Below, piece by piece: positions 1 through 50,048 of a stretch of DNA of 50,048 bases. Numbering within the stretch: the stretch's first letter is position 1; the number at the start of each line of letters is the position of its first letter. Location: positions 1-50,048 of the forward strand of contig CAMTWD010000009.1 in assembly GCA_947085365.1 (NCBI GenBank), given 5' to 3'. The position numbers and the translations under genes were made by a program. Source of the stretch: an uncultured Nitrospirota bacterium. GTDB lineage: Bacteria > Nitrospirota > Thermodesulfovibrionia > Thermodesulfovibrionales > CALJEL01. The notes below the pieces were generated by a model. The model did no database searches, was not told the origin of the DNA, and was given only the letters and a program-made list of their open reading frames with translations.

Positions 1-724
1 GGTCAAGGGTGCCATGGTCTATCCTGCTGTGGTCACGAGTATTGCTGTAATTGTTGTGGCAATCATAATGATCTTTGTCGTCCCCACATTTGCAAAGATG
101 TTTACCCAGATGGGAGGCACACTCCCCCTTCCAACCAAGATAGTAATAAATATAAGTCACTTTCTTGCTGGAAAAGGTGGTCTTTTAATACTCTTCTTTA
201 TTATACTCTCTGTTGTTGCCTTTACGAGATTTAGAAGAACAGAAAAGGGCAGATATATAACGGATTCCCTTTTTCTTAAGCTGCCTGTATTTGGCATCCT
301 CATCAGAAAGGTGGCTGTGGCGAAGTTTACGAGGACACTGGGCACACTTGTGGGAAGTGGGGTTCCCCTTCTTGATGCCTTGGAGATCACATCCAAGACA
401 GCAGGTAACAAGGTTATAGAATATGCAGTGAGGGATGTAAAAAAGGCTGTCTCAGAGGGTAAGACCTTGGCTGAACCCCTGATGAAATCAGGTGTCTTTC
501 CGCCCATGGTAACCCATATGATTGCCGTGGGTGAACAGACAGGAGCCCTTGACCAGATGCTCTCAAAGATAGCTGACTTTTACGATGATGAGGTTGATGC
601 AGCTGTCTCAAACCTGACAGCCATGATGGAACCAATGCTGATGGTATTTCTTGGGGGCACCGTGGGTTTCGTGGTTGTAGCCATGTATCTACCTATATTC
701 AGACTCATAGCCCTTATAAAGTGA
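1..724 (+). CDS. pilC: Type IV pilus assembly / T2SS platform protein, PilC/GspF family, C-terminal part (5' end lies outside the window)
   Basis: The reading frame is open to the window edge. It encodes a polytopic membrane protein with GspF-type segments (GVPLLDALEI, MIAVGEQTGALDQML, C-terminal YLPIF). A pilS/pilR-like pair follows. Confidence 0.8.
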   Translation, partial: VKGAMVYPAVVTSIAVIVVAIIMIFVVPTFAKMFTQMGGTLPLPTKIVINISHFLAGKGGLLILFFIILSVVAFTRFRRTEKGRYITDSLFLKLPVFGILIRKVAVAKFTRTLGTLVGSGVPLLDALEITSKTAGNKVIEYAVRDVKKAVSEGKTLAEPLMKSGVFPPMVTHMIAVGEQTGALDQMLSKIADFYDDEVDAAVSNLTAMMEPMLMVFLGGTVGFVVVAMYLPIFRLIALIK

Positions 725-2346
725 CAAAGGTTAAGGCCCTTATATTCTTCAGAATAGGTTTTACAATACTTCTTCTGGGCTCTTTCCTTCTTTTAAAGCT
801 ACACCCATCGCCCCTGCCCTACCATCATATGATAAAATATCTGGTTCTTAGCATATTTATCCTCAGTTTTATTTATCTCCTGATCCTCCCATATATTAAA
901 AACCTCAAGGCCTTTGCCTATCTCCAGCTCATCATCGACTCCCTCTTCATAATAGCCCTTATATTCATGACAGGGGGAGTGGAGAGCTGGTTTACCTTTC
1001 TCATGATTCTGAATGTTATAGCTGGTAGTATCGTGATAGGAAGGACTGGAGGGTTTATCATCGCCACAATCCTCAGCCTTTTATACGGCCTTCTGATAGA
1101 CCTTCAATTTTACAAAGTGATCCCCCTTGCCTTTGATCCATCTTTAAAAGTCTATCATTTTCTCTATAACATCTTTATCCATATATCAAGTCTCTATCTT
1201 GTAGCGTATCTTTCAGGTTATCTAACGAGCAGGCTTCAGATGACCTACCAAAGACTAAAAAGCACAGAGCATGATCTTTCAGAGCTCAGGGCATTGAATA
1301 CCATTATTGTGGAGAATGTCCCCAGTGGCATCGTTACAACCAATGGTGAGGGGAAGATAATCGCCTTTAATAGTTGCGCAGAGCTGATTACAGAGATACC
1401 CAGGAAAGAGGCAATAGGGAAGTCTATCTACGATATCTTTCCTTTTCTGAGAAATTCCCTTGAGACCCCTGAGCTTCGTATCAGGACCGAGGGGAGTATA
1501 AGGGTAAAGGGTGGTGAGAAGTTCATAGGAATAACCATTAATAAACTCAGACATCACGATACCTCCCGTAGTGGCGGAGTAACTGTTGGATTGATTGGAG
1601 TCTTTCAGGACCTTACAGAGATCAAAAAAGCAGAGGAGGATGCAAAGAGGAGGGAGAAGCTTGCTGCCATAGGTGAGCTTTCCCGCAATATTGCCCATGA
1701 GATAAGAAACCCCTTAGCATCTCTGAAGGGTTCTATTGAGATCCTTATGGAAGACAGGATATCCCCTGAACAGAAAAAGAGGCTTATGGAGATTGCCCTC
1801 AAGGAGATGGAGAGACTCAATAAGATAATAACAGACTTTCTCATTTATGCGAAACCATCTCCTCTGCGCATTAAGAATTTCAATCTGATAGATCTTATTG
1901 ATGAGGTAATATTCATCCTCCGGAGCTCACCAAAGGCTGAGGGAGTAATGATTGAACGAGACCTTTCACCTGAACTTAGTGGCGAACTGACAGGTGAAGG
2001 GATGCTGATATCAGGAGATGAGGCACAGCTCAAACAGGTATTCTTAAATCTTGGTTATAATGCCCTTGAGGCCTTAGAGAACCAGCCATTCGCAAAGAGA
2101 CTCAATATATCCATCCAGAGGGAGGGAGAATTTGTTACCGTATCCTTTAAGGATTCAGGTCCAGGAATAAGGGAAGAAGACATTGATAAGATCTTCTATC
2201 CCTTTTACTCCACAAAAGAGGATGGCAGCGGACTCGGCCTCTCCATTGCCTATAAGATCATAGAGGAACATCATGGTAAAATATCAGTAAGGAGTTCTCC
2301 AGAAGGGACTGTATTTGATGTAATGATACCAATGGTGGCGAAGTAA
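721..2346 (+). CDS. Membrane sensor histidine kinase (PilS-like): about 6 TM helices, PAS-like region, HisKA and HATPase_c
   Basis: GTG start overlaps the pilC stop. H-box NIAHEIRNPLASL, N-box LNLGYNALEA, G-boxes DSGPGI and GSGLGLSIA. Sits between pilC and a sigma54 response regulator. The stop codon lies inside a family-A motif copy. Confidence 0.85.
   Translation: MTKVKALIFFRIGFTILLLGSFLLLKLHPSPLPYHHMIKYLVLSIFILSFIYLLILPYIKNLKAFAYLQLIIDSLFIIALIFMTGGVESWFTFLMILNVIAGSIVIGRTGGFIIATILSLLYGLLIDLQFYKVIPLAFDPSLKVYHFLYNIFIHISSLYLVAYLSGYLTSRLQMTYQRLKSTEHDLSELRALNTIIVENVPSGIVTTNGEGKIIAFNSCAELITEIPRKEAIGKSIYDIFPFLRNSLETPELRIRTEGSIRVKGGEKFIGITINKLRHHDTSRSGGVTVGLIGVFQDLTEIKKAEEDAKRREKLAAIGELSRNIAHEIRNPLASLKGSIEILMEDRISPEQKKRLMEIALKEMERLNKIITDFLIYAKPSPLRIKNFNLIDLIDEVIFILRSSPKAEGVMIERDLSPELSGELTGEGMLISGDEAQLKQVFLNLGYNALEALENQPFAKRLNISIQREGEFVTVSFKDSGPGIREEDIDKIFYPFYSTKEDGSGLGLSIAYKIIEEHHGKISVRSSPEGTVFDVMIPMVAK
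1569..1586 (+). repeat. Family-A motif copy (tagtggcggagtaactgt), in frame in the pilS-like gene (SGGVTV)
   Basis: Matches the consensus nRGTGGCGARGTAACAGT with 2-3 substitutions. Confidence 0.6.
1976..1993 (+). repeat. Family-A motif copy, degenerate (ttagtggcgaactgacag), in frame in the pilS-like gene (LSGELTG)
   Basis: TTAGTGGCGA core intact, 3' half diverged. Confidence 0.45.
2332..2346 (+). repeat. Family-A motif copy that provides the pilS-like stop codon (atggtggcgaagTAA)
   Basis: GGTGGCGAAGTAA read as V-A-K-stop. Abuts family-C element copy A. Confidence 0.7.
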
Positions 2347-2491
2347 ATGAGGCTGAAGGCTGAAGGCGATAGGCTGAAGTTAAAGACAAAATAGGCTGAA
2401 GGCAGTAGGCTGAAGTTAAAAAATAATTTTTGTTTTTTCTTCAGCCTTAAGCCTATCTTCAGCCTTCAGCCTAAAGCCTTAAGCCTAATTT
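2345..2491. repeat. Family-C hairpin element, copy A (GGCTGAAGG / CCTTCAGCC arms), about 147 bp
   Basis: The left arm is built from AGGCTGAAG 9-mers and the right arm from the complementary CTTCAGCC/CTTAAGCC units, around an A/T-rich loop. Termini are AAATGAGGCT...AGCCTAATTT. Flanked by GGTGGCGA motif copies. Confidence 0.8.
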
Positions 2492-2505
2492 GGTGGCGAG
2501 ACCAG
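2491..2505 (+). repeat. Family-A motif, partial (tggtggcgagaccag)
   Basis: GGTGGCGAG core at the right flank of family-C copy A. Confidence 0.5.
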
Positions 2506-2516
2506 AGGGAGATAAT

Positions 2517-3872
2517 ATGAGTGCAAAGATCCTGATTGCAGAGGATGAAAAGGGGATGAGGGATGTCCTCGAGATATTCCTTCAGGAGGAGGGTTACCAG
2601 ACCTTCTCTGCAAAAGATGGCCTTGAGGCAATGGGGATGCTTGAAAGGGACATCTATGACCTCGTTATTACAGACATAAAGATGCCCGGTGCAGACGGTT
2701 TTGAGGTTCTCAAAAAGATAAAAGAGATCTCTCCCCATACAGTAGTAATAATGATCACTGCCTACGGAACAACAGAGTCTGCCATTGAGGCCATAAGGCT
2801 CGGTGCCTATGATTACATAGAGAAACCCTTCAAGATAGAAGAGATTAGGGTCGTCGTCAAAAGGGCTCTGGAAAGGAGAAGATTTACTTCAAGGCTTTCT
2901 CTCCTTTCTGAGAGGCTTAAACCTCAGCAGTGGTTGTGTGAGATCATTTATACAAGCGAAAAGATGAAGGCATTAATGGATACCCTTCCGAAGATTGCCC
3001 AGACGAGTTCCAATGTCCTTATCACTGGAGAAAGTGGTGTGGGTAAGGAACTCATTGCCAGGACACTCCACAGATTGAGTAACAGGGCAGGGAAGGAGTT
3101 CGTTGCCATCAACTGTGCAGCCTTTCCAGAGGGCCTCTTAGAGAGTGAGCTTTTTGGACACATGAAGGGTGCCTTCACAGATGCCCATTATAACAAACAG
3201 GGACTCTTCGAGATCGCCGATGGAGGAACCATATTCCTCGATGAGGTGGGAGATATGCCCCTGAGCCTTCAGGCAAAGCTTCTCAGGGTGATAGAGAACG
3301 GCACATTCAGAAGGGTTGGAGGAGTCACAGATATAAAGGTGGATGTGAGGATCATTGCTGCTACAAATAAGGATCTTAAAAAGGAGATAGAAGAGGGAAG
3401 ATTCAGGGAGGATCTCTATTACCGATTGAATGTTATACCTGTTCATATTCCACCTCTGAGGGAAAGAAGAGAGGATATACCCCTTCTGGCAGGGCATTTT
3501 ATAAAGAAGTATGCTCCCTCAAAGAGATTGACAGAGGAGGCCCTTGAGGCCCTGAAAGATTATTCCTGGAGGGGGAATGTGAGGGAACTGGAAAATGTCA
3601 TAGAGAGGGTCTGCCTGCTGAGTCAATCTGACGAGATAACTGTAAAGGATCTTCCTCCTGAGATTGTAATGGATGCAAAGAAAAAGACCCTGATTCCTGA
3701 ATTAACTCCAGAGGGCATAAATCTTGACAGGCTTGTAGAGGAGATTGAAAAGGAGTACATAATAAAGGCACTCAAGCTCACAGGTAATACAAAGGTAGAG
3801 GCAGCAAGACTGCTGGGTCTCTCCTTCCGATCCTTCAGGTATAGATTAAAAAAATACAATATAGAGTTATAG
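2517..3872 (+). CDS. Sigma-54-dependent response regulator (PilR/NtrC family)
   Basis: Receiver domain (ILIAEDE, ITDIKMPG). AAA+ sigma54-interaction domain (GESGVGKE, ESELFGHMKGAFTDA). C-terminal Fis-type HTH (KVEAARLLGLSFRSFRYRLKK). ATG at 2517 follows AGGGAG. The ORF-track start at 2490 lies inside a repeat. Confidence 0.9.
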   Translation: MSAKILIAEDEKGMRDVLEIFLQEEGYQTFSAKDGLEAMGMLERDIYDLVITDIKMPGADGFEVLKKIKEISPHTVVIMITAYGTTESAIEAIRLGAYDYIEKPFKIEEIRVVVKRALERRRFTSRLSLLSERLKPQQWLCEIIYTSEKMKALMDTLPKIAQTSSNVLITGESGVGKELIARTLHRLSNRAGKEFVAINCAAFPEGLLESELFGHMKGAFTDAHYNKQGLFEIADGGTIFLDEVGDMPLSLQAKLLRVIENGTFRRVGGVTDIKVDVRIIAATNKDLKKEIEEGRFREDLYYRLNVIPVHIPPLRERREDIPLLAGHFIKKYAPSKRLTEEALEALKDYSWRGNVRELENVIERVCLLSQSDEITVKDLPPEIVMDAKKKTLIPELTPEGINLDRLVEEIEKEYIIKALKLTGNTKVEAARLLGLSFRSFRYRLKKYNIEL

Positions 3873-4655
3873 AATCCTTTCAGGATGGGTATAGATATTA
3901 AATCTATCCCCTCTCATAAATCCTACAACTGTCATGCCAGCCTTTTCGGCGATGTCGAGTGCCCTTGTTGTGGGAGCCGTCCTAGAGACCACAAGGGGTA
4001 TTGACCATCGTGCACACTTACTGATCATCTCAGAAGAGAGTCTTCCACTGGCAAACATTATCTTACCGCCGAGTTTTATATCCTCAAGGACTGCATACCC
4101 GATAACCTTATCTATAGCATTGTGTCTTCCTATATCCTCAGCAAAGGCAATCAATATCCTTCCATCAGAAAGGGCTGCACTGTGGATACAACCTGTGGAT
4201 TTATATAGATCTGACCTCATCTGGAATTCATTGAATAGATTCTTCAATACTTCAGGCCTAACCCTTAAGTCCTTGTATCCTACATCCCTGATCTCCTTTT
4301 TCTCAAAGGTAACCCCTCCTGCACAACCAGAGGTAATTGTTACCTCGCCACCAAGTGCTGTTACCTCGCCACTAAGTTCAGATACCACATCCACCACTAT
4401 CTCCTCTCCGTAAACTATCTCCATCCTCTCAGCACACCAGGAGCCTTTAATAATCTCCTCTGTAAGGAGAAGTCCCACCACGAGCTCCCTCACCATCAGA
4501 GGTGTGCAATAGAGCCTCAATAGATCCCTGCCATTAACCTTTATCCTCAGGGCCTTCTCCACAGCAACAGGGTCTTCCATCTCTTCAAAGATAACATCCT
4601 TCTCCTTCAGTCTTACCCTCTTTACCTTTCTCTTCAATGTAGCATTCATCGCCAA
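3867..4655 (-). CDS. fdhD: Formate dehydrogenase accessory sulfurtransferase FdhD family protein
   Basis: Signature EDIGRHNAIDKVIGY, SGRLSSEMISK, VSRTAPTTRALDIAEKAG, NIYTHPERI. Carries two tandem 21-nt family-A copies in frame (SGEVTALGGEVTI). Confidence 0.85.
   Translation of the reverse strand: MAMNATLKRKVKRVRLKEKDVIFEEMEDPVAVEKALRIKVNGRDLLRLYCTPLMVRELVVGLLLTEEIIKGSWCAERMEIVYGEEIVVDVVSELSGEVTALGGEVTITSGCAGGVTFEKKEIRDVGYKDLRVRPEVLKNLFNEFQMRSDLYKSTGCIHSAALSDGRILIAFAEDIGRHNAIDKVIGYAVLEDIKLGGKIMFASGRLSSEMISKCARWSIPLVVSRTAPTTRALDIAEKAGMTVVGFMRGDRFNIYTHPERIL
4336..4377 (-). repeat. Two tandem 21-nt family-A copies inside fdhD
   Basis: attgttacctcgccaccaagt + gctgttacctcgccactaagt, read on the gene strand as SGEVTALGGEVTI. 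Confidence 0.9.
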
Positions 4656-4663
4656 CTCCTAAT

Positions 4664-5326
4664 TTACTTTCCTATGGGTTTTACAGGACAGTCTTCACAC
4701 AATGGTTTGGGTTTACAGAACTCCTTTCCAAGTCTCACCAGTAGGGCATGGTATTCATTGTATATAGCTGGATCAGGTTCGATGGCATGATGAAAGAGAC
4801 TCTGTATCTCTGAATAATCAGCCTTGCTCTCAATTATTCCATGTCTTATGAGAAATCTCTTTGTGTAGGCGTCAACAACAAAGATCGGTCTGTTGAGGGC
4901 ATAAAGAAGGATGGAGTCTGCTGTTTCTGGTCCTATCCCGTCAACATGGAGGAGTCTGCTTCTGAGATATTGAAGATCGCAGGAATGCATATTCTCCATT
5001 TTACCATCGAATTCCTCAATAAGAAATTTTATAAAGGACTTGAGTCTCTCTGCCTTTATATTGAAATACCCAGCAGGCCTGATGAGCCTTGCAAGGCTAT
5101 CCTTATCGAGGTGGTATAATCTCTCGGGTGAAAGGAGCCCCCTCTCTTTTAGATTATTTATTGCCTTCTCCACATTCTTCCAGTTTGTATTCTGGGTCAG
5201 TATTGCCCCCACTGCAACCTCAAAGGGGGATTCGGCAGGCCACCAGTGCTGTGGTCCAAAGGTGGTATAGAGCCTAACGAATACACTTCTTAAAAATCTC
5301 TTTGTAGTTCTATTGTCTTTTGGCAT
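4664..5326 (-). CDS. Endonuclease III-related HhH-GPD base-excision repair protein
   Basis: HhH-GPD features (ILTQNTNW, GIGPETADSILLYAL) and a C-terminal Cys cluster CKPKPLCEDCPV. The ATG at 5326 is preferred. The ORF track extends to a TTG at 5362, which would overlap the serS start. Confidence 0.75.
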   Translation of the reverse strand: MPKDNRTTKRFLRSVFVRLYTTFGPQHWWPAESPFEVAVGAILTQNTNWKNVEKAINNLKERGLLSPERLYHLDKDSLARLIRPAGYFNIKAERLKSFIKFLIEEFDGKMENMHSCDLQYLRSRLLHVDGIGPETADSILLYALNRPIFVVDAYTKRFLIRHGIIESKADYSEIQSLFHHAIEPDPAIYNEYHALLVRLGKEFCKPKPLCEDCPVKPIGK

Positions 5327-5343
5327 ATATTTTGTTATTTTAA

Positions 5344-6696
<1,353 letters not shown>

Positions 6697-7617
6697 GTGA
6701 GGATATACCCTGATATATTAAGACTCATAGGCAACACACCCCTTGTAAGGCTCAGAAGACTTCCTGATCCTGATGGGGCTGAGGTCTATGCAAAACTGGA
6801 GGGATTTAATCCTGGCGGCTCTGTAAAAGACAGGATTGCCCTCAATATGATTGAATGGGCTGAAAGGGAAGGGAGGCTTCAGCCTGGCGGGACAATCATT
6901 GAACCCACCAGTGGGAATACAGGGATTGGCCTTGCCCTTGTCTGTGCTGTAAAGGGCTATAGACTCATTCTTACCATGCCCGAAAGCATGTCCATTGAAA
7001 GGCGGCAGATCTTTACAGCCTATGGAGCAGAGTTGATATTAACACCAGCAGAGCGCGGTATGCTTGGAGCTCTGGAAAAGGCAGAGGAGATATATCTTAA
7101 AAACAGAGACTATTTTATGCCCCAGCAATTTGAGAACCCTGCTAATCCTGATGCCCATAGAAAGACAACCGCCTTAGAGATCATTAATGACCTTGGAGGT
7201 GTGCCCGACGCCTTTGTTGCTGGTGTTGGTACAGGAGGCACAATTACTGGTGTGGGAGAGGTCTTTAAAGAAAGGAGGAGGGATGTACTGATTGTGGCAG
7301 TAGAGCCTGCTGGCTCACCAGTACTTTCAGGGGGTAATCCAGGAAGACACAGGATCGCTGGTATCGGAGCCGGATTTTTTCCTGGCGTCCTTAATACAAA
7401 GATATATGATGAGATTATCCCTGTAACAGATGAGGATGCTGAGGAGACCTCCAGAAGACTTGCAAGGGTTGAAGGGATTCTTGCGGGGATCTCTTCAGGT
7501 GCAGCCCTCTGGGCTGCCCTCAGGGTTGCAAAACGGCTCGGTAAGGGAAAGAGATTGGTGGTAATCCTGCCCGACAGGGGTGACAGGTATCTGAGCACAG
7601 GGATATTTAATCAATAA
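6697..7617 (+). CDS. cysK: Cysteine synthase A (O-acetylserine sulfhydrylase)
   Basis: PLP-enzyme motifs [32 protein letters not shown] start directly after the serS stop. Confidence 0.9.
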
Positions 7618-7618
7618 T

Positions 7619-8251
7619 ATGTTCATTGTCCTTATTGGTGGAGGCTATAGTGGTTGTGGAAAGACTACCTTCGGAACAGGTCTTCTGAGACTCCTTGGAA
7701 AGGGATGGGGGGTTATAAAGTACACAAAGACGGCATTCTCCTCCACAATCGTCTCCAGGTCTGATATACTTAAGATTCATGGTAAGGATACTGCAAGATA
7801 CCTTGAGGCAGGTGCTGAGAAGGTCCTCTGGCTACAGGGCCATCCCGAAGGACTTAAAGAGGCCCTCTTCAAGGGCTTAAAGAGGCTCTCTTCTTGTAGG
7901 GGAGTTATCATTGAAGGCAATACCCCAATTGAGTTTTTAACTCCTGATGTTGTAGTATTTGTAGAGGGAGAGAAGGGGTCTGCCAAGTCATCAGCAGAAA
8001 AGGTAAGGATAAAGGCCCATATAATCGTAAAGGGTCCAGATATGGAAAGGGCGATGAGGGATGCGAGGGATCTTATTGAGAAGAGGCTTTCTGCAAAAGA
8101 AGAGCTTATTAAAAAGGCTGTAAATAAAAGGATTCCCTGTAGGGTTGCCAGGCTTATTGCTGAGAGCCACGGCCTTAACTACAGGGATATCGGTGAAATG
8201 GCTGATGCCTTGGGCATCAAGATTACAGATTGTGAACTGGGATGTTTTTAA
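7619..8251 (+). CDS. MobB-like P-loop protein with an extra C-terminal Cys-containing domain
   Basis: N-terminal GGGYSGCGKTT Walker A and HGKDTARYLEAGAEKV resemble MobB. The C-terminal 45 aa (IPCRVARLIAESHGLNYRDIGEMADALGIKITDCELGCF) is an additional small domain that I cannot name. Confidence 0.5.
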   Translation: MFIVLIGGGYSGCGKTTFGTGLLRLLGKGWGVIKYTKTAFSSTIVSRSDILKIHGKDTARYLEAGAEKVLWLQGHPEGLKEALFKGLKRLSSCRGVIIEGNTPIEFLTPDVVVFVEGEKGSAKSSAEKVRIKAHIIVKGPDMERAMRDARDLIEKRLSAKEELIKKAVNKRIPCRVARLIAESHGLNYRDIGEMADALGIKITDCELGCF

Positions 8252-8259
8252 TTTAAGGG

Positions 8260-9072
8260 ATGGGGCTCATATTATTTGAGATTGCCTTGACATTTTATTT
8301 TGCCGGGGCCATAGTGAGTATCGTGGAACTCTGGATGGGCTCACGGGCGACCTCAAAACCTGTTATCTATATTGCTGGTGCTGGCTTTATATTTCATACC
8401 CTCTCCATCATCATGAGATACATCCAGGGTGGTTATCTACCAATTACGAACCTTCACGAGGCATCTTCCTTTTATGCGTGGTCAGTGCTTTTGCTCTTCT
8501 TTTTCCTGCAGGCAAGATACAGACCAGGACTTCTGGGATGCTTTGTAATGCCCCTTGTATTTCTGCTCATGCTCTCATCCTCCATGCTTCCCAGGGAGCT
8601 GAGGCCTCTTAATCCTATATTACAGAGTTACTGGTTACCTGTCCATACAATCCTTGCCTTTGTAGGTAACGCTGCCTTTGCCCTTTCCTTTGTTATCGGC
8701 ATAATGTATCTTATCCAGGAGCATTATCTCAAGTCCAAACATCCATCAGGAATCTTCTCGAGATTACCAAGTCTTCAAACCCTTGATGAGATCAATTACA
8801 GGATGATCACCTTGGGCTTTCCACTGTTGAGCCTTGCAATCATTACAGGTGCTGTATGGTCTGAGACAGCCTTCGGAACATACTGGAGGTGGGATCCAAA
8901 AGAGACCTGGTCACTTATAACATGGTTTATTTATGCATTACTCCTTCACGCCCGCCTCATCTCGGGCTGGAGGGGAAGGAGGGCAGCCCTTTTAAGTATC
9001 ATGGGTTTTGCAATGGTGATCTTCACATTTTTTGGAGTAAGTCTGATCTTTAAGACATATCACAAATTCTAA
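8260..9072 (+). CDS. ccsA: Cytochrome c assembly protein CcsA/HemX-type
   Basis: Polytopic membrane protein with a Trp-rich heme-handling motif (TYWRWDPKETWSLITW). Located directly upstream of hemA, as hemX is in many bacteria. Confidence 0.8.
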   Translation: MGLILFEIALTFYFAGAIVSIVELWMGSRATSKPVIYIAGAGFIFHTLSIIMRYIQGGYLPITNLHEASSFYAWSVLLLFFFLQARYRPGLLGCFVMPLVFLLMLSSSMLPRELRPLNPILQSYWLPVHTILAFVGNAAFALSFVIGIMYLIQEHYLKSKHPSGIFSRLPSLQTLDEINYRMITLGFPLLSLAIITGAVWSETAFGTYWRWDPKETWSLITWFIYALLLHARLISGWRGRRAALLSIMGFAMVIFTFFGVSLIFKTYHKF

Positions 9073-9081
9073 AAGGAAACC

Positions 9082-10344
9082 GTGATTACCGTAATAGGCC
9101 TGAATCATAAAACAGCTGATATAGAGGTAAGGGAAAAACTTGCCTTTAATGGCCCAAAGCTTGAGGAGGGCTTGAGGAGGCTTTACAATCTTCCAGGTAT
9201 AAAGGAGGTATTTATCATCTCCACCTGTAACAGGGTTGAGTTATATTACCATTCCAGTAAAGATGTTAGCCCGGAGGTCATTAAATTCCTTGCAGGGTTT
9301 CACAACATCCCTCAAGAGAGTCTTGAAAAGGGGATTTACATATTGAATGACCTCGAGGCAGCAAGACATCTCTTCAGGGTTGCCTCCAGTCTTGATTCCA
9401 TGGTGGTTGGTGAACCCCAGATCCTCGGACAGGTAAAGGAGGCCTTCCAGTTTGCCTTAAATAAAAAGACAACAGGTCTTATACTTAATACCCTTGTAAA
9501 AAAGGCAATCTCTGCTGCAAAAAGGGTGAGGACAGAGACAAAGATTGCGGAGAATGCCGTATCCATAAGCTATGCTGCTGTGGAGCTGGCAAAAAAGATA
9601 TTTGAGGATCTTTCCACCAAGAGCTTCATGCTTCTTGGAGCTGGTGAGATGGCAGAGCTTGCAGCAAGGCACCTCATATCAAATGGTGTAAGGTCTGTAA
9701 CTGTGGCAAACAGGACATACGAAAGGGGTTGTGAGCTTGCTAAGGAATTCAATGGAAGGGCTATAAGATTTGAAGACTTCCCCCGGGAGCTCGTTCATAC
9801 AGATATCGTAATCTGCTCAACAGGTGCACCAGGTTATGTGCTGACAAAAGAAGAGATGAATCGGATTATGAAGGAGAGAAAGCAGAGGCCAGTATTCCTC
9901 ATAGACATCTCTGTTCCAAGGAATATTGATCCCTCCATCAATGAGATAGAAAATGTCTATCTTTATGATATTGATGACCTGCAGGGTGTGGTGGATTCTA
10001 ATCGCATGGAGAGGCAGAAAGAGGCTGCCCTTGCAGAGGAGATAATAAAAGAGGAGGTGGAAAAGTTTCAGAGGTGGCTCTCATCCCTTGACTCTGTCCC
10101 TACGATTATTGCCTTACGGAAATGGGCAGAGGATATAAAGGAGGAAGAGCTTAAAGACTTCTTTAATAGATTCCCCTCGCTCGATGAAAAAGAGAAAAAG
10201 GCAGTGATACAACTTGCCAATACAATTGTGAACAAACTGATCCATCCCCCTACAGTTGCCCTCAAATCTGATTCAGAAGATAGAGAGATCCTGATTGCTA
10301 CCATAAAAAGGCTCTACTCCCTTGATGAGGATATGGATGAGTAA
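9082..10344 (+). CDS. hemA: Glutamyl-tRNA reductase
   Basis: STCNRVELY active-site region, GEPQILGQVK, NADPH-binding LLGAGEMAEL. GTG start. Followed by hemC. Confidence 0.95.
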   Translation: MITVIGLNHKTADIEVREKLAFNGPKLEEGLRRLYNLPGIKEVFIISTCNRVELYYHSSKDVSPEVIKFLAGFHNIPQESLEKGIYILNDLEAARHLFRVASSLDSMVVGEPQILGQVKEAFQFALNKKTTGLILNTLVKKAISAAKRVRTETKIAENAVSISYAAVELAKKIFEDLSTKSFMLLGAGEMAELAARHLISNGVRSVTVANRTYERGCELAKEFNGRAIRFEDFPRELVHTDIVICSTGAPGYVLTKEEMNRIMKERKQRPVFLIDISVPRNIDPSINEIENVYLYDIDDLQGVVDSNRMERQKEAALAEEIIKEEVEKFQRWLSSLDSVPTIIALRKWAEDIKEEELKDFFNRFPSLDEKEKKAVIQLANTIVNKLIHPPTVALKSDSEDREILIATIKRLYSLDEDMDE

Positions 10345-10358
10345 TGAAAGGAGAATCC

Positions 10359-11366
10359 ATGAAGAAAAGAAAGATCGTCATAGGAACCCGTGGATCAAAA
10401 CTTGCCCTCTGGCAGGCTGAACTCGTAAGGTCAGAGATATTGAAACATTCACCTGAACTCGAGATAGAACTGAAAAGGATAAAGACCACAGGTGACAAGA
10501 TCCTTGATGTCCCCCTTGCAAAGGTGGGGGGTAAAGGTCTCTTTGTGAAGGAGATAGAAGAGGCACTTTTAAGAAGAGAGATTGATCTTGCTGTCCACAG
10601 CATGAAGGATGTTCCAACCATTATACCTGATGGTCTACGGATTGGTGCAATCCTGCCCAGGGAAGATCCCAGGGATGCCTTTATAATCGGAAAGAGATAT
10701 TCTGAAACTATAAAGGCCTTTAAAGACCTTCCAGAAGGTGCTGTAATAGGCACGAGCAGTCTCAGAAGGGCGTGCCAGCTCAGGAGCCTTAGACCGGATA
10801 TCAAGATTCTCCAGTTGAGAGGAAATCTTGATACAAGATTCAGAAAACTCGATGAAGGTCAGTTTGATGGAATGATCCTCGCCGTAGCAGGGGTGAAAAG
10901 ACTTGGCTGGGAGGATAGGATAACAGAGGTCCTTTCTTTTGAAATAAGCCTTCCTGCAATTGGTCAGGGAGCAATAGGAGTAGAATGCAGGATAGACGAT
11001 CCCTATATAAATTCCCTTATAGCCCCTCTAAATGATCAGGAGACCTTTATTACCGTAATGGCCGAGAGGGCCTTTTTAAAGAGGCTTGAAGGTGGCTGTC
11101 AGGTTCCAATCGCTGCCCATGCCAGATTGCAGAGGTTAGACGGAAGATTTCGCCTTATAATGGATGGGCTTGTGGGTTCTGTATCAGGAGAGAGGGTAAT
11201 TCGAGGACATATTGAGATAGATATGGAGCCTTGGAGTGGGGACCTTCCAGATGACAAAATAACAGTGGCAGAAAAGGCAGGGAGGGAACTTGCTGAGGAC
11301 CTTCTTGATAAGGGGGCACGGGAGATCCTTGAAGAGATCTACAGGACCGGGGCAGGATCTCTATGA
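10359..11366 (+). CDS. hemC: Hydroxymethylbilane synthase (porphobilinogen deaminase)
   Basis: IGTRGSKLALWQA, KTTGDK, GKGLFVKEIE, HSMKDVP, C-terminal cofactor-Cys region EGGCQVPI. The ATG at 10359 follows AAAGGAG. An alternative ATG at 10344 exists. Confidence 0.92.
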   Translation: MKKRKIVIGTRGSKLALWQAELVRSEILKHSPELEIELKRIKTTGDKILDVPLAKVGGKGLFVKEIEEALLRREIDLAVHSMKDVPTIIPDGLRIGAILPREDPRDAFIIGKRYSETIKAFKDLPEGAVIGTSSLRRACQLRSLRPDIKILQLRGNLDTRFRKLDEGQFDGMILAVAGVKRLGWEDRITEVLSFEISLPAIGQGAIGVECRIDDPYINSLIAPLNDQETFITVMAERAFLKRLEGGCQVPIAAHARLQRLDGRFRLIMDGLVGSVSGERVIRGHIEIDMEPWSGDLPDDKITVAEKAGRELAEDLLDKGAREILEEIYRTGAGSL

Positions 11367-12889
11367 AGGGAATGGTATATATAGTTGGAGCAGGACCTGG
11401 GGACATCGGGCTTCTTACAGTGAAGGGTCTCAGGTCTCTTCAGAGGGCAGATGTGGTTGTTTATGACTTCCACATAAATGCCCAGATACTGAATTATATT
11501 AAACATGATGCAGAATTCATCTATGCTGGTAAGAGGGGTGGCCATCATGAACTCTCACAGGAGGAGATCAATCGTATCCTTATTGAGAAGGCAAAAGAAG
11601 GCAAGGTTGTCTGCAGGCTCAAGGGTGGTGACCCCTTTGTATTCGGAAGGGGTGCTGAAGAGGCAGAGGTACTTGCCAGAGAGGGAATACCCTTTGAGAT
11701 TATTCCTGGTATAAGTTCAGCAATTGCAGTGCCTGCCTATGCAGGTATACCCCTCACCCATAGAAACTACTCCTCTCTATTCACAGTTATTACGGGTAAT
11801 GAGGATGCCACAAAACCAGAAAGCACTATAAACTGGAAGGCCCTTGCAGAACTGGATGGGACCCTTGTCTTTTTGATGGCTGTAAGGAATCTCGAGGCAA
11901 TTACTGAAAGATTAATTATAAATGGAAAAGACCCCGATACACCAGCAGCACTTATAAGGTGGGGAACCAGGGCAGACCAGATAACCTTTACAGGAACCCT
12001 CAGGAATATTCCCGAGATTGTGAGACTAAATGATGTAAAACCACCTGCTATATTTATTGTGGGCAGGGTCGTGGAATTAAGGAGGTTCCTTCAGTGGTAT
12101 GAGAAGAAGCCCCTCTTCGGTCACAGGATATTGATTACAGGGAAGGTCTCCTCTGAATATGAAAGGCTTGAACTCCTCGGTGCAGAACTCATAGAATTCC
12201 CCACTATCGAGATCGTTCCGCCAGAGGACTGGGGCGACCTTGATAAAGCGATAGATGGAATCGAGACCTATAACTGGATTGTCTTTACAAGTGTTAATGG
12301 AGTCAATTATTTTATGGAAAGGCTTCTCCAGAAAGGTAGGGATGTAAGGGCACTTAATGGATTAAAGATATGTGCTGTCGGTAGTTCCACAGCCTCAGAG
12401 TTAAGACGATATGGGATTCTGGTAGATCTTGTGCCTGAAGAATTCAGGGCAGAGGGTCTTGTCTCTGCCTTCAAGGATTTATATAAAGGTAGTTTAAAGG
12501 GAGTGAGGATCCTCCTTCCGAGGGCAGAAAATGCCAGGGAGGTCTTTCCTGAAGAGATTAGGGCCCTTGGAGGAGAGATAGATACACCAGTGGCCTACAG
12601 GTCTCAGAAACCTGAGACCCATGCAAAGAGGATCAGGAGATTCTTAAAAGAGGGAAGGATAACAGTAGCGGTCTTTACAAGTGGTGCAGGTTTTAAAAAC
12701 TTCATTGAGCTCATTGGTGGCATTGAATTCTTAAGGGATATAAGGATTGCCGCTATAGGTCCTGTAACAAAGAAGGCAATAGAAAGGTATGGCCTTTCTG
12801 TCTCCATAATGCCTCAAAGGGCAACAATTGAAGACTTGGTGGAAGAGATAATTAAAGGCCTCTTTTCTTTTTCTTCAGCCTACGCTTAG
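11363..12889 (+). CDS. cobA: Bifunctional uroporphyrinogen-III C-methyltransferase / uroporphyrinogen-III synthase
   Basis: N-terminal SUMT domain (VGAGPGDIGLLT, LKGGDPFVFGRG) and C-terminal HemD domain. The last residues (GLFSFSSAYA) are encoded by a truncated family-C hairpin element. Confidence 0.9.
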   Translation: MKGMVYIVGAGPGDIGLLTVKGLRSLQRADVVVYDFHINAQILNYIKHDAEFIYAGKRGGHHELSQEEINRILIEKAKEGKVVCRLKGGDPFVFGRGAEEAEVLAREGIPFEIIPGISSAIAVPAYAGIPLTHRNYSSLFTVITGNEDATKPESTINWKALAELDGTLVFLMAVRNLEAITERLIINGKDPDTPAALIRWGTRADQITFTGTLRNIPEIVRLNDVKPPAIFIVGRVVELRRFLQWYEKKPLFGHRILITGKVSSEYERLELLGAELIEFPTIEIVPPEDWGDLDKAIDGIETYNWIVFTSVNGVNYFMERLLQKGRDVRALNGLKICAVGSSTASELRRYGILVDLVPEEFRAEGLVSAFKDLYKGSLKGVRILLPRAENAREVFPEEIRALGGEIDTPVAYRSQKPETHAKRIRRFLKEGRITVAVFTSGAGFKNFIELIGGIEFLRDIRIAAIGPVTKKAIERYGLSVSIMPQRATIEDLVEEIIKGLFSFSSAYA

Positions 12890-12925
12890 TTTGGTGGCGA
12901 AAGTAACAGTTGGCGAGGTTAAGGG
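12861..12925 (+). repeat. Truncated right half of a family-C element plus two family-A copies at the cobA/hemD 3' end
   Basis: tcttttctttttcttcagcc...ttggtggcgaaagtaacagt tggcgaggttaaggg. Supplies the last codons and the stop region of cobA/hemD, and abuts the convergent regulator's stop. Confidence 0.7.
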
Positions 12926-14358
12926 TTAAAGGTGTTTTCCGTGCTATAAGGACTGAGCCTGATCCCAAGCTGCTTTAACTTTCTATAAAGGGCTGTTCTT
13001 TCAAGACCTATTGCCTCAGCCGTTTTTGAGATATTCCAGTTGTTTTCCTGGAGCCTTTTGATAATAAAGTCCCTTTCAAGGGCATCTCTGGCCTCTTTAA
13101 GGGTCTTAAATTCAAGATAGGATTGATGTTGGTGGCGAAAGTAACAGTTGAAGAGACTCGATTCCTGGCATAGTGGCGAGGTAACAGTTGGTGGTGAGGT
13201 AACAGTAAAGAGACCTGTTTTGAGGTCAGAGGCTGTAATCACCCCCTTTTGGCACATTATTACAAGCCTCTCTACAAGATTCCTCAATTCCCTTACATTT
13301 CCAGGCCAGTCGTAGGTGGATAAAGACTTAAGGGCATCCTCTGATATAGCCTTTGGGGTCTTTCCATATTCAGCAGCTATAAGCTCAAGGAAGTGCCTTA
13401 CAAGTAAAGGTATATCCTCCTTCCTTTCCCTGAGTGGAGGGACCCTCAGTGGTATGACATTTAGTCTATAGAATAGATCCTCCCTAAAGTTTCCCTTTCT
13501 CACCTCCTCTTGGAGGTCTTTATTCGTAGCAGCTATAATCCTTACATCCACCTTTATATTCTTGCTTCCACCAACCCTCTGAAACTCCCTTGTCTCTATG
13601 GCCCTCAGAACCTTTGCCTGGGCATCCATGGACATATCACCAACCTCATCAAGGAAGAGTGTTCCTCCATCAGCAAGTTCAAATTTCCCCTTTTTCCTCT
13701 CGACGGCTCCAGTAAAGGCCCCTTTTTCGTGGCCAAACAATTCACTCTCTATAAGCTCCTTTGGAATGGCAGCACAGTTGACCTCCACAAAGGGCCCACT
13801 CCGTCTTGGACTCCTTTCATGGATCAGCCTTGCCACGAGCTCCTTTCCTGAGCCACTTTCACCAGTTATGAGGACTATACTGTTGGATGAAGCCACAAGG
13901 TCTATCTTGGACCTGAGCTCTCTTATAGCTGGAGATTCTCCAATGAGTTTATACCTCTTTGTGGCATCCTCTTTAAGGGACTTAAGGGCCCCTTCAAGAT
14001 TTGCCATCTCAATTGCCCTTTTGACAGTTATTAAGACCCTTTCAAGAGATAGGGGCTTTTCAAGAAAGTCGTAGGCACCCAGTTTTGATGCCTTTACTGC
14101 CAGCTCTATTGTTCCGTGGCCTGATATCATGATCACCGGGACCTCCGGCCTTCTATCCCTCATTATCCTCAGTGCCTCTATCCCATCCATCTTTGGAAGC
14201 CATATATCAAGAAGCACAAGGTCAGCAGAATCAAGGTGTTCTAAACCTTCTTCAGCATCCTCTGCTGTTATTACCTCGTATCCTTCGTCCTCAAGGATTC
14301 CCTTGAGGCTCTCCCTTATACCCTCCTCGTCATCTATAACAAGTATGAGATAAGACAT
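12919..14358 (-). CDS. Sigma-54-dependent response regulator (NtrX/AtoC type)
   Basis: Receiver (ILVIDDEEG, LLDIWLPKMDG), AAA+ domain (GESGSGKE, ESELFGHEKGAFTGA) and C-terminal HTH (ISKTAEAIGLERTALYRKLK). Three family-A copies sit in the AAA+/HTH linker. Confidence 0.9.
   Translation of the reverse strand: MSYLILVIDDEEGIRESLKGILEDEGYEVITAEDAEEGLEHLDSADLVLLDIWLPKMDGIEALRIMRDRRPEVPVIMISGHGTIELAVKASKLGAYDFLEKPLSLERVLITVKRAIEMANLEGALKSLKEDATKRYKLIGESPAIRELRSKIDLVASSNSIVLITGESGSGKELVARLIHERSPRRSGPFVEVNCAAIPKELIESELFGHEKGAFTGAVERKKGKFELADGGTLFLDEVGDMSMDAQAKVLRAIETREFQRVGGSKNIKVDVRIIAATNKDLQEEVRKGNFREDLFYRLNVIPLRVPPLRERKEDIPLLVRHFLELIAAEYGKTPKAISEDALKSLSTYDWPGNVRELRNLVERLVIMCQKGVITASDLKTGLFTVTSPPTVTSPLCQESSLFNCYFRHQHQSYLEFKTLKEARDALERDFIIKRLQENNWNISKTAEAIGLERTALYRKLKQLGIRLSPYSTENTFNP
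13129..13206 (+). repeat. Three family-A copies (antisense to the gene) in the linker of the NtrX-like regulator
   Basis: ttggtggcgaaagtaacagt ... atagtggcgaggtaacagt tggtggtgaggtaacagt. The gene strand reads TVTSPPTVTSPL...CYFRHQ. Confidence 0.9.
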
Positions 14359-14382
14359 CCTTCTCCTTAGCTCAATTAATTG

Positions 14383-16548
14383 TTACCTTTCTGGCAACTC
14401 AATAACAAATATGGCCCCTCTGGGGGTGTTATCCTTTACCTTTATAAAACCCCTGTGCTCTGTTACAATCCTCTGGGCAATGGCAAGACCCAGCCCAGAA
14501 CCACCTTTTTTTGTTGTGAAATGGGGCATGAATAACTTATCTTTTATTTCGTCAGGTATACCCGGACCATCATCAGCTATAGAGACGATTATCTTTTCGC
14601 CATTAAGTTGGGAGAGGGATATGTATATATTTCCTCTGGCCTCATTGCTGTGGGTGGCGAAAGTAACAGTTTCGGTGGCGAAGGTGATTGCCTCAATAGA
14701 ATTATCCATAATATTTATGAAAACCCTCTTGATCTGCTCAGGGTCCACCTCTGCCACCACCGCCTCGTCAGGAAGACTGAGATGAATGTTTATCTCTTTG
14801 AAACCCATGTAAAGATTATATACATCCCTAAGGATATCCCGCATATCCACAGGCCTCTTTTTTATCTGGGGCATCCTGCCAAATTGCGAAAAGTCCGAAA
14901 CGAGTCTTCTTAAACTCTCCACCTCTTTTATTATTGTTTTAGTGGAACTTTCAAAGACCTCATCAAAATCACTTTCTTTATTCTGCCATTTCTTTATAAG
15001 CCTCTCTGTAGAGAGTTTTATAGGGGTAAGGGGATTTTTCACCTCGTGGGCAATCCTTGAGGCAATCTCCTGCCATGCCATTGCCCTCTGGGCATTCACG
15101 AGGTCAGTAATATCATCAAAGACTACCAGCAATCCAATAATAGAGGAACCAGTTTCCTCCCTCCTCAAGGCTGTTATAAACACCCTGAGTATAAGAGATC
15201 TCTCTTTAATATTAATCCTTATCTCTTTCTCAATCCCTCTCAATTCCTTAATCCTTATCCCTTTTATAAGGTTTTCCAGTTCTTCAGATCCAATCGATTC
15301 AAGAAGTTCCCTGTAGGATCTACCCACAAACCCTGCGGCATCTACAGAAAGGATCCTTTCTGCAGCCCTATTCATGGAGAGGATCGTGCCTGAGCCATCA
15401 ATAAAGAGTACGCCTGTATTGATGTTCTCAAGGATACTTGAGAGTCTTATCCTCTGTGCCTCGGCCTCCATATAGGATTCCTGCAGGCGCTTCTTGCCTT
15501 CTCTTAATTGGCCAACCATCGTATTAAAATTCTCGATAAGATAACCAATCTCATCATTCCTGTTCTCCTCAGGAATTATCCTTACATCAAGGTTTCCTGA
15601 GGCTACCTTCATTGTTGCCTCTGTCAATTCCCTCACCGGTTCTGTAATCTTCTTTGAAATCCTCAGGGCTGCCCAGAGTGCAAGCATTATAATAAGGAGG
15701 GTAAAAAAGCCAAAGGTCATAACAAAATTTACTCTAAGAGGGAATTTCCACTTAAGTTTTAAGGAAAGCTCTTCATAATCCTTTTTGAGATTTTCAACTA
15801 TTAGTGGAATATCCTCTTGAACCTTTAAAGAACCCTTGAGAATATATACAGGGCCATCACTATTTGGTGGCGAATGTAACAGTTGAGGATTCTTAACCCT
15901 TACGGCAGCCCTTATATATTCTCCCTCTGGAGACTTAAATACATCTGATGCCTCACCCTTTAAGAAGGCCTCCTTTGTAAGTTCATCTGTATTGGTGGCG
16001 GATGAAGCAGTTGTGAGATCAAGGATTTCCCATTTGATATCTTCTTTACCCTCCTCACCTGTTACTTCTGCCACTGACATGATACCCTTAGAAGTAGAAA
16101 GGTATCGAGCCCTCCTTTTTGCCTCAGAAAGGAGATACTCCTTCTTCTCTTCATAATATATCTTTGCCAGCCTTAAGGTATTCTCAAGGGAGCTCAGGCT
16201 TTGAGGTGTTAGCCATTTTTCAATATAACCTGTTACAAGGCCACTTCCCAGGGCAAAGAGAAATATACTTGGTAAAAGGATAAGGATCAGAAAGATACTG
16301 ACAAGCTGTATCCTGAACTTATGACCTGGTACATTCCTTTTTCTATCAATAAAAAGCCTCAGGATATTCTTACCCACATAAAATAGGAGGATCAGAAGGG
16401 CAAGGAGATTGAGATTTATTCCTAAGAGAAAGAGCATTGCATAAAGGGGTTCATTACCGAGTTTAATGAATCTCGTAAAAAGAAATATATTGACCCCCAC
16501 AAATATGGCAAGAAGAGGCAGTATCAGTAGAAGTTTATAGAACCTCAT
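14383..16548 (-). CDS. NtrY-like membrane sensor histidine kinase (HAMP-PAS-HisKA-HATPase)
   Basis: N-terminal TM helices, HAMP-like segment, PAS, H-box RIAHEVKNPLTPI, N-box NIMDNSIEA, G-boxes DDGPGIP and GGSGLGLAIA. Contains four motif-derived inserts. Confidence 0.9.
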   Translation of the reverse strand: MRFYKLLLILPLLAIFVGVNIFLFTRFIKLGNEPLYAMLFLLGINLNLLALLILLFYVGKNILRLFIDRKRNVPGHKFRIQLVSIFLILILLPSIFLFALGSGLVTGYIEKWLTPQSLSSLENTLRLAKIYYEEKKEYLLSEAKRRARYLSTSKGIMSVAEVTGEEGKEDIKWEILDLTTASSATNTDELTKEAFLKGEASDVFKSPEGEYIRAAVRVKNPQLLHSPPNSDGPVYILKGSLKVQEDIPLIVENLKKDYEELSLKLKWKFPLRVNFVMTFGFFTLLIIMLALWAALRISKKITEPVRELTEATMKVASGNLDVRIIPEENRNDEIGYLIENFNTMVGQLREGKKRLQESYMEAEAQRIRLSSILENINTGVLFIDGSGTILSMNRAAERILSVDAAGFVGRSYRELLESIGSEELENLIKGIRIKELRGIEKEIRINIKERSLILRVFITALRREETGSSIIGLLVVFDDITDLVNAQRAMAWQEIASRIAHEVKNPLTPIKLSTERLIKKWQNKESDFDEVFESSTKTIIKEVESLRRLVSDFSQFGRMPQIKKRPVDMRDILRDVYNLYMGFKEINIHLSLPDEAVVAEVDPEQIKRVFINIMDNSIEAITFATETVTFATHSNEARGNIYISLSQLNGEKIIVSIADDGPGIPDEIKDKLFMPHFTTKKGGSGLGLAIAQRIVTEHRGFIKVKDNTPRGAIFVIELPER
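14650..14690 (+). repeat. Two family-A copies inside the HATPase domain of the NtrY-like kinase
   Basis: gtgggtggcgaaagtaacagt ttcggtggcgaaggtgattg. The gene strand reads ITFATETVTFATH, directly after the N-box. Confidence 0.8.
15863..15883 (+). repeat. Family-A copy in the NtrY-like sensor region
   Basis: tttggtggcgaatgtaacagt. Confidence 0.75.
15991..16011 (+). repeat. Family-A copy, degenerate, in the NtrY-like sensor region
   Basis: attggtggcggatgaagcagt. Confidence 0.5.
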
Positions 16549-16563
16549 TCTTACCTCGCCACC
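16549..16563 (-). repeat. Family-A copy forming the entire 15-nt spacer between the DUF4390-like gene and the ntrY-like gene
   Basis: Minus strand reads TGA-GGTGGCGAGGTAAGA-ATG. The GAGG within the motif sits at SD distance from the ATG. Confidence 0.75.
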
Positions 16564-17202
16564 TCATTCTCCGCCTATTCTGAATACAGGGGACTCCCTC
16601 GATACAGAAAACTCCTTTTCAGGGACAAAAAACAGAAGATACCCCACCACAGGAGGAAGCCTCCTGAGCCTTGACTCCACAGTGACTTTTATATAATAAT
16701 CCCCTGGGGCAAGCCCCTTGATATTTAAGAGGGGGAGGGACTTTATCTCCCTCATCTCCTTTAGCATGGATTCAAAACTCTTATACCTTTTTTCAATAAT
16801 ACGCCTTCTGTTTCTATCGTAGGAATGGAGGATGTATTCACCTTTAATAACATCTCCTACTATCTTTCTTTCAATAGAATTTCCAAATACATACTCATCA
16901 GCCCAATTCCTCCAGACCTTGAAGAGGTCTATATAAAAGATGAGCTCCTTCTGAACACCGTTCTTTGCTTCCTTGACGAAAGACTCATCAAGGATTACAG
17001 AGGTAGAAACAACAAGTTCATCGCCATTAATCCTCACATCAAGAGAACCTATCTCTGCAGCAAGACCTGATCCTGTCATGTATAGAATAAAAAGGCCTGA
17101 AAGGAGTAAAATAATAGGAAGGCTCAGACTGTTACCTCGCCACTGGGCGAGGTAGAGTGGGCCTCTCTTAGGGGATTTTCCTATGCAGATGAGGAAGACC
17201 AT
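16564..17202 (-). CDS. DUF4390-like exported protein encoded upstream of the NtrY-like kinase
   Basis: N-terminal signal/TM segment, position immediately upstream of the ntrY-like gene, and size typical of DUF4390. The exact start is uncertain because the 5' region is built from motif copies. Confidence 0.5.
   Translation of the reverse strand: MVFLICIGKSPKRGPLYLAQWRGNSLSLPIILLLSGLFILYMTGSGLAAEIGSLDVRINGDELVVSTSVILDESFVKEAKNGVQKELIFYIDLFKVWRNWADEYVFGNSIERKIVGDVIKGEYILHSYDRNRRRIIEKRYKSFESMLKEMREIKSLPLLNIKGLAPGDYYIKVTVESRLRRLPPVVGYLLFFVPEKEFSVSRESPVFRIGGE
17127..17160. repeat. Inverted (REPIN-like) pair of family-A copies in the 5' part of the DUF4390-like ORF
   Basis: gactgttacctcgccactg overlapping ctgggcgaggtagagt. 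Confidence 0.8.
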
Positions 17203-17237
17203 TGTTTTTACTATTCATTATAGCATCAAAGCTTAAC

Positions 17238-17249
17238 TTAGTGGCGAGG
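17238..17249 (+). repeat. Family-A half copy supplying the SD of the adenosine-kinase-family gene
   Basis: ttagtggcgaggagggctttATG. Confidence 0.6.
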
Positions 17250-17257
17250 AGGGCTTT

Positions 17258-17743
17258 ATGGAACTTAAAACAGTCAAGATAGGTATTCCCGAGGGCTGTA
17301 ACATAATCCTCGGACAGACCCACTTTATTAAGACCGCTGAAGATCTTTATGAAGTGATTGCCACCACAGTACCGGGAGCCGAATTTGGTATAGCCTTCAC
17401 AGAGGCCTCAGGCCCCTGTCTTATAAGAACAGAGGGCAATAATGATGAGCTTATAAATGCCTGTGTGAAGATTCTTCAGGATATAGGGGCTGGTCATATA
17501 TTTTGTATCCTTTTGAGAAGGGCCTATCCAATAAATATCCTGAATCAGATAAAGGCCTGTCCGGAGGTCTGCAGGATATTCTGTGCCACTGCCAATCCCC
17601 TTGAGGTTATCGTCTGTGAGACCTCCCAGGGTAGGGGTATAATAGGTGTTATTGATGGCTTTCCACCAAAGGGAGTTGAAGGCCCTGAGGATAAGAGAAA
17701 GAGAAGGGAATTCCTAAGGAAGATAGGATATAAATTAGGCTGA
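17258..17743 (+). CDS. Adenosine-specific kinase family protein (PF04008-like)
   Basis: Family-like N-terminus (MELKTVKIGIPEGCNIILGQTHFIKT) and size. The SD is provided by GGCGAGGAGG. The TGA stop lies inside a family-C hairpin element. Confidence 0.6.
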   Translation: MELKTVKIGIPEGCNIILGQTHFIKTAEDLYEVIATTVPGAEFGIAFTEASGPCLIRTEGNNDELINACVKILQDIGAGHIFCILLRRAYPINILNQIKACPEVCRIFCATANPLEVIVCETSQGRGIIGVIDGFPPKGVEGPEDKRKRREFLRKIGYKLG

Positions 17744-17818
17744 AGGCTTAAGGCTGAAGAAAAAAGACAAAAATTATTTTTAAACTTCAGCCTATCGCCT
17801 TCAGCCTTAAGCCTAATT
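17732..17818. repeat. Family-C hairpin element, copy B, about 87 bp
   Basis: AAATTAGGCTGAAGGCTTAAGGCTGAAG - A/T loop - CTTCAGCCTATCGCCTTCAGCCTTAAGCCTAATT. Contains the TGA stop of the upstream gene. No family-A flanks. Confidence 0.8.
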
Positions 17819-17837
17819 ATTGAGGGAGGATAACCAG

Positions 17838-18242
17838 ATGAAGATAAAGAACATCACAGTGAGGAGTAAGGCGAGGACAGAGTTTATTGATATTACTGCT
17901 GAAATCCAGAAGATAATTGATGAAGCAGGCATAAAAAACGGTATATGCTATCTATTCGTGCCCCACACCACAGCAGCAATTACAATAAATGAAGGAGCTG
18001 ATCCCTCTGTTCAGCGGGACATACAGGGTATGCTCAGCAGACTTATCCCTCAGGATCTGAATTATCAACACAGGGAGGGAAATGCCGATGCCCATATAAA
18101 ATCCACAATTGTGGGAGTGGATAAGTCTGTCTTTATTGAAGACGGAAGGCTTGTCCTTGGAACATGGCAGGCTATATATTTCTGTGAATTTGATGGCCCA
18201 AGGCACAGGCGGGTTATTGTGAAGCTGATCCCCGATGACTGA
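17838..18242 (+). CDS. yjbQ: YjbQ/UPF0047 family protein (secondary thiamine-phosphate synthase-like)
   Basis: HTTAAITINEGADPSV, GNADAHIKS, LGTWQAIYFCEFDGPR. The ATG at 17838 follows GGGAGGA. Confidence 0.85.
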   Translation: MKIKNITVRSKARTEFIDITAEIQKIIDEAGIKNGICYLFVPHTTAAITINEGADPSVQRDIQGMLSRLIPQDLNYQHREGNADAHIKSTIVGVDKSVFIEDGRLVLGTWQAIYFCEFDGPRHRRVIVKLIPDD

Positions 18243-18273
18243 TTTGTGGCGGAGTAAGTTGGTGGCGAGGTAA
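18243..18273 (+). repeat. Two family-A copies downstream of yjbQ
   Basis: tttgtggcggagtaag ttggtggcgaggtaa. Confidence 0.75.
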
Positions 18274-18366
18274 ATGAGGTTGAAGGCAGTAGGCTGAAGA
18301 AAAAAACAATAATCCTGTCTTTGTCTCTTTTCTTCAGCCTTCAGCCTAAAGCCTTAAGCCTAATTT
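18272..18366. repeat. Family-C hairpin element, copy C, about 95 bp
   Basis: AAATGAGGTTGAAGGCAGTAGGCTGAAG - loop - CTTCAGCCTTCAGCCTAAAGCCTTAAGCCTAATTT. Bracketed by GGTGGCGAGGTAA and AGTGGCGAGGTAA. Confidence 0.85.
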
Positions 18367-18401
18367 AGTGGCGAGGTAACAGTGGGTGGCAAAGTAACAG
18401 T
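18364..18401 (+). repeat. Two tandem family-A copies. The second provides the GTG start of the 285-aa ORF.
   Basis: tttagtggcgaggtaacagt gggtggcaaagtaacagt. Confidence 0.9.
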
Positions 18402-19239
18402 AGAGATTGCCAGATTAAAGGAGGAGATTAAAAGACTCAGGAAGGTCTTGAGGGATATCTCCCCCAGCCTCGAGGCCCTTCTCAGAAAGAGGGGGCTCAG
18501 GATTTATAAGAAAGAACCTTCAGAAGACCTCCTTTTACCAGATCCTCATTATATTGACCAGTATTACCAGAGACTCCAGAAGTATTCCTTCAGACTCTTC
18601 CTGAGAGATGTAATAAAATACCAGAAGGGTTTTTCCCTTGAGGATGTAACAAGATATGCTACAGAAGAGGTGACGGCCCAATACATCTCCTATCTTGAGG
18701 AGATAGGGCTGATTGAGAGGTCAGGGAAGAATAGATTCTTTCTGAGAAGACCTGTCAGGAGCTTTGGTGAGACCCTTGAATGGTTTTTTGCCGAGCTCTT
18801 AAAGAGGGAATTCTTTATGGAGGCTACCTGGGGAGTAAGATTTAAAGATACTGAGAAGAGGACCTTTCAAGACATTGGTGAGATAACAGTAGGGGGAGAC
18901 TTTGATGTGATAGCAAAATTTAACGGCTCAGTACTCTATGCGGAGGTAAAATCCTCTCCCCCAAAGCAGATATACCAGGAGGAGATTAAGGCCTTTTTAA
19001 AGAGGGTAGAGCTCCTGAAACCCGAGATAAGCATATTCTTCATGGATACAGAATTGAGGATGAAGGACAAGATAGTGCCCATGTTTGAAGAGGAGATCGG
19101 AGAAGGACTCGAACGGGTTGAAAGGGAGATATTTCACAAGGATTATCACCTTTATATAATGAATTCAAAAGAGAGTATCCTCCACAACATTGAGACCATC
19201 CTTTCATGGTATCATAGGCATAAAAGGATGGCGAGGTAA
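18382..19239 (+). CDS. Hypothetical protein: coiled coil, winged-helix-like region and a PD-(D/E)xK-like C-terminal region
   Basis: Long ORF. GGDFDVIA...YAEVKSS resembles a D...ExK nuclease-fold motif. The only plausible start is a GTG inside a motif copy, and the TAA stop is inside another copy. Confidence 0.5.
   Translation: MGGKVTVEIARLKEEIKRLRKVLRDISPSLEALLRKRGLRIYKKEPSEDLLLPDPHYIDQYYQRLQKYSFRLFLRDVIKYQKGFSLEDVTRYATEEVTAQYISYLEEIGLIERSGKNRFFLRRPVRSFGETLEWFFAELLKREFFMEATWGVRFKDTEKRTFQDIGEITVGGDFDVIAKFNGSVLYAEVKSSPPKQIYQEEIKAFLKRVELLKPEISIFFMDTELRMKDKIVPMFEEEIGEGLERVEREIFHKDYHLYIMNSKESILHNIETILSWYHRHKRMAR
18874..18890 (+). repeat. Family-A copy, degenerate, in frame in the 285-aa ORF (IGEITV)
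   Basis: attggtgagataacagt. Confidence 0.55.
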
Positions 19240-19293
19240 GAATGAGGTTTGGCACTGTTGCTTCGCCACCAAGCCCAGTGGCGAGGTAACAGT
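19226..19293. repeat. Three family-A copies (forward, reverse, forward). The second and third form a REPIN-like hairpin.
   Basis: ggatggcgaggTAAg (stop of the upstream ORF); cactgttgcttcgccaccaag; ccagtggcgaggtaacagt followed by AGGAGG and the ATG at 19304. Confidence 0.85.
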
Positions 19294-19303
19294 AGGAGGC
19301 AAT

Positions 19304-19501
19304 ATGCAGAAGATAGAGGCCTGTGCCATATGTGCCTGGAGGCAGAACTGCCAGAAGAAGTTTTCTCTTTCAGGCAGGTCTCTGCATTGCCCTGAATTTG
19401 TAAGGGATATAAGCATTGAATCCCCACTCATCAGTGGCGAAGGTAACAGTGGCGAGGTAACAGTTGGGGATCATAAAAGACTTGAGGGAGAAGAAAAATG
19501 A
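19304..19501 (+). CDS. Small Cys-rich hypothetical protein (65 aa)
   Basis: The ATG is preceded by AGGAGG. Cys pattern CAICAWRQNC...CPEF. The C-terminal third is encoded by two motif copies (SGEGNSGEVTV). The stop overlaps the fba ATG (ATGA). Confidence 0.45.
   Translation: MQKIEACAICAWRQNCQKKFSLSGRSLHCPEFVRDISIESPLISGEGNSGEVTVGDHKRLEGEEK
19431..19464 (+). repeat. Two overlapping family-A copies in the small Cys-rich ORF
   Basis: tcagtggcgaaggtaacaGTggcgaggtaacagt. Confidence 0.9.
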
Positions 19502-20763
19502 GTTCCCCTATTAGTTCGCCACTAATTGATCAGAGGGTTTATGAGGCAATATTCCTTGAGGATGATGAGAAAAAGAGAAGGGCCCTTCTTCAATTGAAGG
19601 AGGAGGCAAAGGCAGAGGGCATAATACCATCATCTATATATCCCCTTTACAAGAAGATGGCAGAGAGCTACCCAGGATTTACCATTCCTGCTATAAACAT
19701 AAGGGGACTCACCTATGATTTTGCAAGGGCGGTTTTTAAAAAGGCTATGGAACTTAATGTGGGGGCCTTTATCTTTGAGATTGCCCGTTCAGAGATAGGG
19801 TATACAAAACAGAGGCCCCTTGAATATTGTGCGGTAATCTTGGCTGCAGCCCTCAGAGAGGGATTTCGTGGTCCTGTCTTTCTTCAGGGAGATCACTTCC
19901 AGATTGTTAAAAGGAATTTTGAAAAGGATCCTGAAGCTGAGGTAAATTATCTCAAGGGATTGATCAAGGAGGCAATAGAGGCAGAGTTTTACAATATAGA
20001 TATAGATACCTCCACCCTTGTTGATCTATCAAAGGAAGAGATAGAGGAACAGCAGAGACTGAACTTTGAATACACAGCACTTTTTGCTGAATACATAAGG
20101 TCTTCTCAGCCAGAAGGTGTAACTATATCCATTGGTGGAGAGATCGGAGAGATCGGACACAAAAATAGCACACCTGAGGAATTGAGGGCCTATCTGGATG
20201 GTTTTAAGAAGGTCTTTAAAGGTAAAGATGGACTGAGTAAGATAAGTGTCCAGACAGGCACGAGCCATGGAGGGGTTGTCCTTCCTGACGGAACCTTAAA
20301 GGAGGTAAATATTGATTTTGAGACACTGAGAACCCTTTCAGAGATTGCAAGGAGGGAATACGGACTTGCTGGAGCAGTTCAACACGGAGCATCCACATTG
20401 CCAGAGGAGGCCTTTGATATCTTTCCTCAGGTAGGGACGGCAGAGATCCATCTTGCCACAGGTTTTCAGAATATAATCTATGAAAGCAGGGCCCTTCCGG
20501 ATTCCTTCAGGAAGGAGGTATATGAGTATCTGAAAAGGGAGTTTAGCTCAGAAAGAAAAGAGGGCGAGACAGAAGAACAGTTTATCTATAAGATAAGGAA
20601 AAAAGGGTTTGGTGCCCTTAAAAAGAGGTGGTGGGATCTGCCTGAGGAGACGAGGGCCTCTCTGAGAGAGGAGCTTTCAGAAAGATTCGGATTACTCTTT
20701 AAAAAACTGAAGGTTGTTGATACAAAAGAACTTGTGAAGACCCTTACCTCAGTGGCGAGGTAA
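19498..20763 (+). CDS. fba: Class II fructose-bisphosphate aldolase family protein (long form)
   Basis: Class II aldolase-like blocks (FLQGDHFQ, VQTGTSHGG, AVQHGASTLP). Adjacent to pfk. The stop codon is the TAA of a motif copy (SVAR*). Confidence 0.75.
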   Translation: MSSPISSPLIDQRVYEAIFLEDDEKKRRALLQLKEEAKAEGIIPSSIYPLYKKMAESYPGFTIPAINIRGLTYDFARAVFKKAMELNVGAFIFEIARSEIGYTKQRPLEYCAVILAAALREGFRGPVFLQGDHFQIVKRNFEKDPEAEVNYLKGLIKEAIEAEFYNIDIDTSTLVDLSKEEIEEQQRLNFEYTALFAEYIRSSQPEGVTISIGGEIGEIGHKNSTPEELRAYLDGFKKVFKGKDGLSKISVQTGTSHGGVVLPDGTLKEVNIDFETLRTLSEIARREYGLAGAVQHGASTLPEEAFDIFPQVGTAEIHLATGFQNIIYESRALPDSFRKEVYEYLKREFSSERKEGETEEQFIYKIRKKGFGALKKRWWDLPEETRASLREELSERFGLLFKKLKVVDTKELVKTLTSVAR

Positions 20764-20767
20764 CAGT
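20751..20767 (+). repeat. Family-A copy providing the fba stop codon and lying 2 nt from the pfk ATG
   Basis: agtggcgaggTAAcagtaATG. Confidence 0.9.
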
Positions 20768-20768
20768 A

Positions 20769-22037
20769 ATGAGCAGGAATAAAGGTTATTTCGGAATAGT
20801 TGTTGGTGGAGGCCCTGCCCCTGGAATAAATGGAGTCATAAGCTCTGCCACTATAGAGGCCATAAATAAGGGATTCAGGGTCTTCGGAATAAAGGGTGGA
20901 TTTAAAGGCCTCTTTAATGGAGACAGAAGTGTATTTATTGAACTGAAGATTGATGATGTCTCCAGGATCCATACCACCGGGGGTTCAATCCTTGGCACAT
21001 CAAGGGATTATCCTGATAAGGTAAAGGAAAGGTTCAAGACCCTTCTTAAAACCCTTAAGGCGATGAAGATCAGATACCTCATAACGATAGGGGGAGAGGG
21101 CACGGCCTTCATGGCAAACTGGATCCAGAAGTCTGCTGAATGGCTCTCTGTTGTCCATGTACCAAAGACTATTGATAATGATATACCCCTTCCAGGAGGT
21201 ATACCCACCTTTGGCTATGAAACAGCAAGACACTGGGGTGTGGAGATTGTAAAGAATATAATGGAAGATGCAAGGACGATGCAGCGATGGTATTTTATAA
21301 CCACGATGGGAAGACATTCAGGTCATCTTGCCCTTGGAATAGGTAAGGCCTCAGGTGCAACTATAACCCTTATACCTGAGGAATTTCCTGAAAAGGTTGT
21401 TCCTCTGAGAAAGGTTGCAGAAATCCTTGCAGGCTCGATCATCAAGAGGTTTGCCATGAATCGACCCTATGGAGTGGCAATCCTTGCAGAGGGGATTGCT
21501 GAAAAACTTGATAGAGATGAACTCATGAGATATGAATATCTTGAAAAGGATGAAACAGGAAGGATAAGGCTTTCAGAGATACAGCTCGGCAGGGTCCTTA
21601 AACATGAGGTGAAGAAGATCCTTGAGGAATATTCCATAAAGACCACGATCGTTGACAAGAATATTGGATACGAACTGAGGGCAGCCCCACCGATCCCCTT
21701 TGATGTGGAATACACGAGAAACCTTGGCTTTGGGGCTGTGAAATTCCTTCTTGAAGGTGGAAAGGGTTCTATAATCTGTTTTGAAGAGGGGAGGGTGAGG
21801 GAGATTCCCTTCAGTCAGATTACTGATGAAGAGGGAAGGATAAGTCCCAGGCTCGTGGATATCCATTCAGAAAATTATATTGTTGGCAGGATGTATATGA
21901 TAAGGCTTGAGGAAGAAGACTTCAGGGGTGAGATGCTCAAGAGGCTTGCAAAGGTAACAGGCCTTACCCCCCAGGAATTTAAAAAGAGGTACTCTTATCT
22001 AACAGAAGGTTATTCCTGTAAGCCCGTCTCTCTTTAG
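20769..22037 (+). CDS. pfk: 6-phosphofructokinase (ATP- or PPi-dependent, PfkA family)
   Basis: GGGPAPGINGVI, TIGGEGT, PKTIDNDI, TMGRHSGHLAL. Confidence 0.9.
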   Translation: MSRNKGYFGIVVGGGPAPGINGVISSATIEAINKGFRVFGIKGGFKGLFNGDRSVFIELKIDDVSRIHTTGGSILGTSRDYPDKVKERFKTLLKTLKAMKIRYLITIGGEGTAFMANWIQKSAEWLSVVHVPKTIDNDIPLPGGIPTFGYETARHWGVEIVKNIMEDARTMQRWYFITTMGRHSGHLALGIGKASGATITLIPEEFPEKVVPLRKVAEILAGSIIKRFAMNRPYGVAILAEGIAEKLDRDELMRYEYLEKDETGRIRLSEIQLGRVLKHEVKKILEEYSIKTTIVDKNIGYELRAAPPIPFDVEYTRNLGFGAVKFLLEGGKGSIICFEEGRVREIPFSQITDEEGRISPRLVDIHSENYIVGRMYMIRLEEEDFRGEMLKRLAKVTGLTPQEFKKRYSYLTEGYSCKPVSL

Positions 22038-22224
22038 ACCTTCTCCTTGTTGAGAGCCTGCCACCTGTACCAGAAGGTTTTATAACTGAGGCCAAGAAGC
22101 CTTCCCAACATCCTTTGAGATTCTTCATGGCTCGCTTAAGAAGGTCTCTTTCAAGCCCTTCAATTTCTCGTAGGAGGTAACTGGAGGCTTGCCCTGAGTG
22201 GTCTTGCTGTAGTAGGATATTCCT

Positions 22225-25200
22225 ATGCGAAGCCATTCTGAGTATGTTCCCCTACACCTACACACAGAATACAGCCTTCTTGATGGAGCAATAAAGATAG
22301 ATGAACTTGTGAAGGTGGCTTCAGAATTCCGCCTTCCCGCCCTTGCCATTACAGATCATGGAAATATCTTTGGTGCTATAGAGTTTTATGAGAAGGTATC
22401 AAAGGCTGGCATTAAACCCATCATAGGAGCCGAGGTATATGTTGCACCTGAGAGTAGATTTAAAAAACATACTGAGAGAGGAAGCACAAAAGATTCCAAC
22501 TGTTACCTCGCCACTAAGTGTGGTGAGAATGCCTATCATCTGATTCTTCTTGCAAAGGACATCTCAGGATACAAAAATCTCATGAGGCTTCTGACCCTTG
22601 CCCATCTTGAGGGCTTTTACTATAAGCCCAGGATAGACAACGACCTTTTGGAACAATATTCCGGAGGGCTCATAGCCCTCTCTTCCTGTATGAAGGGAGA
22701 GATACCCCTTCTTTTATTGAAAGGCGATATAGATGGAGCTCGCAGAAGGGCCCTTTATTATAAAAATCTCTTTGGACCTGAAAATTTTTACATTGAGCTT
22801 CAGGCAAATGGTATTCCAGAACAGGAGGAGCTCAACAAGAGGCTCGCCCTACTGGCGGAGGAGATTCATGTGGGTGTAGTGGCAACCAATGATTGCCATT
22901 ATCTGAGAAGAGAAGATGCAAAGGCTCACGAGATATTGCTCTGCATCCAGACAAATAAGACCATTAATGACACCGACAGGATGAGATTCCCGACAGATGA
23001 GTTTTATTTTAAGTCTCCTGATGAGATGATGGCGGAGTTTAGCTCAGTTCCAGAGGCAATAAGGAATACAGTTCGGATAGCCGAGAGGTGCAATCTTACC
23101 CTCGAACTCGGCAAACCCCTTCTGCCTGAATTCAGCACACCTGATGGAAGTCCCCCCGAGGTCTTTCTTGAAAGGATTTCGATAGAGGGGCTCAAGAGGA
23201 GGTTCAGGGATAAGGAGATACCCGAGAATTATCGCAAGAGGCTTCATGGGGAGCTCCAGATGATAAAGAAGATGGGATATTCCTCTTATTTTCTTATAGT
23301 ATGGGATTTCATAAGATTTGCTAAGGAGAGGGATATACCAGTGGGGCCTGGAAGGGGTTCTGCTGCAGGAAGCCTTGTGGCATGGGCACTGGGCATTACA
23401 GAGATTGACCCTATAAGGTATTCCCTCCTTTTTGAGAGATTTCTCAATCCTGAGCGGGTAAGTATGCCTGACATAGATGTGGATTTCTGCAGGGACAGGC
23501 GTGAGGAAGTAATAAGATATGTCCAGGAGAAATACGGTGTAGATCAGGTGGCACAGATAATTACCTTTGGGACCATGGCATCAAGGGCTGCTGTAAGGGA
23601 TACAGGAAGGGTGCTCGGTATGCCCTATCAGGAGGTGGACAGGATTGCAAAGCTTATTCCAGTGAGTGCTACTAAGGAGATAAATCTGAAGACCGCCCTT
23701 GAGCTTTCACCTCCACTTAAAGAATCCTATGAAAAAGACCCCAAGGTGAAAGGGCTTATTGATATAGCCATGAAGCTTGAAGGTCTCAAGAGGCATGCCT
23801 CAGTGCATGCTGCTGGTGTGGTAATAGCACCTGAGCCACTTACGGAATATACTGCCCTTTACAAGGGTTCTAAAGGCGACGAGACGATAACGACACAGTT
23901 TGACCTTGAGGCCCTTGAGAAGGTGGGGCTTATAAAATTTGATTTCTTAGGGCTTGATACCCTCACTATAATCGATAGGACAGTGAAATATATAAAAGAA
24001 AAAGAGAGGGATTTTGATCTGAACCAGATCCCCCTTGACGATAAAGAGACATACAGGTTGCTCTCTGAGGGAAGGACTGCAGGCATCTTTCAGCTTGAGG
24101 GTTCTGGGATGAGGGAGCTTCTTATGAAGTTGCAACCTGATAGATTTGATGACCTTATTGCCCTTGTGGCACTTTACAGACCTGGCCCCTTAGGAAGTGG
24201 GATGGTTGATGATTTTATAAAAAGAAAGAAAGGCCTTGTCCCTGTAGAATACGACCTGCCAGAACTTAAGGATATCCTTGATGAGACCTATGGTGTGATT
24301 CTCTATCAGGAACAGGTAATGAGGATCTCCAATGTTATTGCAGGATTCTCCATGGGTCAGGCTGATCTCCTCCGGAGGGCTATCTCAAAGAAGGATCCTA
24401 TTCTTATGGAGGAGATGAAGGAGAAGTTTATTAGGGGTGCCTTGGAGCGTGGCTATTCAGAGGAGGTTGCCAGTAGGCTTTTCGGGCTGATTGAATATTT
24501 TGGTAATTACGGATTCAATAAATCCCATTCAGCTGCCTATGCCCTTCTTGCCTATCAGACCGCCTATCTTAAGACGCACTATCCTGTGGAGTTTATGGCT
24601 GCCTCTCTTAGTGCAGAGGTTAACAAGACTGAAAAGATCATAAGGCTTATAAATGAATGCGATGCGATGGGAGTAAGGATATTACCTCCTGATATTAATA
24701 AGAGTAGCGCTGAATTTACTATTGAAGATGGTGCGATAAGATTTGGCTTAAAGGCAGTAAAGGGTGTGGGTGTAGGGGCAATTTCCGCCATCACAGAGGA
24801 AAGGGATAAGAGGCCTTTTGAGTCCTTAGAGGATTTTTTAAAAAGGATGGTGGATGATCCTACCAATTGTTCCCTCACCACCGATAGTGGCGAAGTAACA
24901 GGGGGTCTCACAGGGGGGAACGAATGTTCCCCCCTGTGTACCCCCGAAGTAACAGGGAGAAGGCGCCTCAGCAAAAAGGTTATTGAGGCACTTATAAAGG
25001 CTGGCGCCTTTGATTCCTTCGGGATTTCGAGGCAGGAGGCCCTCCAGATCCTTGAATCGCCCAGAAGCAGAAAGAGCAGGATACAGCCGAGCATGTTTGA
25101 TGCGGTTGAGGAGGGGTCAGAAAATAAAAAGGATTTCTCACTGGTACCTTCGCCACCAATCGGATTCAGCCCTGATACCCTACAACTTGAAAAGAAATTT

Positions 25201-26046
25201 GAATGGAATCAGGCTATAAATCTTGCCTATGAAAAGGAGGCACTCGGTTTTTATATCTCTGGTCATCCCCTTCAGCCCTTCAGAGAGATCCTCAGGATAT
25301 TTGGTGTAAAGGAGATAGAGGAGTTAAAGACAAAGGTGATGGGGATAGAGAGTGTTACTTCGCCCCTGTCGGTGGTGAAGGTAACAGATGAGGAAGGGCA
25401 ATATAACGAGGATCTCCTCGGATGGCAAAGTAATGGGGAAGAGGGTTTAGGTATTGATAGATCTTCAACTGTTACCTCGCCACCAAGCACTGTTTGCTTC
25501 ATTGCAGGTCTGGTACTGGATATAAAAAGACACAGGACAAGGGAAAGGAATGAACTTATGGCCTTCGTGACACTGGAGGATGAATTTGGTACTGTTGAGA
25601 TGGTGGTCTTCCCAGAGCTTTACAAGGCTTCTATGAGCATACTTGAAAAGGGCTCCCTCGTTGTTATAAGGGGTAAGGCGGACCTTTCAGAAAAGGGCCT
25701 GAAGATCATAGCAGAAGAGCTCTGGGACTTGGAGACCTTTATAAGGAATGGTCTTAATAGGTGCTCGAGATTGAATATCCACCTCGAACTCTTTAAGACC
25801 AGAAAAGAAGACCTCATGAGGCTGATAGAGATAATTAGAGAAGACTCGAGTGGTGAAGCAACAGTTGTAGGGGTAAACGGTGGTGAAGGTAACAGTTACG
25901 GAGAGGGTCTCCCCCTCTATATCGAACTTCTCATGCCTGATTGCACCGTGAGTATTCAGAGTAGATTCAGGGTGAATCCTGATTTTAGGGTTATAAAAAG
26001 GATTCAGGAATTACTGGGTAGAAACAGTGTGGAGGTGATCTGTTGA
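22225..26046 (+). CDS. dnaE: DNA polymerase III alpha subunit
   Basis: PHP domain ([18 protein letters not shown]), polymerase core ([37 protein letters not shown]) and OB-fold region. At 1273 aa it is about 100 aa longer than typical DnaE because of repeat-derived inserts. Confidence 0.97.
22497..22519 (-). repeat. Family-A copy in the dnaE PHP-domain region (NCYLATK)
   Basis: caactgttacctcgccactaagt. Confidence 0.9.
24865..24955. repeat. Composite in dnaE: reverse family-A copy, forward family-A copy, family-B G-rich palindrome (inverted orientation), family-A half copy
   Basis: caattgttccctcaccaccgat agtggcgaagtaaca GGGGGTCTCACAGGGGGGAACgaatGTTCCCCCCTGTGTACCCCCG aagtaacag. Translated as [31 protein letters not shown]. 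Confidence 0.9.
25141..25160 (-). repeat. Family-A copy in dnaE (LVPSPPI)
   Basis: ctggtaccttcgccaccaat. Confidence 0.6.
25351..25387. repeat. Inverted pair of family-A copies in dnaE ([12 protein letters not shown])
   Basis: agtgttacttcgcccctg tcggtggtgaaggtaacag. Confidence 0.7.
25466..25487 (-). repeat. Family-A copy in dnaE (STVTSPPS)
   Basis: caactgttacctcgccaccaag. Confidence 0.9.
25847..25896 (+). repeat. Two family-A copies in the dnaE C-terminal region (SSGEATV...GGEGNS)
   Basis: cgagtggtgaagcaacagt ... acggtggtgaaggtaacagt. Confidence 0.7.
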
Positions 26047-27020
26047 GTTATTATTTTGACTTTGAAAAACCCATCCAGGAACTTGAACTAAAGATAGAGG
26101 AATTGAGGGTCTTTTCTGATGGCAGGGAGATTGACCTTTCAAAGGAACTTGCAGAGCTTCAAAAGAAGGTAGAAAAACTCAGAAAGGAGATATATTCCAA
26201 TCTCACACCCTGGCAGAAGACCCTTCTGGCAAGACATCCTGAGAGGCCTTATACCCTTGATTACATAAATCTTATCGCACGGGATTTTGTTGAGCTTCAT
26301 GGAGACAGGCTTTTTGGAGATGATCCAGCTATTGTGGGAGGCCCCTGCTACATAGGAGAGAGGTCTGTAATGATCATAGGACACCAGAAGGGCAGGACCA
26401 CAAAGGAGAGGATATTCAGAAATTTTGGTCAGCCCCATCCCGAAGGGTATAGAAAGGCCTTGAGATTGATGAGACTTGCTGAAAGATTCAAGATGCCTGT
26501 GGTAACCTTCATCGATACGCCTGGTGCCTATCCAGGCATAGGAGCTGAAGAGAGGGGACAGGCAGAGGCCATTGCTACAAACCTTATGGTGATGGCAAGA
26601 CTCAGGGTTCCCATTGTCTCAATAGTAATTGGAGAGGGTGGTAGCGGAGGGGCCCTGGCACTGAGCGTGGCTGACAGGATATATATGCTGGAAAATGCTG
26701 TATATTCTGTGATCTCTCCTGAGGGATGTGCTGCCATACTGTGGAAAAAGGATGGAGACCTCACCGAGGAGGATTATGCCAGGGCTGCTGAGGCCCTGAA
26801 GCTTACTGCAAAAGACCTTCTGGATTATAAGATTATTGATGGGATTATACCAGAGCCCCTCGGAGGTGCCCACAGGGATGTTCGGTCTGTGGCATCAGAA
26901 ATGGAACGTTTGATAATATCGAGTATTCAGGAGCTATCCCAGAAGCCTGTGGCAGAACTCTTGGAGGAGAGGTATAAAAGATTCAGAAAGATCGGGATCT
27001 TCCATGAGGTTGTTCGTTAA
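26043..27020 (+). CDS. accA: Acetyl-CoA carboxylase carboxyltransferase alpha subunit
   Basis: [47 protein letters not shown] start overlaps the dnaE stop. Confidence 0.93.
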
Positions 27021-27060
27021 AACAATAAGCAAAATTTATTACCACATCAAAAAAAAGAAT

Positions 27061-27089
27061 TTGACTTAAAAGTGTAAGAGTCTTATAGT
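27061..27089 (+). promoter_or_regulatory. Sigma70-type promoter upstream of adk-sat
   Basis: TTGACT (27061-27066), 17-nt spacer, TATAGT (27084-27089), about 40 nt upstream of the adk ATG. Confidence 0.6.
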
Positions 27090-27131
27090 AGATTGATTTT
27101 TGTGTCTCACTTTAAGTTTTTGGAGGAATCC

Positions 27132-27782
27132 ATGAGGCTTGTCTTCTTAGGTGCACCTGGAGCAGGTAAAGGTACCCAGGCAAAAAGACTTATTGAAAGG
27201 TATTCTATTCCCCAGATCTCCACAGGTGATATCCTCAGAAAGGCTGTGAGTGATGGAACCCCACTTGGTAAAGAGGCAAAATCTTATATGGATAGGGGGG
27301 AGCTTGTGCCTGATAGTGTAGTGATAGGAATTATAAGAGAGAGGTTAAAGGAGCCTGACTGTCAGAAAGGCTATATCCTTGATGGATTCCCCAGGAATGT
27401 GGCTCAGGCAAAGGCACTGGATGATATGCTGAAAGAACTAAACTCCCCTCTTGATTATGCCATCAGTATAGATGTGCCTTTTGATGAACTCATGAAGAGG
27501 CTTACTGGAAGAAGGACCTGCAAAAGCTGCGGGCAGATGTACAATATCTATTTTTCACCCCCCCAGAAGGATGGGGTCTGCGACAGGTGTGGTGGAGAGC
27601 TTTTTCAGAGGGATGATGATAAAGAGGAGACCATCCGTAAAAGGCTTGAGGTCTATGAGGCCCAGACAGCTCCTGTTATAGATTATTACAGGGAAAAAGG
27701 GATACTCAGGTCTGTTCCTGGAACAGGCAGTATAGAGGATATATTTAATAAGATAATCTCAATCTTAGAGAAAAGGGGGTAA
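27132..27782 (+). CDS. adk: Adenylate kinase (zinc-lid type)
   Basis: GAPGAGKGTQ P-loop and lid Cys pairs CKSCG...CDRCG. The ATG at 27132 follows GGAGG. Confidence 0.95.
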   Translation: MRLVFLGAPGAGKGTQAKRLIERYSIPQISTGDILRKAVSDGTPLGKEAKSYMDRGELVPDSVVIGIIRERLKEPDCQKGYILDGFPRNVAQAKALDDMLKELNSPLDYAISIDVPFDELMKRLTGRRTCKSCGQMYNIYFSPPQKDGVCDRCGGELFQRDDDKEETIRKRLEVYEAQTAPVIDYYREKGILRSVPGTGSIEDIFNKIISILEKRG

Positions 27783-27786
27783 ATCT

Positions 27787-29106
27787 ATGGCTAAGAAGAG
27801 AGCAGCAAAGAAAAAGACCTCTGCTAAGGCCAGAAAAAGGGTTACAGCAAAGGTTGACAATTCCCTTAGCCCTCATGGTGGAAGACCGGTAAACAGGGTT
27901 ATTGAGGATAGGGAAAAGGCAAAGAGGCTTGCAAATAAGGCAAAGGTCGCCCTGGATATAAGGGATCAGCATGCAAGAGAGATAGTGAGTATAGCCTACG
28001 GATTCTTCTCACCTGTTGATGGATTCATGAAAGAGGCCGATGTGGCAAGCATCTGTAAAAAGATGACACTCTCCAGTGGTTATGTCTGGAGCATTCCGAT
28101 AGTATTTGACCTTTCCGATGAGGAGATTAGGTCAATGGGGATCAAGGAAGGAGACATCCTTCTTCTCAAATACCAGAACCAGCCCTTTGCAACCTTGGAG
28201 GTTGAGGAGATCTATTCCTTTGATAAGAGGCTCATGGCAGTAAGTGTCTATGGCACTGATGATGAAAAACATCCTGGTGTCAAGAGGACCTACCAGTATA
28301 AGGATAAATTTATTGGTGGCAGGATCTCCCTTATAAATCCTCCGAGGATCAATCCTCCCTTTGATAAATTCTGGTATCCACCAGCTCAGTCAAGAAAGAA
28401 GTTTAAGGAGCTTGGCTGGAAGCATGTAGTGGCCCACCAGACCAGGAATGTTCCCCACACGGGTCATGAATGGCTCATGAAAGGTGCATGGTTTGAGGCC
28501 AAGGCTGATGTGGAGACCAATGAGTGTGGTGTCCTTGTAAACTGTGTTGTGGGAGAGAAGCGCAAGGGAGACTATATTGATGAGGCAATAGTCCTGAGCC
28601 ATGCAGCCCTTGGAGAACATGGATATTTCAAGCAGGGAACCCATATGGTATCAATACTCCTCTGGGATATGAGATATGCGGGTCCAAAGGAGGCGGTATT
28701 CCATGCCATAGTGAGAAAGAATATAGGATGCACCCATCACATGTTTGGTCGTGACCACGCTGGAGTGGGTGATTACTATGATAAGTATGCTGCCCATGAG
28801 ATATTTAAGAAGATCCCTCCCCTTGGTATAAAATCTGTTCTCACCCTCGAATGGTGGTATTGCCCGAGCTGTGGAGAGGTTACCTATGAGGGATTATGCG
28901 GACACAAACCCCAGAAGTTCAGCGGTAGCCTCTTAAGGAGCATCCTTCTTGATGGAGTCAAACCCACAAGGCTTATAATGAGGCCTGAGGTCTTTGATAC
29001 AGTCATGATGGCTGCCGAAGAATATGGATTTGGTAACCCCTTTGTGGATGACAGATACCTTAAAGAAAGAAATGAAGTAATGACAGTTCCACCAATGGAG
29101 GTGTAA
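27787..29106 (+). CDS. sat: Sulfate adenylyltransferase (ATP sulfurylase), dissimilatory type
   Basis: QTRNVPHTGHE and GRDHAGVG signature blocks. Positioned upstream of aprBA. Confidence 0.93.
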   Translation: MAKKRAAKKKTSAKARKRVTAKVDNSLSPHGGRPVNRVIEDREKAKRLANKAKVALDIRDQHAREIVSIAYGFFSPVDGFMKEADVASICKKMTLSSGYVWSIPIVFDLSDEEIRSMGIKEGDILLLKYQNQPFATLEVEEIYSFDKRLMAVSVYGTDDEKHPGVKRTYQYKDKFIGGRISLINPPRINPPFDKFWYPPAQSRKKFKELGWKHVVAHQTRNVPHTGHEWLMKGAWFEAKADVETNECGVLVNCVVGEKRKGDYIDEAIVLSHAALGEHGYFKQGTHMVSILLWDMRYAGPKEAVFHAIVRKNIGCTHHMFGRDHAGVGDYYDKYAAHEIFKKIPPLGIKSVLTLEWWYCPSCGEVTYEGLCGHKPQKFSGSLLRSILLDGVKPTRLIMRPEVFDTVMMAAEEYGFGNPFVDDRYLKERNEVMTVPPMEV

Positions 29107-29107
29107 T

Positions 29108-29410
29108 ATGGCAGAGACATTTCCAATCTACATCTGGATTAATGAGGAGAGGTTTGCAAAGCTCCAGCAGGCAGGCCTTGCTGAGAAGGCAGTAGAGGCC
29201 TTTGCAGGACTGAAGAGGCTGGAGGTCCATGCAAACGAGACGCAGAAGGATGAGCTTCTTAAGAGATTTCCTGGTTCAAAGTGTGATCTTTCCACAACCC
29301 GCAGTATAGAGCTACTGCCAAGGGCCTTTAAGGATAAACTCTTTGAAAAGGTTCTTGAGCTGAGAAGCCTTGGACCTGAAGTAGTTGATGCAGCTTTAAA
29401 GAGTGCATAG
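29108..29410 (+). CDS. Hypothetical 100-aa protein between sat and aprB
   Basis: Tightly packed ORF (starts 2 nt after the sat stop) with ordinary amino-acid composition. I recognise no family. Confidence 0.5.
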   Translation: MAETFPIYIWINEERFAKLQQAGLAEKAVEAFAGLKRLEVHANETQKDELLKRFPGSKCDLSTTRSIELLPRAFKDKLFEKVLELRSLGPEVVDAALKSA

Positions 29411-29414
29411 TTAG

Positions 29415-29434
29415 TTTAGTGGCGAGGTAACAGT
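29415..29434 (+). repeat. Family-A copy between ORF100 and aprB
   Basis: tttagtggcgaggtaacagt. Confidence 0.9.
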
Positions 29435-29435
29435 T

Positions 29436-29453
29436 GGCCTCGTTGAGGCCTTT
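29436..29453 (+). terminator. Short hairpin plus T-run between the sat-ORF100 unit and aprB (possible attenuator)
   Basis: GGCCTC-gtt-GAGGCC followed by TTT. Lies immediately after a family-A motif copy. Confidence 0.3.
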
Positions 29454-29481
29454 AAAATAATAAACAAGGAGGAAAAGGGCT

Positions 29482-29901
29482 ATGCCAAGTTATGTAATTA
29501 CGGAAAAGTGTGATGGCTGTAAGGCCCAGGATAAGACAGCATGCCAGTACATCTGCCCTCACGATCTGATGACCCTTGACAGGGAAAAGATGAAGGCCTA
29601 CAATCAGGAGCCAGAGCAGTGCTGGGAGTGCTACAACTGCGTGAAGATATGTCCGCAGCAGGCGGTTGAGGTAAGGGGCTACGCAGACTACATCCCCCTT
29701 GGGGGCAGTGTCTATCCTATGAGGGGTTCTGACTCCATAATGTGGACAATCAAATTCAGAAATGGTGTTATCAAGAGGTTCAAGTTCCCCATAAGGCTTA
29801 CACCAGAGGGTTCGATTGATCCCTATAAGGGAGCTCCAGAGCCAGACTATTCAAAGATCAAACAGCCTGGCTTTTTCAATTATGAAGCCAGGAAGGCTTA
29901 A
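29482..29901 (+). CDS. aprB: Adenylylsulfate reductase beta subunit
   Basis: Two ferredoxin-type Cys clusters (CDGCKAQDKTACQYICP, CWECYNCVKICP). Strong SD AAGGAGGA. Directly upstream of aprA. Confidence 0.95.
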   Translation: MPSYVITEKCDGCKAQDKTACQYICPHDLMTLDREKMKAYNQEPEQCWECYNCVKICPQQAVEVRGYADYIPLGGSVYPMRGSDSIMWTIKFRNGVIKRFKFPIRLTPEGSIDPYKGAPEPDYSKIKQPGFFNYEARKA

Positions 29902-29920
29902 AATCTAAGGAGGTGTAACA

Positions 29921-31957
29921 ATGGAAAAAGAGACCTGCACATTTTCGTATTGTCAGAGACCAGAGGTCGTTACTGTAGAGACAGACTTTCTTATAATTGG
30001 TGGTGGAATGGCTGCCTGTGGTGCTGCTTATGAGGCAGTTGTTTGGGCAAATCCAAAGAAGATAAGGGTAACAATGGTTGATAAGGCAGCAACAGACCGC
30101 AGTGGTGCAGTTGCCATGGGTCTCAGCGCTATAAACACCTATATGGGTGGAAACAAGATAGAGGATTATGTCAAGTATGTCAGGAATGACCTTATGGGCA
30201 TAATCAGGGAAGACCTTGTATATGACCTCGGAAGGCATGTGGATGATTCAGTGCACAAGTTCGAGGAATGGGGTCTTCCTATATGGAAGAAGGGTGATGA
30301 CGGATTCTCCCTTGACGGATTCCAGGCAAGGGATGCTGGAAAGCCCCTTCTTAAGGATTGTAAGAGTGATGAGGAGAGGGAGAAGCTTGTTGTCAGGTCT
30401 GGTAAGTGGCAGATCATGATAAATGGTGAGTCCTACAAGGTAATAGTCGCTGAGGCTGCAAAGAAGGCCCTTGAGTTAAACAGGCAGGTGACAGGGGTTC
30501 CCCAGAATCTCTTTGAGAGGGTCTTTATAACAAAGCTTCTCATGGATAAGAATAGGCCCAATACAGTCTGTGGTGCCATAGGCTTCAGCGTCAGGGAGAA
30601 TAAGGCCTATGTATTTAAGGCAAAGGCGATCCTTCTTGTCCCTGGTGGATGCGTTAATGTCTTCAGGCCCCGTTCCGTTGGTGAGGGAATGGGAAGGACA
30701 TGGTTCCCTGTCTGGAACGCAGGCTCAGGATATGCCATGGGTGCCTGGGCGGGTGCAGAGCTTGTGCAGATGGAAAACAGGTTCGTTCCAGCAAGGTTCA
30801 AGGATGGTTATGGACCTGTTGGGGCATGGTTCCTCTTCTTTAAGGCAAAGGCGACGGATTCAATGAGAGAAGACTATTGTGCCAATCAGGAATATATTGC
30901 AGAGGCAAAGAAGAAATATGGCAAATATGTTGATTACATGGGGACCGCCATCAGAAACCACTTCATGATGGAGGCAATGATTCGTGGTAAGGGCCCCATT
31001 ATGATGTGGACAAATGAGGCGATGGCAGCGATCAGCAAGCAGATGATAGAGAAGCTCGGTGAGAAAGAGGGAATGAAGAAGGTGAAACACCTTGAGGCAG
31101 AGGCATGGGAGGACTTCCTTGACATGACTATTGGTCAGGCTGGAATGTGGGCAGCAAATAATATTGAGCCTGATAAGGTCCCTTCCGAGATCATTCCTTC
31201 AGAGCCCTATCTCCTCGGATCCCATGCAGGTTGTGCAGGGTTCTGGGTAAGTGGTCCTGGTGATATACCCGGTGCACCAGCCCACTGGCACTGGGGTTAT
31301 AACAGGATGTCCACTGTAAATGGCCTCTTTATGGCTGGTGATACCTGCGGTGCCTCAGGTCACAAGTTCTCCTCTGGTTCACATGCAGAGGGCAGGATTG
31401 CCGGAAAGGCCGCTATTGCCTACATCCTTGACAATCCTGATTTCGTCCCAACACCAAGGGAGAATATTGATGAGCTTATTGCTGAGATGTACCTGCCCTT
31501 TGAGGTCTATGAGAAGTACAAGACCTACACGACATCACCACATTATATCAGCGTGAATCCTTACTTTATTAAGCCTGACCAGTTCCAGAAGAGGCTCATG
31601 AAGATCGCTGACGAGTACTTCGGTGGTGTCAATACATGGTTCAAGACCAGTGCTACTATGATCCAGGAAGGCTTGAGGAGGCTTCAGCTCCTCAAGGAGG
31701 ATGCTAACAGGCTTGCTGCATCCAACCTCCATGAGCTCCTCAGGTGCTGGGAGAACTATCACAGGGTGATTGCTGCTGAGGCCCACGCAAGATCAATACT
31801 CTTCAGGGAGGATACCAGGTATCCTGGATACTACTACAGGGCTGACAAGGACTTCATCGATGACGAGAACTGGAAGTGCTTCACAATTGCAAAATACGAT
31901 GCTGAAAAGGATGAGTGGACCTTCAGGAAAGAGCCTTACGTCCAGATCTTTCCCTGA
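29921..31957 (+). CDS. aprA: Adenylylsulfate reductase alpha subunit
   Basis: FAD-binding IIGGGMAACGAA, fumarate-reductase-family flavoprotein architecture, 678 aa. Confidence 0.95.
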   Translation: MEKETCTFSYCQRPEVVTVETDFLIIGGGMAACGAAYEAVVWANPKKIRVTMVDKAATDRSGAVAMGLSAINTYMGGNKIEDYVKYVRNDLMGIIREDLVYDLGRHVDDSVHKFEEWGLPIWKKGDDGFSLDGFQARDAGKPLLKDCKSDEEREKLVVRSGKWQIMINGESYKVIVAEAAKKALELNRQVTGVPQNLFERVFITKLLMDKNRPNTVCGAIGFSVRENKAYVFKAKAILLVPGGCVNVFRPRSVGEGMGRTWFPVWNAGSGYAMGAWAGAELVQMENRFVPARFKDGYGPVGAWFLFFKAKATDSMREDYCANQEYIAEAKKKYGKYVDYMGTAIRNHFMMEAMIRGKGPIMMWTNEAMAAISKQMIEKLGEKEGMKKVKHLEAEAWEDFLDMTIGQAGMWAANNIEPDKVPSEIIPSEPYLLGSHAGCAGFWVSGPGDIPGAPAHWHWGYNRMSTVNGLFMAGDTCGASGHKFSSGSHAEGRIAGKAAIAYILDNPDFVPTPRENIDELIAEMYLPFEVYEKYKTYTTSPHYISVNPYFIKPDQFQKRLMKIADEYFGGVNTWFKTSATMIQEGLRRLQLLKEDANRLAASNLHELLRCWENYHRVIAAEAHARSILFREDTRYPGYYYRADKDFIDDENWKCFTIAKYDAEKDEWTFRKEPYVQIFP

Positions 31958-31984
31958 TGCTTAGATCTTAGTAGGTCAGAAGGT

Positions 31985-32012
31985 GGAGGCTACCGAGTGT
32001 AGCCTCCATTTT
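31985..32012 (+). terminator. Intrinsic terminator/attenuator between aprA and qmoA
   Basis: 9-bp stem GGAGGCTAC / GTAGCCTCC with loop cgagt, followed by ATTTT. Confidence 0.6.
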
Positions 32013-32054
32013 CAGACTTACTATCAAGGTGTCAGAAGACGAAGGAGGTCGTAG

Positions 32055-33305
32055 ATGTCAGACAATAAAACTATCCTTATAATAGGTGGCGGAATGAGCG
32101 GTCTTACAGCAGGGATAGACGCTGCTGAGGCAGGATACAATGTGGTGATAATTGAACGGAATCCTTACCTTGGTGGAAGGGTAGCCCAGTTAAACAAATA
32201 TTTTCCTAAGCTCTGTCCTCCCCTCTGTGGCCTTGAGATAAACTACAGAAGGATAAGGACAAATCCCAGCATCACCTTTTATACAATGGCTGAGGTTGAG
32301 AAGGTATCAGGTGGACCGGGCAATTACGATGTCACCATAAAGATAAGACCAAGATATGTGAATGAGAAGTGCACAGGTTGTAATGCCTGTGCAGAGGTCT
32401 GTCCTGAGGAGAGACCTGATGAATTTAACTTTGGCCTTTCAAAGACAAAGGCAGCCTATCTACCCTTTGATCAGGCCTTTCCTTTTAGATATATTATTGA
32501 TGATAAATACTGTAAGGGTCCCTCCTGTGCAAGATGTAAAGATGCCTGTAAATACGATGCAATTAATTTAGAGGAGAAACCTGAGAGTATTAATATAAAG
32601 GCTGGTGCTATTGTCTTAACGACCGGATGGAACCCCTACGATGCCACAAGGATTGATAATCTTGGTTTTGGAACTGTAAAGAATGTTATTACGAATATGA
32701 TGATGGAGAGGCTGGCTGCCCAGAATGGCCCCACAAAGGGAAGGATCGTGAGGCCCTCTGATGGAAAACCTGTCCAGACCATAGGATTTGTTCAGTGTGC
32801 TGGCTCAAGGGATGAGAATCATCTGCACTTCTGCTCCTATATATGCTGTATGGCCTCCATGAAACAGGCCCTGTATCTGTGGGAGCAGAATCCTGATGCA
32901 AAGGTCTACATCTTCTACATAGACATAAGGACACCTGGAAGATATGAGCAATTCTTCTGGAAGGTAAAGGATAATCCAAATGCCACACTTATAAAGGGAA
33001 AGGTTGCAAGGGTTGCCCAGGCAGAGGGTGACGATGTGATTGTTGAGGCAGAGGATATGCTCTCAGGCAAGCTTATAAGGCAGAGGGTTGATATGCTTGT
33101 GCTTGCAACGGGAATGGAACCTTCAGCAAAGACTATGAGGCCTCCGGTACCTATAACATTTAATGAGCAGGGATTTGCTGTACCTGAGGACAGTGGTATT
33201 CTTGCTGCAGGTTGTGCAAAGAATCCCTTTGATGTGGCAAAGTCTGTGCAGGATGCCACAGGTGCAGCATTAAAGGCAATACAGCGGATAGTAGGAGGTA
33301 AATAA
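32055..33305 (+). CDS. qmoA: Quinone-interacting membrane-bound oxidoreductase subunit A (HdrA-like flavoprotein)
   Basis: IIGGGMSGLTAG FAD fold, FeS Cys motif CTGCNACAEVCP, VQCAGSRD block. Position after aprBA. Confidence 0.9.
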   Translation: MSDNKTILIIGGGMSGLTAGIDAAEAGYNVVIIERNPYLGGRVAQLNKYFPKLCPPLCGLEINYRRIRTNPSITFYTMAEVEKVSGGPGNYDVTIKIRPRYVNEKCTGCNACAEVCPEERPDEFNFGLSKTKAAYLPFDQAFPFRYIIDDKYCKGPSCARCKDACKYDAINLEEKPESINIKAGAIVLTTGWNPYDATRIDNLGFGTVKNVITNMMMERLAAQNGPTKGRIVRPSDGKPVQTIGFVQCAGSRDENHLHFCSYICCMASMKQALYLWEQNPDAKVYIFYIDIRTPGRYEQFFWKVKDNPNATLIKGKVARVAQAEGDDVIVEAEDMLSGKLIRQRVDMLVLATGMEPSAKTMRPPVPITFNEQGFAVPEDSGILAAGCAKNPFDVAKSVQDATGAALKAIQRIVGGK

Positions 33306-35518
33306 TGGAGAAGAAGATAGCCGTATATATATGTGAGGGTTGCGGAATAAGTGATGCAATCAATACAGAGAAGCTTGAGAAGACTGTGAGGAATTTCCCT
33401 GTCAAGAGACATCCTGCCTTCTGCAGTCCTGAGGGTGTGGAGATTATAAAGAATGACATGAAGAATGAAGGGATTAACACGATAGTCATCGCAGCCTGTT
33501 CTCCGAGGGTTAAATATGAGGTCTTTGATTTTCCTGGTTCAATTGTGGAGAGGGTGAACATAAGGGAGCTCGTTGCCTGGAGTCTTGAACCGAAGGATGA
33601 GCTTACTCAGGCTGCAGCAGAGGATTATCTCAGGATGGGTATGGTAAAGGTCCAGAAGTCAGACCTTCCTGATCCGTATATTCAGGATACAGTAAAGACC
33701 ATACTCGTTATAGGTGGTGGTGTTACAGGGTTGACAGCAGCCCTTGAGGCAGCAAAGGCAGGCTATAAGGTATATCTGGTAGAGAAGGAGGCAGAGCTTG
33801 GAGGATTTGCAAGGCGGCTTTATAAGCAGGTCACAAGGACATCACCTTACAGGCTTGTAGACCCAACGGTGTATTCACTTATAAAGGAGGTAGAGTCCCA
33901 TCCCAATATACAGGTATTTAAACCAGCAAAGGTGCTGAAGACCGATGGTCAGCCAGGGATGTGGGATGTAACAATTCAGGTTAATGGTAAAGAAGAGGTG
34001 ATCCGCATTGGAGCAATTGTCTTGGCAGTGGGATGGAGGCCTTATGATGCAACAAGGCTGGGACATCTTGGATATGGAAGGTACAGGGATGTGGTTACAA
34101 ATATAGAATTTGAGGAGATGGCAAAGAAGGGAAAACTTCTGAGGCCATCTGATGGGAAGGAGATCAAGAGGGTTGCCTTTGTTCAGTGCGCTGGTTCAAG
34201 AGATCCAGATCATCTTCCTTACTGTTCCTCTTACTGCTGTGCTACTTCCCTGAAACAGGCTAAATATGTGAGGGAGTTAGTAGAGGATGGTCTTGCCTTT
34301 ATCATATATAAGGATATGAGGACACCTGGTCAGCATGAATTATTTTATAAAGAGATACAGAATGATCCTGGTATAATGCTTACAAAAGGAGAGGTAACAG
34401 GTGTATCTGAGGAGAATGGAAGGCTCTATGTAGAGGCTGAAAGCACCATCTTTATGGAAGAAAAGGTGAAGGTCGAGGCCGATCTTGTTGTCCTTGCTGT
34501 AGGAATGGTTCCTACTACGAGGGAGTCTCAGGAATATCTTGAAGGATTGAGGGAGGCCTCTCTAAAAGGTGATGAGGCAAAGAAGGCCTACATAGAATCA
34601 ACACCAAGACCTGAATTTATCCTGAATCTTAATTACAGACAGGGTCCCGAGATCCCACCCTTTATCGAAAAGGGTAGCTATGGTTTTGCTGACTCAAACT
34701 TTATATGCTTCCAGTATGAGACACGAAGGACTGGTATTTATGCTGCAGGATGTGTGAGACAGCCCATGACAATTCAGGAGGCGCAGGATGATGCAGCAGG
34801 AGCAGCCCTGAAGGCTATCCAGGCAGTGGAGCATGTGGCAAAGGGAATAGCAGTTCATCCAAGGGCATGGGATATGACCTATCCTGATGCATTGCTTCTG
34901 AGATGCACAGCCTGTAAGCGCTGTACAGAGGAGTGTCCTTTTGGTGCTATTGATGAGGATGAAAAGGGTATACCTTATTACAAGCCTAACAGGTGTAGGC
35001 GTTGTGCTACCTGTCTTGGAGCCTGTCCTGAAAGGATTGTCTCATTCAAGGACTACAGTGTTGATATGATATCAAGCATGATTAAGTCTATAGAGGTGCC
35101 TGAAGAGGGTCTTATGATGCTTGCCTTTGTTTGCGAGAACGATGCCTATCCAGCACTGGATACAGCAGGCATTAACAGGCTCAAACTACCACCAAATCTC
35201 AGGATAATACCTTTGAGGTGTCTTGGCTCGATGAACCTTGTATGGATTGCCGATGCCCTCTCAAGGGGGATAGATGGTGCGATACTCCTTGGATGTAAAT
35301 TTGGTGAGGATTATCAGTGCCACTTTGTTAAAGGAAGTGAGCTTGCCAATTACAGGCTTGGAAAGGTTCAGGAGACCCTTGGAAGGCTTCAGCTTGAGTC
35401 AGAGAGGGTGAGGATGGTTCAGCTATCCATAACGGATTACAACAGACTTCCTGAGATTATAAATGAGTTTGTTGAGAAGATAAATGAACTCGGTCCAAAT
35501 CCATATAAAGGTTTCTGA
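33305..35518 (+). CDS. qmoB: Qmo subunit B (HdrA-like with MvhD-like C-terminal domain)
   Basis: VIGGGVTGLTAA, VQCAGSRD, ferredoxin motifs CTACKRCTEECP and CRRCATCLGACP, C-terminal MvhD-like domain (FVCENDAYPALD). Confidence 0.9.
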   Translation: MEKKIAVYICEGCGISDAINTEKLEKTVRNFPVKRHPAFCSPEGVEIIKNDMKNEGINTIVIAACSPRVKYEVFDFPGSIVERVNIRELVAWSLEPKDELTQAAAEDYLRMGMVKVQKSDLPDPYIQDTVKTILVIGGGVTGLTAALEAAKAGYKVYLVEKEAELGGFARRLYKQVTRTSPYRLVDPTVYSLIKEVESHPNIQVFKPAKVLKTDGQPGMWDVTIQVNGKEEVIRIGAIVLAVGWRPYDATRLGHLGYGRYRDVVTNIEFEEMAKKGKLLRPSDGKEIKRVAFVQCAGSRDPDHLPYCSSYCCATSLKQAKYVRELVEDGLAFIIYKDMRTPGQHELFYKEIQNDPGIMLTKGEVTGVSEENGRLYVEAESTIFMEEKVKVEADLVVLAVGMVPTTRESQEYLEGLREASLKGDEAKKAYIESTPRPEFILNLNYRQGPEIPPFIEKGSYGFADSNFICFQYETRRTGIYAAGCVRQPMTIQEAQDDAAGAALKAIQAVEHVAKGIAVHPRAWDMTYPDALLLRCTACKRCTEECPFGAIDEDEKGIPYYKPNRCRRCATCLGACPERIVSFKDYSVDMISSMIKSIEVPEEGLMMLAFVCENDAYPALDTAGINRLKLPPNLRIIPLRCLGSMNLVWIADALSRGIDGAILLGCKFGEDYQCHFVKGSELANYRLGKVQETLGRLQLESERVRMVQLSITDYNRLPEIINEFVEKINELGPNPYKGF

Positions 35519-35547
35519 TTGAACTTTTATTTAAAAGGAGGTCATGA

Positions 35548-36738
35548 ATGGCTGAGGTTATAAAACCCGATCTGAATTTTGTGAAGGAGGTTATAAAGGC
35601 TGGTGGAAAAGACCTGAAGAAGTGCTATCAATGCTCCACCTGCACAGTGGTATGCAATGTAACGCAGGACAACAGGCCCTTCCCAAGGAAGGAGATGCTT
35701 TATGCCCAGTGGGGTCTTAAGGAGAGATTATTCTCAAATCCTGATATATGGCTCTGTCATCAGTGCAGTGACTGCACTGCCTACTGTCCGAGGGGTGCAA
35801 AGCCAGGAGAGGTCCTTGCTGCAATAAGAAGACTTGCTATTAAAGAGCATTCCTGGCCGAGGTTTCTTGGCAACCTTGTTAATAGCCCCCTTTATTTAAT
35901 ATTCCTCTTTGCAGTTCCGGTCATCCTCTTCCTTATTGGGGCTAATGGAAATCCCTTTAATCCCGACTCCATACCAAGGGGTGAGGATGGAAGTATCGTC
36001 TATTCTAAATTCATGCCTATAAACACAGTGATTGACCCTATATTCATTGCTGCTGCGGCCTTTGCCGTGGCCTCATTTATAATGGGTGTAAAAAGATACT
36101 GGAATACCCTCAAGTCCGGAGGATATGAGCCTAAGTCCCAGAGCTTGACTGCCACCTTTATAAATACCCTTAAGGAGATCCTCCTTCACAAACAGTTTTC
36201 GAGGTGTAATCTCACGAGGGCAAGGTCTATTAGCCACCTCCTCACCTTCTATGGCTTTGTGGGGCTCTTTATTACAACCTCCTGGGTAGTGGTCTATCTT
36301 TATGGATATGAGATATTTGGTATCCAGCCCTTTGGAATATTCCATTTTGGTGAGTCTCCCTATCCCCTTTATGATCCTGTAAAGATAGTGGGGAATATAA
36401 GTGCCCTTTCCCTTATAATCGGCATAACCCTTATAGTTCTATTCAGGTTGATAAATGCACCAAAGGCAGGGATTGGAAGTTACTTCGACTGGCTCCTGAT
36501 AGTTGTGATATATGTTATTACAGTAACAGGGATACTCTCACAGGTATTGAGGTTGCTGAATGTGGCAAGCCTTGCCTATCCTGTATACTTTATTCATCTT
36601 GTATTCGTCTTCTTCCTTTTTGCCTATGCGCCATTTTCTAAGATGGCCCATATGGTCTACAGGACAACTGCAATGGTCTTTGCAAGGCACAATGGTATAG
36701 TTTCAAAGGAACTCATTACTGAGAGGAAGGCAAGTTGA
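35548..36738 (+). CDS. qmoC: Qmo subunit C (HdrC/HdrE-like FeS + membrane heme b protein)
   Basis: N-terminal CYQCSTCTVVC and CHQCSDCTAYCP, followed by about 6 TM helices. Confidence 0.88.
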   Translation: MAEVIKPDLNFVKEVIKAGGKDLKKCYQCSTCTVVCNVTQDNRPFPRKEMLYAQWGLKERLFSNPDIWLCHQCSDCTAYCPRGAKPGEVLAAIRRLAIKEHSWPRFLGNLVNSPLYLIFLFAVPVILFLIGANGNPFNPDSIPRGEDGSIVYSKFMPINTVIDPIFIAAAAFAVASFIMGVKRYWNTLKSGGYEPKSQSLTATFINTLKEILLHKQFSRCNLTRARSISHLLTFYGFVGLFITTSWVVVYLYGYEIFGIQPFGIFHFGESPYPLYDPVKIVGNISALSLIIGITLIVLFRLINAPKAGIGSYFDWLLIVVIYVITVTGILSQVLRLLNVASLAYPVYFIHLVFVFFLFAYAPFSKMAHMVYRTTAMVFARHNGIVSKELITERKAS

Positions 36739-37169
36739 CAATTCGAGAGCTTTTGAAGGAAAAGGGTTCTGAGCTCATAGGTGTTCATCCTGATACACCT
36801 GTGGCAAAGGCAATAGAAAAGATGGTGGACAGGAATATCGGGGCAGTTATGATCCTTGATGAGTCAGGGAAGCCCTTAGGACTTTTTACTGAAAGGGATG
36901 CCTTAAGGGCATGGGTAAAGGCTGGTAAGAATTTTGAGGGGCTGAGGGTAAAGGATATAATGACAGTGGACCTTGTTGTTGTAAAACCTGATGATGACCT
37001 CAATACAGCCATGGGCATCATGAATAAACTGAAGATAAGACACCTTCCTGTTGTTGAGGGTGGGAAGGTTATAGGGATAATATCCATGAGGGATGTGGTC
37101 AATAGCCTTGTGGGTAAGCTTGAGGCAGAGGTGCATTATCTGAAGGAATATATTTCTGAGGGAGTTTAA
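36735..37169 (+). CDS. CBS-domain pair protein
   Basis: Two CBS repeats (VGAVMILDESGKPLGLFTERD, HLPVVEGGKVIGIISMRD). TTG start overlaps the qmoC stop. Confidence 0.8.
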   Translation: MTIRELLKEKGSELIGVHPDTPVAKAIEKMVDRNIGAVMILDESGKPLGLFTERDALRAWVKAGKNFEGLRVKDIMTVDLVVVKPDDDLNTAMGIMNKLKIRHLPVVEGGKVIGIISMRDVVNSLVGKLEAEVHYLKEYISEGV

Positions 37170-37174
37170 GGTAA

Positions 37175-37214
37175 TTCAGTGGCGAAGTAACAGTCTTAGT
37201 GGCGAGGTAACAGT
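37175..37214 (+). repeat. Two tandem 20-nt family-A copies between the CBS gene and hppA
   Basis: ttcagtggcgaagtaacagt cttagtggcgaggtaacagt. Confidence 0.95.
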
Positions 37215-37280
37215 TTTTGATGACAGCTGAGCTGGCATGGTCATTAAAACCATAAATTAATCAAAAAGGAGGTAAGGGAG

Positions 37281-39332
37281 ATGAACACCATTTTTATCAT
37301 TGCCCTTTTGAGTGGGGTCATTGGAGTTGCCTTTGCACTGCTCACTGCCCAGTGGGTTCTTAAACAGCCCAGTGGCACTGAGAGGATGAGGGCAATCTCC
37401 GATGCCGTGAGAGAAGGTGCTCAGGCCTTTTTGAGTCGTGAGTACAGGACAGTTGCAATAGCAGGTGCCGTGATATTCCTTTTGATCATCATTGCAGGTC
37501 TTGGGATATGGACTGCTATTGGCTTTCTGATCGGTGCCTGTGGATCGGCCCTTGCAGGTTACATAGGTATGATGGTTACTGTAAGAAGCAATGTCAGGAC
37601 TGCAGAAGCTGCTCGCAAGGGACTTGATCCTGCCCTTAAGCTTGCCTTCCGTGGTGGGTCTGTTACAGGCATGATGGTTGTGGGTCTTGCCATACTCAGT
37701 ATTGCTGGATACTATTTGATCGTCCGGGGTATTGAGCCTGATGTGGAGAAGGCCTTTCATGCCCTTGTGGGTCTTGGTTTTGGTTGCTCCCTTATGAGTG
37801 TCTTTGCCCGTATAGCTGGAGGTATTTATACAAAGGCAGCTGATGTGGGAGCTGACCTTGTAGGTAAGGTTGAGGCTGGCATTCCAGAGGATGATCCAAG
37901 GAACCCTGCTGTTATTGCTGACAATGTGGGTGACAATGTTGGTGACTGTGCAGGGATGGCTGCTGACCTTTATGAGACATATGTTGTTACAGTTGTGGCA
38001 GGTATGCTTCTTGCAAAGACCATCTTTGGTGCAGAGAGTGCATGGGTGGCATTTCCGCTCCTGATTGGTGCTATATCCATAATTGCCTCTATCCTTGGGA
38101 CATTCTTTGTAAGACTCGGCAAGAGCCAGTATATTATGGGAGCCCTTTATAAGGGACTTGCAGCATCGGGTATCCTTGCTGCTATTGGCTTTTACTTTGC
38201 AAGTCAGTGGTTCCTTTCTCTTCCTGAGGTTGATGCTGGCGTATTCACCCCAGTAAAGATATTCACCACTGCCCTTATAGGGCTCGTCCTTACTGGGTTG
38301 ATCGTGATGATTACTGAGTACTTCACATCCAAGAACTTCGCCCCTGTCAGACATATTGCAGCAGAAAGCCAGACGGGACATGCCACGAATATTATCGCTG
38401 GTCTTGCTGTGAGTATGAAGTCTACTGCCCTTCCAGTCCTTGCCATCTCAGGTGCAATCCTCTGGGCCTATTCCCTCGGAGGCGGTTTCAGTGGAGATCC
38501 TGGGTCAGGGCTTTTTGCCATAGCCCTTTCTGCTGTATCAATGCTTTCCATGACAGGAATAGTAGTATCCATAGACTCCTACGGACCAATAACAGATAAC
38601 GCTGGTGGTATAGCGGAGATGGCAGAGCTTCCAAAGGAGGTGAGGGCTGTTACAGATCCCCTTGATGCTGTTGGTAATACCACAAAGGCTGTAACAAAGG
38701 GATATGCTATCGGGTCTGCTGGTCTTGCGGCACTGGTGCTCTTTGCAGAGTATTCAAGGGCCTTTGGTGAGGCCCTCGTCTTTGAGCTTTCCAATCCAAA
38801 GGTTCTCGTTGGTCTCTTTATAGGTGGACTCCTGCCCTATTTATTTGGGGCTATGCTTATGGAGTCTGTTGGAAAGGCCGCTGGTAGTGTCGTTGAGGAA
38901 GTGAGGAGACAGTTCAGGGAGATCAAGGGAATCATGGAAGGAACGGCAAGACCTGAATATGGTAGATGTGTTGACATTGTTACAAAGTCTGCGATAAAGG
39001 AGATGATGATTCCAGCACTTCTTCCTGTGGTTGTTCCTATCCTTGTGGGATTCCTTATCGGTAAAGAGGCCCTTGGAGGTGTGCTTATCGGAAGTATTGT
39101 TACCGGACTCTTCCTGGCAATTGCCATGACAAGTGGTGGAGGAGCCTGGGATAATGCAAAGAAGTATATAGAGGACGGTGCCTACGGCGGAAAGAAGTCA
39201 GAGGCCCATAAGGCTGCTGTTACAGGTGACACCGTTGGTGATCCCTATAAGGATACGGCAGGCCCTGCAATCAACCCCATGATAAAGGTTGTAAATATAG
39301 TTGCCTTACTCATTGTTCCTTTGATTAAATAA
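37281..39332 (+). CDS. hppA: Membrane-bound ion-translocating pyrophosphatase
   Basis: [59 protein letters not shown]. About 16 TM helices. Confidence 0.95.
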
Positions 39333-39340
39333 GCAGGTCT

Positions 39341-39360
39341 CTAAAGTGGCAAAGTAAAAG
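39341..39360 (+). repeat. Family-A copy, degenerate, just after the hppA stop
   Basis: ctaaagtggcaaagtaaaag. Confidence 0.45.
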
Positions 39361-39396
39361 GGGCTGACCTAAAAGGTCAGCCCTATTTTTTGTTTT
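39360..39396 (+). terminator. Intrinsic terminator after hppA
   Basis: GGGCTGACC-taaaa-GGTCAGCCC stem-loop followed by TATTTTTTGTTTT. Confidence 0.8.
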
Positions 39397-39422
39397 CAAA
39401 AGGGGTAAACACCTTTGTTCCC

Positions 39423-39440
39423 CTAAGTGGCGAAGTAACA
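39423..39440 (+). repeat. Family-A copy upstream of the ykgJ-like gene
   Basis: ctaagtggcgaagtaaca. Confidence 0.7.
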
Positions 39441-39458
39441 AACGTTCGGAGGTTTTAA

Positions 39459-40235
39459 ATGAAGCTTAATATGTCTCATGTTCATCCCGTTAGATACAAC
39501 CTTGATACAAGGTTTCGCTTTAGATGCCATAAGGGCATTAGCTGTTTTACAAGATGCTGTAGCAATATCGATATAATGCTTACACCCTATGATATAGTGG
39601 TTCTTAAAAAGAGGTTAAGGATTTCCTCTACAGAATTTCTTGAGAGATATACCTATACCACCATAGATGAGAAGACATCCCATCCCTTTGTCTTTCTGAG
39701 GATGCTTGATGATGAGGAAAGGAGATGCCCCTTTGTCAGCCCTGATGGATGCACCATTTATGATGCCAGACCTGTCAATTGTAGATATTATCCCGTTGGT
39801 CAGGGTGTGATCAAGACCTTAAGAGGTGAAAGGCCCGTTGCAGAAGACTTCTATTTTTTCCTCTCTGAGGATCATTGCAAGGGTTTTTTTGAAGATCAGG
39901 AATGGAGTATCAGGGAATGGAGAGAGGACCAAGGGGTGGAGATTTACGATGAATTGAATATGCCCTGGAGACTTATACAGTTAAGGAAGAACCTCCCTGG
40001 TAGTATCCTCGAACCAAGGAAACAGTCCCTTTACTACATGGCCTGTTTTGATCTTGACCGATTCAGAAGGTTTATTACAGAGAGTGGATTTGTTGAGTAT
40101 TTTGAGATTCCTGATGAGAGGTTTCAGGCACTTAAGAATGATGATATTGAGCTGATGAAATTTGGGTTTGACCTTGTAAAATATATTTTGATGATCGAAG
40201 AAACCCTTAAGCCAAGGCTCCTTAAAGAGAAATAG
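39459..40235 (+). CDS. YkgJ-family (UPF0153) Cys-cluster protein
   Basis: N-terminal CHKGISCFTRCC plus RCPF...GCTIYDARPVNCRYYP, typical of the YkgJ Zn/Fe-cluster family. Confidence 0.65.
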   Translation: MKLNMSHVHPVRYNLDTRFRFRCHKGISCFTRCCSNIDIMLTPYDIVVLKKRLRISSTEFLERYTYTTIDEKTSHPFVFLRMLDDEERRCPFVSPDGCTIYDARPVNCRYYPVGQGVIKTLRGERPVAEDFYFFLSEDHCKGFFEDQEWSIREWREDQGVEIYDELNMPWRLIQLRKNLPGSILEPRKQSLYYMACFDLDRFRRFITESGFVEYFEIPDERFQALKNDDIELMKFGFDLVKYILMIEETLKPRLLKEK

Positions 40236-40244
40236 AAAACCTCA

Positions 40245-40342
40245 CTTACTGGTGAAGTAACAGTTACTCAGTCGCGAGGTAACAGTCGGGGGTACACAGG
40301 GGGAAACAAAGTTCCCCCCTGTGAGACCCCCGAGGTAACAGT
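40245..40342 (+). repeat. Composite repeat (two family-A copies, family-B G-rich palindrome, family-A half copy), intergenic copy
   Basis: cttactggtgaagtaacagt tactcagtcgcgaggtaacagt CGGGGGTACACAGGGGGAAACaaaGTTCCCCCCTGTGAGACCCCCG aggtaacagt. Confidence 0.9.
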
Positions 40343-40372
40343 CGGTTTAATAGGCGTGGTAAAGAGTGATGC

Positions 40373-41089
40373 CTAAGGAATTTGTGAGGTAGTATTGATG
40401 AGTTCTACAACATATCTGAAGAAGTTGAACGATAGGTCATCGGGCATATCAATTATTGAAGCACCGCAGATATAGTTTTGGTCTTTTTTTATGCAGTAGG
40501 CAATCCTTACCTTTATAACGGTTTGATTGCCTGCCCTTCTTGACGAAAGTCTGATATTGTAAAGACTGCCCGGTTGAAGGGCTTGATCTGTAATGAATTG
40601 GAGACCATGCTGGCTGAGATTTGTAATATGACCATTTAATATCCTCCCTTCAGCATCAATAATGAGTTCGATGTATCTTTGAAGGATTTCTGGAAGGGGA
40701 TAGCGGATTTCCTTTCTCTTTTCCTGGTATTGAGTTAGTGGAGAAGTAACAGTACTTAGTGGCGAGGTAACAGTCGGGGGTACACAGGGGGGAACATTCG
40801 TTCCCCCCTGTGAGACCCCCGAGGTAACAGTTGGTTTGAAGGAGAGTCTGAGGTCATGGGCTATCTGGATATATTTTATCCAGTTCATGATTTCATAAAG
40901 ACCCCTCACTGCTTCTTTGATTCTGATGGCGAGTTCTGGGTTCTCTGTTTCTCTCAGTATCTGCTGGAGGATTTCCGATGCGCCAAATGTCTTATTTATC
41001 AAAAGGTCAGAGAGGCATTCTATCTGTTTTTTATTATTTATAAAACAGCCCTCCATCCCCCCACATATGCGGTTACATCTTTCAAGCAC
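40373..41089 (-). CDS. PilZ-domain protein with a helical N-terminal region
   Basis: The C-terminal half has PilZ-like RxxxR and D/NxSxxG elements (RKEIRYPL, ITNLSQHGLQF). A 33-aa linker is encoded entirely by a composite repeat. GTG start overlaps the upstream stop, and the start is uncertain. Confidence 0.6.
   Translation of the reverse strand: MLERCNRICGGMEGCFINNKKQIECLSDLLINKTFGASEILQQILRETENPELAIRIKEAVRGLYEIMNWIKYIQIAHDLRLSFKPTVTSGVSQGGTNVPPCVPPTVTSPLSTVTSPLTQYQEKRKEIRYPLPEILQRYIELIIDAEGRILNGHITNLSQHGLQFITDQALQPGSLYNIRLSSRRAGNQTVIKVRIAYCIKKDQNYICGASIIDMPDDLSFNFFRYVVELINTTSQIP
40735..40831 (+). repeat. Composite repeat (same architecture as 40245-40342), in frame inside the PilZ-protein ORF
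   Basis: ttagtggagaagtaacagt acttagtggcgaggtaacagt CGGGGGTACACAGGGGGGAACattcGTTCCCCCCTGTGAGACCCCCG aggtaacagt. Confidence 0.9.
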
Positions 41090-41472
41090 TATAGATTTAG
41101 CTCCTTTTTCAGCCAGTCCTTTATCTCTTCTGTTATCCCGTACATCCCGTGAACAGGGGGATGAACTGGGTTTTCTATGGCCCTCTTCAGAAGTTCCTCA
41201 GGTATCTCTTCTATTATCCCAACGGTGTCTGCTATGTCACTTTTGTTCACCTTCATTAACATGAGTGTTGGTTTTTCTCCTGCTGTTTCTATATAGAAGA
41301 CATAACCTATCATCTTTTGTAATTCCTCAAGCTCCTCTTTTGACATCTGGAATCTTGGTTTCATGATCAGTGGAATGGAGGCATCAAATTTGATATTGGA
41401 GAGGATATCTGGTCTCCTTTTAATATCCTTCAGCTTCTGCATACTGAATATGTTTAACTCCTCTTGAGTCAT
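41089..41472 (-). CDS. Hypothetical protein (127 aa)
   Basis: ORF tightly coupled to flanking genes on the minus strand. No recognisable motif. Confidence 0.45.
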   Translation of the reverse strand: MTQEELNIFSMQKLKDIKRRPDILSNIKFDASIPLIMKPRFQMSKEELEELQKMIGYVFYIETAGEKPTLMLMKVNKSDIADTVGIIEEIPEELLKRAIENPVHPPVHGMYGITEEIKDWLKKELNL

Positions 41473-41476
41473 GCTA

Positions 41477-41800
41477 TCACCTCCTCAAAGGCCTTCTTTC
41501 TGGGACGACCCTGTGAGGTATTTTGCCTTCATTCCATTCCCTCGAAACATAGAGATAGCAGTAACAGCTTCCGTATTCTTTAATGTCTTCATCCCTGTAT
41601 TTACAGGGACATATTATATCTTCATCCTTTTCTTTTACACCTGTGGCAAGCCTGCAGGGACAGGATCTGTAGCCGTAACGCTCTTCATTTATTAAAAGGC
41701 CTCTTATGATGTCAAGGGTGAATTCCCTATCATTGTTAAGTTCAATACCCTGACTCTCAGCATATTTTTTTAAGATTTCGTAGAGGGCTTCAGGAGTCAT
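41477..41800 (-). CDS. Ferredoxin:thioredoxin reductase catalytic-subunit-like protein
   Basis: Characteristic Cys spacing CPCRL...CPCKY...CYCYLY of the FTR beta chain (4Fe-4S plus redox disulfide). Confidence 0.8.
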   Translation of the reverse strand: MTPEALYEILKKYAESQGIELNNDREFTLDIIRGLLINEERYGYRSCPCRLATGVKEKDEDIICPCKYRDEDIKEYGSCYCYLYVSREWNEGKIPHRVVPERRPLRR

Positions 41801-42062
41801 GTCCCAGGAGTCTCTTTTTTAAGAGTTCTGGATCATAACCCTTTATCACATCAGCTATAACAAGTGTTGGATATGTCTGCTGGGGATTGTATTTTTGAAG
41901 TTCCTTTGTCATAAGCCACTGCTCTCCGCTGTCAAGGGTATCAACCTCTATGACCTCATGGGGAATCTGATTCTCATCAAGAAATTTCTTTACCTTTTTA
42001 CATACAGGACAGGTGCTCAGGGCAAATAGTGTAACCTTCCTTACTGTTACCTCGCCACCCAC
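41790..42062 (-). CDS. Glutaredoxin/thioredoxin-like small redox protein
   Basis: VTLFALSTCPVCKK CxxC motif, YPTLVI block, 90 aa. Overlaps the FTR-like gene by 11 nt. The only start candidate is a GTG inside a motif copy. Confidence 0.7.
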   Translation of the reverse strand: MGGEVTVRKVTLFALSTCPVCKKVKKFLDENQIPHEVIEVDTLDSGEQWLMTKELQKYNPQQTYPTLVIADVIKGYDPELLKKRLLGHDS

Positions 42063-42100
42063 TGTTACCTCGCCACTGGCAACTGTTACCTCACCACCAA
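42041..42100 (-). repeat. Three tandem family-A copies (periods 18 and 21 nt) at the 5' end of the grx-like gene
   Basis: ttactgttacctcgccaccc actgttacctcgccactggc aactgttacctcaccaccaa. The GTG start of the grx-like ORF lies at the junction of the first and second copies. Confidence 0.95.
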
Positions 42101-42104
42101 AAAG

Positions 42105-42434
42105 TCAGTGTGTTGTTGATTCAGGATCTATTGGTGACGGGATAATAGGAATGTGATGGAAGGTCTTCATTACATCCTCCAGCATCTCCTCGTTTGCCTT
42201 CAGTATCCTCTCCATGGAGACATCGAGCCTTCTTGCTACCTCTGGTAGAGGCATGTTCTTGCCGTAGTGCAGTTCTGCTATCTCAATCTTTAGGGCATCA
42301 TCAACAATAATCTTGCGAAGCCCTTCGTCCTTTACAGAAATTGCCTCACAGGCGATATCAAAGGAGACGCCATTCTGGATGTTTTTTCTTATAATCTCAA
42401 TGGACTCTTTATAGAGTCGATCTTCTTCAGACAT
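42105..42434 (-). CDS. Hypothetical protein (109 aa)
   Basis: ORF with ordinary composition, first gene of the minus-strand grx/FTR cluster. No family recognised. Confidence 0.45.
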   Translation of the reverse strand: MSEEDRLYKESIEIIRKNIQNGVSFDIACEAISVKDEGLRKIIVDDALKIEIAELHYGKNMPLPEVARRLDVSMERILKANEEMLEDVMKTFHHIPIIPSPIDPESTTH

Positions 42435-42439
42435 AAATT

Positions 42440-42481
42440 AGTATACCATAAAGAGAAGGGAGACGGACAGTGCCGTCTCCC
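42440..42481 (-). terminator. Probable intrinsic terminator after atpE
   Basis: 9-bp stem GGGAGACGG / CCGTCTCCC (42458-42481). On the minus strand it is followed by TTCTCTTTA. Confidence 0.5.
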
Positions 42482-42520
42482 ACTCTTACCTTACCACCCA
42501 AATTGTTACTTCGTCCCATC
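42481..42520 (-). repeat. Two degenerate family-A copies downstream of atpE
   Basis: cactcttaccttaccaccca aattgttacttcgtcccatc. Confidence 0.45.
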
Positions 42521-42532
42521 TTTGTTATGGGA

Positions 42533-42877
42533 TTATATCTTGAAGGGATTTGCAAACAGGATAATCAGGACCACCACAAGGGCATAGATTGCGAGAGACT
42601 CAATCATGGCAAGACCAATAATAAGGGTGGTCATGATCTTTCCTGATACCCCTGGATTCCTTGCCACGCCCTCACAGGCCCTGCTGAGGCCTATTCCCAT
42701 TCCAATGCCTGTTCCAAGGGCTGCAAGACCTATACCGATGGCAGATCCAAGGGCTGCCATGGCATAGTACTTGAGCTTTGCCTCAGAAGGTGCTGCACCT
42801 TCTTCAGCAAAGGCAAGGGGGACCATTACATAAAGAAATGCAATTACCATGATTGTTAGGGTTGCTATTTTCTTCAT
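42533..42877 (-). CDS. atpE: F0F1 ATP synthase subunit c
   Basis: Two-helix hairpin proteolipid ([14 protein letters not shown]...ARNPG...[15 protein letters not shown]) with an N-terminal extension. SD GGAGG. Confidence 0.9.
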
Positions 42878-42933
42878 TGTCCTACCTCCTTTCCTTCATT
42901 TTTATTAGTCTCAAGCCTAAGACTTAAGCCTTT

Positions 42934-43668
42934 TTAATGGGCCTCCTCAACAGCACCAGCGAGATAGAGGGTCGTTAAGAGGACAAAGACAAAGGCCTGT
43001 ATAACACTGACAAGGACTCCAAGTCCAAGTATTGCCACAGGGACTATCCAGGGTGTAAGAAGGGCAAGGATTATAAGGATCTTGTGTTTTGCAATCATAT
43101 TACCGAATAACCTGACAGAGAGGGTTACAGGTCTTGCTAAATGACCTATCACCTCTATCACAAACATCATAACCATAAGAGGAAGGGCCCAGATGCTTCT
43201 TATGGGACCAAGAAAGTGATTTATATATTTTATTCCGTGCACCTTTATTCCATAATAATGGGTGGCAAGAAATACAGGAACTGCCATGGATGCCGTTGTA
43301 TTTATATTACTCGTTGGAGATTCAAAACCGGGTATAAGACCCATGAAATTGCATACAAGGATATAGAGTCCCAGTGTGCCTATCAGGGGAAAGAATCTTG
43401 GTGCCCAGTGATGACCTATATTCTCTTCTGCAAGTTTCTTGAGCTCTTCGATGATAATCTCTACAAGATTCTGCAATCCTGTTGGCACAAGCTTGAGAGA
43501 TGATCTTATAATGAGGGCAACGGCGATTATTATTGCCATGGCAACCCATGAATAGGTTACATAGGCAGGTATCCCTTCAATCTCTATCAGGACAGGTGCT
43601 TCCAGAGCGACCTCCTCTCGTGAGATTTCAAATGAAAATATAATACCCATCGGGTGGTCTGAAGTCAA
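42934..43668 (-). CDS. atpB: F0F1 ATP synthase subunit a
   Basis: Polytopic protein with the conserved SVRLFGNM arginine motif and the LLTTLYL C-terminal helix. The start is uncertain (TTG at 43668 or ATG at 43650). Confidence 0.88.
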   Translation of the reverse strand: MTSDHPMGIIFSFEISREEVALEAPVLIEIEGIPAYVTYSWVAMAIIIAVALIIRSSLKLVPTGLQNLVEIIIEELKKLAEENIGHHWAPRFFPLIGTLGLYILVCNFMGLIPGFESPTSNINTTASMAVPVFLATHYYGIKVHGIKYINHFLGPIRSIWALPLMVMMFVIEVIGHLARPVTLSVRLFGNMIAKHKILIILALLTPWIVPVAILGLGVLVSVIQAFVFVLLTTLYLAGAVEEAH

Positions 43669-43748
43669 GTTTTTAGGAGGGGATTTAGAAATAAAAATTT
43701 TTATTGATTCATAAAACTTTATAATTATAAATGTGGGGCCTTACTGTT

Positions 43749-43767
43749 TCGGTGGCGAAGTAACAGT
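43749..43767 (+). repeat. Family-A copy in the atpB/DUF1015 divergent intergenic region
   Basis: tcggtggcgaagtaacagt, preceded by a ttactgtt half site. Confidence 0.85.
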
Positions 43768-43854
43768 GCGGCAACAACTCCCGGGTTTAAAAAAATATTG
43801 AAGCACAAAAGGATATATGGTATCATAAATTGGGCTTGGGGTCTTGAGAGGCCT

Positions 43855-43877
43855 CAACTGTTACATTCACCACCGAT
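43855..43877 (-). repeat. Family-A copy, degenerate
   Basis: caactgttacattcaccaccgat. Confidence 0.65.
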
Positions 43878-43900
43878 TTGATTCTGTCAAAGAAGATTCC

Positions 43901-43920
43901 TTTAGTGGCGAGACAGTAGT
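43901..43920 (+). repeat. Family-A copy with an internal deletion, followed by a stub of the family-B palindrome
   Basis: tttagtggcgagacagtagt followed by cgggggta. Confidence 0.65.
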
Positions 43921-43941
43921 CGGGGGTATAAAGGAAGAGAG

Positions 43942-45210
43942 ATGGCTGATGTAAGGCCTTTCAGGGCAATTTTATTTAATCCCGATCGTATTAATATGGC
44001 GGATGTGGTTGCGCCACCCTACGATGTAGTCTCGGAATCGGAGAGGGAGAGGCTTTATAATAAAAATCCCCACAATATACTTCATGTGGATTTTGGAAGA
44101 GATTATCCTGGGGATAATGAGGGTTTCAATAAATATACAAGGGCCCGTGATCTCCTGAAAGAATGGCTTTCCTCTGGTGTGCTGATCGAGGCAGAAAGGC
44201 CTGCCTTTTATGGATACCAATTGGAGTATAAGATTGATGGAAAAAGAAAGAGGCTTTCTGGGATAATAGGTCTTGTCAGGATAGAGGAATTTGGAAAGGG
44301 GAATATCCATCCCCATGAGGCGACTCATTCAAAGCCAAAGACAGACAGGCTAATGCTTATGAGGCTCTGTAAGGGGAATATTAGTCCCATATTTGCCCTC
44401 TACAGAAGCGTGGAGAAAGAGACATCCAGGATACTTCATAACCTCAGAAAGGTGTCCCCTTTTTTCAGTTTTACTGATGAGGAAGGAGTAAGTCATACCC
44501 TCTGGGAGATATCCTCCCCAGCAGAGGTAGAGACCATCAGGAGGGAGCTTTCTGACAAGCCCATATTCATTGCTGACGGGCACCACAGATACGAGACAGC
44601 CCTTGAATATAAGAAGGAGATGTCCCTTTTAAATCCCCATCAGGATGGTTCAGAACCCTATGACTATGTAATGATGTTTCTGGCAAACATGGCTGAGGAG
44701 GGGTTGACCATACTTCCAACCCACAGGGTTGTGAAGGATCTACCTGATGGATGGCCTGAAAGGTTGAGGGATTATTTCGATATAAGGCCTGTAAGGTCAA
44801 GGGATGTGAGGACCCTGCTGAAAAAGATCAGGGGGCACGATCATACCTTCGGCCTTTATACAGATAAGACTTTCTATATCCTTAAGCATCTTGGCAGGGA
44901 TCTATCGGATTATCATCCAGCACTGAGATACCTTGATGTGACGATTCTTCACAGCCTTATATTTGAGAAGCTCCTTGGTATAAGGGATATTTCCTATGAG
45001 ATGAATCCAGAGAGGGTTATTGAGATGGTTGACAATGGGCATGGAGCGGGTTTCTTTCTTAATCCTACAAAGATAGAGGAGGTGGAGATAGTTGCCCTTT
45101 CGTCCCTGAGGATGCCTCCGAAGTCCACCTATTTTTATCCAAAGCTCAAGACAGGTGTGGTCTTAAATCTCTTTGAATACTCATTTAAAGGGGTATCAAC
45201 AGCTTCTTGA
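43942..45210 (+). CDS. DUF1015 family protein
   Basis: N-terminal MADVRPFRAILFNP...VVAPPYDV and IADGHHRYETAL are hallmark DUF1015 blocks. Confidence 0.8.
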   Translation: MADVRPFRAILFNPDRINMADVVAPPYDVVSESERERLYNKNPHNILHVDFGRDYPGDNEGFNKYTRARDLLKEWLSSGVLIEAERPAFYGYQLEYKIDGKRKRLSGIIGLVRIEEFGKGNIHPHEATHSKPKTDRLMLMRLCKGNISPIFALYRSVEKETSRILHNLRKVSPFFSFTDEEGVSHTLWEISSPAEVETIRRELSDKPIFIADGHHRYETALEYKKEMSLLNPHQDGSEPYDYVMMFLANMAEEGLTILPTHRVVKDLPDGWPERLRDYFDIRPVRSRDVRTLLKKIRGHDHTFGLYTDKTFYILKHLGRDLSDYHPALRYLDVTILHSLIFEKLLGIRDISYEMNPERVIEMVDNGHGAGFFLNPTKIEEVEIVALSSLRMPPKSTYFYPKLKTGVVLNLFEYSFKGVSTAS

Positions 45211-45261
45211 CATTTTAACTAAGCCTTATTATGCTTATCTATATGCGAAAGATTAATTCCC

Positions 45262-45279
45262 ATAGGTGAGGCTAACAGA
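45262..45279 (+). repeat. Possible degenerate family-A copy just upstream of the tnpB-like gene
   Basis: ataggtgaggctaacaga. Confidence 0.35.
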
Positions 45280-45301
45280 AGATTAAAGAGTTAAAGCAAT
45301 T

Positions 45302-48042
<2,741 letters not shown>

Positions 48043-48051
48043 GGGGGAGAG

Positions 48052-49275
48052 ATGGCAAGGAACGATATTACTCCAATGAATGTCCTTAACAAACTTTCTA
48101 TTGAGGATCTTAACATAAAAGACAAAAGGGTCTTCATCAGGGCTGATTTCAATGTGCCCCTTGACGATAATCAGAATATTACTGATGACAGGAGAATCCG
48201 TTCTACCCTTCCTACTATCAATTATGCGATAGATGAGGGCGCAAAGGTTATCCTGGCATCTCATCTTGGAAGGCCAAAAGGGAAGGTTGATCCAAGATAC
48301 AGTCTGAGACCTGTTGCCAAGAGATTGAGCAGGCTTCTTAATAAAGAGGTCCTCTTTCTTGATGATTGCATAGGAGGGGATGTTGAGAGGGCTGTAAAGG
48401 CAATGGGTAAGGGTGATGTTATCCTCCTTGAGAACCTGAGATTTCATCCAGGGGAGGAGAAGAATGATGATAATTTTGCTAAGGCCCTTGCCAGTCTCGC
48501 TGATTATTATGTAAATGATGCCTTCGGAACAGCCCATAGAGCCCATGCCTCAATAGTAGGCGTTCCTAAATATATTCCAGGGGCAGCTGGTTTCCTGATG
48601 AGAAAGGAGATACAATACCTGAAGGGTGCGGTGGAGTCACCCGTGAGGCCCTTTGTGGCGATACTCGGGGGAGCAAAGGTCTCTGGTAAGATAGGCGTTC
48701 TTGAGAACCTTGCCCAGAAGGTGGATAAGGTGATAGTAGGAGGTGGCATGGCCTTTACATTTATAAAGGCTATGGGATATGAGGTGGGTGACTCCCTTGT
48801 TGAAGAGGATATGATAGACCTTGCTGTGAGGATAATGAATAGATTGAAGGAGAGCAGGGTCAAGTTCTATCTTCCTGTAGACTGTGTGATAGCCCAATCT
48901 ATTGAAAAAGGTGCTGAGACAAAGATAGTGCCTGTGCAGGAGATCCCAAAGGGCTGGAAGGCCCTTGATATAGGGCCTGCCTCTTCAAGACTCTTTTCTG
49001 AGGTTATACAGGATGCAAAGACTATTATATGGAATGGACCTATGGGTGTCTTCGAGATAGATGCCTTTTCAAGGGGGACTTTTGCTGTGGCAAGGGCAGT
49101 AGCTGATGCCTATGCCCTTACAATTGTTGGTGGTGGAGATACAGACCTTGCTGTGCACAGGGCTGGTGTCTCTGATAGCATCTCCTTTATCTCTACAGGT
49201 GGTGGAGCAGCCCTTCAGCTTTTGGAAGGGAAGGAGCTACCAGGGATTGCTGTACTGAAAGACAAGACTTCTTGA
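48052..49275 (+). CDS. pgk: Phosphoglycerate kinase
   Basis: [33 protein letters not shown]. Confidence 0.95.
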
Positions 49276-49302
49276 GGAATTTAACGATAAAATAAAGAAG
49301 TC

Positions 49303-49412
49303 TCAGCAGGGCATAAGACCATTAAACACACTATTACTTCGCTACCGCTGGACTACTTGAAAGAAAAAATTCTCCTTCCTAGCGAAATAATAAGGTCTTA
49401 TCGCCCTGCTGA
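49303..49412. repeat. Long imperfect hairpin (about 110 nt) between the convergent pgk and speH genes, with family-A-like arms inside
   Basis: Outer arms are tcagcagggcataagacc (49303-49320) and ggtcttatcgccctgctga (49394-49412). Inner arms are tattacttcgcta (49332-49344) and tagcgaaataata (49380-49392). Confidence 0.6.
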
Positions 49413-49418
49413 ATCTTC

Positions 49419-49844
49419 TTAGGTTATCAGTTCCAGCTGAACATCTGTTACCTTGTGAGGAAGCCTCTTTCCATCCCAGGATAGAATTCCCCGCTTCATC
49501 TCCACGATTGACGGATTTCTGGACTCAAATCTCTTGATGAGATATTCAGCAGCCACCTCTGGTTTAATGGTATCTCCACAGGTAAAGATGTCAACAGCTG
49601 CATAACCGTATTCGGGCCAGGTGTGAATGGATAGGTGAGATTCGGCAATAATCACCATACCGCTTATACCGAATGGATTGAACTCATGGAAGGATACATC
49701 AATAATTGTAGCATTTGCCCTTTTTGCAGCTGTTACAAGGGCATCCCGCACCTCGGCGAGATTCTTGAGGATCTCTGGATTGCAGTCTCTTAACTCCACT
49801 AATAAGTGAATACCTAAAGCATGCAATTCACTACCCCCCTTCAA
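49419..49844 (-). CDS. speH: S-adenosylmethionine decarboxylase proenzyme (SpeH/class 1B)
   Basis: Self-processing motif AESHLSIHTWPE and CGD block. The start is uncertain (TTG at 49844 or TTG 18 nt downstream, after a G-rich SD). Confidence 0.85.
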   Translation of the reverse strand: MKGGSELHALGIHLLVELRDCNPEILKNLAEVRDALVTAAKRANATIIDVSFHEFNPFGISGMVIIAESHLSIHTWPEYGYAAVDIFTCGDTIKPEVAAEYLIKRFESRNPSIVEMKRGILSWDGKRLPHKVTDVQLELIT

Positions 49845-49881
49845 GGATTTATCAGAGCAAAATGCTCTTTCTAAGGTAAAA

Positions 49882-49911
49882 AATATAAAGCAAAACGGTA
49901 TATTTTGTCAA
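49882..49911 (-). promoter_or_regulatory. Sigma70-type promoter for speH
   Basis: On the minus strand: TTGACA (49911-49906), 18-nt spacer, TATATT (49887-49882). Confidence 0.5.
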
Positions 49912-50048
49912 TACTTTTGGGTTTTAATGTGGTTACTATTTTAAAATCTCACACTTAATTACTAATTTAAGATGTCACATTAAGTTTAAAATACTTCTTG
50001 GGACAAAATATCTACTTCAATATTCTTCACTTCAAAGAGAAGCTCTCA

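Follow-up and report, generated by a model that had tools for sequence, protein, structure and literature searches.

A clade-specific family of ultra-short dispersed repeats, probably selfish and recently mobile, in Thermodesulfovibrionales

The short motif that recurs throughout this DNA probably represents a clade-specific family of ultra-short dispersed repeats of the Thermodesulfovibrionales, selfish and recently mobile, which would spread by templated insertion of whole units and be filtered by selection. The window, meaning the whole 50,048-nt stretch analysed, is a Thermodesulfovibrionales MAG contig from the genome of a sulfate-reducing member of the Nitrospirota. It contains about 52 copies of GTGGCGARGTAACAGT or of its 17-nt variant GTGGCGAARGTAACAGT, where about one would be expected by chance. 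Matches to GTGGCGAGGTAACAGT with at most two mismatches number 26 against 0.03 expected, and none of the shuffles reached 26. A PWM scan yielded 43 sites at a threshold of at least 10 bits (about one expected) and 27 at one of at least 20 bits (versus 0); the one-base-insertion form GTGGCGAA[A/G/T]GTAACAGT adds nine copies, giving the total of 52. The hyper-abundance reported in the original prediction thus goes beyond the shuffled null, its figure of roughly 60 full or degenerate copies is approached once partial copies are included (about 60), and its view that the motif lies outside the standard annotation classes is upheld. The core measures 16–17 nt and the inserted unit about 18–22 nt, with a conserved unit, (c)TTR-core-T/G-G, that is longer than the core. 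Density is about one copy per kb in the window genome, and the motif is dispersed through relatives too. Because identical copies occur in an independent Logan assembly and the motif is found across JGI, ENA and NCBI assemblies, it is not an assembly or chimeric artefact. The copies in the window are:

1571..1586 (+): degenerate copy, in frame in a PilS-type histidine kinase gene (SGGVTV); 17.2 bits
2335..2350 (+): gene-end copy, its GTG-GCG-AAG-TAA frame being the kinase gene's stop; then a AGGCTGAAG array
4336..4372 (-): two directly repeated copies with a period of 21, in frame in fdhD (SGEVTALGGEVTIT); copy 2 overlaps native EV-ITSG
5555..5613 (no single strand): serS composite; old reverse copy (5555-5564, 5600-5613) interrupted by 14 nt and a nested forward copy (5570-5585)
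12894..12910 (+): 17-nt variant, intergenic
13132..13206 (+): 17-nt variant and tandem pair (period 18) within an NtrC-type regulator (TVTSPPTVTSPL), all antisense, in frame and located in the linker preceding the HTH domain
14654..14670 (+): 17-nt variant lying antisense within a sensor kinase gene, in frame (TVTFAT)
15867..15883 (+): another antisense, in-frame 17-nt variant in the sensor kinase gene of the 14654 copy
16547..16562 (-): copy overlapping the start region of the kinase gene (GAGGTAAGAATG)
17128..17153 (-): perfect copy with a 9-nt partial inverted arm, in frame in a DUF4390 gene (WRGNS)
18262..18401 (+): gene-end-type half copy (18262), AGGCTGAAG-type array and tandem pair of period 18 (18368-18401) that enters the start of ORF 18382-19239
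19228..19293 (no single strand): gene-end copy that provides the stop codon of ORF 18382-19239, followed by two copies inverted head to head, 19254-19293 (-13.4 kcal/mol)
19434..19464 (+): small Cys-rich ORF whose C-terminal tail is formed by an overlapping tandem of period 15
20752..20767 (+): perfect copy; the upstream aldolase-like gene ends at its TAA, and its GAGG lies 7 nt ahead of the pfk ATG
22499..22514 (-): perfect copy encoding NCYLATK in the PHP-domain loop of dnaE, missing in outgroups and Taq Pol III alpha
24866..24958 (no single strand): dnaE composite of inverted pair, 46-nt hairpin element (24901-24946) and duplicated 10–11-nt GAAGTAACAGG; in frame, in the linker after the HhH domain
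25140..25896 (no single strand): six more dnaE copies, at 25140 (-), inverted pair 25351-25388, 25468 (-), 25850 (+) and 25880 (+), in insertion blocks missing in outgroups
29419..29434 (+): perfect copy, intergenic, beside a terminator-like hairpin upstream of aprB
37179..37214 (+): direct tandem, period 20 (no multiple of 3), intergenic
39346..39442 (+): two degenerate copies (39346, 39427), intergenic
40249..40342 (+): composite of tandem (period 22), 45-nt hairpin (40287-40331) and duplicated GAGGTAACAGT, intergenic
40738..40831 (+): composite as at 40249, with tandem of period 21, 46-nt hairpin (40775-40820) and duplicated GAGGTAACAGT; antisense and in frame in a PilZ-domain ORF
42043..42097 (-): triple tandem, periods 18 and 21, intergenic
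42482..42517 (-): two degenerate copies, intergenic
43752..43935 (no single strand): intergenic group of a copy at 43752 (+), a 17-nt variant at 43857 (-) and a decayed copy with hairpin remnant, 43905-43935
49330..49345 (-): degenerate copy, intergenic

Copies are strongly clumped, forming tandems with a period of 18 or 21 nt as well as inverted pairs; 15 close pairs were counted against 1.6 expected, with tandem periods of 15–22 nt. Sorted by type, about 30 of some 43 close pairs are direct and about 11 inverted. Tandem periods in coding DNA of the window are 15, 18, 21 and 30 nt, to which intergenic DNA adds 20 and 22. All direct tandems cited in the original prediction (4336-4372, 37179-37214 and 42043-42097) exist, as do two of its inverted pairs, which fold at -13.4 (19254-19293) and -7.8 kcal/mol (25351-25388); the third, 17128-17153, proved to be a full copy beside its partial inverted arm. 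Some head-to-head pairs with 5–9-nt spacers give stable hairpins. Together with the 16-mer scale, the clade specificity and the lineage-specific variants, this would suit a REP/REPIN-type system in which a trans-encoded Y1 (RAYT) or IS200/IS605 TnpA moves the motif as ssDNA, with inverted doublets active and singlets decayed; polymorphic TnpB-type IS elements occur in these genomes, so that a Y1 TnpA may exist in trans. We consider such an origin quite unlikely. The single unit is non-palindromic, with no self-complementarity (minimum free energy 0 kcal/mol), and the inverted pairs are more degenerate (2–3 mismatches) than the singletons, many of which are perfect, the opposite of the REPIN prediction. 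REPs are palindromic, extragenic by definition, arranged mostly as inverted doublets and found flanking a RAYT gene (PMC3116915), whereas 28 of the 52 motif copies (54%) are fully contained in ORFs, and the inverted doublets are both degenerate and outnumbered. The window holds no Y1/RAYT transposase and no reverse transcriptase, and the RAYT/Y1 search that had been proposed found no match in about 400 kb of DNA from relatives (tblastn with IS200 and RAYT queries, a weak test). Short, clade-specific 16-mer cores, occasional inverted doublets and clusters from insertion beside existing copies are features in common; membership of the REP/REPIN class, to which the motif had been likened, was rejected.

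Motif density is 9.1 per kb in intergenic DNA versus 0.59 per kb in ORFs (about 15-fold; p = 2e-17), and the 11-kb accA-sat-apr-qmo block carries only two copies, one intergenic and one a weak 10.4-bit match in qmoB. None of the 28 intra-ORF copies interrupts its frame, in agreement with the claim that about half of the copies lie in ORFs and always preserve the reading frame. All five expected open-frame peptides are present (SGEVTV, WRGNS, TVTSP, LLPRH-type and CYLAT). The GTG-GCG-AGG-TAA frame is, as had been stated, the only one that closes, yet GTG-GCG-ARG-TAA is used, solely as the natural stop of three genes (2335, 19228, 20752).

That the coding copies represent extra residues is borne out by outgroup alignments for SerRS and DnaE, and is less clear-cut for FdhD. 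SerRS has 448 aa versus 421–422 aa, the surplus of 27 aa lying at the tip of the tRNA-binding coiled coil, the site of the serS composite, where query residues 70–98 stand opposite residues 71–75 of 2DQ3. DnaE, with 11 motif copies, has 1273 aa versus 1130–1150 aa in outgroup Nitrospirota. All its motif peptides fall within blocks missing from those outgroups, and the block at aa 85–96 is a gap against Taq Pol III alpha also. At the level of aligned sequence, these comparisons show the SerRS and DnaE copies to be true insertions in loops and linkers that outgroup Nitrospirota do not have.

Between strain pairs that are 98.5–99% identical, exactly one 18- or 21-nt unit is present or absent at seven sites, three of them without a neighbouring copy; each difference may be either an insertion or a precise deletion. 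Net insertion, as judged from alignments, is proven only by the deep comparisons with outgroups and not by strain-level indels. L134 and L135 (98.5% identical) differ by units at L134 6031 (18 nt), 9715 (21 nt) and 13232 (21 nt) and at L135 2442 (18 nt), by a 12-nt insertion within a copy and by one patch with motif in place of non-motif; motif-related differences account for about half of their indels of at least 6 nt. Two 21-nt units differ between L137 and L003, L136 and L138, one of five members of a DnaE protein cluster has an additional GEVTVLS, and clustered flanking substitutions accompany several of the strain-level events. Such gain and loss, a signal of recent mobility, was invisible to the original prediction from the window alone.

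Tandem arrays are polymorphic in unit number, and other slippage-prone 7–9-nt arrays in these genomes also vary between strains. Both would be expected if there were no dedicated mobility, but only a few ancient insertions amplified locally by minisatellite-like slippage, with dispersal only apparent, owing to common descent and to low-complexity linkers converging by chance. This account is highly improbable: units occur at sites without a neighbouring copy (L134 6031 and L003 660 among them), added units (GTGGC, GAGG) are unlike the adjacent resident copies (ATGGT, GAAG), some 50 sites spread over 50 kb in both orientations include 13 perfect 16-mers, and outgroups have no copy at all. Because new units resemble the lineage consensus and not their neighbour, we infer that their template was probably a non-local one. 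Recombination alone, for instance when transformation brings in variant alleles, could explain part of the presence/absence variation. The unit itself shows neither a target-site duplication nor a terminal structure, which leaves classical transposition unsupported.

Estimated from about 20–50 kb per genome, motif density at SerRS- and DnaE-anchored loci is 0 per kb in L139, L140 and L141, 0.42 in L001, 0.75 in L003, 0.94 in the window and 1.1–1.3 in L134 and L135, a roughly 3-fold variation across sampled motif-bearing lineages. GAGG predominates in the window, L001 and L003 carry mostly GAAG, and L134 and L135 mostly the 17-nt GAAAG. Single copies diverge no more slowly than the DNA around them (2.4–4.7% inside versus 1.1% outside; of the 24 differences that separate the window from L142, four are within one 18-nt copy), which shows no conservation of single copies. 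The 16 core positions are nearly invariant across species about 20% apart in SerRS, and this requires continuing activity, homogenisation or recognition by a conserved factor; the motif may yet have a function.

A nearly invariant core would also be expected of a functional chromosomal site kept by selection at about one per kb, for instance one bound, like Chi or KOPS, by a protein of the nucleoid, of segregation or of recombination, or a module for regulation or termination. Several intergenic copies adjoin terminator hairpins or supply a stop codon and an SD-like GAGG, and the GGTGG string that opens the motif is reminiscent of Chi. This reading is very unlikely, since the strand bias is merely modest (34 plus versus 18 minus; within ORFs 16 same-sense versus 12 antisense), copies decay no slower than flanks, 16 nt far exceeds Chi and KOPS, and tandems, nesting and strain presence/absence are unexpected of architectural sites.

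The lineage-specific GAAG, GAGG and GAAAG forms resemble the dialects of DNA uptake sequences (DUS), and copies occur about once per kb in both orientations, in intergenic DNA and, at permissive positions, in ORFs. A DNA uptake or kin-recognition signal would account for this if a competence-pilus receptor bound the motif and biased uptake with recombination drove its density and dialects. The type IV pilus genes pilB, pilT, pilC, pilS and pilR are found in the window and syntenic loci, a 1.5-kb segment with two copies shows 97.8% identity between lineages whose identity is elsewhere 72–83%, and new neisserial DUS often arise via recombination and not point mutation (PMC2397512). We nevertheless hold a DNA uptake signal to be unlikely. 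Neisserial DUS are 97% conserved versus 85% for their flanks (PMC2397512), and residues coded by USS, though preferring poorly conserved positions, are as conserved as others (PMC2817400). DUS and USS exceed their flanks in conservation, do not clump in tandem and usually leave protein length unchanged (PMC2397512, PMC2817400); none of these three properties was found for the motif, whose copies are more divergent than their flanks, extremely clumped in tandem and whole-unit, length-changing insertions. Density differs among motif-bearing lineages, a relative with 78% SerRS identity has zero copies at the syntenic locus, the 16–17-nt core exceeds known uptake cores, and type IV pili lack specificity for competence. 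The analogy to DNA uptake sequences drawn in the original prediction fails on clumping, insertion and conservation, and membership was rejected.

A second element is associated with the motif. Three intact copies of a 45–47-nt hairpin (24901-24946, 40287-40331 and 40775-40820) all lie inside motif copies, with a fourth, decayed copy at 43905-43935. The flanking duplications (10–11 nt of motif) bear local variant bases, and inserts with a hairpin are 54 and 57 nt long within ORFs, and 56 nt long between genes. The motif serves as this element's preferred target, and 10–11 nt of it are duplicated when the element inserts. Its terminal inverted repeats (one long hairpin), 10–11-bp target-site duplication, fixed target and occurrence in both orientations are reminiscent of MITEs, but it has only 45–47 nt, whereas named bacterial MITE families are roughly 100–150 bp. 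Neither a cognate transposase nor a copy outside this genome was found.

The closest analogue of the motif family is the cyanobacterial small dispersed repeats (SDRs), absent from the systems considered in the original prediction. SDR1-8 of Nostocaceae, as reportedly described by Elhai et al. 2008 (Genome Res 18:1484), are about 20–27 nt long and clade-confined. They are said to differ in presence or absence between relatives and to be associated with 7–9-nt tandem arrays; SDR5 reportedly inserts within HIP1 in that account, and SDR4-6 are said to share a hairpin. Ultra-short size, confinement to one clade, presence/absence between relatives and accompanying 7–9-nt arrays are common to both, as is insertion into repeats, SDR5 into HIP1 and here hairpin into motif and motif into motif. 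The motif family differs in belonging to Nitrospirota, in its unrelated sequence and shorter core, in a unit with no predicted hairpin, unlike SDR4-6, in its massive in-frame presence in essential proteins, as in DnaE, and in directly documented strain-level polymorphism. The Nostocaceae SDR1-8 are cited in PMC5861425 and PMC3116915. Rickettsia palindromic elements, about 150 bp, palindromic and found in frame at permissive positions of conserved protein genes (PMC10969869), are likewise selfish repeats with in-frame outcomes at structurally permissive sites. However, they carry a conserved peptide module, whereas motif units are 18–21 nt, non-palindromic and read in five frames; that proposed analogy does not hold, and membership was rejected, only the in-frame outcome being shared.

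In the mechanism that we favour for these dispersed repeats, whole units would enter the chromosome in both orientations, some at virgin sites and others, by preference, beside or inside existing copies, as the SerRS reverse copy split by a forward copy illustrates. The template may be a further copy in the genome, used by template switching at short homologies or by a conversion-like patch, or else a dedicated master template made of RNA or DNA. Whatever drives insertion, enzyme or template, lies outside the window. Selection would purge frame-shifting insertions, the TAA frame within proteins and hits on constrained regions, leaving only 18- or 21-nt in-frame units in the loops and linkers encoded by ORFs and, elsewhere, gene-end copies with TAA as stop and the roughly 15-fold intergenic excess; survivors would then decay roughly neutrally. 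We found no published description of this motif family, which behaves as a mobile DNA element, among the smallest known, and enters even essential proteins in frame.

The window comes from a MAG contig of a sulfate-reducing member of the Thermodesulfovibrionales, and its SerRS and DnaE proteins are best matched by MAGs of the same order. It has a GC content of 44% and carries sat-aprBA-qmoABC-hppA, together with pil, hem and glycolysis genes. A search of the window for GTGGCGAGGTAACAGT returned 26 matches at up to two mismatches, 13 of them perfect, against an expectation of 0.03. A position weight matrix built from these copies located 43 sites of at least 10 bits (approximately 1 expected), and a form longer by one base, GTGGCGAA[A/G/T]GTAACAGT, contributed nine more copies. 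The total is 52 copies in 50 kb, and half copies bring the number close to the 60 of the original prediction. The hyper-abundant motif is thus a real and robust feature, and the tandems and inverted pairs described with it were recovered in place. Conserved flanks extend beyond the core, with (c)TTR on the 5' side and T/G-G on the 3' side. An assembly artefact can be ruled out, because independent assemblies contain the same copies and the assembly k-mers are much longer than the repeats. Rfam and tRNA scans of the window gave no match, which places the motif outside any known RNA gene. In the motif core (GGTGGCGAAGG), the 17-nt variant begins with 11 nt that seem to match exactly a universally conserved stretch of 16S rRNA around E. 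coli position 720. The match is probably a coincidence, but it would matter if an RNA template were sought.

Since around 95% of the window is ORF, copies reach a density of 9.1/kb in intergenic DNA versus 0.59/kb in ORFs (p = 2e-17). Still, 28 of the 52 copies lie inside ORFs, and all 28 preserve the reading frame, as had been claimed. The 11-kb accA-adk-sat-aprBA-qmoABC block holds just a single copy between genes and, within qmoB, a weak match of 10.4 bits. All five frames predicted to be open are in use, SGEVTV and TVTSP being the commonest products. The remaining frame, GTG-GCG-ARG-TAA, is closed inside proteins as expected, but it does occur, solely as the true stop codon of three genes.

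Motif copies at gene ends that give the TAA stop to the upstream gene (window positions)
2335-2350, gene-end copy
19228-19243, gene-end copy
20752-20771, gene-end copy

Another gene-boundary copy lies at 16545-16565. In the copy at 20752, GAGG is placed 7 nt upstream of the next gene's ATG. Because TAA ends the upstream gene at this same site, it may be that some gene-boundary copies were recruited as junctions combining a stop with a Shine-Dalgarno sequence.

The spacing of copies in the window depends on context. Tandem periods in coding DNA are multiples of three, whereas the intergenic periods include 20 and 22 nt. Likewise, inserts bearing a second, hairpin-forming element measure 54 and 57 nt in coding DNA and 56 nt in intergenic DNA. 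This pattern is what insertion in any phase leaves behind once purifying selection has acted, and it also argues that the coding copies are translated.

The original prediction held that the motif peptides are extra residues in their host proteins. Alignments of SerRS and DnaE bear this out, revealing blocks that are missing from outgroups, whereas FdhD, in which the second copy overlaps the native EV(I/T)ITSG residues, is a less clear case. This overlap suggests that the second FdhD copy was captured through short homology. SerRS measures 448 aa versus 421-422 aa in most Nitrospirota, and its extra segment is located at the tip of the N-terminal coiled coil, where query residues 70-98 stand against five residues of Aquifex SerRS (2DQ3). 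At the DNA level, serS contains an older reverse copy interrupted by a nested forward copy. The lineage of the related SerRS proteins P0005 and P0007 has the reverse copy alone (TVTSPL) at the same spot, and that of P0002 has none. DnaE has a length of 1273 aa, compared with 1186-1262 aa in motif-bearing relatives and 1130-1150 aa in outgroups. Its motif copies all (11 of 11) fall into blocks missing from outgroups. When compared with Taq Pol III alpha, these blocks map to a loop of the PHP domain and to two linkers, one following the HhH domain and one preceding the OB fold. In the relatives, other motif-derived peptides occupy the same permissive loops.

The motif is restricted to a clade and missing from the outgroup loci. 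Scanning one genome per species, we found a 19-mer of the motif in at least five different Thermodesulfovibrionales/Thermodesulfovibrionia MAGs among the matches listed; three isolated matches elsewhere in the same set are compatible with the approximately 17 expected by chance. Density was compared across loci picked via SerRS or DnaE, and hence independently of the motif.

Motif density in the window and in related loci chosen via SerRS or DnaE
Window: 0.94/kb
L134 and L135, two close strains: 1.1-1.3/kb
L003: 0.75/kb
L001: 0.42/kb
L139 (78% SerRS identity), L140 and L141: 0

The dominant form also differs by lineage, being the 16-nt GAGG form in the window, the 16-nt GAAG form in L001 and L003, and the 17-nt GAAAG form in L134 and L135. 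Outside the clade, one perfect copy with typical TTG...GG flanks is present on a Bacillota MAG contig of 35% GC (JAEZFR010000275.1; L017, 2616-2631), which could reflect chance, mis-binning or transfer. In a scan of viral contigs, 102 had a single match and none had more than one; these matches are background, and there is no phage link.

Comparison of close strains reveals turnover of whole units. The L134 and L135 loci are 98.5% identical across 22 kb and syntenic with the dnaE-qmo region of the window. Of their indels of at least 6 nt, four consist of exactly one unit that one strain has and the other lacks (18, 21, 21 and 18 nt), and a further one is a 12-nt insertion within a motif copy; the others are mostly found in different short tandem arrays. 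In one patch, 16 nt of motif replace an unrelated 13 nt between the common flanks TTGG...TGG. Four strains of the L003 group, 98.5-99.3% identical, vary in two more units of 21 nt, located in fdhD and the gene for ribonucleotide reductase, and in a cluster of DnaE proteins an extra GEVTVLS is present in one of five variants. For three of the seven unit events there is no adjacent copy (L134 6031; alignment columns 660 and 8955 of the L003 group). Where an event lies beside a resident copy, the added unit differs from it (GTGGC vs ATGGT; GAGG vs GAAG), and simple slippage duplication is therefore no explanation. A target-site duplication of the form TTG...TTG does not fit the comparisons of filled and empty sites. 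Around several of the events, in L134/L135 and in the L003 group, substitutions cluster in the directly adjoining sequence. The strain-level differences represent recent turnover of unrooted events whose direction we infer, net insertion being proven by the outgroup comparisons only.

Once in place, the copies are not conserved. Between L134 and L135, copies recognisable in either strain have diverged by 4.7% (p = 5e-7) and those recognisable in both by 2.4% (p = 0.046), compared with 1.1% outside copies. Two further strain pairs showed no excess conservation in copies. For the window itself the sole close relative is Logan ERR3478709 (98.3% identity), in which 4 of 24 differences fall within one 18-nt copy; unit indels were absent from this comparison, which covers just 4.8 kb at 98.3-99.7% identity.

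Three known systems had been offered as analogies, and none of them holds as membership. DNA uptake sequences (DUS/USS) are better conserved than their surroundings, with values of 97% versus 85% for DUS (PMC2397512), whereas the motif copies diverge by 2.4-4.7% against 1.1% outside. Uptake sequences are also fairly evenly spaced, not set in tandem, and overwrite existing sequence without changing its length (PMC2397512, PMC2817400). In the window, by contrast, copies are strongly clumped, with 15 neighbour pairs at most 30 nt apart where 1.6 were expected and none of 5000 simulations gave more than 8. The coding copies are insertions, and the strain differences are indels of 18 or 21 nt. Type IV pilus genes are present in the window; they are not competence-specific.

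REP/REPIN units are imperfect palindromes that form hairpins, are extragenic and occur mainly as inverted doublets, with singlets the less conserved form (PMC3116915). A single motif unit (22-24 nt) instead has a minimum free energy of 0 kcal/mol, with shuffled sequences folding at least as well, and more than half of the copies lie in ORFs. Among the approximately 43 close pairs in 301 kb of clade DNA, around 30 are direct, with main periods of 18 nt (9 cases) and 21 nt (7 cases), and around 11 are head-to-head, the prevailing form of inverted pair, mostly with spacers of 5-9 nt. Folding is seen in inverted pairs only, and these are the more degenerate copies: the inverted pairs of the window carry 2-3 mismatches, whereas many single copies are perfect. 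Rickettsia palindromic elements differ in size and palindromy, as they span approximately 100-150 bp, are palindromic and encode a conserved peptide module (PMC10969869), whereas the motif unit is 18-21 nt long, non-palindromic and read in five frames. As for the marks of a MITE, the motif unit has no terminal inverted repeats, and comparisons of filled and empty sites reveal no target-site duplication.

The hairpin-forming element inside the motif measures 45-47 nt, is a near-perfect hairpin (-25 kcal/mol) and is represented by three intact members in the window.

Hairpin elements in the window
40287-40331, intergenic
40775-40820, in a PilZ ORF, in frame
24901-24946, inverted, in dnaE, in frame
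43921-43935, remnant

Every intact element lies inside a motif copy, between direct duplications of 10-11 nt. The duplications share the variant bases of their own site (GAAGTAACAGG to either side in dnaE, GAGGTAACAGT elsewhere) and are therefore a target-site duplication, not hairpin element sequence. As the elements always reside in motif copies, the motif is also a preferred landing site of another element. This would be an extremely small MITE-like element, predicted to be translated in dnaE and the PilZ ORF. It was absent from the relatives' loci, and a metagenome scan gave one unrelated chance match.

A different comparison is offered by the small dispersed repeats (SDRs) of Nostocaceae, which Elhai et al. 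in 2008 reportedly described as very small, clade-restricted and apparently mobile. They are said to nest in themselves or in HIP1, among heptamer arrays. SDRs are the closest analogue of the motif family. Both are clade-restricted, dispersed and high-copy, the 18-22-nt unit being slightly shorter than the approximately 20-27 nt of SDRs. Both vary in presence and absence among related genomes, as seen in the strain-level unit indels, and both nest, as do the inner serS copy and the hairpin element. However, the motif has no sequence or structural homology to SDR1-8, its unit lacks a hairpin and its host is a member of the Nitrospirota, whereas SDRs were reported in Nostocaceae only (PMC5861425). 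The resemblance is thus one of analogy and not of descent. The motif family is further set apart by its heavy in-frame load on essential proteins. Exact-sequence and keyword literature searches found no description of the motif or of in-frame repeats in Thermodesulfovibrionales/Nitrospirota. Within the limits of these searches the family is undescribed, in line with the earlier view that it is no standard annotation class. It is a very small dispersed repeat in kind, and the evidence that it has moved recently is unusually direct.

Intergenic arrays of 7-9-nt units, similar to cyanobacterial STRR arrays, are also present in the window (2346-2500, 17731-17828 and 18272-18375; units AGGCTGAAG/CTTCAGCCT) and in relatives (L001 8481-8600 and 19356, L134 3554-3650; units GAGGTCAGA, TAGCGTGTAGCG). 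They form long inverted repeats about an A/T-rich centre, often beside a gene-end motif half-copy, and their unit number varies between strains.

As for candidate machinery, the window contains no Y1/RAYT transposase, the gene that repeats of the REP/REPIN type flank, and tblastn with approximate IS200-/RAYT-type queries gave no match in approximately 400 kb of related loci. The ORF at 18382-19239 (+) was considered because of its position, in the window's densest motif cluster (9 copies in 1.2 kb), and because its GDFDVIA...YAEVK signature hints at a PD-(D/E)xK nuclease fold. It is a conserved hypothetical with no Pfam match, and one source terms a homologue 'Holliday junction resolvase-like'. 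With 3293 homologues across Nitrospirota, far beyond the close relatives, the ORF is not clade-specific, and the densest clusters of the relatives lie in other genes; we therefore reject it.

A TnpB-like ORF of 561 aa with a Cas12f1-like TNB domain is located at 45302-46987 (+), between a DUF1015 gene and gap. A 1.65-kb TnpB IS is present in L003 (18177-19825) and L137 and missing from L001, indicating that IS605-family elements are active in the clade. We found no link of the motif to either the window ORF or the relatives' IS. The idea that the 5' TTR and 16 nt represent a TAM and guide target was rejected, as there is no motif at the IS boundaries and no guide-like copy after the TnpB gene. 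A 1.5-kb segment with a Fer4 gene and two motif copies is 97.8% identical between L001 (18352-19850) and L003 (19826-21308), lineages that otherwise share 72-83%, which points to recent inter-lineage recombination. The L137 version of this Fer4 gene has 640-nt and 141-nt deletions. A tandem duplication of exbB-exbD-tonB is found in L134 (3302-6894) and not in L135 (5060-6909); it could be a strain difference or an assembly effect.

Taken as a whole and independently of any one mechanism, we consider it rather probable that the motif family is a selfish, clade-specific, ultra-short mobile repeat. Whole units would keep being inserted from a non-local template, the nature of which we infer; insertions that harm proteins would be purged, and the surviving copies would then decay. 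Regarding the mechanism, template switching at short homologies, or a conversion-like copying of patches from one copy to another, is a serious possibility that falls short of an even chance. An RNA-templated or other dedicated writing activity seems unlikely, and a classical transposase or HUH enzyme more unlikely still. These weights are shares of our overall belief and overlap with the rival systems, the HUH option corresponding essentially to REPIN and the writing activity to the proposal that follows. This bolder and rather doubtful proposal is that the clade has a dedicated 'sequence-writing' system, in which an enzyme acting in trans, using a master template of RNA or DNA, would write the same 18-22-nt cassette into nicks or breaks again and again. 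The activity could come from a reverse transcriptase, from a telomerase-like enzyme or from a site-specific nickase whose nicks undergo templated repair. Existing copies would be preferred, and a mutating master template would give rise to lineage-specific subfamilies. If true, this would add to mobile DNA a new class smaller than any transposon, and provide a natural source of in-frame peptide insertions in essential proteins.

Ever since the cyanobacterial SDRs were described, it has been puzzling how elements of approximately 20 nt can move, because they are too small for transposase-binding ends. A second, unrelated family in another phylum means that the phenomenon is no cyanobacterial oddity. 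Since gain and loss among 98-99% identical strains are clearly seen in public metagenomes, population-level mapping of insertion sites, phylogenetic profiling for the machinery and a search for a template RNA become practical. The repeats inflate protein lengths and can mislead alignment-based phylogenies of this clade, and gene calling can be misled by start and stop codons that fall inside them. For the proteins themselves, the family constitutes a natural experiment in which essential proteins tolerate random in-frame peptide insertion, to the extent of approximately 130 extra residues in DnaE and an extended tRNA-binding arm in SerRS.

Follow-up and report, generated by a model that had tools for sequence, protein, structure and literature searches.

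Does a short motif that recurs throughout this stretch of DNA simply lie between genes, or has it rewritten the ends of genes and the signals from which they are translated? We addressed this question for the whole 50,048-nt stretch (hereafter, the window). The account that we favor, with a probability of roughly 0.78, is that an ultra-short repeat colonized the genome and that selection decided where its copies persist. The host would be a hot-spring sulfate reducer of the Thermodesulfovibrionales, and the repeat a non-palindromic, dispersed one.

The core of the motif is RGTGGCGARGTAACAGT, mostly with TTA or TT in front. Matches to GGTGGCRARGTAA with at most one mismatch number 31 in the window, against 0.18 expected, and a 17-nt PWM (score ≥14) finds 41 copies in the 50-kb window, against 0.2 in Markov nulls. 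A further seven copies correspond to an 18-nt variant, and the total is at least 52 in 50 kb (about 0.2 expected), a density above one copy per kb in a survey covering 50 kb of one genome. The 17-nt core is present as non-palindromic units of 18-22 nt, which read (T)TAG-TGG-CGA-GGT-AAC-AGT. Each unit carries TAG in one sense frame and TAA in a second, and the remaining sense frame is open and encodes L-S-G-E-V-T-V. In addition, the GAGGT within the unit matches the Shine-Dalgarno (SD) consensus of the organism (AAGGAGGTG, spacing 4-7), and the GT located 4 nt downstream of it becomes GTG if the next base is G. The folding energy of a 21-nt unit, 0 kcal/mol, does not improve on that of shuffled sequences, and hairpins form only from inverted unit pairs. 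The unit has no terminal inverted repeats, and filled and empty sites compared with each other revealed no consistent duplication. The 46 genes that the window holds include no transposase, RAYT-like or Y1 transposase gene linked to the motif, and a TnpB-like gene (45302-46987) was discarded as a partner because its flanks have neither the motif nor any obvious relation to it. A search of the whole window against Rfam gave no match, and a literature search with the motif sequence returned only chance matches, in fish and human primer lists.

Comparison with strains and relatives showed that the copies arrived by insertion. Strains that are approximately 97-99% identical differ by indels of 18-60 nt exactly at motif copies, including 21 nt at 17128, 21 nt at 15861 and others at 13127-13206, at fba, in the glutaredoxin array and in dnaE; units would come and go as small indels. 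Syntenic relatives (about 85% amino-acid identity in glutaredoxin) have almost no copies over 16-20 kb, and their sites are empty at CBS/hppA, the hppA stop, the glutaredoxin start and atpE/hyp109. Among 80 relatives (L001-L080, 1.15 Mb), only five weak chance matches to the motif were found, and their loci gave no match to the core 13-mer; few copies are present in L081, L154 and L155. The empty sites, together with the strain indels, indicate that the overlaps with gene ends are real remodeling events. The sequence-only reading had proposed that the repeats remodel gene termini and translation signals, and this is borne out at the glutaredoxin start, at a kinase junction, at the C-terminus of fba between strains and at the adenosine kinase stop. 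When termini were compared with orthologues, native signals were found to be lost: the native glutaredoxin ATG is replaced, the ATGA overlap of the kinase is gone, and the end of adenosine kinase is shifted.

Beyond the window, the exact 17-mer has 71 singleton matches in metagenome contigs, and several PWM matches occur only in L090, L105 and L150, which do not overlap the window genes by tblastn. In run X1, word depth is 2154 at the dimer junction against 17, which implies more than 100 dimer junctions. Some tandem arrays, such as the four identical 21-nt units of L155, could derive from slippage instead of insertion. Joints between distant motif copies in read layouts were set aside as evidence, as they are assembly-graph collapses at repeats.

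The motif TAA had been proposed as the stop codon of three genes, and this is the case in all three (ORFs 721-2346, 18382-19239 and 19498-20763), which are real genes encoding a PilS-like kinase, a conserved 285-aa protein and a class II FBA. The copy at the end of pilS (2334-2350, plus strand; TAA 2344-2346) gives the tail M-V-A-K; PilS orthologues have tails of 1-25 aa beyond GT.F.V.LP. The copy ending the 285-aa gene (19227-19243, plus strand; TAA 19237-19239) gives the tail RMAR, and the proteins of relatives end two residues later in unrelated sequence. At fba (20751-20767, plus strand; TAA 20761-20763), the tail is TSVAR. Strain X5 has 24 additional nt at this stop, corresponding to a second motif copy, and its fba ends in TLTLT, stopped by the TAG within the TTAG flank. 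As the fba orthologue of L003 ends AGG TAA at nearly the same codon without the motif, the window copy may have formed on pre-existing similar sequence, rather than created a new stop. The same motif provides the LVAR end of a ferredoxin-type gene in species L155. The term "co-opted" used for the motif copies is overstated, since protein ends shift by a few residues, about three at most where close relatives were compared.

The intragenic copies follow the coding properties of the unit. Sense copies fall 13 times in the SGEVTV frame, twice in WRGNS and three times in the closed VAR-stop frame, and the three closed copies all lie exactly at C-termini. Because any sense copy in the closed frame necessarily ends the ORF, coincidence statistics are the wrong test for this pattern. 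The antisense copies comprise seven in TVTSPL, two in CYLAT and none in LLPRH. With LSGEVTV as the sole open sense frame, copies survive either in frame within linkers or at gene ends, where their stop or SD/GTG takes over from the native signal. Selection would keep copies in frame within protein loops and linkers, and closed-frame copies would be kept only at the extreme 3' ends of genes, where they take the place of the stop codon and the final few residues. Genes with in-frame insertions include dnaE, serS, fdhD and pilS; compared with orthologues, PilS has insertions of 7 and 9 aa, and SerRS one of about 24 aa compared with orthologues or PDB 2dq3. Three antisense, in-frame (TVTSP.) copies occupy the linker of a sigma-54 response regulator (13131-13206, plus strand), where strain X5 lacks exactly 60 nt (13127-13206). 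Two overlapping copies (19433-19464, plus strand) contribute the in-frame ISGEGNSGEVTVG to the C-terminal part of a 65-aa protein, and its L081 counterpart has unrelated residues at this stretch.

At 5' ends and operon junctions, the GAGGT of a copy, in some cases together with its GTG, would substitute for displaced native initiation signals. The GTG codons at 18382 and 42062, previously proposed as motif-derived starts, are each the first start codon past the upstream in-frame stop. It had been overlooked that in both genes a single copy supplies the SD and the GTG (...GAGGTAACA-GTG). The 285-aa gene begins in two tandem copies (18367-18401, plus strand; SD GAGGT 18373-18377, GTG 18382-18384): the first copy provides the first two bases of the GTG, G 18384 is the spacer base between copies, and the second copy, from 18385, encodes residues 2-7 (GGKVTV). 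The next candidate start, TTG 18448 (codon 23), would cost the invariant E15, R18 and L19. Upstream, a closed-frame copy (18261-18277, plus strand) carries TAA 18271-18273, which closes a 12-codon ORF from ATG 18235, the position at which the gene starts in three relatives. The motif-GTG start is conserved in strains L082/X1 and is also present in L081, which is a distinct species (amino-acid identity for this gene, 64%).

The glutaredoxin gene starts in a three-copy array (42043-42098, minus strand; SD GAGGT 42071-42067, GTG 42062-42060). The middle copy provides the first two bases of the GTG, G 42060 is the spacer base, and the proximal copy, from 42059, encodes residues 2-7 (GGEVTV) and has overwritten the native ATG. 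All 17 aligned orthologues begin M(R/K)(K/R)(V/I)TLF, and this Met corresponds in the alignment to codon 7 of the window gene, a GTA contributed by the motif copy as its final codon; three syntenic relatives read ...AACC ATG AGA AAG GT... at this point, with no motif. The array is 20 nt shorter in strains X1/X2. We infer that ribosomes use the motif GTG and SD sites.

Three further sites had been proposed as motif-derived SD sequences, and only the kinase junction fully agrees with this proposal. There, the DUF4390 stop (16566-16564) and the ATG of an NtrY-like kinase (16548-16546) are separated by 15 nt, all occupied by a motif copy (16547-16563, minus strand), and the spacer at 16549-16563 reads TGA-GGTGGCGAGGTAAGA-ATG with GAGGT 4 nt ahead of the ATG. 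The copy is part of a 19-nt insertion with a duplicated GAATGAGG on its flanks. In four relatives (L001, L002, L003 and L081) the two genes meet in an ATGA overlap, which, judging from these genomes, is the ancestral arrangement; the old kinase ATG (16567-16565) now opens a dead-end frame of 10 codons. At 17241-17257, only a half motif, AGTGGCGAGG (17240-17249, plus strand), is present, with a family-C right-end remnant (see below) in front; it is joined to GAGGAGG (17246-17252), the SD of adenosine kinase, whose ATG is at 17258. This SD predates the motif, as a GAGGAGG with the same spacing is found in L081, with no motif at that site. At 19281-19303, the proposal fails: 17 nt separate the motif GAGG from ATG 19304, whose SD, AGGAGG (19294-19299), lies just outside the motif. 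The copies here form an inverted pair (19254-19293; hairpin of -13.8 kcal/mol) upstream of the 65-aa CxxC gene (19304-19501), which is conserved in L081 and L001-3. One site had been missed, as the GAGGT of the fba-stop copy (20757-20761) is 7 nt ahead of the pfk ATG (20769). Motif GAGGT spacing is thus 4 at the 285-aa, glutaredoxin and kinase genes and 7 at pfk.

Two families of hairpin elements, B and C, insert into or beside motif units and generate A-B-A and A-C-A composites, A being the motif. Family C had been proposed to donate the adenosine kinase TGA (17741-17743), in agreement with our comparison: the left arm of a family-C hairpin (17733-17818; -22.6 kcal/mol) supplies a GGC codon and this TGA, and the protein, which ends GYKL in four relatives, ends GYKLG in the window, having gained one residue and a new stop. 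The proposal that family C also contributed the end of cobA/hemD is consistent with our data, short of proof. A family-C-like fragment (12861-12889, plus strand), 78% complementary to a C arm, coincides with the last 9-10 or so residues (..LFSFSSAYA) and the TAG stop; homology to other proteins stops at residues 496-499 of 508, and the HEM4 domain ends at 494. Between pilS and pilR, two nested family-C elements (2347-2492) meet the motif at GTAA/ATGAGG, and the actual start of pilR, ATG 2517, has an SD of its own. In strain X5, both are absent, the sequence reads GGTGGCGAAGTAA-CAGTTA-GTGGCGAGACC, and the pilS-stop copy is retained. Another family-C element (18274-18366), with a motif copy on each flank, is also absent from X5. 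Finally, dnaE contains a motif copy and a 47-nt palindromic family-B element, all in frame (24886-24957, plus strand), with a direct duplication of GAAGTAACAGG on the flanks; X5 lacks exactly 54 nt here, with 13 nt fitting both sides. Family B corresponds to the description of a MITE (47-nt palindrome, 11-13-nt duplication, precise 54-nt absence in X5). We also considered tandem copies as footprints of B/C excision. What B duplicates is limited to 11-13 nt from the 3' side of the motif, too little for its excision to leave a full unit.

The distribution of copies bears on whether the unit was recruited for a function. Copies within or straddling intergenic DNA amount to 22 of 52, although such DNA makes up 4.9% of the window, an 8-10-fold enrichment at gene boundaries. 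This enrichment would be expected if the unit were an adaptive, portable intercistronic junction (SD-TAA-N2-GTG) that tunes translational coupling or expression, that is, a true co-option. The cassette-like layout GAGG-TAA-CA-GTG, the single fba/pfk copy that provides both stop and SD, and the retention of the 285-aa motif-GTG start in L081 also point in this direction. However, tolerance of insertions predicts the boundary enrichment equally well, 30 of the 52 copies are fully intragenic or far from starts, copy number at the same boundary differs among strains, and native signals suffice in relatives. We therefore regard an adaptive junction as improbable, and what looks like co-option is best explained by insertion and subsequent purifying selection, with no sign of adaptive recruitment in the sequences compared.

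Alternatively, selection might maintain the motif as a genomic signal, for instance a protein-binding site or a DNA-uptake sequence like Neisseria DUS or Haemophilus USS, with copies built up through biased uptake or conversion and incidental overlaps with gene ends. DUS/USS likewise occur at about one per kb, in both orientations, with frame-biased intragenic copies and inverted pairs downstream of genes; moreover, the window encodes the type IV pilus proteins PilC, PilS and PilR, and the motif is common to several related lineages. Nevertheless, DUS/USS arise by substitution in native sequence, whereas the window copies are 18-24-nt indels and tandem arrays, and the syntenic relatives are nearly motif-free; we regard such a signal, too, as improbable. 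It is very unlikely that the gene-end overlaps are annotation artefacts in genes that are decaying or start elsewhere, glutaredoxin above all: a GTG with a 5-nt SD is weaker than native AAGGAGGTG sites, but glutaredoxin keeps all invariant residues, 85% identity to orthologues and an intact ORF in several strains, no other ATG, GTG or TTG is available from its upstream stop as far as the CxxC active site, and the 285-aa protein keeps all its invariant columns.

Insertion of an ultra-short repeat followed by selection has parallels in known systems. The small dispersed repeats (SDRs) of heterocystous cyanobacteria, reportedly called "very small mobile repeated elements" by Elhai et al. in 2008, measure 21-27 nt and are imperfectly palindromic. 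They resemble the window unit in their size of about 20 nt, many copies between and within genes, empty orthologous sites, nesting with other repeats and lack of an encoded enzyme. In contrast, the window unit is 17-20 nt, does not fold, is far denser (>1 per kb) and has more than half of its copies within genes; as its sequence and host phylum are also different and it lacks palindromy, it is an analogue of SDRs, not a member. MITEs (50-500 bp) have terminal inverted repeats and duplicate their target site over a fixed length, unlike the 17-nt core of motif A. The Correia elements of Neisseria are MITEs of 100-155 bp with terminal inverted repeats and a TA duplication; dRS3, also from Neisseria, is an inverted repeat and integrase target. 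Neither has a sequence relationship to the window unit, but the 20-bp NIME/dRS3 repeats that flank other repeat blocks recall the A-C-A and A-B-A composites. Open frames of Correia elements fuse to host ORFs, and stop-containing versions remain intergenic (PMC2229807). Rickettsia palindromic elements (RPEs) are in-frame repeats that add peptide segments to many unrelated, even essential, protein-coding genes (PMC10969869), and the window unit is likewise inserted with the ORF retained. Since RPEs are 100-150-bp palindromes, whereas the window unit adds 6-7 residues, is non-palindromic and is also found at gene termini, it is an analogue only. REP/REPIN elements, which RAYT transposases mobilize, and BIME arrays share with the unit a high copy number, inverted doublets that form hairpins, tandems and clustering after stop codons, in addition to occurring as singlets (PMC3116915). 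However, REPs are palindromic, predominantly extragenic, adjacent to a RAYT gene and headed by a GTAG/CGTC tetranucleotide (PMC3733652), and the window unit is neither palindromic nor confined to extragenic DNA, with flanks of TTAG/TTGG and GTAG at one copy only (1570).

Regarding mechanism, we tentatively suggest that the 17-nt unit may be an undescribed type of ultra-small, non-palindromic mobile DNA that spreads as patches guided by a template or microhomology. Such spread would need neither inverted repeats nor regular target duplication, and two junctions point that way, that of the kinase with its duplicated GAATGAGG and the glutaredoxin start with its AAC..AG microhomology. With its built-in TAG/TAA, one benign open frame and SD-N4-GTG, the unit would be largely self-neutralizing, which could explain a density above one copy per kb, even in dnaE and serS. 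It would also double as a landing pad for the two hairpin MITE families.

Taken at the strength given above, this locus shows by clean comparison how translation signals are being rewritten in real time by a selfish repeat of very small size: a native ATG erased in favor of the SD and GTG of the repeat, an operon overlap turned into an SD-driven junction, and an enzyme C-terminus changed by one repeat unit between co-existing strains. For the annotation of Thermodesulfovibrionales genomes and MAGs, it means that motif GTG starts and short VAR or VAK tails are to be taken as genuine, and assemblies of this order call for caution, as breaks occur at the motif repeats. If its mode of spread proves new, no smaller mobile unit would be known in bacteria, cyanobacterial SDRs aside.

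Our analysis of the short dispersed repeat identified RGTGGCGARGTAACAGT as its 17-nt core, preceded on the 5' side by a weaker TT(A) flank. The core GGTGGCRARGTAA has 31 matches at one mismatch or fewer in the window (0.18 expected), and a position-weight scan (score of at least 14) retrieved 41 copies where Markov nulls give 0.2. The ungapped scan passes over an 18-nt variant, GGTGGCGAA(N)GTAACAGT, and its seven copies bring the window total to 52. The copies occur singly, in tandem with a period of 18-22 nt, or as inverted pairs forming hairpins, while one unit alone has no secondary structure (0 kcal/mol). Thirty of the 52 lie wholly within genes; the other 22 are in or straddle intergenic DNA (4.9% of the window), mostly 6-18 nt past a stop or directly 5' of a start. 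The strand agrees with that of the nearest gene for 37 copies and differs for 15.

A unit with the usual TTAG flank can be read three ways in the sense direction: CTT AGT GGC GAG GTA ACA GT (LSGEVTV), which is open; C TTA GTG GCG AGG TAA (LVAR-stop); and CT TAG TGG, which opens with a stop. The frames used by the copies match these possibilities. Sense copies in or at genes use the SGEVTV frame (n=13), the WRGNS frame (n=2, both without the TAG flank) or the VAR-stop frame (n=3, all exactly at a C-terminus), and antisense copies read as TVTSPL (n=7), CYLAT (n=2) or LLPRH (n=0).

Comparison with relatives and strains indicates that the copies are insertions that are still turning over. Three syntenic contigs of relatives (L154, L155, and L156) have an empty site downstream of the CBS stop, at which the window carries a 75-nt insertion with two copies, and further empty sites downstream of the hppA stop, at the start of the glutaredoxin gene and in the atpE/hyp109 interval. 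Strain contigs that are co-occurring or related, and 97-99% identical, are separated by indels located exactly at motif copies. Relative to the window, strain X5 lacks sequence at 17128-17149 (20+1 nt, within the DUF4390 gene), 15861-15883 (19+2 nt, within the NtrY-like kinase gene), 13127-13206 (60 nt, corresponding to three copies, in the linker of a sigma-54 regulator) and the 37178/37198 copy pair (18 nt); it is also missing the family-C hairpin elements at 2347-2492 and 18259-18362, and is 24 nt longer at the fba stop, where it carries a second copy. Two further strains, X1 and X2, are 20 nt shorter in the glutaredoxin array. PilS carries 7-aa and 9-aa insertions relative to its orthologues at its two internal copies, and these insertions and the strain indels in coding sequences are all multiples of three. 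In SerRS the tip of the coiled-coil arm is ~24 residues longer than in PDB 2dq3, at the site of copies 5569 and 5593; this extra segment of the tRNA-binding arm (serS 5560-5620) contains an inverted motif pair. The copy at 18385-18401 differs at 4 of 17 positions from its counterpart at 31-47 of strain contig L082 (GGTGGCAAAGTAACAGT vs GATGGCGAGGTAACGGT), the strains being ~98% identical overall, a pattern suggestive of conversion among copies or of hypermutability at this site.

The three stop codons that the sequence-only reading had assigned to the motif were borne out. First, pilS ends in ..GTVFDVMIP-MVAK with a motif-derived stop at 2344-2346, a copy shared with strain X5; orthologue tails past the conserved GT.F.V.LP span 1-25 residues, and the closest 1-3. 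Second, the 285-aa gene (18382-19239) ends in ..SWYHRHKRMAR at the motif stop 19237-19239. Its C-terminus is ..SWYHRNKPAVRFF in L081, a syntenic 4.3-kb contig of a relative, and ..SWYHKYKHGGLNL in loci L001-3 of representative relatives, so the motif has replaced about the last five residues, leaving the protein two residues shorter. Third, fba ends in ..VKTLTSVAR at 20761-20763. This protein ends in ..EKVRDLSR in L003, likewise with AGG TAA, one codon later, and in ..AKVK in L001; in strain X5 the extra copy shifts the stop to a flanking TAG (..VKTLTLT), so that a single repeat unit sets the fba C-termini of the strains apart. The adenosine kinase gene takes its final GGC-TGA from family C (GYKLG in the window vs GYKL in four relatives), in line with the proposed origin of its TGA, and the proposed derivation of the cobA/hemD tail from this family is compatible with the data.

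Both proposed GTG starts gained support. GTG 18382 is the only ATG, GTG, or TTG between the upstream stop 18361-18363 and TTG 18448, and a start at the latter would remove the invariant E15, R18, and L19 of the 285-aa protein, whose orthologues have M plus 2-9 residues ahead of the conserved EIxxLKxEIKRLRK. L081 has an identical ..GAGGTAACA-GTG before this gene. In L001-3 its ATG overlaps the yjbQ stop (GATGACTGA); this ATG persists in the window at 18235, followed after 12 codons by the TAA of motif copy 18261. The predicted N-terminus from GTG 18382 is (M)GGKVTVEIARL... The case for GTG 42062, at the glutaredoxin gene, is strong: all 17 aligned orthologues begin M(R/K)(K/R)(V/I)TLF, and their Met aligns to window codon 7, GTA, with which the motif copy ends. 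Relatives read ..AACC ATG AGA AAG GTx ACA.. vs ..AACA GTA AGG AAG GTT ACA.. in the window, where a 55-nt three-copy array precedes this sequence. Upstream of the CxxC site, no start codon other than GTG 42062 is present, giving a predicted N-terminus of (M)GGEVTVRKVTLF..; a fused homologue, 7pwe_A, begins MTDKKIVLY. In both genes a single copy ending in GTG would supply the Shine-Dalgarno (SD) sequence as well as the start, which the earlier reading did not mention.

Native SD sites in the window follow the consensus AAGGAGGTG at a spacing of 4-7 nt, so the motif GAGGT would be a weaker SD than the native one, yet correctly placed. One of three proposed motif-derived SD sites was supported, at 16549-16563, where the kinase ATG 16548 has the motif GAGGT 4 nt upstream. 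In L001, L002, L003, and L081 the DUF4390 and kinase genes overlap at an ATGA; in the window, a 19-nt insertion, TGGCGAGGTAAGAATGAGG, yields a duplicated GAATGAGG, the ancestral ATG 16567-16565 is now out of frame, and ATG 16548 is in frame. At 17241-17257 only the 5' half of the motif and a remnant of a family-C end are fused to GAGGAGG, and GAGGAGG stands at equal spacing in L081, which is motif-free there, so this SD is not motif-derived. At 19281-19303 the assignment was mistaken: the motif GAGG lies 17 nt from the ATG, and the SD is AGGAGG at 19294-19299. The gene served there (19304-19501) encodes a 65-aa CxxC...C..C protein between the 285-aa gene and fba, and its stop overlaps the fba ATG; conservation of the gene extends to L081, L001-3, and many further loci, and the gene caller missed it on L082. 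A further case, absent from the earlier reading, is pfk (ATG 20769), with GAGGT from the fba-stop copy 7 nt upstream. We infer the use of the GTG and SD sites from conserved, intact ORFs with no alternative start. The ancestral starts of the kinase and 285-aa genes persist as dead-end ORFs of 10 and 12 codons (16564-16567 and 18235-18273), which, left by insertions, could act as upstream mini-ORFs.

Two hairpin families are tied to the motif. Family B (24901, 40286, and 40774) is a 47-nt palindrome with a perfect stem (-23.8 kcal/mol), located inside motif copies (24886-24957 in dnaE, 40270-40343, and 40758-40832) and flanked in each case by the copy-specific 3' portion of the motif, 11-13 nt in direct duplication (GAAGTAACAGG x2 or GAGGTAACAGTC x2). 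The essential gene dnaE holds its element in frame, and strain X5 is shorter there by exactly 54 nt, equal to family B and one duplication; 13 nt at the joint can be assigned to either side. Family B resembles a very small MITE with the motif as its target. A PilZ-domain gene (40373-41089) contains two motif copies and a family-B element; it has no counterpart in L155 or L156, and L154 has only a shorter 205-aa gene. The interval between the CxxCxxCC gene and hyp127 is variable across the clade. Family C (2347-2492, 17733-17818, and 18274-18366) is a ~90-nt hairpin of AGGCTGA-type heptamers, two elements of which join the motif at the identical point, GTAA|ATGAGG.

Pfam scans describe a typical sulfate-reducer segment (pilC-pilS-pilR, fdhD, serS, cysK, hemA/C, cobA-hemD, two sigma-54 two-component systems, fba-pfk, dnaE, accA, adk, sat, aprBA, qmoABC, hppA, FTR-glutaredoxin, atpBE, gap, and pgk). 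The homologues come from Thermodesulfovibrionales/Nitrospirota MAGs, and public runs with the window sequence are metagenomes, one labelled hot springs. We compared 80 loci from representative genomes (1.15 Mb), whose proteins are 64-84% identical to those of the window in the closest cases and about 53-58% in most. The exact core is absent from these loci, which yielded five weak position-weight matches. L081 has three good copies, L154 only two degenerate ones, and L155 (85% glutaredoxin identity), over 20 kb, a single array with four perfect copies. The clade therefore carries the motif in low copy number, with a massive expansion in the lineage of the window. The L155 array (69-148) consists of four identical units with a 21-nt period between ferredoxin-type and GATase genes, and its first unit gives the ferredoxin-type gene the end ..ELLVAR-stop, a case new to this analysis; the rest of that locus has no good copies and two weak matches. 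Three unrelated metagenome contigs (L090, L105, and L150) with 4-5 motif-like matches each may be further members of the motif-bearing clade.

The motif itself was not found in the literature searched. Its origin in indels argues against a DUS/USS-type signal; it lacks the terminal inverted repeats and target duplication of a MITE, and the palindrome, extragenic location, and GTAG head of a REP. On these grounds we assign it to the small dispersed repeats, as a new variant. Functionally it resembles the cyanobacterial small dispersed repeats, the palindromic elements of Rickettsia with their in-frame insertion (PMC10969869), REP/REPIN/BIME arrays (PMC3116915, PMC3733652), and the Correia and NIME elements of Neisseria, with open frames that fuse to ORFs (PMC2229807). 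The unit has no inverted repeats, fold, or regular target duplication, and the window encodes no transposase except an unrelated TnpB-like insertion. The latter, a 561-aa TnpB/Cas12f-like gene (TNB domain; 45302-46987) between DUF1015 and gap, is absent from L154, L155, and L156 and is thus a lineage-specific IS-type insertion, with no TnpA gene or motif link seen. Microhomology at two junctions hints at copy-patch spread of the unit, and slippage probably contributes to the arrays.

The proposal that the repeats remodel gene termini and translation signals is supported by sequence-level facts. Protein ends are shifted by only a few residues, and the comparisons give no indication that the cell recruited the motif for its benefit. 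What the sequence shows is native signals replaced by insertions that carry equivalents by chance and are filtered by selection.

Follow-up and report, generated by a model that had tools for sequence, protein, structure and literature searches.

The dnaE gene and its product

The window, by which we mean the whole 50,048-nt stretch of DNA that was analysed, comes from a free-living sulfate-reducing member of the Nitrospirota (Thermodesulfovibrionales) and carries a gene for the alpha subunit of DNA polymerase III, dnaE (Table 1). The domains of the product follow the order of a DnaE-type alpha subunit (PHP, palm/thumb/fingers, (HhH)2, OB fold, C-terminal domain), and the only five Pfam matches all belong to Pol III alpha: PHP (PF02811), DNA_pol3_alpha (PF07733), finger (PF17657), HHH_6 (PF14579) and OB (PF01336). 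The top PDB matches were the Pol III alpha subunits of Taq (E = 1e-275) and E. coli (E = 3e-245), and a model of the C-terminal part also matched these two structurally (4iqj, 2hpi, 5fku). The closest DnaE proteins found by database search were 67-69% identical.

In an alignment of 19 sequences the catalytic residues D416, D418 and D573 were invariant, the motifs PDIDVDF (aa 415-421) and FDFLGL (572-577) falling in invariant columns, and so were the PHP metal ligands H11, H13, D20, H45, E70, H105, C155, D223 and H225. The internal β-clamp-binding motif (Q-x-x-M/L-F) is present as QPSMF, presumably the counterpart of QADMF in E. coli, and its F958 was invariant in the alignment. The dnaE gene of the window is an intact gene.

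The window is probably a metagenome assembly, and one might take the locus for a pseudogene or an artefact of assembly whose likeness to repeats stems from chimeric or misassembled reads. We consider this very improbable, given that the 3.8-kb open reading frame is unbroken and its catalytic residues invariant, that the repeats described below are shorter than sequencing reads, that the gene order dnaE-accA-adk-sat-aprBA-qmoABC is kept among relatives, and that the same phenomenon recurs in the relatives' data, which include independent assemblies from JGI and Logan/SRA. Moreover, all the insert sites, at least six of them independent, are in frame, for which the chance without selection is (1/3)^6, about 0.0014.

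Table 1. Features of the dnaE locus and of related repeat copies in the window.
Feature	Position	Strand	Description
dnaE	22225-26046	+	DNA polymerase III alpha subunit; intact 1273-aa ORF
Site 1	22497-22519	+	One unit (22500-22514), CTGTTACCTCGCCACT strand coding; NCYLATK, aa 92-98
Site 2, overall	24865-24955		Inverted unit pair, then palindrome, then repeated half unit
Site 2a	24865-24901	.	Convergent inverted pair: TTGTTCCCTCACCACC, spacer GAT, AGTGGCGAAGTAACAG
Site 2b	24902-24945	.	G-rich palindromic hairpin nested in second unit
Site 2c	24946-24955	+	Repeated half unit GAAGTAACAG, duplicate of 24892-24901
QPSMF	25084-25098	+	Internal β-clamp-binding motif, kept between sites 2 and 3
Site 3	25141-25160	+	One 17-nt variant unit CTGGTACCTTCGCCACC, one change (25141-25156); peptide LVPSPPI
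Site 4	25351-25387	.	Convergent inverted unit pair (25352-25366, 25372-25387); 13-aa peptide
Site 5	25466-25487	+	One perfect unit (25469-25483, 0 mismatches); peptide STVTSPPS
Site 6	25847-25896	-	Two tandem units (25850-25864, 25880-25895); 16-aa peptide
Intergenic filled site	29411-29436	-	TTAGTTTAGTGGCGAGGTAACAGTT, between DUF6955 gene and aprB
Reference composite	40749-40837	+	Unit, G-rich palindrome, repeated half unit; outside dnaE

A very small repeat dispersed through the window

The repeat unit has the consensus TT[A/G]GTGGCGA[G/A]GTAACAGT and a length of 18-21 nt. Its core, CTGTTACCTCGCCACC, was matched 33 times in the 50-kb window with up to three mismatches, as against 0.15 matches expected, and none of 100 shuffles reached 33. 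A regular expression admitting variants of 15 and 16 nt found 39 copies, eight of them in dnaE, and for the range of 33-39 copies the chance expectation is 0.15-0.4. This amounts to 0.78 copies per kb, divided 13 versus 26 between the strands. The DNA outside open reading frames, roughly 5% of the window, holds 17 of the 39 copies (6.6 per kb), and the other 22 lie inside open reading frames at 0.46 per kb.

Units occur singly, in inverted pairs and, most commonly, in tandem arrays with a spacing of 18-21 nt, which is about two helical turns. At 2333-2384 and 18260-18375 they are abutted by arrays of the heptamer AGGCTGA. The single unit is not palindromic, and its predicted fold of 0 to -1.3 kcal/mol is no better than that of shuffled sequences. 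Of the six reading frames through the unit, five are open in the forms flanked by TCGG or TTGG; in the window's predominant form, flanked by TTAG, three are open. The unit is translated in five frames (GEVT, TVTSP, NCYLAT, VKVT and WRGNS), and what the insert copies have in common is the identity of their DNA, not of their peptides.

Copies were also found in window genes for histidine kinases, FdhD, SerRS, sigma-54 activators, DUF4390 and PilZ, and in one relative in TolA, TolB, Pal and MltG; in these genes, too, they occupy linkers or termini. The window has one other repair gene, encoding an HhH-GPD glycosylase (4664-5362), and it is free of the unit. From the density in the remaining open reading frames 1.2 copies would be expected in dnaE as against the eight found (Poisson P = 4e-5, or about 2e-3 once corrected for picking the richest of roughly 45 genes), and dnaE is the gene richest in copies in three genomes.

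Repeat-derived segments in dnaE

The original prediction had placed repeat-derived segments at six places in dnaE, and all six sites were confirmed, each of them in frame. It spoke of at least six separate inserts; six sites do exist, but they hold eight to nine units and one nested hairpin element. It had also proposed that the excess length of this DnaE roughly equals the sum of the inserts, and this stood only in part: the six segments come to 243 nt (81 aa) against an excess of 122-140 aa over the short DnaE class. Measured against 109-140 aa, those 81 aa mean that about 60-75% of the excess can be put down to recognisable repeat DNA. Much as had been suggested, the inserts gather in the region of the protein that carries the clamp-binding motif, the OB fold and the tau-binding domain, and across 24865-25896 the density of units reaches 7 per kb, equal to that of intergenic DNA.

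At site 1 the unit is followed by a partial inverted partner, GTGGTGAG (22521-22528), and the resulting hairpin is predicted to fold at -6.5 kcal/mol; the site falls within a block, aa 85-96, that is an insert relative to outgroup DnaE proteins. The two units of site 2a (24867-24881 and 24887-24901) belong to an insert block, aa 876-910, missing from all relatives. The first unit of site 4 is matched in position, orientation and frame by one in the related genome L009, and is decayed in L011 and L016, so that it looks ancestral and common to the relatives. Site 5 is in the insert block aa 1042-1089, directly ahead of strand 1 of the OB fold, and at site 6 the two units, with the GGTGGTGAAG..AACAG strand coding, are 30 nt apart from start to start.

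Every insert lies in a predicted loop. In two AlphaFold2 models the segments with pLDDT below 50 were aa 83-100, 881-909, 964-990, 1044-1083 and 1211-1224, all of them insert sites, and the elements flanking these loops had pLDDT above 90. The first is the only such segment in the model of the PHP domain and sits, with site 1, between strands 64-74 and 104-110; site 3 is in the linker aa 964-990; the segment of site 4 (aa 1044-1055) is likewise below 50; and that of site 6 (aa 1211-1224) connects a helix to a strand in the C-terminal, tau-binding domain. The models thus firmly place the inserts between folded elements. They also suggest that the insert loops may be disordered, although inserts specific to a lineage leave gaps in the alignment and some lowering of pLDDT is to be expected there for that reason.

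Inteins and introns were considered and rejected: the inserts are 7-35 aa long, a mini-intein has at least about 130 aa, the window had no Rfam match, and the Pfam matches of the protein are confined to Pol III alpha domains.

A hairpin element nested within a unit

The G-rich palindrome of site 2 is part of a second element, 44-47 nt long, with the inverted arms GGGGGTACACAGGGGGGAAC and GTTCCCCCCTGTGAGACCCCC. Over 47 nt (24901-24947) it is identical to the reverse complement of 40774-40820, a 47/47 match which points to a recent event, and the composite at 40749-40837 is likely the source or a sister of the dnaE palindrome. Three full copies are present in the window (24902-24945, 40261-40348 and 40749-40837), each inside a copy of another repeat, and a fourth, partial copy (43902-43934) adjoins a degenerate unit. 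Relative to its flanking unit, the copy in dnaE has the opposite orientation to those at 40.3 and 40.8 kb.

In dnaE the hairpin is bracketed by direct repeats of GAAGTAACAG, whose starts are 54 nt, or 18 codons, apart. At the two remaining full copies the repeat on each side is GAGGTAACAGT, with distances of 57 and 56 nt; the flanks differ between copies and therefore co-vary with the host unit. On the three full copies seen in the window, this direct repeat of 10-11 nt reads like a target-site duplication of the hairpin element. As single-stranded DNA the site 2 composite is predicted to fold at -27.2 kcal/mol (z = -6.7), and a hairpin of about -27 kcal/mol inside a coding region could have effects of its own.

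Filled and empty sites in related genomes

The alignment with other DnaE proteins agreed with the original prediction in that the inserts are not protein sequence conserved throughout the lineage; the relatives differ at these sites. Altogether 109 aa of the window's DnaE, in five blocks, correspond to gaps in 7/7 outgroup DnaE proteins (1133-1151 aa), and Taq Pol III alpha aligns over aa 339-879, 915-1035 and 1090-1173, skipping the insert blocks.

At the DNA level the dnaE genes of L010, L018, L019 and L014 share 88-91% identity, and L010 alone carries TCGGTGGCGAAAGTAACAGTT between TTAAAA and ACAGAGG, an insertion of exactly 21 nt with no duplication, as against three empty sites. This clean comparison is from the lineage of a relative and not from that of the window, because no database genome is close to the window. 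A filled site of the window itself is found in intergenic DNA (Table 1), where about 20 nt have been inserted; the orthologous spacers of L011, L016, L013, L014, L017 and L018 have about 5 nt (CAAAA), and these empty spacers adjoin a conserved hairpin.

The dnaE gene of L009 has seven copies and that of L010 three, each in the variant of its own genome (GGCGAAAGTAACAG). They occupy the same loops as in the window, but their positions, orientations and frames are not the same: the peptide at site 1 is NCYLAT in the window and GGESNS in L009, with opposite strands of the unit coding. The copies of L010 match each other and an intergenic copy over 21-23 nt, again a sign of recency. Related genomes have therefore had their dnaE colonised independently. 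In L011, L016 and L013 the pre-OB site holds decayed copies, as against an expectation of 0.1-0.3 per gene, and the part of the pre-OB loop with EEG..E..DL is older insert sequence common to the relatives.

These comparisons bear on two rival readings of the units. Uptake sequences occur as USS in the Pasteurellaceae and DUS in the Neisseriaceae, with cores of 9-12 nt and, for DUS, dialects among related lineages; we know of none as long as the 16-18 nt over which the core of our unit is conserved. The original prediction had drawn a parallel with the enrichment of such sequences in genome-maintenance genes. Read as a DNA uptake or recognition signal, enriched in such genes and kept by biased uptake and recombination, the unit does resemble them in its density of about 0.8 per kb (0.80 for USS and 0.89 for DUS; PMC2817400), in occurring in both orientations, in varying across related genomes and in its frame preferences in coding DNA, and dnaE is indeed its richest host in three genomes. 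Coding DNA tolerates uptake sequences, too, in certain frames and where the protein is less constrained, but they arise by point mutation and homologous recombination and not by insertion, and their density correlates poorly with functional category (PMC2817400). Here, whole units of 20-21 nt were inserted, all dnaE copies are in insert blocks, tandem arrays are commoner than any other layout and the units host a further, nested element; USS and DUS are not known to form tandem arrays or to contain nested elements. Because the copies insert whole and occupy genes outside genome maintenance (most of the host genes, with kinases, FdhD, SerRS and Tol proteins among them, the glycosylase being free of copies), the parallel is unsupported, and we regard an uptake signal as improbable.

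Selected sites for a host DNA-binding protein (nucleoid, regulatory or in an iteron-like array), the dnaE copies included, would accord with a tandem spacing of about two helical turns, with the strong intergenic enrichment beside promoter or terminator-like hairpins, and with a core kept across diverged genomes. Against this, the intragenic copies have no positional logic, their orientation is mixed (26 versus 13), copies decay where the unit family is rare, and most relatives lack a unit at the orthologous sites without any apparent effect. There seems little chance that such binding explains the dnaE copies.

Origin and movement of the units

The reading we prefer, and hold with considerable confidence, is that dnaE is a working replicase gene which has been colonised repeatedly by very small repeats dispersed throughout the genome, with selection filtering them into permissive loops. 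Whole units would be copied to new places without target-site duplication, and the hairpin element would have inserted into one unit, duplicating about 10 nt. With unit lengths of 18 or 21 nt and most frames open, many insertions add just 6-7 residues. Selection would then purge all insertions but those that landed in a disordered loop at the surface or in a linker between domains, in DnaE presumably a loop of the PHP domain, the linkers from the HhH to the clamp motif and from the clamp motif to the OB fold, the pre-OB loop and a loop of the C-terminal domain. It is plausible that the permissiveness of these loops is the cause of the enrichment in dnaE.

Our inference is that the inserts are selfish and neutral in effect. 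They would be translated as passenger loop sequence, most likely functionless, and would decay over time, leaving the lineage with longer loops. For protein evolution, the locus documents how loops lengthen by insertion and subsequent decay of repeats. For annotation, such inserts inflate protein length and create lineage-specific stretches of low complexity that could be misread as functional motifs.

The search of the window's genes found neither a Y1/RAYT nor a DDE transposase, and turned up only a TnpB-like open reading frame unlinked to the repeat. Perhaps the units move without a DDE transposase, by single-strand or templated copy-in or by short-patch ectopic conversion; we lean tentatively to such a route, since duplication is absent from the single clean site and inverted ends are absent from the unit. 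A bolder proposal, which we think rather unlikely, is that the units are active, undescribed, frame-neutral micro-elements of the Thermodesulfovibrionales, copied in without duplication by a process tied to replication or repair (for example templated addition at single-strand gaps or breaks), and that it is this process, or else some selected effect on the replicase, and not just permissive loops, that concentrates them in dnaE in three genomes. If this were true, the clade would be a tractable system for learning how repeats of less than 30 nt move.

Comparison with known repeat families

Rickettsia palindromic elements (RPE) were reportedly described by Ogata et al. in Science in 2000. They are palindromes of about 105-150 bp, their hosts are obligate intracellular alphaproteobacteria, and a gene usually has no more than one; they are found in frame and translated in many unrelated housekeeping genes, reportedly at places that the fold tolerates (PMC10969869, PMC3184786). 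The unit appears to be similarly selfish, and it too is in frame and translated in unrelated genes at positions tolerated by the fold; for both it has been suggested that they supply proteins with new loop sequence. In contrast, the unit has only 18-21 nt, is not palindromic, reaches eight to nine copies in one gene and lives in a free-living host, and the sequences are unrelated. Selfish DNA in coding genes would extend from the Rickettsia elements of 100-150 bp down to 18-21 nt, and to the Nitrospirota, with an extreme load of eight to nine units and a nested hairpin in an essential replicase.

Closer in size are the small dispersed repeats SDR1-8 of the Nostocaceae, which Elhai et al. are said to have described in Genome Research in 2008 as 21-27 nt long. 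Our unit is at or slightly under this size and shares with them a high copy number, presence or absence at orthologous sites (the 21-nt insertion in L010 dnaE and the intergenic one of about 20 nt in the window), repeats nested in repeats and accompanying tandem heptamers (here AGGCTGA). SDRs have to our knowledge been reported in the Nostocaceae only, a different phylum; as the host here belongs to the Thermodesulfovibrionales, the likeness of the unit to them is one of analogy at most. In the present case the dominant feature is heavy in-frame colonisation of essential genes, which as far as we know does not hold for SDRs. Filled and empty sites, together with repeat-rich and repeat-free sister genomes, offer a route to the mover, a question that SDRs have reportedly posed since 2008.

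REPs and REPINs are abundant, non-autonomous, extragenic imperfect palindromes of about 35 nt mobilised by RAYT, a Y1/HUH transposase whose gene has REPs on its flanks; like IS200/IS605-type insertions they leave no target-site duplication, and their inverted doublets form hairpins. The unit is likewise short, abundant and non-autonomous, has inverted pairs that form hairpins and lacks a target-site duplication, but singly it is unstructured, more than half of its copies are in open reading frames, and the window has no RAYT.

The hairpin element, and it alone, has the inverted ends together with the putative target-site duplication of MITEs, which are about 100-440 bp long (PMC3184786). With its inverted arms, its 10-11-nt direct repeat and its occurrence in both orientations it recalls the Correia element, intragenic ERIC and BOX; it differs from them in having just 44-47 nt and in that its full copies are all within another repeat.

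Repeat content of the dnaE gene

The dnaE ORF encodes a protein with all five Pfam domains typical of DNA polymerase III alpha, and its top solved structures are Taq (E = 1e-275) and E. coli (3e-245) Pol III alpha. The original prediction had named six places in this gene as repeat-derived, and this observation is confirmed, since all six hold the 18-21-nt repeat unit. The number of sites thus stands, but their content is 8-9 units plus one nested element rather than six inserts. The 16-mer CTGTTACCTCGCCACC, with up to 3 mismatches, has 33 matches in the 50-kb window versus 0.15 expected, a count reached by none of 100 shuffles. Using a regular expression that admitted 15- and 16-nt variants of the unit, we counted 39 copies in the window, eight of them in dnaE against 1.2 expected from the remaining ORFs (uncorrected P = 4e-5, or ~2e-3 once the choice of the richest gene is corrected for). 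An excess of copies in dnaE was also seen in L009 and L010, two orthologous loci from related genomes.

Coordinates of repeat units, insert blocks and other features of the window
Feature	Position	Content
dnaE ORF	22225-26046 (+)	1273-aa protein
dnaE site 1	22500-22514	one unit
dnaE site 2	24867-24955	inverted pair (24867-24901), then G-rich palindrome and repeated half unit
dnaE site 3	25141-25156	one unit
dnaE site 4	25352-25387	inverted pair
dnaE site 5	25469-25483	perfect unit
dnaE site 6	25850-25895	tandem pair
DnaE insert blocks	aa 85-96, 876-910, 977-985, 1042-1089, 1218-1222	
PilS-like histidine kinase	1571-1585	in-frame unit
FdhD	4337-4372	two tandem in-frame units, inside domain
SerRS	5570-5584	in-frame unit, N-terminal arm
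Sigma-54 activator	13132-13205	three in-frame units, linker before HTH domain
HAMP/PAS kinase	14654-14669, 15867-15882	two in-frame units
DUF4390	17129-17143	in-frame unit
Palindrome within site 2	24901-24947	47 nt; reverse complement of 40774-40820, 100% identity
Other G-rich element copies	40261-40348, 40749-40837	each nested in a unit
Partial G-rich element copy	43902-43934	
PilZ-domain ORF	40373-41089 (-)	start region bracketed by the 40.3/40.8-kb G-rich pair
Heptamer arrays	2346-2500, 17720-17830, 18260-18375	AGGCTGA and complement, CTTAAGC; intergenic
Long inverted repeats	3109-3499, 13391-13781	~72% complementary
Conserved hairpin	29437-29451	GGCCTCnTTGAGGCC, between DUF6955 gene and aprB
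TnpB/Cas12f-like ORF	45302-46987 (+)	561 aa

Inserts relative to homologous proteins and predicted structure

The window DnaE was aligned with two sets of proteins: the 11 homologues nearest to it (67-69% identical, 1186-1262 aa) and an outgroup of seven more distant Nitrospirota/Thermodesulfovibrionales proteins (~52-60% identical, 1133-1151 aa). This alignment bore out the reading of the repeat segments as inserts, with 109 aa of the window protein, in five blocks, lying opposite gaps in all seven outgroup proteins; the Taq alignment likewise passes over aa 880-914 and 1036-1089. The earlier claim that the excess length matches the sum of the inserts holds only in part: the six segments amount to 81 aa and the excess to 109-140 aa, so repeat DNA accounts for most of it but not all. 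The remainder is older insert sequence, such as the EEG..E..DL stretch common to the related proteins P0003, P0005, P0010 and P0012. A peptide-pattern scan of genome contigs with DnaE found only DnaE proteins 37-42% identical, from other phyla.

Structure prediction places all six insert sites between folded elements. The AlphaFold2 model of aa 800-1273 (mean pLDDT 76) matches Taq and E. coli Pol III alpha, and its segments with pLDDT <50 (aa 881-909, 964-990, 1044-1055, 1058-1083 and 1211-1224) correspond to sites 2-6, flanked by helices and strands with pLDDT >90. The N-terminal model (aa 1-330, mean pLDDT 86.7) has a single low-confidence segment, aa 83-100; it coincides with site 1 and separates two PHP-barrel strands. 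Low pLDDT is partly expected at alignment gaps, and the firm part of this result is the position of the inserts between folded elements. Neither the catalytic residues nor the clamp motif (QPSMF, aa 954-958) has been lost. At least six independent in-frame events together with invariant active-site residues indicate that this dnaE gene is functional. An intein or an intron is ruled out by insert size and by the absence of the corresponding motifs.

Filled and empty sites in related genomes

Ten orthologous loci were compared, all syntenic (dnaE-accA-adk-sat-DUF6955-aprBA-qmoABC). The dnaE genes of four of them (L010, L018, L019 and L014) have 88-91% DNA identity, and among these L010 alone carries TCGGTGGCGAAAGTAACAGTT between TTAAAA and ACAGAGG, an insertion of exactly 21 nt without target duplication, coding SVAKVTV. 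The DUF6955-aprB spacer of the window carries TTAGTTTAGTGGCGAGGTAACAGTT where six relatives have about five bases. This filled site adjoins a conserved hairpin, GGCCTCnTTGAGGCC, which is kept in all ten related loci. Lying upstream of the APS reductase genes, this hairpin may terminate or attenuate transcription or mark a processing site.

L009 has 20 unit copies in 23.8 kb, seven of them within dnaE, and L010 has four in 5.6 kb, three within dnaE; both have their own unit variant, GGCGAAAGTAACAG. L009 and L010 thus represent repeat-rich lineages, and L014, L017, L018 and L019 repeat-poor ones. Their dnaE copies occupy the same loops as in the window, but at other positions and in other orientations and frames, and are independent insertions. 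The unit of the pre-OB loop (window 25352) appears from the sequences to be an older event common to relatives: the L009 copy at this site has the same orientation and frame, and L011 and L016 retain a decayed version of it, tcaactcttacttctctacag, with the same two Glu codons after it. In genomes without the unit family the loops are either short (P0002, P0004, P0007 and P0008) or long without recognisable repeats (P0003, P0005 and P0010).

Other short tandem repeats occupy the same DnaE loops in relatives without the 18-21-nt unit. The C-terminal loop of L014 (13371-13418) contains four copies of CCTTCACC, and the linker after the clamp motif in L019 has CGACCTC-type repeats, seen in the dnaE alignment that includes L018. 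Intergenic octamer arrays of L014 consist of ACTAACTC, ACTAATTC and AGTGCGAC. The flank of the L016 dnaE locus has ~13 copies of ..GAAGGGATTGCGAC, seen only as over-represented 11-mers and forming a probable CRISPR array.

The unit, its other hosts and a nested hairpin element

Alignment of all copies gave the unit consensus TT[A/G]GTGGCGA[G/A]GTAACAGT. Within the window, 17 of the 39 copies lie outside ORFs, in ~5% of the sequence, and 22 within ORFs, hosted besides dnaE by two histidine kinases, FdhD, SerRS, a sigma-54 activator, DUF4390 and a PilZ protein. The genic copies outside dnaE are almost all placed in the stretches that separate Pfam domains or at the ends of the proteins. In L009, copies occur in TolA, TolB, Pal and MltG, and a hypothetical protein there holds five. 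Selection acting on the peptide motifs GEVT or TVTSP was rejected on two grounds: the unit DNA is translated in five different frames, and it is most frequent where it does not code. The unit is open in most frames: five of six in the TCGG/TTGG-flanked forms, whereas the TTAG-flanked form, dominant in the window, has only three.

No structure is predicted for a lone unit, but strong folding is predicted for inverted pairs and for the G-rich element; the composite at site 2 has a predicted folding energy of -27.2 kcal/mol (z = -6.7). Each side of the G-rich element carries the 3' half of the unit as a direct repeat, which reads GAAGTAACAG in dnaE and GAGGTAACAGT at both the 40.3- and the 40.8-kb copy, and the orientation of the element relative to its host unit is opposite in dnaE. 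These direct repeats and the reversed orientation fit a separate tiny hairpin element whose putative insertion into the unit would have duplicated 10-11 nt. The dnaE copy lengthens the gene by 54 nt, or 18 codons.

The Rfam search of the whole window gave no match, so the units fall within no described RNA family. Literature searches found no match to the unit's sequence and nothing relevant for Thermodesulfovibrio with repeats. When viral and metagenome contigs were scanned for exact 16- and 17-mers, each scan gave 71 single-match loci, which is chance level; neither recovered repeat-rich contigs, and hence neither yielded a candidate mobilising gene.

Spread of the repeat and comparison with known systems

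The inserts in dnaE derive from a very small dispersed repeat, which spreads by insertion. Purifying selection most likely limits them to loops and linkers, and DnaE has several such loops; repeat density in the last 1 kb of dnaE equals that of non-coding DNA. Movement might proceed by single-strand or templated copy-in, or by short-patch ectopic conversion. A DDE transposase is argued against by the lack of a duplication and of inverted ends in the unit. Healing of breaks is unsupported as a model, since it predicts convergent inverted pairs only and adjacent pairs are tandem in 16 cases (18-21 nt start to start), convergent in four and divergent in three.

No mobilising enzyme was found in the window; the only candidate, a TnpB/Cas12f-like ORF, has no link to the repeat and was dropped because its borders lack a clear unit. 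This candidate RNA-guided nuclease, unusually long for TnpB, has a Cas12f1-like TNB domain (PF07282, E = 4e-17) and lies between DUF1015 and GAPDH genes with no adjoining Y1 transposase.

The closest functional analogue is the Rickettsia palindromic elements, which likewise occur as in-frame insertions in numerous housekeeping genes; these are palindromes of 105-150 bp, usually one per gene (PMC10969869, PMC3184786). Closest in size and behaviour are the small dispersed repeats of Nostocaceae, the only family from which they have been reported. REP/RAYT systems fail on palindromy and extragenic location. Uptake sequences resemble the unit in density, orientation balance and dialects. The parallel drawn earlier with their enrichment in genome-maintenance genes is unsupported, because the units insert whereas uptake sequences spread through mutation and recombination, and their link to functional categories is weak (PMC2817400).

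The two long inverted repeats of the window are not mobile DNA: they correspond to the AAA+ cores of a pair of sigma-54 response regulator paralogues carried on opposite strands. The tandem heptamer arrays are organised as long inverted repeats with A/T-rich centres; they directly adjoin units and recall the short tandem heptamers known from cyanobacteria.

Follow-up and report, generated by a model that had tools for sequence, protein, structure and literature searches.

A 45-nt G+C-rich palindrome with MITE-like behaviour, nested between duplicated half-motifs in dnaE and other loci of a Nitrospirota genome

The stretch of DNA analysed here (50,048 nt from an uncultured Nitrospirota bacterium, hereafter the window) contains three DNA copies of a G+C-rich imperfect palindrome of 45 nt, which we call P. 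One copy lies within dnaE and is translated in frame, a second lies between two convergent genes (39459-40235 on the plus strand and 40373-41089 on the minus strand), and a third lies within the latter gene, which encodes a two-domain PilZ protein and reads P on the minus strand. Beside all three copies, on the plus strand, stands the family-A motif AGTGGCGAGGTAACAGT, an abundant 17-base repeat (motif A), whose 12-nt 3' half, GAGGTAACAGTC, is duplicated on both sides of P. The features discussed below are as follows.

22225-26046, plus strand: dnaE open reading frame, 1273 aa
24867-24879, minus strand: reversed, degenerate family-A motif that closely precedes the dnaE module and shares its lineage-specific loop insertion
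24892-24903, plus strand: left target copy in dnaE, GAAGTAACAGGG, belonging to the 3' portion of the full motif at 24886-24901, AGTGGCGAAGTAACAG
24901-24945, plus strand: P, dnaE copy, 45 nt (GGGGG + 35 + CCCCC), type II
24946-24957, plus strand: right target copy in dnaE, GAAGTAACAGGG, without the 5' half of the motif
40276-40287, plus strand: left target copy of the intergenic P, GAGGTAACAGTC
40288-40331, plus strand: P, intergenic copy, 44 nt, type I
40332-40343, plus strand: right target copy of the intergenic P, GAGGTAACAGTC
40373-41089, minus strand: open reading frame of the two-domain PilZ protein
40764-40775, plus strand: left target copy of the PilZ P, GAGGTAACAGTC
40776-40820, plus strand: P, copy in the PilZ-protein gene, 45 nt, type I
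40821-40832, plus strand: right target copy of the PilZ P, GAGGTAACAGTT, with one mismatch to the left copy
43901-43928, plus strand: degenerate motif, then AGTCGGGGGTA, which may represent a left P-module junction in truncated form

P is built from two arms of 20-21 nt with 19 paired positions, arranged as an outer stem of 6 bp and an inner stem of 13 bp, between which each arm has an unpaired base or two. These arms, GGGGGT(A/CT)CACAGGGGGGAAC, are its terminal inverted repeats; a loop of 3-4 nt connects them, and there is no internal sequence. The 21-nt arm CGGGGGTACACAGGGGGGAAC has three matches in the window at up to three mismatches (24926-24946, minus strand; 40287-40307 and 40775-40795, plus strand) and none in a shuffled-sequence control. 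The P copies form hairpins far beyond chance expectation, with a DNA folding energy of -23 to -27 kcal/mol (z of -6.0 to -6.8, equalled by 0 of 200 shuffles). In a repeat comparison of the window, 24901-24947 and 40774-40820 were 100% complementary over 47 nt; when inverted, the dnaE P has the same sequence as the 40776 copy. The neighbouring copy at 40288 departs from this sequence by a G-to-A change in one arm and a loop shorter by 1 nt. We refer to the orientation of the dnaE copy, in which the TCTCAC arm comes first on the motif strand, as type II. An earlier note on this DNA had described a palindrome in dnaE and near 40.3 and 40.8 kb, the dnaE copy being the exact reverse complement of the one at 40775, with flanking family-A sequence of constant orientation and with the motif's 3' half repeated directly on either side of the palindrome; all of this is seen at the three DNA sites, with P delimited here as 44-45 nt. 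The copies in the window are genuine and did not arise through misassembly: run ERR3478709 was assembled independently in Logan, and this assembly, which matches the window at 99.5-100% nucleotide identity, has the same P state wherever it is readable. One of its contigs enters the first half of the 40288 copy.

Regardless of its orientation, P sits at one fixed position of motif A, directly after ...GAGGTAACAGTC. The sequence repeated on its two flanks is GAAGTAACAG in dnaE (24892-24901 and 24946-24955), where the identity runs on to CGAAGTAACAGGG and the first G of P is also the terminal G of the motif, GAGGTAACAGTCGG at the intergenic copy (40276-40289 and 40332-40345) and GAGGTAACAGT(C/T)GG at the PilZ copy (40764-40777 and 40821-40834). 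As the ends of P merge into runs of G and C, the boundary between element and duplication could be placed at 47+10, 45+12 or 42+15; the canonical inserted unit is 45 + 12 = 57 nt, or 19 codons. Both dnaE flanks carry the rare variant GAAGTAACAGG, found elsewhere in only one motif copy (at 16059) among the roughly 40 true copies listed, which is what would be expected if a single target gave rise to both flanks. A truncated stub that the earlier note had placed after the motif at 43917-43927 is indeed present behind a degenerate motif, although one base further on (AGTCGGGGGTA at 43918-43928). Motif A also harbours an inverted-repeat element unrelated to P, family B (18274-18367), which is nested in a motif copy with exactly 12 nt, GTGGCGAGGTAA, on each side; motif A thus serves more than one element as a landing pad.

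Within dnaE, the module adds 18 codons between the conserved residues R874 and K917, a stretch that is absent from 16 of 16 aligned DnaE homologues. At 40743-40830, the module in the PilZ-protein gene lengthens the linker between the two domains by 30 codons in frame, and none of the seven homologues compared has it. The DnaE and PilZ-protein homologues without the insert share 27-69% amino-acid identity with the window proteins. Neither P nor any other strong hairpin nested between motif copies was found in 39 related metagenome loci (322,742 nt). The same loci carry motif A at 0.3-2.2 per kb; the relatives thus have motif A and not P, so the target is older than the insert.

Peptide searches identified four more copies of P (P0132, P0133, P0134 and P0136), apparently from the same genome and known only as peptides. 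The word-index search of the protein survey had missed DnaE (local phmmer score of 41 bits), and an exhaustive profile search was therefore added; three of its five matches (P0135, P0137 and P0138) proved to be unrelated low-complexity repeats. Orientation was assigned to the peptide copies by threading them onto the canonical modules, giving three copies of type I (40288, 40776 and P0132) and four of type II (dnaE, P0133, P0134 and P0136). The peptides EVTV, TVTS and DCYL occur on both sides of P in the four peptide copies, so that all seven known copies are bracketed by the duplicated 3' half of the motif, and in all seven the right-hand target copy lacks the 5' half (GTGGC). The period of the target copies is 57 nt in five of the seven, 56 nt in the intergenic copy and 54 nt in dnaE. 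The earlier note had reasoned that a single orientation, unduplicated flanks or randomly spaced tandem motifs would speak against an inserted element; tabulated against each other, orientation (3 vs 4) and flank duplication (7/7, at fixed spacing) gave none of these patterns among the seven copies. The proteins with P as an in-frame insertion (DnaE, the PilZ protein, P0132, P0133, P0134 and P0136) are unrelated, and hosts of P-derived segments include, besides DnaE and the PilZ protein, a GH57-like enzyme and a cyclase fragment. At least five of the seven copies lie within genes, where they use four different frame and strand combinations, with four peptide readings and both orientations.

This distribution bears on the idea that P is a selected functional structure (a terminator or attenuator, an mRNA stabiliser or a protein-binding cruciform) and not a mobile one, which we consider highly improbable. 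The hairpin is certainly very stable as RNA (-32 to -40 kcal/mol), and the 40288 copy lies between convergent genes. A search of the GTDB genome collection with a loose hairpin pattern gave 57 loci, nearly all unrelated G/C hairpins, but one of them, L032 in another Nitrospirota MAG, is the only one that looks related to P; its position, 3'-terminal to an efflux gene, is a point in favour of such a role, and it is without motif flanks. However, the presence of at least five of the seven copies inside unrelated open reading frames, in varying frames, strands and orientations, and their absence at the orthologous positions in relatives are difficult to reconcile with such a role. An intrinsic terminator in particular was rejected because no T-run follows the hairpin on either strand, and a terminator scan was silent on P. 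Readings of P as an attC site or a CRISPR repeat were dropped as well, since the AAC/GTT boxes occupy the apex of the hairpin, not the base, and P copies form no array. Rfam and tRNA scans of the window gave nothing.

The abundance of motif A, often in tandem in the window with periods of 14-22 nt, raises the question of whether P could have spread without a transposase. In that case an A-P-A (or A'-A-P-A) unit of mosaic repeats, comparable to a BIME, would spread to other motif-A sites, above all to tandem A-A pairs, through gene conversion or template switching in which motif copies provide the homology arms. The two modules near 40 kb share an architecture of about 100 nt, with an upstream GAAG-type motif copy and GGTTT downstream, and given this extra shared context they may not be independent events; composite B+A junctions also recur at two loci with 98% identity, and the window yielded no transposase (see below). 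We nevertheless regard this explanation as doubtful. At 10-17 nt, the homology arms would offer very little length for conversion, and while pre-existing tandem motifs vary in spacing, the right-hand copy of P modules is always the 3' half only, with a fixed period of 57 nt. The rare variant common to both dnaE flanks also argues against it, as does the match of the 40776 P to the dnaE P and not to its neighbour at 40288. Finally, recombination between directly repeated flanks cannot invert P, yet the orientations are divided three to four.

Orientation would carry no information on transposition if P had inserted or arisen one way round and been inverted later in place, by nicking and re-copying of the extruded hairpin or by template switching between its GGGGGT/ACCCCC stems. 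Inverted repeats of 6 nt form the two ends of P, and turning round the 33 nt between them would give exactly the reverse complement observed. A compensatory change in both arms of P0136, from AAC/GTT to AAT/ATT, is further evidence that the arms template each other; this paired change points to correction within the palindrome, which could in principle also flip its asymmetric bases. Still, flipping leaves both the occurrence of an identical P at seven unrelated loci and the 12-nt duplications unexplained, a 6-bp outer stem is very little for recombination, and the loop and the bulge invert together in all six copies with a canonical apex. We know of no locus in both states, and find this scenario unlikely.

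No cognate transposase was found in the window or in the collections searched. Pfam scans of the 50-kb window showed neither a DDE transposase nor an IS with matching ends, the window encodes no Y1 transposase or RAYT gene, and no Cas1/casposase gene was seen. The exact palindrome pattern had no match in JGI metagenomes or in viral contigs, single-arm patterns had none in viral contigs, and BLAST of the module against plasmids and phages gave no match. A literature search with the motif sequences returned no paper, and one on Thermodesulfovibrionales repeats returned nothing relevant. The lack of a Y1 transposase in the window also weighs on a possible relationship of P with hairpins of the REP/REPIN or IS200/IS605 type. 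The mobility of P would then depend on a Y1 transposase (RAYT/TnpA) acting on single-stranded DNA, with insertion 3' of a short motif-A target and the apparent duplication borne by the element. P does resemble a REP in being a 45-nt, G+C-rich, imperfect palindrome with an asymmetric bulge, the reverse strand of motif A contains TTAC, and the truncated stub has GTAG immediately 5' of TCGGGGGTA. The full copies of P, on the other hand, have no GTAG or CGTC tag (their junctions are ACAGTC|GGGGG and CCCCC|GAGG), and at least five of seven are intragenic. Moreover, with respect to an asymmetric target, elements of this type insert one way only and without duplication, whereas P inverts between fixed half-motifs. 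At 45302-46987, a distance of 4.5 kb, there is a TnpB-like gene, which marks elements of IS200/IS605 type; it was rejected as a partner of P, as it is low in GC and has small hairpins of its own, and neither the open reading frame nor its flanks resemble P. A Y1-dependent origin is thus very unlikely in our estimation.

It is somewhat probable, in our view, that P is a minimal non-autonomous foldback element, MITE-like and moved in trans, that inserts at a fixed position of motif A with a 12-bp target site duplication and persists in genes by keeping the reading frame. The presence of both orientations, the duplicated flanks and the absence of the insert from homologues and from motif-bearing relatives all agree with a mobile hairpin. 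A transposase encoded elsewhere would recognise the two identical ends of P, make a 12-bp staggered cut in motif A and join P into it, and repair of the gaps would leave the 12-nt duplication; the orientation of P would be random because both ends are equivalent. Copies within genes would persist only where the frame is kept and no stop is read; four of the six frames of the module are open, and this filter would leave survivors in surface loops or linkers, where they add 18-19 Gly/Pro/Cys-rich residues. Against this reading, only seven copies are known, four of them as peptides only, and the dnaE copy calls for either a shorter duplication or an extra contraction of 3 nt; the 54-nt period could have resulted from the loss of three G from a G8 run made at the left junction. 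No benefit of P to the host is evident, and P would most simply be selfish DNA nested in another repeat.

The 'MITE-like behaviour' attributed to P in the earlier note is supported by these observations, short of any assignment to a defined MITE or IS family. Like MITEs, P has terminal inverted repeats, is non-coding and well below 500 bp, occurs in several near-identical copies with direct repeats of the target and in either orientation, forms a stable stem-loop, and has in-frame intragenic copies, as MITEs occasionally do. It differs in its length of only about 45 bp (terminal inverted repeats plus a 4-nt loop), in its long 12-bp duplication and in its use of one exact position within a resident repeat. 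The cognate IS or transposase with the same ends by which a MITE is recognised was absent from the window, and there was no match to the arms in viral contigs, plasmids or phages. Prokaryotic MITEs are, in addition, typically AT-rich, whereas P is G+C-rich (PMC10969869). The Rickettsia palindromic elements (RPEs) are palindromic selfish DNA found in frame in unrelated housekeeping genes whose protein is kept (PMC10969869), and P similarly lies in frame in unrelated protein genes and adds a peptide segment to them. RPEs, however, are about 100-150 bp long against 45 nt for P, encode one conserved peptide, are un-nested and lack a clear target duplication, whereas the host of P is a free-living member of the Nitrospirota (Thermodesulfovibrionales) and its peptide varies with frame and orientation. 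With REP/REPIN and BIME mosaics P shares a short G+C-rich palindrome, an orienting mismatch, a mosaic setting and the use of both orientations (PMC2817692, PMC3116915, PMC3733652); it differs in its target duplications, the lack of a GTAG/CGTC tag, its mostly intragenic location, its apparently low copy number and the lack of a visible RAYT. IS200/IS605-derived elements, with their one orientation and no duplication, likewise contrast with the two orientations and 12-nt duplication of P.

The use of an abundant host repeat as a specific landing site, which produces nested repeats, is familiar from full-length insertion sequences such as IS1397. ISPpu9, ISPpu10, ISPa11, ISPsy8 and ISRm22 also target resident repeats, in this case REPs (PMC1525189). 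These insertion sequences carry their own transposase, while P is a 45-bp non-coding hairpin that lands in motif A, which is no palindrome. IS4-family DDE transposons duplicate about one helix turn of their target (about 10 bp), with a length that varies in some members (PMC2266710). These also insert in either orientation, but the link to P rests on the length of the duplication, and no IS4-like transposase or matching ends were found for P. Casposons and Cas1-type integration are site-specific and combine terminal inverted repeats with target duplications of 14-15 bp, whereas the duplication around P is best read as 12 bp.

If P moves with a 12-bp target duplication, it would be near the smallest substrate for a transposase, consisting of two ends and a loop, and it would show that a resident short repeat can act as a safe landing pad. 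Its 57-nt in-frame length and open frames would allow it to persist in essential genes such as dnaE, where the insert provides a natural example of a tolerated loop insertion in a replicative polymerase, and its insertion would be a route by which proteins gain low-complexity segments. Nested repeats of this kind also break short-read assemblies and inflate predicted protein lengths in Nitrospirota MAGs. A bolder idea, which we think has a small chance of being right, is that P, the family-B hairpins and the motif-A arrays of variable period all stem from a single undescribed integration system that is specific to motif A and has a 12-bp stagger; motif A would be its attachment site, hairpin cassettes would be pasted in either way, and excision footprints in the form of duplicated 12-mers would multiply the motif. 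Such a system would amount to a landing pad that propagates itself and places peptide cassettes, in frame, in the loops of even essential proteins across a whole Thermodesulfovibrionales clade. Motif A itself occurs about once per kb, in coding and non-coding DNA and across a clade, and this clade-wide abundance deserves a separate study.

The palindrome P occurs three times in the window, at the sites described in the earlier note, and re-reading of these sites bore that description out:

24901-24945, in dnaE
40288-40331, intergenic
40776-40820, in the gene of a PilZ protein

A scan of the window with the 21-nt arm (CGGGGGTACACAGGGGGGAAC, up to three mismatches) returned only 24926-24946 (-), 40287-40307 (+) and 40775-40795 (+), and shuffled sequences gave no match. 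P is 45 nt long, GGGGGT-ACACAGGGGGGAAC-ATTC-GTTCCCCCCTGTGAG-ACCCCC, and its arms are unequal (TACAC versus TCTCAC, i.e. one extra base in one arm); its orientation can be told from this asymmetry together with the loop. The dnaE copy had been proposed to be the reverse complement of the 40775 copy with motif orientation kept, and a repeat search of the window indeed showed 24901-24947 to be 100% complementary to 40774-40820 over 47 nt. Since the family-A motif (motif A), the resident repeat in which P sits, is on the + strand beside all three copies, the dnaE copy of P is inverted with respect to the motif. The direct duplication of the motif's 3' half around P, also noted earlier, is present at all three sites: the flank right of P is always the 3' half only and repeats the sequence left of P (GAGGTAACAGT(C/T)GG at the two 40-kb sites, GAAGTAACAGGG in dnaE). 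The stub reported after a motif copy (AGTCGGGGGTA) exists as well, at 43918-43928, one base away from the coordinates originally assigned to it. Folding of P as single-stranded DNA gave -23 to -27 kcal/mol (z -6.0 to -6.8), and RNA folding of the spacer alone -32 to -40 kcal/mol. A terminator or other selected structure is nevertheless the least probable explanation of P, which has no T-run and whose intragenic copies lie in four different frame/strand combinations.

The structure of P is not an assembly artefact, since an independent Logan assembly (ERR3478709) matches the window with 99.5-100% identity and one of its contigs (L171) runs into P, ending inside the 40288 copy at window position 40303. 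That a short-read assembly of this strain breaks halfway through P illustrates how nested repeats fragment assemblies, and such breaks may explain why the organism is present only as short contigs. DnaE homologues, the nearest only 67-69% identical, place the window in Nitrospirota/Thermodesulfovibrionales, and its genes are ordinary housekeeping and sulfate reduction genes.

The target repeat, motif A, reads AGTGGCGAGGTAACAGT. GRGGTAACAG with at most one mismatch occurs 42 times in the window (5.4 expected), and the 13-mer GG[CT]GA[AG]GTAACAG with up to two mismatches 51 times (2.9 in shuffles). Copies are enriched in intergenic DNA, which holds 19 of them in a few percent of the window; the 32 copies in ORFs are nearly all in two frames, GEVT (17) and the opposite-strand VTSP (10), with none in the frame reading the motif's TAA. 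Examples are:

4337-4370, motif A
13175-13205, motif A
18370-18400, motif A
37181-37213, motif A
42044-42095, motif A

All copies in DnaE lie within lineage-specific insertions relative to homologues. A tandem-motif pattern scan yielded 39 related metagenome loci (322,742 nt, GC 0.40-0.43) with 0.3-2.2 copies per kb, and at least four related metagenomes (related loci L058-L156) carry roughly one motif copy per kb. Taken together, the abundance, the frames, the insertions relative to homologues and the 39 related loci argue for motif A as an interspersed repeat of some age that is spread over the whole clade. As a short repeat invading coding regions across a clade, it may be of more interest than P; a literature search with its sequence found no paper containing it. 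A motif-A copy at 2337-2349 (GTG GCG AAG TAA) contains the TAA that stops the histidine-kinase ORF 721-2346; insertion of the motif apparently brought in this stop codon, in place of the original C-terminal end. A dimer consisting of a GAAG-type copy and, 20-22 nt on, a GAGG-type copy recurs at 37181-37213, 40251-40285 and 40740-40773, and two of these three dimers carry P in their second motif copy. At least five further copies, in both orientations and including an inverted pair at 25352/25378, are seen in dnaE:

22500-22512, motif A in dnaE
25352-25387, motif A in dnaE
25469-25481, motif A in dnaE
25852-25895, motif A in dnaE

These are all in loops longer than those of homologues (1273 aa for this DnaE versus about 1134 typically), and DnaE of close relatives has motif-derived peptides of its own (VAKVTV, VTVGD) at the same hot spots.

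Judged by sequence comparison, P is an insertion and is younger than motif A. The 18-codon P segment of DnaE lies between the invariant residues R874 and K917, in a stretch missing from 16 of 16 aligned homologues, and module 40743-40830, read on the - strand, encodes a 30-residue segment in the linker of the two-domain PilZ protein that is lacking in all seven homologues (183-212 aa). The 39 related loci contained neither P, even with two mismatches in the 13-nt arm core, nor any strong hairpin nested between motif copies. A P-related hairpin without motif-A flanks, GGGTCTCACAGGGGGAAAC-AAG-GTTTCCCCCTGTG, was found in a distant Nitrospirota MAG (JBBISG010000040.1; locus L032, 1106-1145), at the 3' end of an RND efflux adaptor gene; written as GGGTCTCACAGGGGGAAAC-AAG-GTTTCCCCCTGTGGAG, it resembles the inner stem of P plus 6 nt of the outer arm, and may be related or ancestral to P, in a setting free of motif A.

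Additional copies were sought by protein searches with six-frame translations of the P module. A word-index search gave P0132, P0133 and P0134 and missed DnaE despite a local score of 41 bits, for which reason an exhaustive profile search was run, adding P0136. All four proteins are singletons at NCBI, encoded on contigs of 7-23 kb, and most probably belong to the genome of the window. Their orientation (type II having the TCTCAC arm first on the motif strand) and period were read by threading canonical 57-nt modules onto the peptides:

P0132, flank-P-flank peptide of 25 residues, type I
P0133, flank-P-flank peptide of 25 residues, type II
P0134, flank-P-flank peptide of 24 residues, type II
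P0136, DCYL-GGTQGGMNIPPCETP-DCYLAT, type II

Our reading of P is thus based on seven copies, four of them as peptides only. Three are type I and four type II, the half-motif is duplicated around every one, and five copies have a repeat period of 57 nt, against 56 nt for the intergenic copy and 54 nt for that in dnaE. A single-strand mechanism of the REP/RAYT or IS200/IS605 type is very improbable, as it predicts one orientation, no duplication and a GTAG/CGTC tag, which the full copies of P lack. In P0136 (residues 178-202) the top of the stem has AAT...ATT where other copies have AAC...GTT, a compensatory change that leaves the hairpin perfect and points either to selected pairing or to correction of one arm templated by the other. 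Arms that template each other would also suit a palindrome flipping back and forth in place; this explanation is improbable, leaving the dispersal of P and the duplications unaccounted for.

We regard a transposon-like mechanism as somewhat probable. P and its flanks are parsed most simply as a 45-nt element with a 12-nt duplication (GAGGTAACAGTC), making 57 nt or 19 codons; 47+10 or 42+15 would also be possible because runs of G and C blur the boundary between element and duplication. A staggered 12-bp cut in motif A, with two equivalent ends joined either way round, would account for all copies. In dnaE, GAAGTAACAGGG combines two rare features and stands on both flanks of P; beyond these flanks, GAAGTAACAGG is found only at 16059 among about 40 true motif copies listed. 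Such shared rare flanks are as target-site duplication predicts and are unlikely to be two independent motif copies. The 12-nt duplication would have created a run of eight G at the dnaE junction, from which loss of three G would give the observed 54 nt with the frame kept. Four of six frames are open through the whole module, so that copies survive in ORFs. IS4-family transposases typically make target duplications roughly one turn of the helix in length (PMC2266710), and there are documented cases of insertion sequences with resident repeats as their target (PMC1525189).

It is unlikely that a mosaic A-P-A unit spread by recombination, even though tandem motif A is abundant and the two 40-kb modules share extra context: such spread leaves unexplained the fixed 57-nt period, the constant truncation of the right motif copy, the concordant rare flanks in dnaE and the inversion of P between direct repeats, and the 40776 copy is identical to the dnaE copy, not to its neighbour at 40288. 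The 40-kb modules (40254-40343 and 40743-40832) are direct repeats of about 100 nt, 489 nt apart, each made of GAAG motif, GAGG motif, P, half motif and GGTTT. They exactly bracket the PilZ-domain-coding part of gene 40373-41089 (-), and recombination between them would delete or duplicate this domain.

The behaviour of P fits the definition of prokaryotic MITEs, which are non-coding, form a stable stem-loop, have terminal inverted repeats and duplicate their target (PMC10969869). Like the Rickettsia RPEs, P is found in frame within unrelated genes. What sets P apart from known families is its size of only about 45 bp without internal sequence, its G+C richness, the long duplication flanking it, its nesting at a single exact site within another repeat and the lack of a known parent IS.

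A second inverted-repeat element, family B, is unrelated to P and consists of inverted arrays of AGGCTGA/AGGCTTA heptads on either side of an A/T-rich centre, forming long, terminator-like intergenic hairpins:

2346-2490, family B
17737-17818, family B
18274-18367, family B, AGGCTGAAGGC heptads round an A/T-rich centre

The 18274-18367 copy is nested in motif A at a position other than that of P, and is bracketed by two copies of GTGGCGAGGTAA, exactly 12 nt (18262-18273 and 18368-18379), so that more than one element uses motif A as its landing pad. The copy at 2350 has the same left junction (GGCGARGTAA followed by ATGAGG), and family B is also found in related metagenome loci, e.g. L086, L123 and L148.

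No DDE transposase, integrase or Y1 transposase is encoded in the window. Its sole mobile-element marker is a low-GC TnpB-like ORF, 45302-46987 (+), whose 561 aa, unusually long for TnpB, have a single Pfam match, the Cas12f1-like/TnpB TNB domain. The flanks of this ORF have no similarity to P, and nothing was found to connect the ORF with P. The ORF sits in an island of low GC (31-38%) between a DUF1015 gene and the gene gap, with no TnpA, and a motif-A-like sequence, GGTGAGGCTAACAG, is located 20 nt upstream of it at 45262-45281.
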